62,501 bases of DNA from NCBI RefSeq assembly GCF_026571515.1, contig NW_026852643.1, positions 1 to 62,501 on the forward strand, read 5' to 3'. Position numbers and translations under genes: made by a program. This DNA comes from Ruditapes philippinarum (Eukaryota). The notes below the pieces were generated by a model. The model was given only the letters and a program-made list of their open reading frames with translations. It was not told the origin of the DNA and did no database searches. Positions within the stretch are counted from its first letter, which is position 1; the number at the start of each line of letters is the position of its first letter. Below, piece by piece: positions 1 to 62,501 of the stretch.

Positions 1-563
1 AAACATACATACGACTATTCTTTCTAAGAATTCTAAGAAGTTTACATGGCTGCAGTACATGTCACGGTCAATTTTCAACTTCAGTAAATAATAAAACTAT
101 CGCCGTACTACCATTTACAAAACATTTGAACAAATTCAAACGTGGCTCTTAGCTCTGACGTATTTCTTTTATCTTGTGTATATTTATAATTTATATATGT
201 TTATGATTTTATGATGTATTTATGTTTATGATTGTATGATTTATAATTGTTTATGATTTTATGATTTATATGTTTATGATATTATTTTTCAAAACTGCTT
301 AAATAATAAGGTTTTATTGATACATGTGATATCTGTATGTGCCTTGCATTGAGATTTTTTTTTTTGATTTTTAGAAGTTTACATCTCCACTCATAAAGTG
401 TCTGCCGATGATAATGTTTAAAATCGCGTTATAAATCCGTGGGTATATGAAAGCATTTTGTATACAACGGATATTGAAAATATCTGATACAGTTTTAATA
501 AAAAAGAATATTTTATTCACATGTATTACAAATAGTGAGCTACTCGTAATTTTACCCCTTCCC

Positions 564-700
564 NNNNNNNNNNNNNNNNNNNNNNNNNNNNNNNNNNNNN
601 NNNNNNNNNNNNNNNNNNNNNNNNNNNNNNNNNNNNNNNNNNNNNNNNNNNNNNNNNNNNNNNNNNNNNNNNNNNNNNNNNNNNNNNNNNNNNNNNNNNN
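564..700. other. Run of N (assembly gap or mask)
   Basis: Seen directly. Confidence 0.99.
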
Positions 701-704
701 TTTC

Positions 705-1114
705 GGTGGTTTATAGAAATATATCAGTGAATTAAAACTGGTAATTTCACTGTTTCAAACAGTGAAATTACCACTTTGATAATTTCACTGTTTTGAATTT
801 AAGCCCCTTACGTTGTTTCAGTGAAATACCAGCGTACACAGAACTGGGTACCAACTTAATGACGTGACGTCGTAAATGACGTCACGTTGTATTATTTTTT
901 GGCGCGCTTTTCATTCAGTATTAGGTTTAATGTCTTTTTAAAACGTTTCTTTGCATGTAATAAAAAGAAAATTTGTTTAGTTTAGTGTAAGATCGAAATA
1001 TATTTCACCTTGTGAACACCAAAAGTTCATATTTCACTCGTGGCTGCGCCACTCGTGAAATATACCTTTTGGTGCTCACTCGGTGAAATATATTCCGATC
1101 TTACACTGAACTAA
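705..1114. mobile_element. Non-autonomous repeat with a subterminal hairpin (Crypton- or Helentron-type); uninterrupted copy of the element split at 10500-10727 plus 14120-14326
   Basis: Near-identical to the split copy; contains palindrome TTTCACTCGTGGCTGCGCCACTCGTGAAA. Confidence 0.75.
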
Positions 1115-1260
1115 NNNNNNNNNNNNNNNNNNNNNNNNNNNNNNNNNNNNNNNNNNNNNNNNNNNNNNNNNNNNNNNNNNNNNNNNNNNNNNNNNNNNNN
1201 NNNNNNNNNNNNNNNNNNNNNNNNNNNNNNNNNNNNNNNNNNNNNNNNNNNNNNNNNNNN
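1115..1260. other. Run of N (assembly gap or mask)
   Basis: Seen directly. Confidence 0.99.
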
Positions 1261-2501
1261 AACTATAGAGATTCTGTACAAGAGAAAAAATATACAATAA
1301 ACAACATCAAACAACTTCCTATATTATCTAAGTAAAAATGTGCACAAGTTTCAATATAATGAACATGGTAATGGAACGTATTGTGTCAACTAATATTCAC
1401 ACGAATAATATTTGTGGCATAAATAGGTTTAAAACATATTCAAGGATATGCAGATTTTTGGAAGATTGAAAAAAGGGTATTGAATTTGTGAAAACAAAGG
1501 CCAGAGTTATGGCGCATGGCATGTGAACTGACCTTCCGAGTATCCAAAGCTGTAACAAATTTAAATGTTGAATCACCGTTTTTTAAGTTTTATCAAGACT
1601 ATTTCAAGTATATCTTTGGCCAAAGCAAACAGTTTTTTTCAACATAGAAATAAATAAAATAGTGTGCATTATCTGCATACATGTATAGCACCCGGTCTAT
1701 GTTTAAGGTTACATTGACAATATTGAAGTTCTGTTCGAAGCACTGCAGAATCTTATTACGCACGAGCAAACAGACGGACGAATAGAACAATAGCGGACTT
1801 AAAAGGGGAAGAAACGGTCAAAAATGTGTAACTGATTTATCGTATCTGCTTGTTACTCCGAATCACGCAAGTTGTGTCAAAATGTTCTGCAGATAAACGC
1901 AGTAGAGATATCGGGCCGTAATAAGTAGCGCATATGCATAAACCACTATACAAATTAGTCGTGTGCGGACTCATACCATCAGAATCTATCAATATTTCTT
2001 TTAATGAAGAGCATAATACAATTTATCACAATATCCGCGACGCAGGAGTGTAATAAAGACATTTAATAAAAACGATATTACACAAGTGTAATAACACTTT
2101 GACGTGACGTCATTTGCGTTATATATAAACATAGCGTTAAAGCGCGCTAATGTTAGCGTTATACTATGGGCCCGTCATTGAAAAATTACACATTTTAACA
2201 GTTTACTGTTCTTATTTTATATATGTGATAAAAAGAATATTATATTCGTGTAGATGCAATACTATACAGTTATTTCATATGCGATTTGGGAACAGTCAAA
2301 ATGTTGGCCCGAGGTGGAGGGGGTAGTGCTTTGAACTGTTGCTCAAGGCCGTAGGCCGAGGGCAACAGTTCAAAACACTATCCCCGACACCGAGGGACAA
2401 CTGTTTGACTGTTCCCAAATCACGTATGCAATAACTGTTTTATTATCTGATCAATTACTGTTTTAACAGTACTTGCAACAAAAAAAATAGTTTTGCATAT
2501 A

Positions 2502-5208
2502 CGAGGGCTGTCCGGAAAGTTCGTAGACAAGGCTATAAAATTATTATAAACAGTTATATCAAAATGATGATTGAATATTTTGTTAAAGTATTTATTTGCT
2601 ACATATTTCTAAATTAAATGACATGATAAAATAAAAAGCTGTAAAGCACCGATTACTATGGCAACATGATCAACGAATCACGGAGCACTTTGATTTCATA
2701 ACGATAGCTACTCGAAATAATAAGTTGCTAAAAGTTGTAATTTTTACGCAAACTCTCCTTTTAATTTTGTGACATCATAGGATACTATTACATGATATTT
2801 AGTGTAAATTATGACGTCATACGTAAATAAACGGCTTGTAAATGACGGGTATAGGCAATGAAGTTGCGTAAATTTTGTGTCGCAAAAATGACGTCAAATT
2901 CACGGACGGAGCAACGTAATGATATTTAACTTCATATTAACGCTAATATGGCGCCAACTGAGATTTTAATCTTAACTTTTAAAAACAATATCAACCATAA
3001 AATGTTAAAGGCGACTTGTGTTTAAATGTCAAACAAGATTAAGAAGCGGTGATGAGAGGATGTCGTATAAGAAACGCTCCAGACGACCAAAAGTAGCATG
3101 GCCGAGAAATCGTAGATTGCGTTACAATTTTTGAAAAAGGCAGACATTTCACACACGGTATGGGAACCAGTGACATCTTTGTTTTAAATAATAATTTTAA
3201 ATATGAAATTCATGAAGTAGTAGCAAAGGAACATTACATGTATTAAGTATACGCCAGACAAGTGACATGGCTATTTAAATCGGAAGAAATTGAATAGTTT
3301 AATTTGACGCCGTTGACGCCGTCAAAGTGCTCCATGACGATGTATATATGTTGTATGTAAATACTGTTAAAATACAAACGTAAGTCACACACACCGTATT
3401 ACCGGTGACAGTGATGGCAGATCACTACAGTGATGGCAGATATCTGAAAATTACCGATCGATACAGGTAGGTTATAAATTTGGTTGGTTTAATTATATTA
3501 CACAAATACGGCCCATGTCATTGCTATCAAACTATTGTCCATTGAATGGAGATACTGTTAGGTAATTTTGGACTCTTTTTTTCCTGTTTTAAGACTATTT
3601 TGAGCAGGTTAAAAGTGACAGCCTCGGAAAAATCCGTGAAAATGTCTGTTTTCTGTTCAAAATATCTCAAGTTTGAAGTAAATGGCAGGATTTCCTGTTA
3701 TCAACATAGACGTTCATCCATTGGGGTCACGCAAGCCAAATATTTACCCCGTGAGTCTTTTCTTGAAAGTTTTACAGACGCTCAATCTTGTCCGGTCGAA
3801 GAAAAAATGCTGCCGTTGTAGGCAGATACATATTATAAATGCTGCCGTCGATGGCAGAAATACCATGAAAGTGGCTAACATTCTGACAGAAAATTAAGTT
3901 CAATCTTTTATCAATTCTTCTTTTCTTTGCGTCCTTTTAGTCAGAATTGAGACGTTTAACTATTATTTCTAATATTTTCTCAAGATTGAAAAGTTATTAA
4001 TGCGGTATGTGCACCGAAAAAAGCTTTTTAGCAACATGCAGTTACAATACAAGTAAGACAAAATTGCACTATAAATAGAGAAATGAACATGAAAAATTCA
4101 TTTTTTCTATATTCATGTATGTGTGCTTGATCTGTTGTGTCTGTCAGTTACATGCATACAATACTATATGTATCTTAAGTTTAGCAGCGCACTCCCTTTT
4201 TAAGATATAACGCCAATTGTATATTACAGCAAGTTACTATGCATTTGCTAGCATATGACATTATTTCTCGAGGTAATAATGTCCATCGCTTTATGACAAA
4301 TAAAGGCTGAAATTTACTTAATCGGCGCAGAGTATAAGTTATTAACTTGATGTAATAAAGGGGAGACTATTAACCTCGCAACTGGCATCAGTGTATCATA
4401 AAACAATGTATGTTAATGTAAAATGGAAAGATAATATTATTGACAGTTCAAATATTTTCCTATATTATCAAGTTATTGAAAAACACGACAACGTGGATTC
4501 ATTTCTTTAAATTTTCATGTTTGTAATAGCGTTGTAGGTTGCTTTTGAATTACATTTACTTTGCTAAACTATTAACAACAGTTCTAACATTACGTACTCC
4601 CATTTAACTATATATTTTTCATTCATTTTAGTTGTAACCATGACAACTTATAAAGATGAGCCTACAACGGCAGCATTTTTTCTTCGACCGGACAAGATTG
4701 AGCGTCTGTAAAACTTTCAAGAAAAGACTCACAGGGTAAATATTTGGCTTGCGTGACCCCAATGGATAAACGTCTATGTTGATAACAGGAAATCCTGCCA
4801 TTTACTTCAAACGTGAGATATTTTGAACAGAAAACTGACATTTTTACGGATTTTTCCGAGGCTGTCACTTTTAACCTGCTCAAAATAGTCTTAAAACAGG
4901 AAAAAAAGAGTCCAAAATTACCTAACAGTATCTCCATTCAATGGACAATAGTTTTATAGCAATGAAATGGACCGTATTTGTGTAATATAATTAAAACAAC
5001 CAAATTTATAACCTACCTAGCTGTATCTATCGGTAATTTTCAGATATCTGCCATCACTGCCGCCGGTAATACGGTGTGTCACAGTTCAATAATTTTTGAT
5101 AAATGTGTTCGCTAGATATGTATATTTATGGTGACAAAATTTGTACAGCGTATGTATTGTTATACCATAAAAAATGAAAATGTATATGAACTTTCCGGAC
5201 ATCCCTCG
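2502..5208 (+). mobile_element. Degenerate mariner (Tc1/mariner) element
   Basis: TIR CGAGGG(C/A)TGTCCGGAAAGTTC at both ends, TA on each side (2500-01, 5209-10), and a decayed transposase N-terminus (RTEQR...PTE...VFK...KRSRRP) at about 2890-3100. Confidence 0.85.
3390..5078. mobile_element. Non-autonomous long-TIR element with CAC...GTG ends and 5-bp TSD (Transib-like)
   Basis: Near-perfect TIRs 3390-3823 and 4660-5078; TSD TCACA at 3385-89 and 5079-83. Confidence 0.85.
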
Positions 5209-6653
5209 TATGTTGATAATTAAACTTAATACTTTAACTACTAGTATGTTACGTCACGTCTGGTTTATGATCATGATCGATGGACGCTTCAATTGGGAAT
5301 CCTCTATGACATCAATGACGTCAGAGCACGCGAGGGAAACTGTCAAAACAGTTCGCGAACGTTGACGTTTTCAGAATGTCAGAAAACAGTTAAAAATACT
5401 AAATTACATTTATATAAGGTATCTGGTAATAATAAAATTTATTGAACGAGTTGAATAAAATAATATTATGCTCGCCAGTGGCTCGCATAATATGATTTTA
5501 TTCAACTCGTTCAATAAATTTAGTATTAAACTACACTCATTCAATATCCTCTATATAGATATTATAAAGTAAACAGGAAACGATGTACATGCATATTTTC
5601 ATAAAAATTTTGAAAATATGTCTTACAAAGTTAATTATGAGAAATGAACAAAGAATTCTTTTTCCAAGTTGAAAACGGCACATACGATTTATGCAAACAC
5701 CAAAAAAAAAAAAAAAAAAAAAAAGTGAAAATAAGTAAAAACATCAAAAAGGTAAACATAAGTAAAAACAGCCATTTCTGGCGTTACACACGCAGTTGAA
5801 ATATTATGATAAATACTGCAAAATCAGTCATACATTATATACAAATTTCTACTTCAATCTCGAATCGTTTTAAATTTCTTAAAACCACAGTACATTTTTC
5901 TCACATTTGATTTTGTTGAAATATTTTGGCTCATCTGGAGGCATGTAACTTTTAGGTTGGGTTGTCAAACGAATTGTTCGCTTTTCAACTCGACGTTACT
6001 ACTCCTAACAACCCACGCACCCTAGTGCTCCTCTTCGTCGACATACCTAGTTTGTAGGGTCTCTTCTCACGGTTAAATCAAGGTATCGGCAGATTGTCCG
6101 GTTTTCTTTTCTTTTGCCGTCCAAAGATTTTTTTTTTCAAATTTATTGCCGATGCCATTTGCCTCTCAACGGCGTACACGTACCAAGGAGGAACATAGAA
6201 TTTGGTTAAGTGTTTGCATGTGTGGGCCATATTAAAATTTATATTTCGTGTACAAACATGTTGCGAATTAAATAGATAAATGAATCAAGAAAGAACGACA
6301 ATCTTGGTGAAAAAACATGTTCATATAGGGATAGGCTGAACTCATGATTTTTGGGTAACGTAACAGGATTTTTTAAAGCGTCATGAATTTTAAACATCCG
6401 GTAATTTTAGCGCGTCATCATGATAGATTAGTGGTAACCATATTAAACAGCAAGTTACATGCCGTGAAATACACTTCAAGGACATACACATTTTAAAATT
6501 CAGCAGTAGTAAAATAGATAAAAAAAAGTACAATACCCAACTAAATCTCAATTGTCAATGATATTTCGTTACTGTGAATCGTATCGTATTTCACGTGAAT
6601 TTAAAACTTTTAGCGTTTATATCTAAGGTGACTCTTAACGAAAGAAAAATAAA

Positions 6654-6797
6654 ATGCATACAACGCGTTTTGTGATTTTTATGTCATTGTTTTTGAGAAT
6701 AACTGGAACTATTCTTAAAGATGGCGGTTATGAAGATGTTTATGTTTTGATTCATGAAAGTAATGACGAAAGTGATGAATTGTTACAAATAATTAAG
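6654..6797 (+). CDS. CLCA: CLCA-A exon 1 (signal peptide, MHTTRFV...LLQIIK)
   Basis: ATG, hydrophobic leader, GGYEDV motif shared with CLCA-B exon 1, donor AAG|GTAAGA, phase 0. Confidence 0.85.
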
Positions 6798-9700
6798 GTA
6801 AGATTATTTTCCTATTTTAAAGGTAGACCCATATTCACCCATTAAACTTTAAGAAGAATCTTGTGATCTAAACAAGTTTAGTAAGACGAGTTAGCGAATG
6901 CGAATCAATAACTTGCAAGATAATCCAATTATTTTACCCTGAATGCAAAACTTTTAAAACAATACACTACAATACAATTTTATACAATACAGTTAAATAC
7001 AATACGATACGATAGTTTACAATACGGTAGTTTACAATACGATACGATACGATACGATACAATACAACACAACACAATAAGACATCACAATACAATGCAA
7101 TACAATACAATGCAATGCAACACAATACAAATTTATACAATACAGTACAATACAATGCAATTCATTTTCATACAATACAATACAAGCGATACAATGCAAT
7201 AAAATACAATACAATTTGTTTGTTTTAAACATTGTACAACTTTTCCAGCATAATACATTGGCAGGTAACATAGTCAACAGTAACAATGCAAAAAAACAAA
7301 ATGTTATCAAATTTGAGTTAAAAAGATGTTTCTTTATATACCTATATATTGGAATATTTTGGGTTCGTAACAAATACACGACTAATAAACGATCACAGAA
7401 ACTGTGACTATCTAATATCATTTTGATTTGAGTTGCCAAAATTTGCATTATATTTCAGCTTATGATATGTTTGTTCAATACTCGAATTATGATCTTGTTT
7501 TAATAGGTGTACCTAATACTTAAGCATATTTATCTTTCTGTCGCATTCTGTCGGTAAATGCCCTATTTCACCGTTGCGCATAAATTTGTTGACCTTTTAA
7601 TATTTAACGTAAAACTTTTGTATGTATTGCTTTAATAGTATACAACTACCCTATTGAGTATTTTTTTTTTGTTTTAACAAAATCACACCGTTTCCAAATT
7701 GTCTAATAAAAATAGCTTTTCAGATGTACAACATGTCACAGAGCTTTAAGGGATTAGAATAAACGTTTAACTGAAGTGATAGTGTCATGTTTAAATATCA
7801 TATTCTTTTGATCATTATCTAATTTTATCTACATAATAAATAACATGCCAATGAGCCAGTCTATAGTCGATCGTTCTAAAACTTAACCATTGAGAAAGGT
7901 GACGACTGAGGCAGTATCACTTACTTCATTTGTTTCGCCTCTGTTGAAGTTCGGTTCCCCCTTAAATTGTCATATCTAATTTGATATTATGATCCATATG
8001 CTAGCATTAAGTCTTCGTTGACGTGTCGGAAAGGAACCAGGATAACTTTGGTCAATATCACTTGTTGAATTATTAAATTACAACTTACAAAGCCTAAACC
8101 ACGACCACTATCAGAGAGGCGGTTCTCCCAAGTACAGCAAACCCCTGTAATGTGATCCCTGCAGAACAGTTTGTCCTCAAAATCATTCGAACATTATGCA
8201 ATTCGTACCAATATCTAAATGGGTATTGTTGTATATTGTATACATATTATGTTAAATCTAAGTACTATCTTAAACTGTAATGCGCATGTTCATTATCATC
8301 CCGCCACTTATATATTTGGAACATTCAGTGGTCATTAAACGATAGAACTAGCAACACGTGTCTATGTTATAAATTACAAGTGTACGATCTGTGTACATAC
8401 ATGAATTAACAAATAGACCCATAATACAACAGGTATATTCTCGGCACATTGTCTTGAATTTATTTTAAGTATACCAATCATTTCAATTTTAATTGTTATC
8501 CAATTTATTTTGATTGGACCAGACGTTTCAGTCTTTGTCGTAACAGACAAACATTTAAGAATTTCAGACCTGGCATTGTTTTGTTAATCCATACATTAGG
8601 TTAAACTTTTTCACAAAAATATGCAACTTTATCATTAAACAACGAGCACATACCAAGAACATTGAGAAAAAAATTGATTGTCCTTGCTTCCTGTTCCACT
8701 GCAGTAACACAAGGAAGGTACCGATGGCGTCATGACAACGTACTTTGGGAGGTGGCTGACTGGCTTGAAGGTGAAAGGAAAAAGGAACGAAGGAGTAACC
8801 CCGAGCTTTGCCAGATCAACTTTGTGAAACCGGGTGAAACTGCCAAGACACAGTCGCCACACCCAACCATCAGTTCTAGATGGCGCAACAGGTTGGAACA
8901 TGGAGGTGGATCTTGGCAAGAAGCTTGTTTTTCCCAAGTATTGTCCAGACCAACTTAAGACCAGATATTGTATGGTCTGAAAAAGGAAAGAAACTCATCA
9001 TGATCGAATTAACAGTACCTTGGGAGACAAGATGTAAAGAGGCCTACGAGAGGAAGAAAGCAAAGGTATACAGAGCTTCTCAACCAATGTAGACAGAGAG
9101 GCTGGCATACATGGCTGTTTCCTATTGAAGTAGGTGTGCGAGGGTTCTGTTCGCAATCTGTGTGCCGACTGATGACAGCGATAGGAACTACTGGAAGGGA
9201 TAGACGTAGGACAATCCAAAGACTGAGACAAGCTGCCGAGCGTGCGTCTAGCTGGCTGTGGCTGAGACGAAAGGAGAAGAGCTGGATATGTACCTCGCAG
9301 TAAAGAGTATAGTTGAGAATTCCTTCCGTCAAATTTCGTCCCATCCCGTCCCATTCCATCCTGTCCCGTCCAATCCCATCCCGTCCCGTCCCATCCCGTC
9401 CCGTCCCATCCAATCCAGTCCCATTACATTACATTACATTGATTATTCATTACATGACATTTCATTTCATTGCATTATTACAATACATAACATGACATGA
9501 CATCATGACATATTACTTCGGTGAGAATTTTACTACAGTATATATTTGAAAGTTGTGGTGCAATTATGGCTTAATGTATAGTTCATGATATTTTCACCAC
9601 TTACATTAATATCTGATTGACAAAATTATTTACTGAAAACTTAATACTCCCCCGTGAGACTAAAACCTGAAATTTAAATTTGTGTTATTATTTCAGCAGT

Positions 9701-12700
9701 TTACTCTTCAAAGGTTAGCATTTTGGCTTTATAAATGTTTTCTTTTTTTAGTAAATACATCAATTCTAAATAATACATTCATAAGCTAAAACAAGCCAGT
9801 TATTGCATTTTTCTTTTGTATTTCGTGATAATTTAACAGTCATTGCACACTTCTCCCTCTCACGGATGCGATTGTTTGTTTTTTTTAACTTAAAACGTTG
9901 CATATCTATGTAACTGTAAAACAATGTTGCGAAAACACTTGAAAATTTCCTTTTTACACAGACTTGATTTTAACGAAGGTTTGCAAACATGATTAACCTA
10001 CCTGATAAAGTTATACCTTTTGCAACTGCAGTAAATTCAGCGTTTATCACCTTGAAATACATCTCTTCCAGTTGCACGGTTTTTACCCTATGCTTGCTGT
10101 GTAATTTAATTATTTTCAATACAAAATTTGTAGCATACCTGTTACATCAAATCCAACCAAAACTAAGGTACTTGTATGGAACGCCAAAGATGCCTATTGT
10201 TGTAACATTTCTTTCTTCTTTTCCCCTTCGAATTTATGGCGTTCCATACCCTTTTGGAGAACGGCTATTTCTGATAGGAAATGAACATTTCGACATCTCA
10301 CTCGCCCCCTGAATATAGTCACATTCACTTTCAAACTTCTGGTATAAGGGGAGATAAAAGCAATCAGATACAAGAATTGAAAGAGGCCCCGTGACAATAA
10401 AACAGACGCACTAAAATCTGTAATTGACTTGTTAAATGGAAAAAAAGATACTTCTTTTTTTGTATTTTCCTGATTATATTTTTTTTATTACATGCTTTTT
10501 TGGTGGTTAATAGAAATATATCAGTGATATAAAACTGGTAATTTTACTGCTTGAAACAGTGAAATTACCACTAAGATAATTTCACTGTTTTGAATTTAGG
10601 TCCCTTACGTTGTGTCAGTGAAATACCAGCGTGCACAGTACTGGGTACCAGCTTAATGACGTGACGCCGTAAATGTCGCCACGTTGTATTATTATTTGGC
10701 GCGCTTTTCATTCCGTATTAGGTTAAACACCCTGGATGAACAAGTTTTGTCACGTGACCACAAATGCAAACGCCGATTTAACATTTCAGCAAATATTTGC
10801 AGATATCTTTTTTTCCACTGCGAGCACAAAAATAAGACATAGACCTTAGGACCAGGCGTAAATTAAGCTTTTATATTATGTGAGTAGTCATTACTATACT
10901 TTAGTAGTTTTTTAGAACACTTCGACACAAATGTTTTTTTCGCAAAGCAAACGCCGATAGGTTTTACTTTTTCCTATCATTTTTTTTCACTGGAAATACA
11001 TGTTGAGGTAAAATAATAGAGGATATGTCTTTTGACATGCCATTCCCGTCCCTAACTCATTTATAATTCCATGAGCAAAGTTATATTTGACGTAATCCCA
11101 TGTCATTCCCCGTATTGTCTAATTTGCAAACGTCGTTTGAACATGTAAAATATGCAAACGCCGGTTGAACATATTAGATATATATTTCTTGCATCTCAGA
11201 CAGGATTTTCTTGCATCTCAGACAGGATTATCTACCGTTTACACCGGTGCTGGAAAACTCTGTCTTACATCCCCATGTAAGACAAGTCGCGTGCTTTAAA
11301 TTACGTCATTGATGCGCGCCTTTTATGAATGAATCGCGTTCTTGAAATGACGTCATTTTTCCGTTATGAATGAAGTTGTATGTTCATACACTACTATAAG
11401 AAAAAAGTGCGTAATGAGAATATCAGTTTTCATAATTTCTGTTCCGAAAATAATTGACATGACACATGCAAGAAAAAGAATCAAACACCGGCTGTCAGTA
11501 CAGACGGGAATATCTAGCTCTCTGGTAACTGTTTAGCGGAAACTCGACAGAGCCTCGTTACCGCTGTAAACAGTTACTCTCGAGCTAGATATTCCGGTCT
11601 GTACCGGCAACCGGTGTAAGATTCTTATAATCTACCGTTTACACCGGTGCTAGAAAACTCTGTCTTACACCCCCATGTAAGACAAGACGCGTGCTTTAAA
11701 TGACGTCATTGACGCGCTCCTTTTATAAATGAATCGCGTTCTTAGGATGACGTCATTTTTCCGTTATGAATGAAGTTGTATGTTCATGCGCTACTATAAG
11801 AATAAAGTGCGTAATGATAATATCAGTTTTCATAATTTCTGTTCCGAAAATAATTGACATGTTAGCGGAAACTCGGCAGAGCCTCGTCACCGCTGTAAAC
11901 AGTTACCCTCGAGCTAGATATTCCGGCTGTACCGACAGCCGGTGTAAGATTCTTATAATCTACCGTTTACACCGGTTCTGGAAATCTCTGTCTTACACCC
12001 CCATGTAAGACAAGTCGCGTGCTTTAAATGACGTCATTGACACGCGCCTTTAATGAATGAATCGCGTTCTTAGGATGACGTCATTTTTCCTTTATGAATG
12101 AAGTTGTATGTTCATACGCTACTATAAGAAAAAAGTGCGATATATATACATCAGTTTTCATAATTTCTGTTCCAAAAATATTTGACATGTAATATGCAAG
12201 AAAAAGAATCAAACACCGGCTGTTGGTACAGACGGGAATATCTAGCTCTCAGGTAACTATTAAGCGGAAACTCGACAGATATTCCGGTCTGTACCGGCAG
12301 CCGGTGTAAAATTCTTTTTTATTTTAAAACATTCTTCTTCTTAAATAACAAACTTTTATAAAACTTCTGTATATCCCATATATACATGTATACATAAAAC
12401 CATATACCGGTAATCTTCTCAAAAATCAATTCCACGCAAAATCCGTCGGGAATAAACTTTGATTTCAAAATGTAGAAAAAAAATCCATCTTCTTAGGTTG
12501 AACAATACAGCGACGTTGAACTACACAGTGAGATCACTTGGATTTACTTGTTTCAAATAAAATTTAACGAAGGTGTTTTCTTTTGACCAATCTGCAGCGT
12601 TGAGAATTTGGACCTAAAGCGCTTGTAGAATGTGCTGTTTCGTTTTTATGTTTATCTTCATAAGCCTCTTGAATTGTTTTAAGAATATATGAAGCCAAAG

Positions 12701-15700
12701 TTTGTGAAGAAGCTTTAGAATGAGGTACATTAATTGTCAGAAATAAACTTGTTTAATCTAAATCCCTTAGTTCTTTTAAGATAGATAGCAAATGCTCTTC
12801 TTGGATGGTCTTAAAAGCTGTTACAAAATTTTTTGCTGATGAATGACCAGGTCTATCCTGTTTAGCCAAACCTTTTCTGCTAAAAGTTTCCCCATCTGCC
12901 TTCACAGAAATAGCTCCTCCTAATGTTAACGCTTGAAGGTGGCTGGCTCCCCTGAATGTCGTGATAGCTGTAAGAAAAACAACTTTATATGTTAAAATTC
13001 AATTGATGTTTTTCTCAAAGGTTCAAAAGGAAATGTTTGTAGTGAACTAAGAACTTTAGGCAAATCCCATACAGGCAACAACTTTGTTACAGGAGTTCTT
13101 AAATTGAATACTTTTAATTATCTGATAACAAACGGATGTTGACCAATAGGTATGCTATCTACTGGAGATAAAATAGAGCGGTAACCTACTGTAAACCTTT
13201 ATTGTACAGATCTGATAAAAACTCAGCACAAGTATTTAAGGATGCTGTGAAGGAATCAATATTCTTTTGACGACACCATATCATAAATTGTCTTAATTTA
13301 CTGGAGTAATCTTTCTGAGTACCAGTTCTCCAGCTGGTTGTAAGAAGTTTTGAAAAAACCTTTTTCTCTAAACTGTCTGTCGAAAGCAACCATGCAGTCA
13401 ATTTCAGAACACCTGGATTTGGATGACATATCTGAGATTTTGGTTTTTGTAACACGTTTGTAACCAATAGAAGACATAACGGTTGAGCTTCCGACAGATT
13501 CAATAAATCTGGAAACCATGGGCGTAGTGGCCAGAATGATATTAGAATCAGTTTGCAATGAAATTGTTTAATATGATGAAGAACTCTGGAAATGAGACAA
13601 ATATAGTTCAGCGTTCAAAAAGACATCAACGGGTGCTTGCATATATTTCAAATGACCAACCGACGTTTGCCCATTTTACATAATCAAACGACGTTTGCAA
13701 AATCGACAACAAGTGGAAAACATGGGTTTATCTCGAATATAACCTTGCTAATGAAATTATGAATAAGTTAGGTACGAAAATTACTTGTAAAAAAACATAT
13801 ATCTTCTATTTCTTTCCCTCAACATAGGTTTCCAGTGAACAAAAAAGATTAGAAAAGGTAAAACCTATCGGCGTTTGCCTACCAAAAAGAAAATTTGTGT
13901 CGAAGTGTTCTAAAAAATCACAGAAGCCTCGCAAGTACTACATACATAAAATAAAAGCTCAATTAACGCCGGGTCCTAAGGTCTAGGTCATAATTTTGTG
14001 GATGCAGTAGAAAAAAAGATATCTTCAAATAATTACCTGAAATCGGGTCCGTTATTGCTGAAATGTAAAATCGGCGTTTGCATTTGTGGTCACGTGACAA
14101 AACTTGTTCATCCAGGGTGTTAAATGTCTTTTTAAAACGATTCTTTTTGCATGTAATAAAAAGAAAATTTGTTTAGTTTAGTGTAAGATTGAAATATATT
14201 TCACCTGGTGAACACCAAAAGTTCATATTTCACTCGTGGCTGCGCCACTCGTAAAATATTCCTTTTGGTGCTCACTCGGTGAAATATATTCCGATCTTAC
14301 ACTGAACTAAACAAATATCCTCTATATAATATCATATATGTAATGCTATTTTTGAGGGTAAATAGTATTATAGACTCTTAATTCATTTTATATGTTCACT
14401 TGACATAAGCTTAAGTATTGTGAACACTATCATACTTATTATATTCGTTTTAACCATTGAGCAGGAATACGATAACTCCTTCATATAGATAGAATTGATA
14501 AAACGCGTTTAACTAGACAAGTTTATCTTTTTCATTCAAACTAAATGCACAATACAGTTTAAAAATACACTGTTTATTTAACGTACATTGCACCAAATTC
14601 ATTTATGATTTGGCGATAAAGGACAATCTTTTCAGTCGATAAGGAAGAAAAGTGTGCGTTAGAGACAGGGGATTTTTCAGCTATTATTAGCCAATGTAAT
14701 GTATTTTATGCCCTCGTTTACGTCAGCTGGTTTATTAGCCTTTTTAACACATACCTGTGCCGCTTTTGCGACTCCGTAAAAACGGTATTGCATTGCCGTG
14801 GATTTATTTTGAAGTGGCATCAGTTGCGTTAAAGGCGCACTAAATGTTAGCGTTACATTATAGGCGAGTCAATGAAACATGATTTTTTTATCACTTTTAA
14901 AAGGCTTTGTTTTGGGTATGTGATAAATAGAATATGATATTCGTGTATACTCATTACTGAATTTATTGAACTCGTTGAATAGAATAATATTATGCTCGCC
15001 AGAGGCTCGCATAATAAAACGTTACTCAACTCGTTCAATAAATTCAGTATTGAACTTACACCCATTCAATACCATCTATAACCATTACCTCTCTAAATAT
15101 CTTAAATGGACTTGACCATCTCATGCAAATCGGACAAAACCATTTATTATTGTTGGGGACAATTAAAAAATTTGTACTGTCTGATTAGCAGACCATGATA
15201 AATACATTTGTACAATATGTATCTACTACATTTGTAGCGTCAACTACATTGCCATCAGTTTATAAATGCATCATAATACCAATTACTTTGCCATTAGTGT
15301 AACTTGCGTCAATATTATTGCGATAAATTCATGAATGCATTTAGCTTATACAATATTGTCAGAAATTCATTTCTTCAACTTGTGTCAATTACTATGCAAC
15401 TAGCGTATATCACATTGCCATTAATTACTAAGTGCAACTAGCGTCTTTTCATTGCCAAGTTTTTTCTTGCAACTAGCGTCAGACTATTACATTGTCATGG
15501 ATTTATTTGTGCAACTAATGTAGGCGAATTTATTCTGCAAGCGTCTACAACATTGCCAATGCATTTGTGCACAAACATGCACAGGAGTAGAACCACCGAC
15601 ATTCTATAAGCTAGCTGTATTTCGGGGAAACAATTGCATACACTTCATGCATTCTGTTTGCTCTCTTTACGGTCTAAACATAGCCGCTTATTGAAAGGAT

Positions 15701-18700
15701 TTCAGCAGTTCACATCCATATAAAGTTAGTGGCAAAACAATTTGATAAATAGTCACAACCTGTTTTCTTTTATCTAATCATACATTTAAAAAATACACAG
15801 GGCATGTGTTTCATCTAAAGATATCAGATTTATAAGATTTTTTCTCATGATAACCCATACTCCTTTACGCATATTTATGTTAAAAGATTACATTATCATA
15901 ACAATTCGAATCTTATAAATTTATAAAGAAAGAAGGGAATATTATTTCGTTTATTTTATTTAAACATTATGTTTTCCAGTTTAAAGCTGCATGCCTCCAG
16001 ATGAGCCAAAACATTTCAAGAAACAACAATCTTGATAAAAAAAGTACTTTGATATTAAGAGATGTAAATATATATACAAGATAAAAGTGATCATTTCCAA
16101 ATTATGTGCAATGAATGACCGATTTTGCAGTATTTATCATCATATTTCCACTGCGTTACTATCGCTGTAACGGAAGTGTTTGCATATTGTGACCTTCTTT
16201 TTTGTAAAATACATGTGTTGTAAGTGCCGTTTGTTAAGTGTAAATCGTTTTCACAATATTTTGCATTTTAATACATTTTCAAAAAAAAAATCATATTCAT
16301 AACATTAACAGGAATGTGGAGGCATGCTGCTTTAAACCCTTTTTTTATCAAAAATTATATTTATATACTCATGTTCCCATACCGACATTTTTATAAATGT
16401 TTATCAAAATTTAATGACAACTCACGTGAAATTATAAACATGTAAGTTATATGGCTACAATTACGCCTGAGCTTATTTCTAAAATTCAGTTGTTTTGCTA
16501 CATTTATAAGTAGCATTGGATGCGGAAATATTATATAGACAGGATGACCCTATGTTTATAGTAAATGATTTCCTTTAGAAAAAGAAATCTATTATTCATA
16601 TACCATCAAATTGGGCGGTGTTATTTCCTCACATAGATAATTTTGTTTCCTTTTTTTCAAATTGGAAAGAAACTTTATCTTATACTAATTACAATCCTGC
16701 ATCCGGAAAATTACACATCGCTCCTATTAAGCGCTTACATCTTGAGCTATTGATCTTTATAACACAACCCGCATTTTCCCTATTGAACATACAAGAACCG
16801 AAAGTTTGTATTATTTAAGAAAAAAATATATTCCAAACTGATTTTAACGCTCAATAAAATCTCTGATTTGGATAAATCATAACATCCTGCTTGTAATATA
16901 ATTCTTCGCATCCGAAATCCAAACTCCCCCCCCATTCAACATAAATACAACACTTTACTAAAATAACTTATATTTTTTCATATATATTGTTATCTCATGA
17001 TTTAATATTCTTATCGCACTTCAAATAACTTGTATTCTGCAGGTGAGATCCGAGGAGTATATAGGTATTAAATATGTACACCAAGTATTTGTATATATAC
17101 GCATTCATTTTTAAAATAGATCAATCAGATGTTGATCAAAATTGTAGATGATAAAAAAGAAATGTCTCCGCAACTAAACGGCCTACATTAGGCGTCCCGT
17201 ACTTCTATACGCATAATTAAAGGCACATTATACCTCAAATGCTTAACGTTTGAAGATATAAGCTATGGTTATAAAACTATTTGTCATGAAAGTAGCAAAA
17301 TGTAAACAAAGTTGTATTTTGAGTTAAAAAACATACTAAGTCACTATAAGTGTACTAATTTCTAAAAAGGCAACATAAGCTATAGATGGTTCAGGTAATT
17401 TACCATTTACATTTCTGGGGAACTATGAGCCTTTAAAGCAGAAACGTTTTGCATTGATTCGTATTTTATATTTTCAGAACGTGCTTACAAACGCTTCACA
17501 ACTGTTGTTTAAAGCCACTCACAATCAGATCTACTTTAGAAAGATAAAAATAATTATACCAAAGACATGGTCACGACAATCAACATACAAGCAGCTCCCC
17601 ACACCTCCACTGAAAGACTCCTTTTTCTCAGTAGACAAAAATGGCGACAAAGCACCGCAGGCTAAAGGACACTTTTTATGTGGGAAGGCCGGCCAGTTTA
17701 TACATTTATCCGATAAGTTTCTGATGGCGAAAGGAAGATCTGCCTGGGGTCTTCATGGTATGTTTGCAAGTTAACATAATAATGTACTCAAGCTCCGGTA
17801 TAATTCAACACGTTTTTGTATTATATACAAAAATTATACAAAATAACAAACGAAGGTGACATTTCAGCTTCTAGAATTCTCAGTTTCATTTTCATAAATT
17901 CACAATTTAACTTCATGAATTCACTTTTCATGATTTCAACTTCGAGAATTCACGATTTCAACTTCGTGAATTCACAATTTCAAGTTTCTGAATTCACGAT
18001 TTTAAATTCGTGAATTTAAGAATTCAAATTCACGAATTCACGATTTCAACTTAAAGAAATCACAATGTCAACTTCACGAATTTACGATTTCAACTTAACT
18101 AATTCATCTTCATGAATTCATATTTTTAACTTCACGATTTCAATTTCAAAACATGAATTCATCAAGTTGAATTAATTAAGTTGAAATCGTGATGTTGAAA
18201 TCGTGAAAGGTATTGGCAGAAATATAATAACATAATATTTACTCTTTTCTCGTAAGAAGAAATAGTTTCTTGATAAGTTTCCAAGAGGCAAGTGTTTATC
18301 ATCTGGTGATAGTTAAATCACGTGTCTGTATTTCCAGCAAAATAAATATTAAAAGATAAATCAAGTATAATATTGTTTTACCTCGGAAAACTACACCTGT
18401 GTTTAAAATATTTTGATAATTACAGGGCAAAATAACATTTTATGGGCCACTTTAAACCTTTCAAACCGACCACATTAAAAGATAAGAAACGAGACCTGTT
18501 TTAATTTTTCTTAGTGCAGGATAGTCAAGCGTAATCAAGATTTCAAGATTTATTCAAAACCAAGGCATATAATATGCATAAATATAAGGTTATGATATTT
18601 CAACAATGTAATGAACAGTTATTCAAAAGTGATTAACAAAACAAATAAACATAAAATTATATAATAAGTCAAACATACAATGCAAAAATAATTTTAGGAT

Positions 18701-21700
18701 TATATACCCTTTTTTAAAAGAACATAACGGCTCATTTTAAAACCGCTTTTATACGGCCATACTATCTAATCTTTAAAACTAATAATATAAAGGACGTTTA
18801 AAGCCTTTAAAATGCAATATTTACCTTTTAGAAACATTTTCATTTGGTGTTTATTTACAGTTTAGTTTTGGTGTTTAGTTACATTTTAGTTTCGTTGGTT
18901 AGTTACATTACCGAAATGGTGCTCATTGGAAATATAACTGAGAATTTCGTGCTTCTTTTGCCTTATGTAAAAATAGAGAGATTTAGTATTTTTTTATGGA
19001 AGTCAAAATGCCACATTATGTTTTACCACTGTCATATTAAATATTTTCATATACAACTCTTCTTTCTAACATTAACAAAACATAAAATATTGGTTAGCTC
19101 TTTCTCCAAAACGAAAAATCAGAGGTCTTTTGGGAATTTAACCAATTTCCTACTCAACTGGTAAAAAGGTGATTTATCTCTGTCACCAATAAAAAACACG
19201 ACATTAAAGGCTGAAAGTGCATCAGAAATATTTTTATTTTCCGAAAGCTTTTTTTGTTGTCCTGTAAAAGCTTCCAAAAAGTTAATGATTACATGAACCC
19301 TCTTTTGCTTCTGTTGCCTTTTGGCAATTAGTACACTTGAATTGATCTGGTATTTTGTATGAAAGTCGAAATACTACTTTGTTTACATTTTATGATACTT
19401 TTATAACAAATAATTTAATAGTCTGCGCTACAAAATTTCAACAGGTGATAAACTTCTAACAGGCCTAACACGCTCTAAAACCATCATTTTATCGCTCGAA
19501 AAGTGATGTTTGCCCTTTTTGTAAAAGAAAAAACATCGATTCTGATGCATTATGTACCATTAAGAAATTATGTTTTGATTGTATTCCAATAGGTAACGTG
19601 GTCGTTCATGAGTGGGGTCATCTCAGATGGGGATTGTTCAATGAATTACCAATGAAAGGAAAACAATTCTATCAGGCAAATGGCAAATGGAACCCAACAA
19701 GGTATGTAGTTTGTACATTGTATTACTATTTCATTGATATTGAAGTTAATTTCAAAACAACCTACGTTTTGTTTAGTTGAAATAAATTATTCGTTTGCTT
19801 TAATTTGAAGAACTGGAAAGAATAAATGAAAACATATCTATTTCTCTGTTAAACCTGTTACATATTGCTAAACATATACTACCACTTTCAATATATGAGC
19901 CGTGTCACGACAAAACCAAAATAGTGCGTTTGCTACCAGCATGGATCCAGACCAGCCTGCGCATCCGCGCAGTCTGATCAGGGTCCATTTTGTTCGCGTA
20001 CCAATTCTATTACAAGTAGAGAAACTGATAGCGAATGGATCAGACTGCTCAGATGCGCAGGCTGGTCTGGGTCCATGCTGGTCGCATACCCATAATGTTG
20101 GTTTTGTCATGACGCGGCTGATATATATTTGATATCATTGTCATCTATGAATGTGTACGAGTATTTATTTGATGCGGAATAAATCTGTTGATGTTAGTTA
20201 GTTGTGATATTTGATACAGAAAATACAAGCTTTTTATCTGACACAAAATGTTTATCATATGCGCAATGATTATATTAAACAGCATACCGTCAGATTCATG
20301 CTAATTTTCATGAACATTTGAAAAAATGTATTTAAAAGTAAAATATTGTCATGTGAAAAAAGAAAGCGATTTACACATTGGCGTTGTCATTTTTAATCAA
20401 CGAAAATTACCAAAAATAAGTCAAAATAGACAATTATAGGCTTACTAAGTCAGTCACTCATGCAGTAGAAATGTGATTAATATTGCAAAATTATTAGCAT
20501 GCAGCTTTTCCTTTAATTTTAAATATTTTTACTTTTCATAAAAGTTTGCATATTTCTCAAGTTTTATTTTCATTAACTATTCTTGGCCCATCTGGAGACA
20601 TTCAGCTTTTAAGGTCCATTGTGCCTCAGAAATGCTTTTATTTTTATTTCCAGGAAATCTTTTATTTTGGTGTCCTCTTAAAATTTTCGAAAAGTCACTC
20701 ATTGCCCAATTGACTGATTTATATTTTACTTCTGTTACCTTTTGGTAATAAGTATACTTGAAGTGATTTAGTATTTTGTTTGGAAGTCAAAATACTATTT
20801 TGTTTACATTTTACTTCTTTAACATCAAATAATCTAATATTCTGCGCCACTTTTTTTGTTTGATAAGCATCTATCATGCTATTAAATAATTAATTAAATT
20901 AAATTAATTATTAAATTGCTATAAAACTACTGTTTGCTCTTGTTCTTTTTAGAAGAAAACAAACTATTCGTGCCTGATGCTTTTTCCCTAAACAAAAGTT
21001 TTTGCGTGTAATTGTTTTATAGGTGCACTACACATCAAAGAAGTTTGTGGTTAAAACCACGTAACACAATCCTAGTAAATGTACTTACTGAATTCTAGCA
21101 AAACCATGCACAAATGATGTTTTCAAAACCTAAATCCAAAACAAATAATCGCGCTAGTTTGATGATATTAATTATATAATAAGGTAAAAATTCAAATATT
21201 TAAAATGCATTAATCTTCATTTACATGTCTAGTTGCTGAATTAGATTAAAACACAGCACTAATTGTTTTTACGAACGATTTATTCAAGAATTAAGAATTA
21301 AAATGATCCATTCCACAGAACCAATCTTGGCTTCTACGCAAATGACTGTTTCGCTATTACCATAGATTGAAACCTTAAATTTCACTTTCAGAATCAAGGC
21401 AACTTTACACATCTGTTTTTGTATTTGTACCATATACATGTGCCAATCCGATACGAAATATTAAAGGTTTAAATGTTGTTATTTAAAAGCTATTACCTTG
21501 GCAAATTGATGCATGAAATTTAAAATATCATTTATACACAATTAAGATCACACGATGCTTAGATAAACAATGTTAAAATTTTCTTGATTCGGTTCTAATA
21601 TAAATAACATAATATACAAACATATATTAAATAATGTAGACTTTTGATGAATGCAGTCGAAATATTTAATGGTATTAAGTAACAATTAACATAATATTAG

Positions 21701-24700
21701 GATAATTATTTTATCAAAAACCAGACTTGACTTCAAGTTGATATGTTATATTACTTCCATATAGTAAAAGATAAATCACTTTCCAATAATCTATCAGTTT
21801 ATTGACTTGTATTATTTTTCTTGATAAAAACAAGTTAAAATGACACTGGAACCAGTGGAACAAGAAGAAAAAATCCGTTAATTGGTCATAATAGCGAATT
21901 AGTCGTGAAAACGTTGTGGTCGTAAGGCGGGGACTGATGTATTAGTTTCATTATAGACAGACGATCTTAAATTTCAAAACATTGGAAAAACTCAAAACAT
22001 GTTCACGTTTTATATATTTTAGCTATCGGAGTTTTGTGACCAGAATATCGAAGAAGTGCAAAAGGAACACCGGCACCAAAGACATGCTCCAACTTTTCAT
22101 AACAAACAATGCAATTATAAAAGTGCGTGGGAAGTTATGAAAACCCATAGCGATTTTCAAAGTATGAAAAACATAACATATTTCTTAATTTATCACATAA
22201 AATAAATCTATAAAATAAAAAAAGTTAAGAACAGCATTAATTTTGGGCGATTAAAGTTCCATTGTGCCTAAAAATGCATTTGCTTTTATTACTCAAAAGA
22301 TTGTTAATTTGGTGTACTTTTATTTATGGTTTCAAAAAGATAATCATTCTCTTTGCTATTTCTAAATGACTAAAAAAATAAAAGTATTTGTTTCTGAGGC
22401 ATAATTGGCCTTTAAAGGCTCATTGTTCCGTCCGTTCTAAAGAATAAAATGTTTACTAGTTTTTGTAGCCAAAATATGCATTTAATATCAGAAGATAAAA
22501 GAAAAAACAAATAATATCTTGAGGTAGCATTTTAGTAACATGACGTCTATCAAAGTTTGAAATTTTATCCTCACACACAATTTTGTGAATCTGTAGAACA
22601 TTACTTTATGAACAATATATCAAACGTATATATTAGACCGACTTTTACCTTGTTCAGTTGTAGACGTTCTCTATACATGAATGTCACATGATTTCAACTG
22701 AAGCCTTAATCATTGCAGCCTGACCACTCAATCTACAATGTGTTGTAAAAACATAATTATTTATTTAAGCTCAATAGCGAAACAAGTTCTTGCAACATTA
22801 ATCACTTTTCGGGTCGCTTCCTGAACCCACATACTGTGTCCTAATTTGATAGAAACATGGTATGACCCGATCTGGGTTCAAACCATAATTTGAGTGAGAG
22901 GCAGACCACTCTTAACACAAACAATATATATTTAACACATATTTAAATATAGTTCCGGTGTATATAATCTACTTTACCCTTAACTTTTTGCTAATAAAAC
23001 GTGGTTTTGTTAAAATCAGTTGTAGCAATTAATGCCCAATGGGAATGCTTAATTTTGAAAGTTGGTGACAGTCTATTTCGGATAAACGTGAAGTCAATGC
23101 AGATGAAAAGAATGTTAACAAGACAGTTATCTACAGTCGCTCAAATATCGCACTTCTTGAGCCTTTTTAATCATTAAATCTTTTCTTATTTGCTTGAAAT
23201 TATTACTGACCCAAAAACTTGCAGTTTTATAATGAGATAGTGTTATCTTAAAGCTACACTTCTTCAATATATTCCTGGTTTATAATTAACTTTATTTATT
23301 CCTATAGACGCTAAACAACTCCCTGTGTCAACAAATACAATCCCAGAATTCGAGATAATACAAGAAACTACGAGTTATCGTGTGTTTGTATTAGATACAT
23401 CGGGAAGTATGCAGGTAATTTGTAGATTTTTTTTTGAATTTCTGACAAAAAAGCAGATTTATTTGCATTTAAATTAATCTTAGACTTTATGTATTTTCAT
23501 GCTGAAAAAGGTAAAACATACTTATGTTAAAGGAAAGATGAACAGTTTAGTTTGTTTTACATTTTACATTGATGAATATCTACTTTTGAATGCATTTCAT
23601 TTTTCTATTACTTATTGTATGTAGAAAATTTAATGGAGATTAGATGAACAATATGCGCAAAACTAATATTTATGTTAAAATATTTTTCGAACCTGTCTAT
23701 TTTGTTACAAATACATTATATAAAATTACTATCTGATTGCCCAGTGGATAGAAATTTTGTACAGTGATTCACGTTTTATTGCTTTTCGTATTTATATATT
23801 ACTATACATCTTCATTTTAAGCAATGTTTTTTTTAATGTTTAAGACTTGTTTACTGCACTCTCATTCTAAAAGTTTGCCTTTCTAATCCTTTCAAAACGC
23901 AAATCCTCTCCATGTATCAAAACCTTACACTTAAAGATAAGCTTCATGGTCTCTCATTACATTAAGGTTTGCCTTTTTATGAATTGTTGCTTCATAATCC
24001 TCTTAGTAAAAGTTTTATTCATAATCCTCTCATGACTTGAAACTTTGCTTCATAAACCTCTCATGACTTAAAAGTTTGCTTTATAAACATCTCGTTACTT
24101 GAAAGTTTGATTCATGATCCTCTCATGACTTAAAAAATTGATTCATAATCCTCTTCCTTAAAAGTTTGCTTCATAAACCTCTCATGACTTGAAAGTTTGA
24201 TTCATAATCCTCTTATGACTTAAAAGTTTGCTTCATAAACCTCTCATGACTTGAAAGTTTGATTCATAATCCTCTCATGACTTAAAAAATTGATTCATAA
24301 TCCTCTTATGACTTAAAAGTTTGCTTTATAAACCTCTCAACACTTGAAAGTTTGATTCATAATTCTCCCATGACTTAAAAAATCGATTCATAATCCTCTC
24401 ATGAATTGAAAGTTTGATTCATAAACCTCTCAATACTTAAAAGTTTGCTTCATATACCTCTCATGACTTTATGCTTCATTATCGTCTCATGACTTAATGC
24501 TTCATAATCCTGTCATGACTTTAATGTTTGCTTTATAAGCTATTCATGACTTAAAAGTTTGCTTCATAATCCTCAATGACTTGAAAGTTTGCTTCATAAA
24601 TCTTTCCTAACTTTATGCTTCATTATACTCAAGTGAATTGTTGCTTCATAATCCTCTTAGTAATTTAAAAGTTTGATTCATAATCCTCTCATGACTTTAA

Positions 24701-27700
24701 TGTTTGCTTCATAAGCCTTTCATGACTAGAAAGTTTGATACATAATCCTCTCATGTCTTGAAAGATTGCTTCATAATCCTCTCTTGACTTAAAAGTTTGC
24801 TTCATAAAACTCTCCTGACTTAATGCTTCGAAATCCTCTCATGACTTAAAAGTTTGATTCATAATCCTCTTATGACTTAAAAATTTGCTTCATAAACCTC
24901 TCATGACTTAAAAGTTTGCTTTATAAACCTCTCAAGACATTAAGGTTTGCTTCATCAGCCTTTCATGACTCATAAGTTTTCTTCATAATCCTCCCATGAC
25001 TTGAAAGTTTGCTTCATAAACCTCTCATGACATTATGGTTTGCTTCAGAAGCCTTTCATGACTTAAAATTTTGCTTCATAATCCTCTCATGACTTAAAAG
25101 TTTGCTTCATAAACCTCTCATGACTTGAAACTTTTGCCACAAAATGCTCTAATTAATTTAATTTGACTGCATGATCCTGTCTCAACTTCAAGGTTTGACT
25201 AACATTTTGCTCATCACTTTTAGATTTGCCCGGTAATCCTACATCCTCTTTCTATTCCCGAGAGCTTCTGTATTTTGAAAACTTGACGAGTAAATACTAG
25301 ATAAGCTCATGCATAAAATAACAAATTAACAATAGAAATATTAATTTTTATGATCGGTTTGTTTAGAATAAAAAAACACCACTGATTATAAACTGCTATT
25401 TTGCATATTTCATATCTATTTCCATTCTGTTTTCTATTTTCAAGTTAATGTCAAGCTATTTTATATCTTTATATTTATCCAATATTTTATTATTAGGGTG
25501 AAAGACTCGAGACCCTTAGACATGCCATGGAAAATGTAATACAGCAGTTGATCTTAAAAGGAAGCTGGGTTGGAATTGTTTCATTTGGTACAACAGCTAC
25601 AGTAAAGAAAGACCTGACTGAGATCAACACTCAGCAAGACCGCAAAAATTTAATAAGCGTTATCCCTGATTCAGTTTCAGGATGGACATGTATGGGATGT
25701 GGTATGATAGAAGCAAAAAAGGTATGTTTTCAAACATGTTAAGCCCCTTGTGGCCTAAGGGTTGCCTTGAAGGGTTGAGACAACAGAGTTGCAGCCACCA
25801 TTTATCATTGCGTGATCGTAAGGGGCGACTAAATGGGTGCGAATCACCTGAGTAAATGCATCACTTGGCTAAAAGCAGGTGAGGGGATTTTGAACCCTGG
25901 TGTTACTGCAAAATTGTGACACCCGATGTTTGCCAAAATTATATTACCTGTTTCGGCGCCATTTGGTCTAAATTATGTTGTTGCGCCGTAAAACGAAACA
26001 AAAGAAACAAACAATTATTTTATAAATGCTTTACTATTTATAATTTCAATTTTACAGGGAAGTAAAGGGTATATTATTGTTTTGAGTGTATGCCATTATT
26101 ATATATGGCTAATTATCTGGTGTTTGTAAGATGTTTGTATGATATATTGAGGATATTGAATGATTGTTGGCTCAATACAAAAATTATTTAACGAGTTCAA
26201 GAAATAAAGTAATGCAAGCCTTTGACGTTGAACTCCAAAATAATTGAGAAATGAAGCTCTATAAATATTATATTCTTTATATCACATACATAAAATATAA
26301 GAACTTTTTAAAGGATTATGCTTTTACATTGACGCGCTCATGGTTTATCTCAAACATTAAGCTCATCTTTACGCAATTTTTGTACAACGTAAATGACGTG
26401 ACGTCAACTTATGTTCACGGCCGTGCAATACGACTTTAATGGAGTCGTCTTTGGGACATGAGCAAGCAATAAAAGAATTATATTGCTTAATCAATAAATA
26501 AATGAAGAATTGAGGCAAGATTTATATAGCATATAGACGTTTTTTAATTCGCCCATCGTGTTTTAAAGTTATTTATTAAAACATCAGACGAACGTAAATA
26601 AATTGAACATTGCGTTGAAAATAACAACTTTTTCTATTCTATAGTGAAACAATTGTCGCTAGAAAAATAAGAAATGATATGCCACACAATATGTCATAAC
26701 GAGAGAACAATTATTATAATGTTGTTATCACTTGCGCAAAAGTAAAGCTGTTCATACTAATACGGGAATAATATGATACACTTCATTAATGTGTCACACT
26801 GTAGAACTGTTCACAAAATATGCAATAACGTGTGCATAAGGAAGAATAGCTATGTAGCTAGAGCGAATTGCAAGTTTCCCGGCTTCGTGTCCGAGCCACG
26901 CTTCACATTTTCCTACCCTGTGAGAATTCATCGCCCAACGGATCATGACAATATATAACTCCATTGCTCACATTTGAAAAAGGTAATGTTTTAAAAAAAA
27001 GTTGCAGACTACTATCTTGATGCGTGACAGTATACCAGTTTGAATAACGCTTATTTTGTTTCCGGTGTAACACATGTGTTCTAAACGGTATGGACCAGAC
27101 GTGACTTCCTATTGAGTTGTGGTTAGCATGACATTCCATCAAAATGTTTAAAAGCGTTTATAGAATCTACATGTCTAAATGTTTTTACTTTTCAGTAACA
27201 AGAAACAAAAACGCACACAAGTATAAACTAGATTTTTTCTTTATATTTTCAAACTAGCTTTTAACAAAGAAGCTCGGAACTGTTTCTCAAGGTGAAATTA
27301 TTCTGATATCTGACGGAAAAGATACATCAGATAAACCCGATGTTAAAGTCCATGTTGATGTTGCCAGACATGAAGTGATAAGTGCCAAAATAACTGTTCA
27401 CACTATAGCTATATCTCAACAAGCGGATCATTTACTTGGTGATATCGCACGAGAAACTGGCGGCAAATATTACATGTATTTTGACAATGGAGGTATTAGT
27501 CTTTTTGGAGCATTTTCTGAAACTCTTTCCGGTGGTTTAACTTCTGCAAGAAATAAAAATGTCATGGTAAGAAATTGCAAAAAAGCATGTAATAACTCTA
27601 GTATGTAAAGACGATTTCGAATCCTTTCATTATACGTGCTTATTACTATCTGTTTCCTAATTGTACGTTCTTGTTACCTCATTCTACGTTCTTCTCCATA

Positions 27701-30700
27701 CTTGTTAACTTATTTTACGTGCCTATTGCTGCTTGTACCTCATTTAGCTGATTGTTGCTACCTGTTACCTCATTGTACGTGCTTGTTGCTAATTGCTATC
27801 TCATTGCACAATGTACGTTCTTGTTGCTATTCGTTATCTCATTGTACGTGTTTCTTGCTACTTGGTATCTTATAATGCCTGCTTGTTTCTACATGTTACC
27901 GCATTGTTCGTACTTGCTACTTGGTATTATCAAACGCGATACCGACTCATTTATCAGCTTTTATTTGGATTTATGCTTGTCATTTTTGTAGTGTTTATTT
28001 ATTTTGAAATTATATGAATATTTTAAAACAAAACAAGTAAACGCCTTGTATTGGTACAAATAAGCAATTCCAAATAATATGCTTCTACCTGGTTGTAATT
28101 TTAATAAAAGTGCAAACTTAATTCATCAACCTGAATAGATATAAAACGAATGCTCACCAATTGTAAAATCATGATATATTCAGACGGTTTATATTTTAAT
28201 GAATTTTTCAAAAAGGACAAATCAAAATAATTAGTGTCCAGCATTTGTTATCCAATGAAAACGCTGTATTTCTTAAAAATTCTGTTTGTATATATTCATA
28301 GAAGAATAAAAGTCGATACTATATCAAATTCAATTCATAGTCGCCTTATATTTTTCATAGTACGAACTGCGTACATAAAAGAGTTGTGACGTAATAAAGT
28401 GAATGTTATGAAGCCAAATAAATCTTGACACTTGATGTTAGTATTCATCCGTAGCTGTTCTACAGAAATCAGAAACATTCTCCTGTCGCTATCGCTCCCG
28501 TCAAAGTTTCTGATATCTGTAGATCTGCACAAATGAACACTAGTTAACATATACTTAAAATGATAGTAAACTAATTATTTTAAGATTTGGACCTATTGAA
28601 TTACATATTGATTTCATACTTCTTTAACCCTTATATTCTGTCATTAAATGAACGTCTTTTTCAGTTGATGGCACATAAAATGAATTCGGTGAATACAAAC
28701 CAACATAATATATCGTTTGCTCTAGAAAAAGGATTGGGTGGTGACACAACGTTTTCCTTCATAACGCCCACGGACACAGACGTCAAATTTGAACTGACCG
28801 GCCCGAACGACTATAATCAGTTTATTGAAAGTCATGGAAGCATTACAACTTTATCAATTCCGGGTACTGCACAAGTAGGTGATGTTGTACTCATTTTTGT
28901 GTACGGCCGTTTAAGTAGATAACTGATAAAAGTAGATGACAAGAACCTTTGAGCACATAAATCTTCCAATATATAACAGAACAAAGTCGAAAGCTTTCAT
29001 TTATCCAGTAGTTAAATGAAAAAATACCCGATAGTTCGGGTTAGACAGTGGTTTGGGAAATATCAATTTCACCGGTCACTTTCAAAACAGTTCTTAATGG
29101 ATTTGAATTTAGTTTCTTATATTTTTGCCAGAATGTCCTTTTGGTATTCTATCACGCCGTTATTTGTCTTATCAACAGGCCGGAGAATATGAAATGATAG
29201 TCACGACCGGAACGATGCCCAGAACTGTAGAGTATTTCGCAAAATCAGATGCTACCAGTGACGACATAGTCAGAGTGACGTCATTGCTCTCAACCAATAA
29301 TATTGATTTATCTACTGGCGATCTACCAATTATTTTCTCTGAAGTCTCAAAAGGGTATTTACCAATTCTTAATGCAACAGTTACAGCCCATGTTGAGACG
29401 GGTAATCATATCTGCGACGTGCCACTAATGGATGACGGGATAGGTTAGGAATATTCTTTCTATTTTGTCATTTATAACCTAGTTTTGAACCAAGCCGACT
29501 TCAGCATATGCATATTTTCTCCTCGAAGTACGTTCAAGAAAAGTAAAGGCTCTTGGAAAATGAGGACATATTTTAAACAACGTTAAAGACGACATAACTG
29601 CTCAGAGCTTTTCTTACTTCTCAAAAATATTGACACTTATAGAGCAATCACCAGTGTTCGTGATTTTCTATAGTATTTGCGAAAAATGTTCTAAAACGTT
29701 AACGCAAATACTTGTATGATATGAACGTCAGATAAAACAAAGAGCTGAAACATGCATAAACAACGAAATGCCAGACAAATCATTAATCACAGTTTCCGTG
29801 TTACTCCTTAGAAATTTATGTATCAATGATATCAGTTCCTGGACTAAATACAGAATGATTGGACTTGATGTTATCTCTTTGTATCATTCAAAATCGTCTA
29901 GAACTGCTGAAAATATAAAACAGACATCACGAACAATTTTAAGTTTAGGTAGTTTGATATAAAGAGTAGAGGAGAACAGGAAGTATCACGCTATGAAATC
30001 GCATAAATCACTATTGGCCATGTATATCATATTTATCATGAGTTCCCATACATTAAAAATTTCTCTAGTTTATTCATCTGACTTGTTATATTCTTTTGAC
30101 AACATTTCAGACCCAGATTCATTTATTGACGATGGAATTTATTCTGGCTATATATTTCCCACTTGCTTACATTCTGGTCGAGTTAACGTGAAAGTTGATG
30201 TAAAAGGAGCGCAAGGACAGACCCAAGTTCTACAGAGTGTCACAGGAGCTCCGAATCCAGAAGAAGGTATTGTGCTTGTCTAACAGAATATGTAAAGTTG
30301 CACCCCCTTTAAAATCCACACAAAATTAATGTATGTTAGTGACAAATATAAAGTCACACACCGTCTGTACAATTGCTTCAGGACAAAAGATCAGGTTCTC
30401 ACGGTAAAAATTACTTAAGGTTTTAGCCAACAATCCTAAAACATTATTATGAGGTTTATCATGACTAGAACATCAGACGACCCCTCTCGATTTTGAGATC
30501 AAAAATTGAAAGGTAAGATTAAGGTAACCATAGTTTATATAAAAGCTTAAAAGACCTTATATTTGTTGTAAAGTTTGATAATGACTAGTAGTTGACCTCA
30601 ATTGATTATGAAGTAATTTGTCAAGGGTCTAGGTGACTGCGTCCTTGTCCACTAAAATCCTATTTTCTCCGGACACAAATATGAGACGGACGGACGGACG

Positions 30701-32161
30701 GACAGACAGAGACTATTTCCATATCCTTTAGAAGTGGATATCAACAATTCTACTTTGTACATGCTATTAACAAGCTACTAAAACAAGGTCGGGCCCCAAA
30801 AACTATTCTAGTTGTTTCAATACATGTAATATCTATTGAATTAAAACATCAAAGTAATTATTCACAGTTTTTCACACCTGGACTAAAAGATTACGTTATA
30901 TTAAATATTGATGAATACTTGAGGTGCAGTTTATGTTATGATAAAAGCGTCTGTCTTATGTATAGGTACGATAACAAACATGATATAGTGAAAGAAAAGA
31001 ACAAATTAAACAAACAAACAAATATACAAACTTTCAGGTGATATTGATGAGCGCACTGAAGTCTATGACAGCTCCTTTCAGCGTGTACAAATTCTTGAAC
31101 AGTTGAATGTGACTAACTACAAAAATATTACGAAATCAGAAGATTTGATAGCACCAGGAAAAATTACTGACGTCAACATTCACCATATCCAATCAAAAGA
31201 ATTTAGTAACTCAGAGAGAAGAAATTTCACAATATCTTGGACAGCAACTGGTGATGATAAAACCATTGGCAGAGGTTTGTCAAGATCAAATGTTTAAAAT
31301 ATCTTGCAATTTTCTCAATAAACTATAAAATGCAATTGTCCTGTTGAGAAACTGACACAACTGCCCCGATAATATGTTTTAGTTGCACAAATGACATTTC
31401 GTTTTTAAAATATGGAATGCATGATAATTACGTCCCAAAGCGTACTTGCCAAACACTAAAAGATTTAGTCATGGGTTTTTAATTTTTTTTTCCAGTTCAA
31501 CTCTAACCTAAAATATGTGTACCACGAGGTCCAATCTATGCAATTGTGGTTCACTGTTATCCGGACATACGTATAAATCGAAGTTCAAATAATTTGACAT
31601 TTCAGAATGTCTAAAATTCAAATCTTCATTCAGCAGATTTTAACAATTGTCTTAATATGCCTGATGTTGTGTCCAATAGCTTTTTTGGAATGAAAGTATA
31701 AATGTTAATCATATCATAAACATACATGATGAAATGTAATTAACTGTAAATGAACATTTGTTGATAGCGGATATTCTTTCCTTGCAGCTTCAAGCTATAT
31801 TTTTAGGATTGCCGACGATTTTGACGTCTTACTTCATGACTTTGATAACGCTCCTATACTTGAAGTGGGAAATAATTCACTTATTCCGAAACCGTCAGGC
31901 GACATCGAAGTTCTCAAGATTATTGTTGACGCTGAGGAATCTTATACTGGAACGGCTTTCTTTGCCTTACAAGCTGTTGATGAAACCGGAAATAAAGGGA
32001 GCGTCTCAAACATTGTTTCCATAGTCGTTGCTAAGGGATATCGTGCTTTTGGTGAGGAAGGAACATTGGACATTAAAGATGATGTGACTTCACATGCCGT
32101 ATGTTTTCGGGCGTTGACTGTTGTAATAATAATAATGTTTATTTCATGCAACTTAATCTGA
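6654..32161 (+). CDS. CLCA: CLCA-like gene A (calcium-activated chloride channel regulator family), 13 exons: 6654-6797, 17478-17757, 19593-19701, 21023-21183 (disrupted), 22023-22161, 23308-23414, 25497-25721, 27258-27566, 28665-28874, 29179-29443, 30111-30266, 31038-31274, 31788-32161; about 900 aa if exon 4 is repaired
   Basis: Signal peptide followed by GGYEDV; IYFRKIKIIIPKTW; HEWGHLRWGLFNE zincin motif; FCD...HNKQC..KSAWEVM Cys-rich segment; VWA MIDAS VLDTSGSM...ISDG; DDGIYSGY; APGKITD...SWTATGDD; ALQAVDETGNKGSVSNIV. All exons have AG/GT ends with compatible phases except exon 4, which carries in-frame stops. Confidence 0.9.
6962..7215. repeat. (ACAAT/ACGAT)n pentanucleotide microsatellite
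   Basis: Seen directly. Confidence 0.95.
8640..9310 (+). mobile_element. 3' fragment of an RLE-endonuclease non-LTR retrotransposon (HERO/R2 group), frameshifted
   Basis: QGRYRWRHDNVL; RPDIV...IELTVPWE..C.EAYERKKAKY; GW...FPIEVG.RGF; AAERASSWLWLRR. Confidence 0.88.
9337..9512. repeat. Compound pentanucleotide microsatellite (TCCCG/TCCCA)n changing to (TACAT/GACAT)n
   Basis: Seen directly, abutting the LINE 3' end. Confidence 0.92.
11230..12315. repeat. Three tandem copies (400, 328 and about 357 bp) of a hairpin-bearing element
   Basis: Units begin TCTACCGTTTACACCGGT at 11231, 11631 and 11959. Confidence 0.92.
12500..13610 (-). pseudogene. DIRS1-like retrotransposon remnant: end of pol (WPLRPWFPDLLNL) plus decayed tyrosine recombinase
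   Basis: SWRTGTQKDYSSK...F..WC; IGQHPFV; LPVWDLPKVLSSLQTFPFEPL; LTYKVVFLTAITT.R; KQDRPGH; ILNAADWSKENTFVKFY; contains stops and frameshifts. Confidence 0.85.
14690..15080. mobile_element. Intact copy of hairpin element A family (a further reverse copy lies at about 26145-26420)
   Basis: Palindromic block AATTTATTGAAC...GCTCGCCAG.GGCTCGC...GTTCAATAAATT shared with 5436-5556. Confidence 0.65.
15985..16331. mobile_element. MITE with TTAA TSD and AG...CT termini (Kolobok-type); related pieces at about 5600-5950, 20340-20610 and 50030-50120
   Basis: ttaa|AGCTGCATGCCTCCA...TGGAGGCATGCTGCT|ttaa. Confidence 0.75.
17221..17432. mobile_element. Second TTAA-flanked MITE family (Kolobok-type); further copies at about 19290-19560, 20610-21000, 22255-22412, 33050-33632, 52750-53118 and 62160-62370
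   Basis: ttaa|AGGCACAT...ATGAGCCT|ttaa; shared internal AGTAGCAAAATGTAAACAAAGT block. Confidence 0.65.
17478..17757 (+). CDS. CLCA: CLCA-A exon 2 (NVLTNASQLLF...AWGLH)
   Basis: ttttcag acceptor, open frame, G|GTATG donor, homologous to CLCA-B exon 2. Confidence 0.9.
17870..18208. repeat. About 22-bp minisatellite (GAATTCACGATTTCAACTTCAT)n ending in inverted copies
   Basis: Seen directly. Confidence 0.85.
19593..19701 (+). CDS. CLCA: CLCA-A exon 3, metalloprotease motif HEWGHLRWGLFNE
   Basis: aatag acceptor, HExxH motif, AG|GTATGT donor. Confidence 0.92.
19893..20124. mobile_element. Palindromic MITE (ATATGAGCCG...CGGCTCATAT family)
   Basis: Long TIRs; near-identical copies at 53918-54159 and 62025-62097. 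Confidence 0.88.
21023..21183 (+). pseudogene. CLCA: CLCA-A exon 4, frame-disrupted
   Basis: Starts (R)CTT and contains NRASLM, like CLCA-B exon 4 (CTTQ...NSASLM). It is 161 nt (CLCA-B: 172 nt) with TAG at 21096-21098 and TAA TAA just before the donor. Confidence 0.75.
22023..22161 (+). CDS. CLCA: CLCA-A exon 5 (LSEFCD...KSAWEVMKTHSDFQ)
   Basis: 139 nt, same length as CLCA-B exon 5; AG/GT ends. Confidence 0.9.
23308..23414 (+). CDS. CLCA: CLCA-A exon 6 (start of VWA domain, VFVLDTSGSMQ)
   Basis: DxSxS MIDAS motif; tatag acceptor; CAG|GTAAT donor. Confidence 0.9.
23865..25200. repeat. 31-bp minisatellite (CATAATCCTCTCATGACTTAAAAGTTTGCTT)n, about 40 units, in CLCA-A intron 6
   Basis: Seen directly. 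Confidence 0.95.
25497..25721 (+). CDS. CLCA: CLCA-A exon 7 (VWA; GSWVGIVSF...WTCMGCG)
   Basis: 225 nt open frame, AG/GT ends. Confidence 0.9.
25755..26013 (+). mobile_element. 5'-truncated V-core SINE (BivaV-type)
   Basis: V-core-like GCGTGATCGTAAG.GGCGACTAA; 3' end GTTGCGCCGTAAAAC followed by an (AAAC)n-like tail. Confidence 0.65.
27258..27566 (+). CDS. CLCA: CLCA-A exon 8 (VWA; IILISDG...ARETGG)
   Basis: 309 nt open frame, AG/GT ends. Confidence 0.9.
27630..27930. repeat. Degenerate 28-bp tandem repeat (CTCATTGTACGTGCTTGTTGCTA...)
   Basis: Seen directly. Confidence 0.8.
28665..28874 (+). CDS. CLCA: CLCA-A exon 9 (LMAHK...SIPGTAQ)
   Basis: 210 nt, same length as CLCA-B exon 9; IPGTA motif typical of CLCA. 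Confidence 0.88.
29179..29443 (+). CDS. CLCA: CLCA-A exon 10 (AGEY...PILNATVTA...LMDDG)
   Basis: 265 nt, same length as CLCA-B exon 10. Confidence 0.9.
30111..30266 (+). CDS. CLCA: CLCA-A exon 11 (DPDSFIDDGIYSGY...)
   Basis: 156 nt, same length as CLCA-B exon 11; DGIYS motif. Confidence 0.9.
31038..31274 (+). CDS. CLCA: CLCA-A exon 12 (FQRVQ...APGKITD...SWTATGDD)
   Basis: Start of FnIII-like domain; AG/GT ends. Confidence 0.9.
31788..32161 (+). CDS. CLCA: CLCA-A terminal exon 13 (ASSYIFR...hydrophobic C-terminus, stop)
   Basis: ttgcag acceptor; open frame to TGA at 32159-32161. Confidence 0.9.
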
Positions 32162-32194
32162 TTTATTGAATTGATTGGGACGTAAAGCAAAAGA

Positions 32195-32492
32195 ATCATC
32201 ATTGTGTTCATTATCATCATTATAATCATCAATCATATTATCTACATCATCATCACAAATTGCATTTTCTAAATCATCGTTACCAAATTTATTTTCTACA
32301 TCAGCATTTTCAATTACATTTTTCTACATCAGAATTTTCTACACCATCATTATCATTAGCATTTGCTTCATCATTATCAATAACATTTTCTACATTTTCA
32401 AAAATATTTTCTACATCAGCATTTTCTACATCATCACTACCAATATTATTTTTTATCATCATTATCAATAGCATTTTGTTCTACATCATCGT
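32195..32492. repeat. Low-complexity (ATC)n / CATTTTCTACATCA repeat in the CLCA-A 3' region
   Basis: Seen directly. Confidence 0.8.
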
Positions 32493-35400
32493 GGCAAATT
32501 AACAACATTTCTTCGGTTTTGTTGTCCTGTTAAAGTTTCTAAACAGGTCCTCACTGGCCATTATTTACTTTTGTTGCTTTTTTGCAATTAGTGTAGTTAT
32601 AGTGATTAAGTATTTTGTATGGAAGTTATAATACTTTACATTTTGCTACTTTACTGACATATATGTTCTCATTCAGTGCAAATTTCTTCAAGCATATATA
32701 TATATATATATCAAATTTAAAACTGCTCTGCTTTCATGCGAGGATTTGTGGAAGTATTCTTTTTCTCAATTAAAGTTATCATTTCGGCAAAAGATCAATA
32801 GCTTTATGTACTTTAAGATTATTATACATTTTTATATGTTGTTTTTATTTAAAGTTTTGTATTCGTAAAAATGTTTGTGAATGTTGAAAGTATGTCTCTC
32901 GATAGAGTGTGTGTATTAGTTGAAATGGTGAAGTTATTTGTGCATGTAATTGCTGCAATTTAGAGAGAGAGGAACAGCATTGTTTTTTTTTAAATTTCAC
33001 TTTGAAGACATGCATACAAATAAAAGGCCTACTATAATAGAAAATGCTTTTAATTTTATAATTCATTTTTTTTTAAATTTTGGTGTAATTTTATTGCTTC
33101 CAAAAAGTGACTCATTGACAATTACCTAAATCCTTTTCTTCTGTTGCTTTTTGCCAATTTAGTTTAGTGGTGATTTATTATTTCTTATGGAAGTCAAATT
33201 ATTACTTTGTTTACATTTTGCTACTTTTATGACAAATTATTGCACTTTTTATCGCTACTTTTTTCAAGTAACAAGCATCTTGCAAACATTATCTAAACAT
33301 TATAAAAATTTTGAATGATAGTCTGGGGAACTTTCTCAGCGTTTAAATGTATGCATATACATATATTAGTCCCGCACTCCAGAGCATGCCCATTTATTTG
33401 CTCATTTTTGCAGGGGTCGACTTATTGTGACGGCAGAGAAAACACCATATTCAGATGCTCTTTCATTGATTATTTTTTTTCTGGGGCTCAATATTGTGAA
33501 AATAGGGAACGTGTTTTTATGTTGACTAAAACACTCGGCAATATCTGAAGTTTCGTTACTCTTTCTTTTTTCCATATTTGCCCTTTCTTAAGAAATAAAA
33601 ATTCATTCATTCCTGTGGATTAATGTGCCTTTTAACAATAAAATTCAAACTTAAGATACAATTACATTTCATTTTATGTTAAAAGTTAATATGGATATAA
33701 TTTTCTTATTTGCTTTGCTCATACGAAAGGTAACCAGTTTTTACCTGATAAGAGTTATGAGATCTAGCCTAAAATAGAATAATAAAAAGCAAAATACCTT
33801 TGCATTGTTTTATTATTTATGAAAACAAAGAGTGATTAAACGAACACCACTCCTATTAGAAGTAAGTTCAAAGTTCTGCTTTGTCTTTAACTTATTCCGG
33901 TAACATTTCTTGTAAAACCTTTAGCGTAGGAAAAAAAAACGTTTATATCTTTTCAATGTACTGCCATAATAAAACGTAATGGTATACTATGCTCAAATTT
34001 GATATTAGAAAATATTGATTTTTGCTACACAGTATATTGATAAATATGAAATATGCATGTTTTTGACTTCACACAAAGTAAATATTGTTTAAAATTCTGC
34101 ATACTATAGGTGGACACAATATGAATATAAAGTGTCATTAAAAATGGCAGATATTATAAAGAAAATACCAACTTTACTTGACCTGTAATAGGAAACACAT
34201 CTTCCCTTAAATTTTTTTATTTATTTTTTTCATTCAAATTGACATATTCAGTAAAGAATTCATAGATTGCAATACATTTCTATGATCATAATATTTTCTC
34301 ATGAATGAAGTAAGTATATCTTTTTGTCTGATACTAAATGAAATACATAATCTGAAATTTTTCTTCGTCAATCAAATGTCTGTTTTGTTATCTGCACTGT
34401 CGGATATCTGTTACAAAATATGAATCATACAGTCGTGTATTGTGTATAGATTATGAAACCAGTTCTCAATAATTCATTCACTCCGAAATTCGGAATACTT
34501 TGGGTTTTTTTTTCTAGTAAATCCGTAGGTAGAAACAAACCGTTACAGTTACAGTTTCGATCATAAGCGCGACAGGTTGTGACGAGTAGCACCGTGAATC
34601 TATAGAGGAAAATTTTGTTTGTACAAACAGATTAAAATGAAAAAACACAGATTTTGCCGAGTTGCGGATAACATATATTAGTTATATTGTAACAACACAA
34701 TATTGAAAACATTTTATACTGTAAACAGGTATCGGCTTTTATTCATATTGTATGTAAAACATGGAAATCATACAGTGATGAAAATACTTTCGCAGCCAGT
34801 ATGCTACGCACTATATTCCATAGTAGGCGGAGAAAGTTGAAGGAATCTAATTTTCAAGATGTCACACCTTCGGTAAGTGTTCTTGCAAATTTTTTTTTAA
34901 AAAGTATGCCCAATGTTTTACACAAAAATTCAATATGAAGCCTAAAACGATCATGCATTAAAGATATCCCTTCCATTGATAAGTTAAAAAACACTTAAAA
35001 CATGTACAATGATAAAATCTCTTAGCATAAAATGATGTTATAACATGAAAATGTTACTTTATTCATTCATAGCCATTAACATCTCACTTGAGGAAAACTT
35101 TCCAGAATCATAATAATCTTTTTACAGTGTTGTACAAAGATCTCTAAGATTGTCTTTAATGGAATAATGTCGATAATGTACAGCTATAATTATTTAACTG
35201 CAATTAATACATCTCTTTCAATATTATTTGACCACAAATACCTACGTTTTAACTTAATATTATTATAAGGCTTTGAAAACCCCATGAAGGTGTGCGATTG
35301 TATACCACTATTAACAAATGATAGGAATATCAAAGTCACCACGTGCGTTTTTCCTGTGAATGAAGTCTTAGATAGTATAGTGATATTTGCATAACAAATA

Positions 35401-36120
35401 ACGGTGGTATTTATTCAGTATTGAGAGCAAGAAAGGTGTATTGTATATCACAATCAGAGAAAATTGATGAATACCTCGTTCGAAAGGAATCAAACTGAAA
35501 TACCGTGAACGTAACTATATTATTCTAATTTTTATATTGAACAGTAAATAAGTAATGTATTCTTTACTGCTGTTGACTGCTGGTAGAGAAACAAGAAGAA
35601 AAAGAATATTGAATTTCTGGTACTTGATGCTGCTAAGACAAGGCAAAGCAAAATAGTTGAAAATAAAAAGACATTGACGCATCTGATGTTGAGAAAAAAC
35701 CTATTAAACTAAATTATAACGTTGATAATCCTGTCAGTGAAAATGTCCTTAGAAACTTTAGACAAGAGGTTGATAAGTAATAATCCGGACCACAGTCTGA
35801 CGAATGAAGGGGCAACTTTATATGCGTATCCGTTGCGTCTCCGTTGGGAAACAGAAAAAGATATGACAAAATTCGATAGATAATTTGATATACAGCTATA
35901 GAATTACGGTAGACTAAGTTCTTATACTGAAGATGATTGTGTTGTTAATTAGGATTATGCGGATATTGTATATGATGATTTTGAATTTTGTTAAATGTAA
36001 ATGATGATTAATATATTGACGGAAAATGAATTGTGTAATCATTTGAACCATTTTTTTTTCAAAATTGTTAATTTTTCCCCTCATTCAAGTGTCAAACTCC
36101 ATTCTTCGTACATATTCTTC

Positions 36121-36144
36121 TTAAGCGATGTCATTCTTAACACT
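36121..36144 (-). CDS. CLCA: CLCA-B putative micro terminal exon (SVKNDIA*)
   Basis: Strong acceptor gttttctttcag, phase 0, TAA after 7 codons. Confidence 0.55.
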   Translation of the reverse strand, partial: SVKNDIA

Positions 36145-39100
36145 CTGAAAGAAAACAACGCGAATGAACAATTATAATTATTTATAAAACTCTAAGTATC
36201 AATATAAATAAAAGCTTGGGAAAGAAGAACCTATCGTACATAATGCTGGCTGCCATCCATACTACATCTATACCAGAACAATGCTAAACTTTTAGTCTTT
36301 TATATGATAAACGGTAACAGATATAATTGAACAGGAGTACAAAAATTCCTTTAAAATAAATATAAAATGTGACGTAATTATTCTTCTCAAATGGTTACCT
36401 TTGATCTCAGACGTTTCCTCAATAGCACAATCATAACGCATATTATCAGACCACATATTGTTCCGCCAACAGTGCCCCCAATTATGCCCGCGATACTGTC
36501 ATTTTCTGCAATTGTAGCTATTTCATCACTTTTAATATTCAATGTTCCTGGCTCTGCTTTCAGACGATATCCTTTTGCAACTACTATAGAGACGATATTT
36601 GACACTGCCCCTCGGTTTCCAGCATCGTCAACTGCTTGTATAGCGAAAAATGTAGTCTCGGTGTAGGACTTTTCAGCGTCTACAACAAACTTTATTGCTT
36701 CCGTTTGACCAGCCTCTTGAGGTATAAGACTTGTGTTTGTCATGTTCAAAATGGCAGCTGAATCAAAATTGTTTAAAAGCGCATCGAAGTCATCAGAAAC
36801 CCGCATTATATAAGATGATGCTGAAAGAAGAAATGTATATTTTTAAAACATTATTTTGAAATTATTTGGCATTTCAGAAAAAGATTACCTGAATAATTTT
36901 TCCATATAAGTGGATTTAAAGATCCTGTAGGTTTTGTGGTTGATATTGTTATTGTGTGTATACTACACTTGCAAAAAATAATATATGTATATAATCATGC
37001 AAATAAAACAATTTTCAAACATCAAAGAATATGAAAAATATGTACTGCAAATATTTGTGCACATTATATTAAATCAATAAATTATATGCATTCATTTCCT
37101 ATTGGAAAATTTTGACTTAGTTTTTATAGAAAATAAATTTCAAATTACATCCCTTTATTTACATGAAATGTTAAATTCGATAATATCTTTATAAATAATG
37201 CTTATTGGAACTTAATTGGAAGCATCATATCTATGAAATAAAACCATGAAAAAATGTGTAACAGGATCTTTAAATGGATATACCGCGTACTTGTACAAGC
37301 TGCATGATATGTGAGTTATAACATTTTGTTCATGTGTATAATTTTCATAAAAATCAACTAGCAACCCGACTCATTTAAGACAACATACCGCGTCCCTGAT
37401 TTCTATCATCACCGGTTGCAGTCCAACTTATTGTGAAATTTCTATTCTCTCCGTACACGGATGTTTCTTTTACAATGTGAAATATACCAACATCAGTAAT
37501 TCGTCCAGGGGCGACAACATCAGTAAAATCTTCGTCATTGATATCTTTAGTAACGTACAATTCTTCCATTACTTGAACCCGTTGAAATGATTCATCAAAA
37601 GGTTCGGGCTCATCTTCATCTTCTTAAAACATTAACACAATTTCTAAATTATTTCGAAAGCCGTTTACTTTTTATATTTATTTTTCATTCATTCATAAGA
37701 CAGAACCTTTCTTTTTTATAACTTTGTAAAAATGTGGATATTTGATATGATATTCAAAGATATTCTTTTCAAAAATCATTCAAAAGCGACTTATTTAATT
37801 GAGTGCATACCAAATAATGCTATAAGAGAAAAAACATATCAACTTTCTTTTAGGCAACTTTGTAGACATACTTTACTCAAACAACATTGTAACAAGAATT
37901 TGTTTCCAAAGAAATTTGAAAAAATAAAGTTACATTTACAATACAAACAATCTATACCTTCAATCACTGATGGGGCACCAATAACCTTTCTAGAAATTCG
38001 AGTCATGCCCTTTTGTCCAGATGCATAAACCTTAATGTTGACGCGTCCAGAGTCTAAACAACGAGGAAACACGTATCCGGAGTAAACACCATCATCGACA
38101 AATGCATCAGGATCTAAATATTAAATGATCAAACAACTGTGTTTAAAGTTTATAATTTATTCAGTTCTTAGCAATGTCTTGAGCTATTAATTATAAATGT
38201 ACAAAGGTTGGTCGAAAAATTGTTGTAATCGTTTTCTTAAGAAATACCTACTTTATGACTTGTCAACTCCATGATATGAAATTGCGACTTTTTAGTACAA
38301 AAAGGCTATTCAAGCAAAAAAAAACAAAACAAAACAAAACACAAAATTAAAACAAAAATATGATTTTATGTTGGTCTATATGGTCATGGCACACACGTTT
38401 TAAGATATTGTGCTATTGTCATTTGGCTTACCATGTCCATTATCGAGAAGTGACAATGTACATCGCTTATTATCAGCTTCAATATGTGCTTTTACCGATG
38501 CATTGATTACTTGTGAGTATCCCTTCGTAACAGTAGCAAACGCTACCGGGACGTCGCCAGAAGAAACGTCAATCTTTGACGCAGAAAGTTGCGTTGAGAT
38601 TTTGATGATATCAGGTTTTGTAGGCGTTGAACTTACATAATATTCAATAGTTTGATCGGGGTTTGACATTGATATTGTCAATAGATATAACCCCGCCTAG
38701 TTCAAAATAAAAATATTATTGTAAGTGTTAAACACATTGAAGTAAATTTGAAAGAAATTTTAATGATGATAGTTTTTTTTCATTCAACTATATTTGAATA
38801 AAATAGTATCTCAATATTGTCTTAAAATGTTTTATCTTCATATTAACAACCATGCATTCTGTTTAACAAAAGTGTAAATCAGTAAAGAAATGTCAATATA
38901 TCTAAACCATTAAAAATTATAGAATCAGTGATAATAATCCTACAATAAACGTATAATATTAAAATCATAAAATATTTACAACTGTTGAAGAATTAATCAA
39001 TACGAAGAAAATGATATATTGCTTCCAATCGAACTTCCATATGTCTTTCTATAAATCATATCCCAATATCAAATTAATATTCCATTGTTATTTAGATTAT

Positions 39101-42100
39101 AGTGGAATATCTTATTGTATATGGAATTAAGTAAACAAATGATACATATAGGTATGATCAAATGAGGTAGCGAGTCAAACCTTACCTTTGATCGCTTAAA
39201 ATATTTCTGTAATTCATGACCAGTTATCATTTTCTTATCATGTAAAAAACAAATTCACTAATTGATATCATTTAAATGTGAAATCTGTAAGCCAAAGAAG
39301 GAAAACATATATTTACTCACCTCGGCTATACCATTAATAAGCATCGTTACTTGCGTTCCGTTCATGGACAGTGCTTGAGTGAATCCATTTGGTCCAGAAA
39401 CTTCAAGGTGTAGTTCTTGGTATAATCTCGATATAACTGTAATTGTCGTATTAGCTCCAATACTTTCTTCTATTGCAAAGTCAAATTTGAGAGTTGTTGA
39501 ATTTGTTGAATCGATCTTTTCAGACACAAGCTTAAACAAAAAAAAAATATGAGTAATTACGTACAATTTAAAAGGTTACTTTTTATATCTTGCTTATTTT
39601 CCCATCTGCTATGATTTACTCGTAACCAATTGTTATCTTATTCTTAATATGTAACTATATGAAACAGTGTATATTTATCTGCCCTTTACACCGTTTTAAA
39701 CACATCTATGTCACATTTCAGCAGTAAATGAACCAAACCACTACTGAGATCAGTATCGGACTAAATAAAGGTAATTGTATTCTTAGATTAATGTTACCTA
39801 ACTAAAAAAGAATAAAATAAATCCTTTAGTGATGAATGACTATGATAAACAGGTGATACCTTCTTTAAGGCATTTTTATTAAAATAATCTTACAGACTAA
39901 GCTTTGAAGTTACGTCTCTATGACAAAAGTATTTTCTTGACTGAAATTAAATGCATATTTAACCGAAATTATAACGAACGTGATAAACTAACTGTTTCTA
40001 ATTGGCTGGCTGACATGGTATGATCGTCTTTTATTGATTCACTGAACGTAGCAGCAAAGCTGATGGAACCTTTGTCAAGGTATGTGTAATGTTTGCCACC
40101 AGTATCTTGTGCAATTTCAGCAAGGATGCTATCCGCCTCTTGTGAAACAGCTATCGTGTTTACAATTACTTTCTCACTAACAGCTTTTTGAATTGATGCC
40201 CGAATATTCCCTCTGTTGTTAAGACCATCGGATATCAGCACAATTCCAGTATTTTCAGCACTTTCTAGATTTATTTTTAGAATCTGTAAGCAAATATCAT
40301 GCATATAATTGTATAATGATGAAAATATAGTAGAAAAAAATAAAACTTAATTTTTATATATAAGCACATTTCATGTTTTATATGACTAGATGTGTTTTCT
40401 TTACCTTAATTGCTTCTTCAATACCACACCCTATGCATGTTGAACCTGATGCGACGGAAGGAAGACCAGATTTAAGGGCATCTTTATCAGCCTGGGAGTT
40501 GATCTGTTTAACATATGTTGTAGTTGAAGCCGAGCTGCTGAAGGTAACAATACCAAGCCAACTGCCTTGTGGTATGACATCTTGAATGACATACCTACAT
40601 GTCTGTTGTAATATGGTGAGCTTTAACTGCAAAATGATCACGAACATAACGTTTAAGATTGTTATACAATAATTGTAGTATAAACCGAGGGTGACATAAG
40701 CTGACATGCATTAATAGTAACATTTAACTTTTTTACATAAAACACACTTGAGAAATTAATAAATAGATTTCAAAATGGATTAAAATTTAGCAAAGTTTTA
40801 ATGGCAACTGATTGAAGGCTTCATGTCAAATCTTATAAAACTTTGCCAATGTACTTTCGGCGTTTGCATGAAGTGAAGTTCCAAAATAAATATTATTGGA
40901 TCCAATCCGATCAATTTTGCTTAGTTTTCATTTCCAGAGTCCAACAAATCTGTACTAAATACATATCATACTCCATCCTGCCTTGTTTAAATGTTTGATC
41001 ATATTAATTTGTTCTTGAAGTAACAAATTTTTGTCAAAAGATGTGAAACAAAGAGAACATGTTAGATTGTTGAAAACATTACTGATACTATTTGACATGT
41101 ACTTGGATGCAAAACCTATTTCAGAATCGGCAAGTACCCTGTACAATATATGTTTGACAACTATATACTAGTCCAATAGAATTCAGTTCTATTGGACGAG
41201 TATATAGTAAACATGTTATAAAGTCATAAAGATGCTTCTATAAAAAAAATAAAGAAATAAATATAGAAGCATCTTTATAACTTTATAACATGTTTCCTTA
41301 TTAAAATAACCGCCCCCCCCCCCCCAAAAAAAAAATAAATAAAAAAATTGCACATCAATAATATTAAACATATTAAATTATATGATAAGATTATCGGCAA
41401 TTAAGAGAAAGATCAACTTACAAATGTATTTAAGTATGGTATGTGTTAGTTTTTAAATATTTAAATATCGTTGTTTATATATACATGTAACACGTTTCTT
41501 ATTCTTATAATATGGAAAATGAATAAAAAATTTACCCCTTTCATACTTCCAGAAACATCTAGGACAAACACTCTATGTATTTCGTTCGAACTTTGAATAA
41601 TCTCAAAATTTGGAACGGTATTAGTGTCAGGTGGTAACAAAGTGTTATCTGAAATAAATATACATTATCAGGTTTGCATATGAATACCTATTGAAAGTCA
41701 TATCAATACATTTTGTGCAAGAAGTGTTGCATATACTTGTGTGATGTGGAGTGAATAAGGAATAATTAGCAGGATTTTATGATAGATGAGCGCACGCGTA
41801 AGAAACGGGACGTCTTTATTACGAATTTTACAAACAAAATATATTTATTAACTTTTCTTTTCCATAGTCCATAAAAACAGTTCCACATGGGCGGGTAGAA
41901 GAGTTTCGATTGTAGTAAATGAAAGTATAATTATCACCAAGTATTGGCAATATTATCTGGATTTTTATACTTATAAACAACACATCGTTTGTTCAGAGGA
42001 ATTTGCTAAAGAACAACATTCAAAACATTGACTGGGATATCATGAAAACTCCAAACTGTGATCAAGAGGATGCTTCGTGAAAGGAACTGATTATATTTAA

Positions 42101-45100
42101 TGTAGACGGGACAGTGTGGTATATATTGACACAATTAATTCTGCCCGCAAAAAGAAAGTGACATCTCGCCCACAGCAACATACATAATAAAAGCAAATGA
42201 AATTATCCAAGATAAGACAACATTTTGGCATCTTTCCCACAGCAAATTCAACCCTGATCGTACCAGGCATCAGTTAACACAACATTATTGATTTTGGGCA
42301 ACACACATCTGCAAAAATCAAATATTGCAAGCTTGTGAAATTAAATTAAAGAAAGAGACAATGAGAGTGTTGAAAACATTATATGAGAAGTACCACTAAG
42401 CTATATGTTAAAAAGGGCAATACTAAATAAAAACATAAAATTTATTGTTAAAAATTCAAACTCCACGTAGTCTAAATAACGGTACACCAGTCTGTTCCAA
42501 CAAAACATAAGCTAATCAACAACTCGTTTTTCGCGTTACTAAATGTACCCATCTTTTCTTTTAAAATGCGGAAGAAAGTATGAAGAAAGTTTTCAAAAGA
42601 ATCAAAGAAACACATAATTCTATTTTCTCTGAAACAAATATAGATGCCTATATCTTATGAAGCATATTAAGAAGAATTTCTATAACAAAACGTTTAAGAA
42701 AATCATCGCATAACAAACTTTTACAAGTGATAACTGAATTTAGATGTATGTTATAATAAAATATGTTTGTGTCGATATATGTTATTTAAAGAAGACTATC
42801 TTCTAGGCTGATTGCAGTGTGGACAGATAACAACAATGTGATAATAAGATCAAAATGATCAATAATTTTTATAATGAACAAGGCATATATAAAAGCGAAC
42901 TAGAGGGGCATTGCCTTGTAACAGTCAGCAGCATAAGAACTACTAGGGGTTAAAATTGGATAATTGTGCACAAGACCTCACCCTAAGCCCCAACAATTTC
43001 CTATTCAACAAACCAGTAATAACAAAGTGATCACCAAACAGTTGTTATGGTAACAAAAGGTTCAATAAGTAATACACAGAAAGGATCCTGTAGAGATATA
43101 TAAACCAAAATGAGCATAACAAAAGTCAATGTCCTAAAGGAAGAAAGAAAAGTAATAAAAAGAGCATTGAAAGGTAACGAATACCTGCATTACAGTTAAC
43201 GCACTGCGCATGTATGGGTTAACGATTTAACTCTGACACATTTCAATAGAAAGGTCTTCAAATTAGGTACAACTATTAATATCAACTATAAGATCCCGAC
43301 AAAACAAGGCAAAAGAAGTTCACTTAGTACTTAATTATAAATTATTTATGTCTAACACGTTAGGTCATATCAAAATAAAACGAACCTTTGAAATCAATGT
43401 GTTTTCTCATAACCTCCCAGACGCTCTTGTATTTGCAAACAATGTTGTGTCTATTTGGTGCTTGTCTGTTATGCCTTTGCTCAGAATTCACAGTTAAATC
43501 ATCTTTATCACAAAAACTTTTAATCTATGATAAAAAATCAATGTCATGACAAAATAAGAGTTTATTTCTGTAAATGTTTATGATAATCATGATACAATAT
43601 TAACTCATAAGGAATTGACTTTATTGTACATTCGTGTTGAGGGCTTATTTAGCTTTAGATTACACACATTGCCAATTTTGAAAATATTAGAATAGTAGCA
43701 CATCTCTATATCTGTCTATAGGACACTGAAGAAAAAAAACTAGAAGTGGAAGGTCTTTTTTTGATATTTACGAGGCCTTAATTTTCAAAAACTTTAAAAA
43801 CTTGAAACGGACTTCAATTCTTAATAAAATCACAGTGTAGGCAAAGACAGATAAGTGTTCACAAGATGTTGAGGACGAATGGGGCTATTTTACCTTTACA
43901 AATCTAGAATGCTCGTGAACTTACTGAATTAAAAAAGGAATATCCCATCAAGCTTGCACTATTATCCTTTTGTTCAATCGGACAAAACTTACATCGATCA
44001 CTTATTTTTTTACCCGTGTTAGAAATGTCACATTCAATGTCATTTGAAGAGCATCCTTTTCCGATTCCGATCTTTCCCTTTATTTGTGTGGTGCACCTAA
44101 TATCAAATAAAACGATATATTAGTTTTTGTTTTAGCTTAAATTTCAACAAACATGTGTGCGTAAGGTTAAACGTTTGTTTACTTCAATACAATGTAACAC
44201 AGCTATTCGTCCTGAAACAGAAATGTTTATGGTCAAAAGGTCAATGTCACTTGGACCTGCTATAACAAGATATGGAACTGGTCATTTAATCTACATTAAC
44301 CTTGGACCTCCAAACTTTGTATGATGATGTACTGATCACACATATTGCCAGGTCAAAACTGGCATGCCATTTAATCTTTATGCACCTTATATTGTACATT
44401 ATTACTAAAATTGATAACTAAATGTGACATTTTAGAATAATACCTTATATTTTATATCTCTTTACAGGAGTAATGACAAGGTAAAGTAAGAGCATCGAAA
44501 CACGAGGCTATCTGATTTGTACAAAGGGGCGTAGCCCCCGAGTATAAATCAGATTGCCGAGTGTTTTGATGTTCTTTCTCTTTTGTATTATAGTCATGTC
44601 ACATTATGAAACCCCAAGGAAAATTAACCAAATGAACGATCATCTGAATATGATATTTTTGTCGCTTTCCCTTTCTCTTCCGTCGCAATAAGCAACCACA
44701 ACAAAAATGAGCCAATCAATGGACATGCTCAGGAGTGCGGGTAACTAATACAAGTCCTGCACTCCAGTTAACGCACGCACTGTGCATGTATATGTATACG
44801 ATTTAACTCTGACACATTTTCAACAGAAAAGTCCCCAAACTATAGTACAATTTACAGATATCAAGTTTCAAGATAGCTTGACACCAACAAAAAAGAAATC
44901 GAAAGCAAAACTGGGACAGTTTATGAATACCTGATGTAACTATAATATAAATTAAAACGTAGAATGTATATCCGATTATGTAATAATATTAAAAAAAATG
45001 TTTAACGTATCCTAAAACATGGGAAGATTTAAAGAAAATTTAAGTTTAATACTGCACCTTACAGGGATCCATTTACCACTTCCTTGATAAAATTTTGTTG

Positions 45101-48100
45101 AAATTGGATATTCATCAAAAACTCCCCATCTTAGATGAGCCCACTCATGGACAATCACGTGATCTTTACAACATATAAAAACAGTACTATCGTTACGTGT
45201 TTTGTATCAAGATTAGTATGAAATCTTAAATAATAACTGCATATCTTTAGTTTCAAAATTAATATCAACTCTGTACTTTGCAAAAAAATCCAATACTGAC
45301 ATTAAATAAAAACCATGAGATCTTTAAGAGAACAAAAAGTATAATGTTTATGAAAATATAACCAATATTTCATTGAAATGTAATGTAATATTTAGGTCAG
45401 AACATCGTCTAGGATGCTTAGCTGAGCTTCTTAGGCCGATTTGGCAGTCATGACTCTAGATTTGACACACTTCACAGACAGCTATGAGATACAACGGAAT
45501 CCTGGAACCAGTCCCTAGCTCTTTTTGAAAAGACCTCTTGGTTCTTTTACACGCCCGAGTGTATAGCACTGATGCGCGGATTACCTGGATTTCTTACAAG
45601 TACTCGTATACCTCTAGTTAGGTGAGAAACACTGAAAAATCCCACGAGTGTTGCGTTCATTGAACGCCGCCTTTCTTTGTTGATCTTGTTTATCATATTT
45701 TACCCAGGATCGAACCCGGGACCTCGGGATTGACAGCCATGGGTCTAACCAACTGAGCTATTGCGCCACGTACGAAATAACACTTCTCAAAAAGTACTAG
45801 TAATAAACACATGCAAAAAGTTTTTATACCGGTTGCTGCATAAACATTTCAATTAATTGGTACTTTGAATCTGTTATCTAAATATTTTCGCAGAACAATT
45901 GATGTTGTAGTCTTGCTTTGGAAATGGGTGTTTTGTGCCCTTTGCTGGTAATATTAAAAACAATTCGATTCAATCAAGCCATGTCTGCAGCTTTTGTTTT
46001 TGGCAATTTAGTGCAATTCTAATTGTGATATGAAGTTTATCGTTTGACGATAAGTACAGGATTGTAAAAATACTTGTTCTGATTTCGTTTTTTTCAGCAA
46101 CCTTTCTCGCTAGCTGACACAAATATTTACTGTTATATAGAGATGTAAACTCTAGCTTTTATACAAAGATGTTAACTGTTAACTGATGAACAAATATGAC
46201 AAGAGCTGACAGTAGGACAGGGTGCTGAACTTAGTGCTTGATAGTCAAACAAGAGCCTGGATTATATAGAATTGTCTTAAAAGGGCCAAATCTCTGTTCA
46301 AACCAGTGTTATATATATGGGCCTTTGGCAGTGACCTTCAATGCTCGTTAGTAAGTGTGTGAAGTTTGTTTAAGTACTTTTGGAGAGACCAACTTGCACG
46401 CAAAAACTTAACCAAAATGCGACAGCGTTGGCTAAAATAATTTATACAGGGACTTCTTTTGTAATTCAAACATAAAAGCGATTCTTCAAATATGTACACA
46501 CTGTTGTATAATAATTACGTAAATTGTTATTATACAAAGATACAAACTGATCTACCTAGATGTGAACCGTTATCTAACTTTTAGGTTGCTAACTGTTAAA
46601 CAACTGTGTTTTTTCAAATATTCAAATATGTGAACACTTTTTAACAAAGGTGTTAAATTTTATACTCAGATGTTAACAGTTCTTTGAAAAGATTTAAACT
46701 GCTCTTCAAACTGCATTTGTAAAAAAGAAAGATGTGAACTGGTTTAAAAAACAGTAAACTGTTTTCCAAAAATGTGAACTTTTAAACAAAGATGAAAAGA
46801 CATTAACAATAACGATATCACTTTTACAAAACTGTTACCTGTACCTAGATGAAAATATTAAAAATAAATAAAAATGAAAATCATTATTCGACGATATAAA
46901 GTTTTTAACAATGATGCATTCATTTAGTATTCGCCAGGGCCAACAAAAAACTGCAAAAAAAAGAAAAGAAAAAGAAAAAAAAAGAAACTGTCATGAAAAA
47001 AAAACATCAAGTAATACAAACAAAAAATAAATATATCAGCAGATATGTCCATTCAATGTATTCTATATTAGTTTATTTAATCTACAATTTATTTTGTCTA
47101 TACATTTATTTTCACCAGCGATACCAGGAAAAAACGACTCGAAGGAAACAAGGTGGAAAGGTTAACTTACCATGTGACCCCCATCTAGTGTATCCCCCTT
47201 TTAGAATGAAGTCTGTAGAACTTAAGAACATGTAACTTCCCTCTGCTCCACAAACGCCTGTAGAACGTACATGTGGGGTTGTCATACCAGCGATAATTTT
47301 ATCAAGTATAATATATTGCCTAGACAGGGATGGAGCTGGGATATTCAAGTACTCTGGCTTCTTCGACCATGATTTTGGAACTACTATCCTGATATTTTTT
47401 AAGTATAACCTGTTTTCTGTTGCTGTAAGCATTAAGCTTGATGCCTCGGTAAATACCTCCTGTCGAAAGTGTTAATTTCAAATTTAGTTTGTCGAATGAG
47501 TTAAAGCAACCCTTAGTAAAAGATACAAATCTTTCAATTTCAAAATCAAATAACCAGCTCATTGTCCATAAACAGACCTCGCTCGAATATATTTGTTCTT
47601 ATGTTCTTAGATAATTGTAAGTTTGAATGATACAGATTTTATTCTGCCTACATATTCATATGTAACTTTTGCTAATGCATTTAACATATATAATAATTCC
47701 TAATGTAATTTATAGTTAAACGTATTGTTTCGATAATAAAATGTATAAAATGGGTGCATTAATATGACAGCATGTATCTTGGTATAATTATTTTGTTAAA
47801 GGAACCACTATATAACAGTTTTATAGAAAAGATGTAAAGCTATTTTGACTGAAATATTTTTTCATAAGATTATTATTGTAAACATATACTGCTACAATAA
47901 TCTTATACTTCAACCCGGAACAAGATATTAGCCTGCTTTTTTGTATTAAAAGTACTTTATAACCGTTTAGCAATGATTTTACGCATGCATTTTTGTACAA
48001 TTATATTTATATTTCTTTTAATCAAATAATTTTGAAGTTATTCTTTTCGTCAGATTAAGCTGACTACATTTGTATTTTCCAGACGTTTAGCAACTGACAT

Positions 48101-51100
48101 TTTCACGTAATTACAGTATTGACGACCATACACAAATGTTTGTTTACGACCGTTACAATAGGGCAAATGATGTCATATTTTCTAGTGACGTTAGGAATAC
48201 GTACACATACTTTTCCCTGAATATTACCGTTTGTACATGTATGTTGTGTTTAAAGAATACCGTAATGCATCAAAGTAATAAACTAACCCTAATTCTTTTC
48301 GTGCGCCGGTATAACGTTACCAAGGTTCGATTCGTTTTCACGACATGCCGGTTACGCGTTCTTATTTGAGACAGATTTCCCCTTTAAGTGATATATAATT
48401 CATGTTTTTCTATCAATAACTCTCACGACAATAACTGCAGTGCACGAATTTTTTGGACAACCCTCGTATACTATTTCGACATTTTTTTACAAAAAACTAT
48501 CTCAGTGTCTTGTCCGTGATCTTAAGGGGAATTCTTAAACAATCGTCTTTTCCGTGCCCTTTTGTGACAATTTTGGCCGCAAAGCTATACATGTATCTTT
48601 TGTATTTGTGTTAAAAGCTATTTTATATGATTTTTTAAACTTTTATCTTAAACTAACTAGGAATTGTCTATGATTTTCTACTACATTTCTATGCAGGGCA
48701 ATGCACTTTTTGTCCTACGCAGATTGCTCATAAGGGGAAGAAAGGAAAAACAACGTTTAAAAATGCGCAAGAACGTTCCTGGTGGAATGCAAAATAGTGA
48801 TTGATGTCATACTTAAGCACATTACTTCATATAAAAGTCTTTTCACGTCTCTTCACCTCCTTTTGAGGCCTCAAATATGGAAAATCCCCAATTTAGGTCC
48901 CAAACACTTTTTTTCGTTTGAGACACATTAAGGGGGATGTGGCCCCTTCTGCTTGGAGTTAGCAGACCTCCTCTTTTCCAAGAAAATTTGGACTTGTGAG
49001 AGGCTTAAAATAGCCTCAGGTCGATTTTAAGGTAATGAAAAACTTACTTTGAAAAGCGGAGAAGTTGCAGCAGTTTTGATGGATTAATGAACGCAATATT
49101 GTGATTCTTTTGGCAATTTTGAGATGTCCCCTCGTTTCCATGGTAACAGGAAGATAAAGATTGAGTATGCCGTTACAAGTCAACAGTTGTGCCGCGTTTG
49201 AACAGTATTGAAGCCTTTTTTTATAGTTTTATAGCAATTTGAACATGTAACACATGTAACACCAGGCTTTTCAATGAAAACGGCCATATTTCACAAAATG
49301 CTCATGACGTAATGGATTAAGATATGTATTTGATGAAACAATATATATTTGGTTAAAACTTGCAAAACGGAAACTTTGCTGACAGCACATATGGTCTAAG
49401 AAGCAGGAAGCGAACTTAAAGCAGAATGAGAGAGTTTAAATGTAACACAAATTGATTGGGGATGAGATACAGGACGAGTGTAATCGAAGCCAACATATAT
49501 ACTGGAGGTCAATAATGGTATATCAATGGTATTTAAATCTCTCGCTTAAAAGGATCGACACAAATAAGATGGTATTCTGTTGCGACCTGGTTCATATTTC
49601 TTATTCTACACTGTCTAGCTTTTCTACGGACATCACATTATCCACCGAATTGATCATACACGACATTCCTAATTTTAAATCCATTGAAATTTTATTCAGT
49701 ACATAATTTCATAAATACAATGTACTAATTTTTGCCAGCTAGAAATTTAAAAAGTGTCATATAACGTTGAAATATTTTTCTTCCTGATACTTTGTTTGCA
49801 AGTCATAGTCATACGTTCGTTTTGAAGTTTTTATTTCTAAATTGTTTTGTTCCTAAATATAGAAAATATATTTTTCCATTGACAAAAGAATTAAATCATC
49901 GTCACGTGCGCACAAAAACGCATACACATGATACATGTGAAATTTTAGATGCATCTGCAGACGTTTCCGCAGATGTATTTACTTCTGCAGTATACGCTCA
50001 AAATGACACGTCTTTGCATTCAAATTTACAGTCGGATGCTTCCAGATGAGCTAAAATATTTCAAGAAAATGAAAGTTGAAAAAAGTGTGGTAAGATTTTA
50101 AAAAAGTAAAAAATAATCTAGATAAAGTAAAAGTTCACATCTATTCGATTAATAAGAGTTAAATACACGGCAGAGTAGGGCCGAAAGGCGGAAGGTGATA
50201 ATTGACCCACAAAATGAAAAATTCCCCCGAGGGCTTCAGCCCCAGAACATTATTCATTACAGGGCCGATTTTCACTTTCTGGCCGGTCTTTGGCGTGTAT
50301 TAATGTCTTTATACACTTGATAGATTTAATAGTAGCATTTATTTTTAAATTACGTTGATATTTTTTGTTTAAATTCCTCTCACTTGAGATTATTTTTTTT
50401 CTGCACACACAGTTACTCCCTTTGTGTATTCAACGAACTGTACACTAGAATCAAGGAGCAAGTTTTATTTTCTTTTTCTCGAGATAAATTTGTCGAAGTT
50501 TTCATTACAATTCAACAAAACTTTTTGTCCAAATACGTTTAAAAACCTCGAAGAATTCGTGCTTAAGCCTACTTTCACTTTTACAGCTTGTTGTGTTGAT
50601 GACGTAAAATGTGATGTCATTGTTTCAGTTTCTGCACGTACTCGTGTTTAGCGGCCGATTATGATTATATGAATGTTCTGCCCCGGTCACAGTTGATATC
50701 ATAGGAAATCTTGTTAATATATATATATATATAGTAACAAGAGTATTAATGGCTCATGTTGCAGTGTTTATCACGATAATGTTTATTTCTACTGCCTGGC
50801 TAACGCACTAAGAGTTAATTTCGCAAAATAGATAAATACAGAATCCCTAAAGAAAGCCCAACGGCAAAATTGAAAATGTTGCAGGCTCGGTTTGATTGAG
50901 CCTGTTCATGGACAGTACTGGAATGTGCAAGTTACCGTCCACGCCCCCTAGCACCGGCTTAAGCAGAATTCAACATTTAAACATGAAATAGTAAAATTTT
51001 GAATTTAGAAACATCCGCAGATGTGTTCATACGGCGGTTATCATGGAACCTTCAATGTGACACTTCAGTGCCATTCCATGAAAAGCGGCGTATGGTCCCC

Positions 51101-52097
51101 AAGTAATAAAAAGCGTGTGCCCTAAACGAGAAAACAATGGGCGGAACTAAATAAAATGGAATTTTGAAAGGGAATCAGAGGTTATGAAGCCTGCGTATCA
51201 CAGATAAGACGTCAAAAGACAAATTTAAAAAGCAGGCAACAATTCCTAAGGGTGATTCAATATTATTCAAGTAGGAATATTGGAACCACCCAACTAGAAA
51301 ATGCCGAAAAGTTGAAACTAAAAATACCACAAGCACAACAATAATGTCTTGCTGAACGATCTTCAAGGATCGAAAATATAACATCATTGATTAAATGTAC
51401 GGGGAGACTTTTTACAGCCGCCACACGACAATCTTTGCCTCTTTTTGGTAGTTTACGTGCATTGTAAATGCCGTTTGCAATGCAAAAATTACTTTTATTG
51501 TTCTCTTCACATTTAAAATACTTTACTTTTCATAAACTATTCGTTACAAAAGCAACTATATAAGATAAGTTTGTCTGATTATATAGGGTACAAAAGATCT
51601 TTTTTCAACAACAAATATATTTTTTACAATGAATTCATGTAATTGAAATAACATCGAATTATAACTTCGATTGCATTTTACTATTACGTACATCTCAATC
51701 CAGGAATCATTTGATCGAGCACTACTCGACCATGTTTCTTCAGATGACACCAGTACTGTTTGGTTACAGGAAACGGACTCGACATTGATTGATATAATTT
51801 AAAAAGAACTTGTTTCGCAACCGCGCTTAACTAAATATATTTAAAGTAATTGTCATTTAGAATTGTTTAAGATTTCATGTTTCTTAATTATTTTGTTCCG
51901 GAATATTGTTTCTGATTTATTTTGATAGACAGGTTAAACTTCAACCGTACCTTTATTCTTCTGATCAGATTATCATTCTCCTCAACACCCTCCCGTATGA
52001 AGATGTAAACGTCCTCATAACCGCCATTGTTCACCTTTATAGAAATACACACTTTCACGACGAAAATTAGAATCAAACATTTTATGTTAGAGCCCAT
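36121..52097 (-). CDS. CLCA: CLCA-like gene B, intact, 14 exons (5'->3'): 52097-51951, 47459-47171, 45163-45058, 44096-43925, 43524-43386, 41648-41536, 40626-40405, 40283-39993, 39530-39321, 38696-38432, 38113-37958, 37622-37389, 36820-36399, 36144-36121; about 929 aa type I membrane protein
   Basis: The spliced ORF is continuous (2790 nt): signal peptide, [49 protein letters not shown] helix [25 protein letters not shown] followed by RKRLR. All splice phases are compatible. Confidence 0.93.
36399..36820 (-). CDS. CLCA: CLCA-B exon 13 (end of FnIII-like domain plus transmembrane helix); reads to a stop at 36387 if unspliced
   Basis: [20 protein letters not shown] helix, RKRLRSK, then AAG|GTAACC donor. 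Confidence 0.9.
37389..37622 (-). CDS. CLCA: CLCA-B exon 12
   Basis: FQRVQ...APGRITD...SWTATGDD; 234 nt. Confidence 0.9.
37958..38113 (-). CDS. CLCA: CLCA-B exon 11
   Basis: [14 protein letters not shown]; 156 nt. Confidence 0.9.
38432..38696 (-). CDS. CLCA: CLCA-B exon 10
   Basis: VINASVKA...LLDNG; 265 nt. Confidence 0.9.
39321..39530 (-). CDS. CLCA: CLCA-B exon 9
   Basis: 210 nt; GAG|GTGAG donor. Confidence 0.88.
39993..40283 (-). CDS. CLCA: CLCA-B exon 8 (VWA)
   Basis: IVLISDG...AQDTGG; 291 nt. Confidence 0.9.
40405..40626 (-). CDS. CLCA: CLCA-B exon 7 (VWA)
   Basis: [11 protein letters not shown]...STCIGCG; 222 nt. Confidence 0.9.
41536..41648 (-). CDS. CLCA: CLCA-B exon 6 ([12 protein letters not shown])
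   Basis: MIDAS DxSxS; AG/GT ends. Confidence 0.9.
43386..43524 (-). CDS. CLCA: CLCA-B exon 5 (IKSFCD...[18 protein letters not shown])
   Basis: 139 nt; HN..APN.HN CLCA motif. Confidence 0.9.
43925..44096 (-). CDS. CLCA: CLCA-B exon 4 (CTTQIKG...CKFCP...[11 protein letters not shown])
   Basis: 172 nt, open, Cys-rich, ASLM motif. Confidence 0.9.
45058..45163 (-). CDS. CLCA: CLCA-B exon 3, canonical [14 protein letters not shown] zincin motif
   Basis: Read from the reverse complement; absent from the ORF track because it is too short. Confidence 0.93.
45375..45768 (-). mobile_element. tRNA-headed SINE with a Deu/Nin-type core
   Basis: Reverse-strand head GGCGCAATAGCTCAGTTGGTTAGA...GGTTCGATCC (A and B boxes); body with the CTCTTTTTGAAAAGACCTCTTGGTTCTTTTACACGCCC core; short (TTACA)n tail. 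Confidence 0.75.
47171..47459 (-). CDS. CLCA: CLCA-B exon 2 ([10 protein letters not shown]...RWGSH)
   Basis: FTEAS..L..AT..R.Y...I.IVVP.SW CLCA motif; AG/GT ends. Confidence 0.9.
50825..51390. repeat. Local dispersed repeat: inverted copies at about 54675-54880 and 56830-56910, direct copy at about 59100-59405
   Basis: Shared blocks GCAGGCTCGGTTTGATTGAGCCTGTT, CCCCTAGCACCGGCTTAAGCAGAATTCAACATTTAA and CCCTAAACGAGAAAACAATGG.CGGAACTAAATAA. Confidence 0.8.
51951..52097 (-). CDS. CLCA: CLCA-B exon 1 (signal peptide, MGSNIK...LIRRIK)
   Basis: NGGYEDV motif; donor AAG|GTACGG. Confidence 0.88.
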
Positions 52098-53514
52098 TCT
52101 GCTGACTGAATAATATGCGCTTTAACAATCTTTCCCTTTCGGTTTCTTTTTGTTAACTGATATGACGGAGAAGGATGTTAGAATATAAATATCATTGTTA
52201 CATCAATACTATGCGCTTCTTTGGGTAAAATACTTATATTACAGAAATTTATTGAAATCTAGTAGATTCTTCCTGAATATGTCTAATTCGAATAAGTAAA
52301 TGTATAAACTATGTTTAAGAAGCGACATTACCCTAATACTTTTCAAATTTATTAAAAAATGCAAGTTTTTTTTAATGACACTATGTTGTCATACTGTGAT
52401 TGTCTGTAAGACTTTTTTTAGTTTAAAACGTAACGTAATTTTCCTGTGTATTACATTTCAAAATTCATTTCAGTGCCATGATAAGAAAAAAAAGTTGTAG
52501 CGTTTTACTGTCCAATGACGCAAATCACATGTTTTGGTGTAAGCTTGGTTATTTTAACACGATACTGCTTTAAGGCGAAAATATAAAAAAGTACCAGGTA
52601 CTGCTACCTACCAAATATCAAAGCTCTGGTTCTCAAATATGTGCAAACGAATCTTTAACAGTTAGCTTTTGGTTTACATGACAACCAGGACTTTGTTTTT
52701 CTTTATTCAATATAGAATGGAATCATCTGATGCAATTTGGTAGGACTTTAAGGGCACAATATGCCTCAAAAAGAAATGGATTTTTCCTTCTTTTGAAAGG
52801 GCAAACATGTTTTTTAGAACGTTCAAAAATGGAAATAGTTTAAAGCCATTTCAAATGCTTATCACCTGCAGATTGTAACCTTGAATGTAAAATTATTGAT
52901 CATTAAAGTAGCAAAATGTAAACATACTAGTATTGTGACGTCCATACAAAATAGTAAATCACTTTAATTGCATTGATTGCAAAAAGTAATGCAGGCACAT
53001 GATGGTTCAGGTTATTTGCCAACCAGTAAGATTTTTGGAAAATATAACATGATGTCAAAACTAAAATGCCTTTGAGAAATAAAAATAATTCTGTTTTTGA
53101 GATATAACGGGCGTCTAAGAAAAAAATAGTTTGAGTTTAAACATATTTTATTCCTTTCAATTTTTACAATATGTACAATGCAAATATATAGAAAGAAACA
53201 TTTGTAAATATATTTTGAAAGAAAAAAGATTGGACCACAAGTTCAAATAACATCCGTAAGAAAAGAACATTCATGCAATGGCTTATGTAGATAAAACCTT
53301 AAAACATATCAGAATATCAATTAGACGTACGTAATCTGTTTATTACCATGTGGCTTGTTGTGAAATATTAAAATAGGTTATCATTGTTTCATAACTATAT
53401 AGGATATGAGGTAGCATATATTCTGACACAGAAATGTTAAGATAAGGGGCAAACCATCGTTCCGTATTTCACTTATATGATTCGATTTCAAGTCATAGAG
53501 AAGGTGTTTTGAAC
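52098..53514. promoter_or_regulatory. Divergent (head-to-head) intergenic/promoter region shared by CLCA-B and the C-type lectin
   Basis: Start codons on opposite strands 1.4 kb apart; no specific promoter element is identified. Confidence 0.45.
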
Positions 53515-53563
53515 ATGGAAACATATGTGTTTGCATTTCTTATTGTTTGCACAGCAGTAACAC
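53515..53563 (+). CDS. C-type lectin exon 1 (signal peptide)
   Basis: ATG, hydrophobic leader, C|GTAAG donor, phase 1. Confidence 0.75.
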
Positions 53564-56500
53564 GTAAGATATTTTACACTCATCAATGTACCGATCATTA
53601 CGTTAGATATCCGTGAAATTTCACTTTACATTTTTCAACACAACTATCTTGAATTATGGGAGTAAAAGCAAGCGATTGACTAGGGGCAATTTTTCACTAC
53701 GCTTATAGTGCCAAATGAAACCCATTTGGATTTAGATACAGTGAAACAATATAAATATAGATAAAATTTTAAAATAATGCATACTACAATCAAATGTTAT
53801 TTTCAGTTTCAGAAGCCTGTGATAATGGTTGGGTTCCATTTGGCAGTTCGTGCTATAAATACTTCACTGACAGAAAAACCTGGTCTCAGGCAAAGGTTCG
53901 TGTTTACCATAACAAACATATGAGCCGCGTCACGACAAAACCAACATAGTGAGTTTGCGACCAGCATGAATCCAGACCAGCCTGCGCATCCGCGCAATCT
54001 GATCAGGATCCATGCTATTCGCTTACCAACTCTATTACAAGTATTGAAACTGATAGCAAACAGCATGGATCCTGATCAGACTGCTCGAATGCGCAGGCTG
54101 GTCTGGATCCATGCTGGTCGCAAACGCACTATGTTAGTTTGTCGTGACGTGGCTCAAATGCGTAAATAATCTCAAACTGTCAAAATGATATTTATATTTG
54201 TTATTATCTGACTATAAGATGACCATCAGCATTGATTAATAAAACCCTTTTTAATGACTTTACAATATTTGTGTCATCTCGCGAAACAACATTATTTTAA
54301 ACTGAGGATTAGATGACATAAACAAGTAATTTTTACAGGACGAACATCTAAAATTTCAACAATTTCTATGTGTGTGTATGTGTGTGTGCGTGCGTGCGTG
54401 CTTGTGTTTTTTAAATGAAAATTTACAATATTTATCACACTCTTAATGCTTTTCAATATCATTTTTACAATGCTGCATGTCGGGTGCGGTTGCATTATCA
54501 TGACGGTGGTTACATCATTTATACACACACTGTTACAAATCAGAGTATTTTTTTCCATATAGATTTAGACAAAAACAACAACAAACGGCAATATACATAT
54601 TTGACAGGATATGTGGCCGTGACATAGAGCAATGTGTAATTTATCACAGCACAATTACGATTTTCACAACTTCGAACACATCTGTTGATGTTTCTAAATT
54701 CAAAATTTTACCATTTTAGTGTTTAAATGTTGAATTCTGCTTAAGCCGGTGCTAGGGGGCTTGGACGGTAACTTGCGCTTTCAGTACCGTCCATAAACAG
54801 GCTCAATCAAACCGAGCCTGCAAAGTTTTACAATTTTGATGTGTTGGGTTTTCTTTAGGGATTCTGTTTTTCTCTATTTCGAGGATGTTTATACGTCTGG
54901 ATAGCTTTATTTAATAACTTTCCAACGGTATAAACACGGAGTTTTTATATTTCCTAAAACTTTAAAAGTTCTGAGCGTCAATAGATGTCCCCTCAACAAT
55001 CAGTAAGTGCCTCAGAAGTCAGCGTACCGTAACGCATTTTGTAAATGGATTAAAGATTTAAATTATGTATTTGAAACCGCGCAGCATAATGTGAAGGGAA
55101 GTAAATTTCCTTTGACTATTTGGGTCGGATGCTTTTGAAATTTAAATATGTGCCACTGGCCGTGTAGGCTTATAACTGCTTATACTTGGCCATGTTACTT
55201 GTTAAAAGTTTGATAACAATTATGTATGCCAACTCTTATGACCTTAGATTCTATTTAATAAGCAAGAGATAGTCATTTTTTTTACAAATTGGAAGGTTAT
55301 ATACATATAAATTAGATTAAGTTGATATTTTAAAATACTATCTATCATTTCAATCTGACTTTATGCTTTTGAAGACGAAGGGACAAAATATCATTTCAAA
55401 TTTCAAACAAGAATATCAGTCTCTTGAAAAATGTTGATTTATTTATATAATTTATGTATTAATAAACAAAGAAATATTCCAGACTTATTGTGAATCCCAA
55501 AAGAGTCACTTGACAATTGTGATGAGTACCGAAGAGAACAACTTCTTGAAAGCAGAACTAAGAAAGCATCATCTAGGTAAAGACATATTATTACTAAGAT
55601 ATGGTAAACAAGATCAACATGGAAACAAAGGGGTACGGCTCATTAAATGTTCACAAAATATGTATTTGATGGTAGAAAACATCTATCCTAAGTCAGAAAT
55701 GAATTCTAAGTACATTCCCATTACACTATATACTAATATATAGACAAGGGTAACAACTCCCATAAGAAGGTGTCTATGCCCAATCAGGGTTTTTGCCTCG
55801 CAGTTTTTTACACGATACAGCATAAATAAAAATGAATTATGCAATTTGTAGTCGAATGATTTATCTATCGAACCAATGTAAAACTTTTCTTATATCTCTT
55901 ATACTTAAGTAGTACTGGCCGTCAAAGTAACAAAAAACTGTTCATTTTCGCGAGGTCGACATCGATCGTGGCTACGCAGGAAACACAAAGTTACACGACT
56001 GTTGCAATCGTTGGAGATAATATCACAAGCATTTATCATGCTGGGCAATTGAAAATACATAAAAGTAATCAAAATATACCAATAACCTATAATGACAATG
56101 TGATATAAACTCACCTGCGGCTTCAAAATATTTTCCCGTTGAAATTTCTATAAAACACCGCCATCTTGACGAATGTAAACAACCGTCATTTGATTGGTCG
56201 ATTTATTTCCCGAAAATAAACCCGTAAATTTCCGAAAAAAAAACGACCAATCAGATGACGGTTGTTTATATTCGTCAAGATGGAAATTTCAACGGGAAAA
56301 TATTTTGAAGCCGCAGGTGAGTTTATATCACATTGTCATTATAGGTTATTGGTATATTTTGATTACTTTTATGTATTTTCAATTGCCCAGCATGATAAAT
56401 GCTTGTGATATTATCTCCAACGATTGCAACAGTCGTGTAACTTTGTGTTTCCTGCGTAGCCACGATCGATGTCGACCTCGCGAAAATGAACAGTTTTTTG

Positions 56501-59500
56501 TTACTTTGACGGCCAGTACTCGTTAAGTATAAGAGATATAAGAAAAGTTTTAAATTGGTTCGATAGATAAATCATTCGACTACAAATTGCATAATTCATT
56601 TTTATTTATGCTGTATCGTGTAAAAAACTGCGAGGCAAAAACCCTGATTGGGCATAGACACCTTCTTATGGGAGTTGTTACCCTTGTCTATATATTAGTA
56701 TATAGTGTAATGGGAATGTACTTAGAATTCATTTCTGACTTAGGATAGATGTTTTCTACCATCAAATACATATTTTGTGAACATTCAATGAGCCGTACCC
56801 CTTTGCATGGAAAGGCTGCGTTCAATGAACGCTAAATCAAACCGAGCCTGCAACATTTTCAATTTTGCGGTGTTGGGCTTTTTTTAAGGGATTCTGTATT
56901 TTCTATTTTGTTGATCTTTATTCCCTTTTTTTTTCTTACGCTGATCTTGAGTCATATATGCAATTAATTTTCAATGGCAAGTTATCGATTTTTTGATTTC
57001 ATTTTGCTATAACTGGCGATAACTTTATTTAATTAGCCCATTACATGAAGGCGTAGAGATATTAAGTTCAATTTGAAACATCAACGCAATAAATGCAATA
57101 TCACACTGAAACTGTATGTTTTAAGTTTGATATAGCTCTGATAGGTTGCTCTGAAATAATTAAGATCATATTCTCTAGAAGCCTAATTTGATTGTTTTAC
57201 TTAGATATTTCCATTTTTTTACCAAAATAATGGTTAGCAGATGGTTATACTCTTTTAACATGGCAAATTAATGTAGTTATTATTAATACACAGGTGGAAC
57301 ATCATAAAATAACGGTCGAGTCCAAACTTTGCTCCAGACCACTTATTTCTCAAATAGTTAAGGTGGCGGGTGTAGGTATGAGTCACCTTTAGTGAAAGCT
57401 CTCGTTAGACAATATCTATGGTCTGGTAGTATTTCAGATATCTGTCAGGAAAAAGATATGGCTCAGGAAAAGTCACTGTTTACTTGCTTATATTGAGTTA
57501 TTACCCTTTTTAATATACTTAAGGACAATGAAAACGCACGCCCGCATTATATGCATTTTATTACATGAAAACAAAACACTAACGACTCCATTAGATATAT
57601 ATCATAACTTTAATACAAAACGCAAGCTTATCAACTGAAAATAATTCAAAATGTTACAAATCAAATGAACACCAGTAAATCGAAGAACCTTAGGTGAAAA
57701 TCCCCAAATCACACTTTTTCATCACAGTAATGCAAACTTAACAAAGGCAAAAACCAAATTGAAAATCCAAAACAAAGTCACTCATAAATGTCTTTTTGTA
57801 TTGTCACCGTCTGGATTTTTAGAAACGACAAAATCCTCCATCAGCGTCTTTTACAGATGTACATCGTCGCCTCATAGACCTTACGGTGCCGATTGTCGCC
57901 TGTGGAATCTGACGCCATTCAGCCTGTAGTGTAGTGAGAAAACGCTGAAGCCGAGAAATTGTAGACCGATGAACACCTAAACGGTTGGCGCTTTGACAAT
58001 ACAAGATTTGATTTAAAATAGACCAGAATGAATCTGTCCTAAATCTACCCAGCGGTTAATTCTTTGTAGAACCATTGCATACAATTTGCTAGCAATTCTT
58101 CAGTAGTGTTTGAAATTAAGCACCTTTAATAGAGGAAAAGTGTGTATATGCAATTTCAACGTGAGCTTTTATGATTTCTAAAACTGACCATTGGCATAGT
58201 TTAATATTCATTTTCATAAAAAAAATGATTGTGTCTAACATTTCTAGAAAGGTGTGATAAAAAGTTTATAATTAACAGTTTAAAAGAAATAAATAATGTC
58301 ATTTCATTAAGTAACCATGAATTGATTAAATCGGTTTTACCACAATAAGCCAATTAGCCAAAAGTGTTACTTTTGATTTTTCGGGTACTGTCTTTATCAT
58401 GCAATAACTTCATTAAAATGCAATAATTTTTCACAACTTTGGTATCTAAATGACCGGAATGCATTCGGCTTTATGGAACTGTGAAAAAAATATTTAAAAT
58501 AAATACATTTTCCTTGTTAAAATGCAGTTATCTCGACCGTGCGTTTTCATTGTCCTTAAGTATATGTACTCTTTTTGGTTTATTCATTTTTATTTGCTAT
58601 AAATATGACTCAAAAAGTATTTTAAGTATCAGCATGAACCTTTATAGAGGGTGATTATTATTAAGGGACAGTGATTTGTTTATGTAATTTTGTCTGTTCC
58701 CTCCGTCAGTCTAGACAATTTGTCCTACTGTGATTCAAACATAACTAACTCTTAAATTGTATTCAACGGTGTATACGAATTAAACTTTAAGTCTGTTTCC
58801 GTTCCTTTACCCTGTAGCGTTTTGATTTTTTTTAGATAAACTTGATCAAGTATGGATGGACGGTGATGATTTGAAAGTAGAAGGCAGTTTTGTCTGGGCG
58901 AATACTGGCGAAGAGTATGTCATTCATATTTTAAAGGCATATTTTAACAATAAACATTTTTAAAATATACCTTTTTAAGTTAGGTAGAAATATTCCTATT
59001 GTGGACAAAACATGTTGAAATTTTTATAAAATTGGAAAGCAGTTGTTATTTACTCATATTAAATTTCATTGTTTCGTATTGTTATAATAAATGGTCACAA
59101 CCCTAGCACCGTTTTCAGCGGAATTCAACATTTAATCACAAAATTGTGAAAGATTTAATTCGGAAACATCTGTAGAAGTGATCATATGATGGTTATCATG
59201 TATCTTCAATGTGACACATGAAAAGCGGCGTATGGTCCGCAAGTAAGCTTTTAATGAAAGCGGCGTATGGGTTGCAAGTGCGTTTCAACATGCGCTTACC
59301 CTAAACGAGAAAACAATGGACGGAACTAAATAATATGGAGTTTTGAAAGGGAGATCAGCCGATATAATTTAAGCCTGTTTTTCACAAGATAATAACGTCA
59401 AAATTTAAAAAGGGGTATATACCCTTGTTTTTCTTCGCGGACTTAAACCATCTAAAACAAGATTAAAAATAAAAGCCAAACAAGAAACGATTTTATAAGA

Positions 59501-60922
59501 TAAATAGGCAAATATAAACGTAAGAAAACTGAATAGGATCCATAGAAAAAAAAAAGCAAACCACATTAAACAATAAAGCAAGACCACAGAGAGGATCAGA
59601 GAAGTTTGCCATGGGGGTTACACGTGCAACATGCCCACGCCCCCCCCGGTTTTTGCAGCTTCCTCCTTTGTATTAAGTGTTGGGTTAAGCAATAATGACT
59701 GACTTTTTAATATTAAAGCTTTTTGCTTCATGATCATTTCGTTAACAATTATTCTGTTTAACACGTTAAAGCATTCATTATGATATTATTAGATATATTT
59801 TACAAAGCAGCGCACACATTTGTGATGAAAATTACATGATCAACTGACGTATAGAGTTCAGATATTTTGGTATAAAACATTGTCGTGAAGCCACGATATA
59901 ATTGAATATACACCTTGTTCTATGATAACCAATTTTTGAACTCTTGGTTGACTTGTTTAATCTTCTTTAAATTAAAACTATAATGTCTAAAGGATATGGG
60001 AAACTATGAACATGCATATTAATAAAGCCATTTAGTCCTATTGTTATATTGATTTTCAAAGTATATCAAAATTAAATTTTGCTCTATCTTCGAATGCAAA
60101 ACCTTCATTATATATTTTTGGTGAGTGTATTCTCTTGCAGACCTCTGACATGAATTACCATATTAGTCATTTTAAACTTTGTCACATATTGTTTTCATAC
60201 AATTTATGCAAGTTATACAAACAAAATGGTATACGATAATTTATATGTTTACAACTTCAGATTTGAAATAACGGATTGGGGACCCAATGAACCAAACCAA
60301 AATGGCGGTAACGAACATTGTTTGACATTTTTTGCACACTACAACTTCCAATGGAACGATGAACACTGTGACAGTACATTTGGATTTCTCTGCGAAAAAG
60401 AGTAAGTCGTCATGTGGATTTTCAAAGGCTTTGGTGGCTGGGTTGCTCTAGTCTGTGACTTAATATCTAAATTTGCTGATCGTTAATGAATTTCAGAACA
60501 AATTCCTTGTCCACTGGGTACAAATATGTTAAGTAATTTAGGGATGGACAATTCATTTTACCATTCCACTTCTTATAATACTAACCGTCTACTGGATTAT
60601 ACCTAAATAAGTAGCTATCTATCCGTGCTCTTCATCGGGCCTGTTGCCTCTGTAACAGGGCAACTGTTGTATTTACGCACTGAATCCAAAACAATGAAGG
60701 AATTAATAGCCTTTTTGATTGCATTGTTAATATGTGCGACCGAAATGCAACCGTTTAAAAATCGTAAGAAAAATATCAAGTTTTGGAATTATCATCCTAA
60801 TCATTTTGCGCAATAAATTACCTCGTTATTATATTAACTATTGTAAGTTAAGCTGACACATATTTGTAATAAGCATTAATTATTTTTCCCTGTCTTTCAG
60901 ATCCAGTCAAATCATTGGATAA
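53515..60922 (+). CDS. Secreted single-domain C-type lectin (perlucin-like), 6 exons: 53515-53563, 53807-53895, 55483-55576, 58836-58914, 60261-60401, 60901-60922; about 157 aa
   Basis: Spliced protein: METYVFAFLIVCTAVTLSEA-CDNGWVPFGSSCYKYFTDRKTWSQAK-TYCESQKSHLTIVMSTEENNFLKAELRKHHL-DKLDQVWMDGDDLKVEGSFVWANTGE-EFEITDWGPNEPNQNGGNEHCLTFFAHYNFQWNDEHCDSTFGFLCEK-ESSQIIG*. It has the six long-form CTLD cysteines, EPN and WND motifs, and compatible phases throughout. Confidence 0.92.
53807..53895 (+). CDS. C-type lectin exon 2 (CDNGW...SCY...TWSQAK)
   Basis: Canonical CTLD N-terminus; tttcag acceptor. Confidence 0.9.
53918..54159. mobile_element. Palindromic MITE, same family, 22 nt downstream of the lectin exon 2 donor
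   Basis: TIRs; identity to 19893-20124. Confidence 0.88.
55483..55576 (+). CDS. C-type lectin exon 3 (YCES..SHL..V.S.EEN.FL)
   Basis: CTLD helix motif; AG/GT ends. Confidence 0.88.
55626..56805. mobile_element. 1180-bp foldback element with 8-bp TSD (P- or hAT-type non-autonomous)
   Basis: Arms about 55626-56200 and 56244-56805 are nearly perfect reverse complements; TSD CATGGAAA at 55618-25 and 56806-13; termini CAAAGGGG...CCCCTTTG. Confidence 0.92.
57518..58560 (-). mobile_element. Internally deleted Tc1-like transposon
   Basis: 23-bp TIR CTTAAGGACAATGAAAACGCACG with TA on both sides. The remnant ORF joins an HTH (ANRLGVHRSTISRL) to the Tc1 C-terminus (EWRQIPQATI..VRSMRRRC..V..A.GG). Confidence 0.9.
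58836..58914 (+). CDS. C-type lectin exon 4 (VWMDG.D...EG.FVW)
   Basis: WIGL-equivalent motif; ttttttag acceptor. Confidence 0.88.
60261..60401 (+). CDS. C-type lectin exon 5 (EPN, WND, FLCEK)
   Basis: Ca/sugar-binding motifs; GA|GTAAGT donor (stop at 60403-60405 if unspliced). Confidence 0.92.
60901..60922 (+). CDS. C-type lectin terminal exon (SSQIIG*)
   Basis: tgtctttcag acceptor, phase matches, AATAAA 52 nt downstream. Confidence 0.7.
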
Positions 60923-60973
60923 CCTGTATAATACATCATCAACTACAAGAAAATATGTATTTTCTTTCTCTGA

Positions 60974-60979
60974 AATAAA
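60974..60979 (+). terminator. Putative polyadenylation signal of the lectin gene
   Basis: First AATAAA after the stop codon of the terminal exon. Confidence 0.5.
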
Positions 60980-61777
60980 GACATGACGCTTAAAGATGTA
61001 TACTTTTTATGAAACATTGCTTTAACATGTTGATGTACCTGTCAAATATTAAAACGCTTTTTGAAGTCCTCTTTGAAACAAGAAGGGGAACAAACATTGA
61101 ACTAACGTTAAAAAATAATTATCATAAGCTGTAACATTTAGACATTTTCTGCTATATGTCACAAAGAAACAACAACATAATCAATCAAAATCTTATTTTT
61201 TGGTCAAAATGTAGATCACAGGTCGGCCATTTTGGAAAAAAGTATGCCATTTAAAGCGCGATAAATGGTGTTACACTCTACTTTTTTCATGTTTCGGTGA
61301 AAATCATTAAATGTTATATTGCTCTGTTTTAAATATTACAACTATCTTTACTTTGTATGTCACAATTAAGTTTTACTGCAAACTAGAACATTTAGAAAAA
61401 AAAGATGATTGTTTCAGACATTTGTATACATTTTAATTGTCTATTGTCGCATTTTCTTGAAATAAGTGATGACGCGAAATTAGACTAAGTGATGATGAGT
61501 AAAGCATATTTCATAGCACATATAAACAAAACAAGGATACCAATACTAATCATGCTGACATACTGACAACTGTTTTTGTTATTGAGATGTTTATTAAGTA
61601 AGATCATGCAAAAGTTGTACTGCTAAAAAATTAAAGAATATAATGTTATTGAGAAAGGCCCTCTCGAAGAACAATGCCTAAGATGTAGTCTAAATTGATT
61701 GAATTGATAAGTAGTCTGTTTCGGAAATTCATTAATGACAGAAATAAAAGAAGAAAGTCACAAAAACTGAGACAACT

Positions 61778-62024
61778 GTAACCCAGTTGTTATGGTCGAC
61801 TTAAAACCACTTGCCTGTCACTGCTGTTGTTTCGAGCCACACCAGCGCACTCGCCATGAGAGAAAGTTTTCCAGCTATCTTACGGAACGTAGTTGGTTGT
61901 ACTCAGGTACCCGGTTGTGCCTAAAATAATGTAAAGAGGAGTACCTGAGGTCTTTCTTCACCGGTTAAGCTTGAAAGTCGCCATATGACATATACTGTGT
62001 TTGTGCCACGTTAAACCCAATAAA
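61778..62024 (+). mobile_element. tRNA-derived Meta-core SINE (BivaMeta/BivaMD-type); reverse fragment at about 15575-15620
   Basis: Core TCCAGCT..CTTACGGAA.GT.G.TGGTT.TAC.CAGGT.CCCG, GAAAGTCGCCATATGAC and 3' ACGTTAAACCCAA. Confidence 0.75.
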
Positions 62025-62097
62025 TATGCGCAGGCTGGTCTGAATCCATGCTGGTCGCAAACCCTTTATGTTGGTTTTGTCGTGACGCGGCTCATAT
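62025..62097. mobile_element. Right half of the same MITE family
   Basis: Identity to the 3' arm of the other copies. Confidence 0.8.
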
Positions 62098-62501
62098 AAA
62101 GATCCGATCAATAGCACCATTTCCCCAATTAAATATTAAATACCTATCAGATACGATATTTTACAAACGTGAGCAACTTCATACGGACTAATCTACTTTT
62201 TCCTATATTAATATTCTAATTCATTGAAAGATTTCTTTTTTTTGCTGTTGGTTTTCCTTGCTTTCTATTAATCAACTTTTTATAGAATTGATATATAATG
62301 TAAATAGCTCATACTAATTGTATACACTATTTACCATTTCTTAATTAGAATGTTAATCAAAAAGTTAAAGGCCATTTATGCATTATTTATCTTTTTAATT
62401 CTCAAAAACTCTTTATTTTTGGTATCTTGTAACAGTTACTAAAATATACTCATTTGCCACATACACATGTACATGAATCTTTTGTTTCTTCTCTCTATGG
62501 G

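What the first reader, a model, noticed from the sequence alone, without database searches (positions are those of the whole stretch)
6654..52097. Tail-to-tail CLCA paralogue pair with apparent division of labour: catalytic transmembrane CLCA-B versus motif-altered, GPI-like CLCA-A
Seen: the genes share intron phases and several exact exon sizes (139, 210, 265, 156 nt), so they arose by an old inverted duplication. They differ at both functional ends. CLCA-B has [14 protein letters not shown] and a TM helix with a basic cytoplasmic tail. CLCA-A has HEWGHLRWGLFNEL and ends in a hydrophobic stretch with no tail. Both keep the VWA MIDAS residues. Known: CLCAs are self-cleaving zinc metalloproteases (HExxHxxxGxxDE) whose VWA domain modulates TMEM16A and which act in mucus. 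Inference: this may be a protease/pseudo-protease pair with different membrane anchoring in a mollusc mucosal locus, for example with B cleaving A in trans.
Basis: partly seen in the sequence, partly recalled or inferred. Interest (0 to 1): 0.7.

Follow-up and report, generated by a model that had tools for sequence, protein, structure and literature searches.

The report
Clam CLCA with altered zinc site
Two neighbouring clam genes of the CLCA protease family differ in that one carries a conserved change at a zinc-binding residue and a predicted lipid (GPI) anchor, so it is likely a weakened protease kept as a surface-tethered binding protein, and likely not a dedicated partner of the other.

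Summary
Both genes and motifs are real. CLCA-B (14 exons, 929 aa) is an ordinary transmembrane CLCA. Corrections: the Gly in HEWGH is normal (16 of 16 other copies in this genome); A's exon 4 is frameshifted in the window, likely an assembly error; B has an unnoticed last exon; A and B are not sister genes but neighbours in an expansion of about 17 copies, so nothing singles out B as A's activator. 'Dead' is not shown: HExxH, Met-turn, second zinc site and MIDAS are kept, and the same Asp-to-Asn arose 6-7 times across animals, keeping HExxH in 12 of 13 sequences. GPI anchoring and trans-cleavage are already known for human CLCAs. Verdict: new variant of a known kind; likely a catalytically weakened, GPI-anchored CLCA; an active Asn-liganded protease remains possible (0.27).

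The parts
6654..6797 (+). CLCA-A exon 1 (start codon, predicted signal peptide)
17478..17757 (+). CLCA-A exon 2 (CLCA N-terminal domain)
   Evidence: Pfam PF08434 E 1.8e-15; RNA contigs X15, X16
19593..19701 (+). CLCA-A exon 3: HExxH 19607-19621, Asn in place of zinc ligand Asp at 19640-19642, Leu in place of Tyr at 19646-19648
   Evidence: X16 contig 0 differences
21023..21183 (+). CLCA-A exon 4 (Met-turn exon), frameshifted in the window; likely assembly error
   Evidence: open 169-nt copy with SLMGY on C6743; 169-nt gap inferred in RNA contig X16
22023..22161 (+). CLCA-A exon 5 (139 nt; Cys and His aligned with the second zinc site)
23308..23414 (+). CLCA-A exon 6 (MIDAS DTSGS 23394-23408)
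25497..25721 (+). CLCA-A exon 7 (VWA, MIDAS Thr)
   Evidence: P0001
27258..27566 (+). CLCA-A exon 8 (VWA, MIDAS Asp)
28665..28874 (+). CLCA-A exon 9 (210 nt)
29179..29443 (+). CLCA-A exon 10 (265 nt)
30111..30266 (+). CLCA-A exon 11 (156 nt; Gly-Ala at the position inferred to match the self-cleavage site, 30239-30256)
   Evidence: joint to exon 12 in 4 of 4 runs
31038..31274 (+). CLCA-A exon 12
31788..32161 (+). CLCA-A exon 13: candidate omega site T-S-x-A 32087-32098, hydrophobic run 32111-32158, stop 32159-32161
51951..52097 (-). CLCA-B exon 1
   Evidence: matches public model P0193
47171..47459 (-). CLCA-B exon 2
45058..45163 (-). CLCA-B exon 3 with canonical HExxHxxxGxxDEY (45149-45108)
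43925..44096 (-). CLCA-B exon 4 (Met-turn SLMGY 43954-43940)
43386..43524 (-). CLCA-B exon 5 (139 nt)
41536..41648 (-). CLCA-B exon 6 (MIDAS DVSGS)
40405..40626 (-). CLCA-B exon 7
39993..40283 (-). CLCA-B exon 8
39321..39530 (-). CLCA-B exon 9 (210 nt)
38432..38696 (-). CLCA-B exon 10 (265 nt)
37958..38113 (-). CLCA-B exon 11 (156 nt)
37389..37622 (-). CLCA-B exon 12
36399..36820 (-). CLCA-B exon 13: TM helix 36494-36420, basic stretch 36419-36399
36121..36144 (-). CLCA-B exon 14 coding part (7 residues and stop); 3' UTR runs on to at least 34683
   Evidence: joint 36399/36144 in X15, X16, X17

Best explanation
CLCA-A is a transcribed, conserved member of a venerid clam CLCA lineage whose catalytic zinc site was changed at two residues (Asp to Asn, Tyr to Leu), likely weakening or silencing its protease, and which is predicted to be GPI-anchored, so it likely works as a surface-tethered VWA/MIDAS binding protein, while CLCA-B is an ordinary transmembrane CLCA with a canonical site. 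Shown: gene structures, splicing, constraint, orthologue conservation, tree position. Inferred: reduced catalysis (Asp167 is the third zinc ligand and Tyr169 holds the P1' residue in human CLCA1), GPI attachment at a conserved Ser-x-Ala, and function through the MIDAS. Any cleavage of A's loop would come in trans from whichever canonical paralogue shares its tissue, not specifically from B; the two genes are neighbours in an old, expanded cluster.
For: Constraint: dN/dS 0.17 over 635 codons against the C6743 copy; listed allele differences 16 synonymous, 7 not, with 22% synonymous sites. A's protease domain is 61-63% identical to three Mercenaria orthologues, like its other domains (57-64%) and like B to its orthologue (60%). 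All 3 Mercenaria A-type genes whose model holds the motif read NEL. Of 46 protease-domain columns invariant in 6 canonical-type sequences, the A clade keeps 38, and Asn and Leu are the only two changes fixed in all 4 members. Outside the clade an aliphatic residue at the Tyr position goes with a broken HExxH in 3 of 4 sequences. Known zincin third ligands are His, Glu or Asp (PMC3890501 passages); roles of Asp167/Tyr169 from bioRxiv 2025.10.18.683246. All 5 A-type genes end T-S-x-A plus 22-26 residues with no Lys/Arg after the hydrophobic run, while 4 TM-type proteins have 5-9. Tree: NEL clade 100/100; B groups with P0002 inside a clade with other paralogues, 96/95.
Against: HExxH with the catalytic Glu, the Met-turn, the second zinc site and the Gly-Ala loop are all kept. 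Family-wide, Asn at this position keeps HExxH in 12 of 13 sequences, like Asp (99 of 108), against 0 of 7 for residues other than Asp, Glu or Asn, which argues that Asn is tolerated by working enzymes. No activity or zinc geometry was measured; the fold model gave no coordinates. GPI is judged by rule of thumb only. The window's own exon 4 is frameshifted, so the assembled animal may carry a null allele. Only two genera are sampled for the A clade.
Confidence: 0.5

Rival explanations
1. CLCA-A is an active protease that uses Asn (or a water held by it) as third zinc ligand, with changed specificity or rate from the Tyr-to-Leu change; it self-cleaves and sheds its N-terminal part from a GPI stub as human CLCA4 does.
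For: 12 of 13 Asn sequences keep HExxH; the trait needs 7 changes on a 134-row tree, 6 forced by starred branches (FastTree), and occurs in reedfish, sea urchins, sea cucumbers and Daphnia. A keeps every other catalytic element.
Against: Nine of the 10 Asn sequences outside the clam clade keep Tyr; the clam clade does not. Asn is not among known third ligands. Asp-to-Asn is a one-base change, so it is also the easiest first step of inactivation (inference). Sequences are not independent, so the Fisher p of 1e-4 overstates it.
Confidence: 0.27
2. A and B are a dedicated pseudo-protease/protease pair in which B cleaves A in trans.
For: They are adjacent, 4 kb apart at the stops; Mercenaria A-type P0003/P0006 and B-type P0002 lie on contigs of the same length, 88 Mb, likely one chromosome; A keeps the Gly-Ala loop; wild-type human CLCA2 cleaves its E165Q mutant in trans, 1.5-6% (PMC10669480 passages); contigs of both genes occur in 3 of 4 runs.
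Against: A and B are not sisters; 15 of 16 other copies in this genome have HExxH plus Asp; Mercenaria also has A-type genes on a 76-Mb contig; a broken B copy on C116 shares B's flank only to 34683 and no A last exon was found there.
Confidence: 0.12
3. A's C-terminal hydrophobic run is a plain tail-anchor helix or is simply secreted, not a GPI signal.
For: Peak hydropathy of A's tail (2.73) is close to B's TM helix (2.88); no GPI predictor was available.
Against: Conserved Ser-x-Ala 22-26 residues from the end in 5 of 5 A-type genes, polar residues inside the Mercenaria runs, no basic stop-transfer residues; human CLCA4 sets the precedent.
Confidence: 0.15
4. CLCA-A is a decaying pseudogene; the motif change and short tail are decay.
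For: Exon 4 in the window has stops and frameshifts, and skipping it would shift the frame.
Against: Open 169-nt exon 4 on C6743, whose exons 2-3 are garbled instead; window exon 4 has 21 G against 36; an in-frame 169-nt spacing in RNA contig X16; dN/dS 0.17; orthologues share the features.
Confidence: 0.03

Closest known systems
Human CLCA4 (GPI-anchored, self-cleaving; PMC11231702)
   Same: CLCA domain, VWA with MIDAS, tailless hydrophobic end predicted in A to be a GPI signal
   Different: CLCA4 has the full HExxHxxxGxxDE motif and shown activity and PI-PLC release; A has Asn and Leu, nothing shown biochemically, and the anchor arose separately in clams (tree)
Human CLCA2 (type I TM; PMC10669480)
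   Same: B has a canonical motif, one TM helix and a basic tail; trans-cleavage of an inactive molecule is shown for CLCA2
   Different: That result is between copies of one protein; B is not an orthologue, and bivalve proteins lack about 17 residues of the vertebrate loop after the cleavage site
Human CLCA1 / CLCAsin metzincins (bioRxiv 2025.10.18.683246)
   Same: His, His, Glu, Met-turn and the Cys-Cys-His second zinc site align in A and B; the VWA of the A-type model matches 6PYO at Z 25.3, rmsd 1.6, 158 residues
   Different: A replaces Asp167 and Tyr169; CLCA1 is secreted; the inhibitory hairpin is shorter in both clam genes
CLCAs with substituted catalytic sites (Lenart 2013, PMC3650047) and inactive ADAMs
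   Same: Lineage-specific loss of catalytic residues in an expanded family; decoy or accessory role proposed
   Different: The cases in the text read concern H, E, H of HExxH; A keeps these and changes the third ligand

Membership tests
CLCA family | CLCA N-terminal domain (PF08434) | tested here: met
   A exon 2 E 1.8e-15, B exon 2 E 1e-14, A-type P0191 E 9.3e-63
CLCA family | VWA domain with MIDAS (DxSxS, Thr, Asp) | tested here: met
   residues present in A and B; P0002 aligns to 6PYO at E 4.8e-21; model match
Active CLCA metzincin | HExxH with catalytic Glu | tested here: met
   A and B
Active CLCA metzincin | Third zinc ligand Asp in DEY | tested here: not met
   met in B; A and Mercenaria orthologues have Asn and Leu
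Active CLCA metzincin | Met-turn and second zinc site (Cys, Cys, His) | tested here: met
   by alignment; A's Met-turn read from the C6743 copy and the degenerate window exon
Active CLCA metzincin | Metzincin fold of the protease domain | tested here: inconclusive
   A-type model pLDDT 87.9 overall; both fold searches were filled by the VWA domain
Active CLCA metzincin | Zinc-dependent self-cleavage | not testable with these tools
   Gly-Ala aligns with the vertebrate cleavage position in 7 of 7 bivalve sequences, which is sequence only
Pseudo-protease | No catalytic activity with fold retained under selection | tested here: inconclusive
   selection shown; inactivity not shown, family pattern mixed
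GPI-anchored protein | Signal peptide, small omega/omega+2 residues, hydrophobic end without cytoplasmic tail | tested here: met
   rule-of-thumb scan and conservation in 5 of 5 A-type genes; signal peptide by inspection; the rules are recalled, no predictor run
GPI-anchored protein | Release by PI-PLC | not testable with these tools
   bench test
Dedicated enzyme/pseudo-enzyme pair | One-to-one sister paralogues with co-expression | tested here: not met
   not sisters; many other canonical copies; co-expression not measurable from contigs

The most novel reading that the evidence does not exclude
CLCAs have repeatedly (6-7 times, in clams, echinoderms, a water flea and a fish) swapped the third zinc ligand Asp for Asn while keeping a working HExxH site: an active Asn-liganded metzincin class, of which the GPI-type clam CLCA-A lineage is one example.
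Probability: 0.27. Interest if true: 0.68.

Novelty: new variant of a known kind. Interest (0 to 1): 0.42.

Why it matters
CLCA proteases are studied almost only in mammals, and their substrates and regulation are open questions. A natural, selected variant changed at exactly the third zinc ligand and the neighbouring Tyr is a ready test of what those residues do and of whether CLCA's VWA function can be uncoupled from proteolysis. If Asn forms are active, the zincin ligand rules widen. The TM/GPI/secreted spread and trans-cleavage are known from human CLCAs, which limits surprise.

Tried and rejected
Alternative exon 4 in A's intron: 57 open AG..GT candidates, best score 24, none resembling B's exon 4 beyond the degenerate one. 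Relative expression: A contigs in 4 of 4 runs, B exon joints in 3 of 4 and no listed B coding piece in X19; contig depth cannot rank genes and missing cover proves nothing, so not used. Raw RNA run X21 covered A at only 1-3 reads. No listed DNA piece of X6 spanned exon 4 at 88%, a weak hint only. Fold searches did not test the protease domain. No complex prediction was run: enzyme-substrate pairs are poorly served by it. The careful tree did not finish (quick tree shown); repeated on 26 rows without the mixture model. The 2012 mutagenesis paper on CLCA1 was not held; that D167A blocks self-cleavage is recalled only and not used as evidence. PMC9007345 held none of six terms. Literature searches: CLCA+bivalve+expansion gave 4 papers, none on this by listing; D167N occurred in 0 of 15 listed papers; third zinc ligand+asparagine+HEXXH+aspartate gave 3 unrelated by listing; one search listed only passing mentions. 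Earlier findings: none. Dropped rows: P0008 and P0145 lacked a full motif and one duplicate row of P0141 was merged (135 rows to 132; 131).
Full report
Observation. The window is a whole contig of a 1.4-Gb genome; a public protein on a contig of the same length, named CLCA regulator 1-like of Ruditapes philippinarum, matches my model of B exons 1-8 and then reads into the intron (P0193). Both motifs stand where stated. B's exons give an open frame; RNA contigs add a 14th exon through a GT..AG joint in 3 of 4 runs, giving 929 aa with a TM helix and six basic residues after it. A has 13 exons with the same phases.

A's exon 4. In the window this exon carries stops and frameshifts, and exon 3 cannot join exon 5 in frame. 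A second copy of A on contig C6743 has an open 169-nt exon 4 with the Met-turn, while its exons 2 and 3 are garbled at about 76% identity and its exons 5-13 are 92-98% identical. The window's version is 161 nt and has 21 G against 36. One 1070-nt RNA contig (X16) covers exons 2, 3, 5 and 6 in order with 155 unmatched bases between exons 3 and 5; adding the 14 bases the aligner lent to the flanks gives 169, and the 3 differences at 22011-22022 are those expected from the C6743 exon end. I did not see the RNA's exon-4 letters. The likely reading is patchy assembly error; a null allele in the assembled animal is not excluded.

A is expressed and constrained. Joints of exons 11-12-13 appear in 4 of 4 runs and the stop is read unchanged. 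The tool marks these runs as RNA by guess; the GT..AG joints at exon borders show spliced transcripts. dN/dS is 0.17 over 635 codons against the C6743 copy, against 0.44 with 48 gap columns for B against its broken copy on C116; the listed allele differences (the best-supported rows only) are 16 synonymous and 7 not. Mercenaria has A-type genes: P0003/P0191, P0004 and P0006/P0192 read NEL; P0005's model lacks the motif exons. Identity to them is even across domains, 61-63% in the protease domain.

What is altered. The Gly in HEWGH is ordinary: of 16 other exon-3 copies fetched, 9 read HEWGH, 6 HEFGH and 1 REWGH, and all 16 keep Asp-Glu-Tyr/Phe (some may be alleles). In human CLCA1 the zinc is held by His156, His160 and Asp167; Tyr169 stabilises the site and bonds the P1' Ala695; Met238 is the Met-turn; Cys187, Cys250 and His255 hold a second zinc (bioRxiv 2025.10.18.683246, passages and section 9). 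A keeps all of these by alignment except Asp and Tyr. Of 46 protease-domain columns invariant in four bivalve and two vertebrate canonical-type sequences, the A clade keeps 38, and only these two changes are fixed in all four members. This is a targeted change, not decay.

Dead or different? Among 132 full motifs from the protein searches, Asp keeps HExxH in 99 of 108, Asn in 12 of 13, Glu in 2 of 4, other residues in 0 of 7; Asn needs 7 changes on a FastTree tree, 6 forced by starred branches, and named carriers include reedfish, two urchin genera, two sea cucumber genera and Daphnia. That favours tolerance of Asn. Against it, 9 of the 10 Asn sequences outside the clam clade keep Tyr, an aliphatic residue there goes with broken HExxH in 3 of 4 other cases, and known third ligands are His, Glu and Asp (PMC3890501 passages). 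I put weakened or silent catalysis at 0.5 and an active Asn form at 0.27.

Anchor. Five of five A-type genes end in T-S-x-A, 22-26 further residues, a hydrophobic run and no basic residue after it; four TM-type relatives and B have 5-9. In this genome 11 of 11 other readable last exons have a helix followed by a longer tail, one of them apparently frameshifted; the C6743 copy is cut by its contig end and two C8906 pieces gave no frame. GPI anchoring is predicted, not shown. It is known in the family: human CLCA4 is released by PI-PLC and self-cleaves (PMC11231702 passages), and tailless ends also occur in frog CLCA1-like proteins with canonical sites.

Pair or cluster? On a 26-row maximum-likelihood tree rooted on Mytilus, the NEL clade has 100/100 and joins tailless P0008 (97/95); B joins Mercenaria P0002 (97/98) inside a clade with other paralogues (96/95) (same shape). 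The split predates the two genera, and A and B are 42-48% identical. Searches found 18, 17 and 23 matches for single exons in this genome. Exon sizes 139, 210 and 156 recur in other paralogues. Trans-cleavage is known for CLCA1 and CLCA2 (PMC10669480 passages), so it is plausible but not tied to B.

Comparison and novelty. Substituted CLCA active sites and lineage-specific expansions are in print (PMC3650047, parts 2-3 of 6 and passages); PMC4647060 (passages) added only the domain scheme. I found no paper on bivalve CLCA expansion or on a D167N-type variant in the searches, judged from listings; most subscription papers and the supplements were not visible. The AlphaFold model of Mercenaria P0004 is confident (pLDDT 87.9, pTM 0.87) and its VWA matches CLCA1's. 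Verdict: a real, conserved variant of a known family; the two-gene division of labour is not supported as such; interest 0.42.

Noticed in passing
window 30111-30266 and 37958-38113; P0002-P0006, P0026-P0028: All 7 bivalve CLCAs aligned that reach this region plus A and B lack about 17 residues of the vertebrate loop after the cleavage position, the hairpin that blocks the active site in human CLCA1; autoinhibition may work differently in this lineage.
   Followed up: partly
P0201 (Dreissena polymorpha): A separate lineage with intact HExxH, Ser at the third ligand and a tailless hydrophobic end: a possible convergent pairing of both traits.
   Followed up: partly
L016 (G000:C2502:39150-39750): A paralogue with Arg in place of the first His, the substitution type described by Lenart 2013.
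   Followed up: no
L035-L037 (G000:C116): Broken copy of CLCA-B with stops and frameshifts, sharing B's downstream flank to window 34683.
   Followed up: partly
window 53518-60402 (+): A C-type lectin gene lies head-to-head with CLCA-B; last exon Pfam Lectin_C E 3.7e-7.
   Followed up: partly
window 32162-36120: RNA contigs run from A's side to about 34064 and from B's side to about 34683, so the 3' UTRs may come within about 600 bases; no overlap seen.
   Followed up: no
C6743 exon 4 (6488-6656): This species' A lacks two cysteines that B and the Mercenaria A-type genes keep, possibly one disulfide.
   Followed up: no
P0193, P0001: Public annotation holds only partial models: B cut at exon 8 (500 aa) and the second A copy from exon 6 (586 aa).
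   Followed up: partly
window 19891-20126, 23987-25134, 3530-4956: A very high-copy element with 89-nt inverted arms in A intron 3, a 31-bp tandem array in A intron 6, and near-identical frames on opposite strands upstream of A.
   Followed up: no
window 8605-9300, 13189-13614: Open frames in A's 10.7-kb first intron that look like mobile-element remnants (recalled resemblance; no Pfam match).
   Followed up: partly
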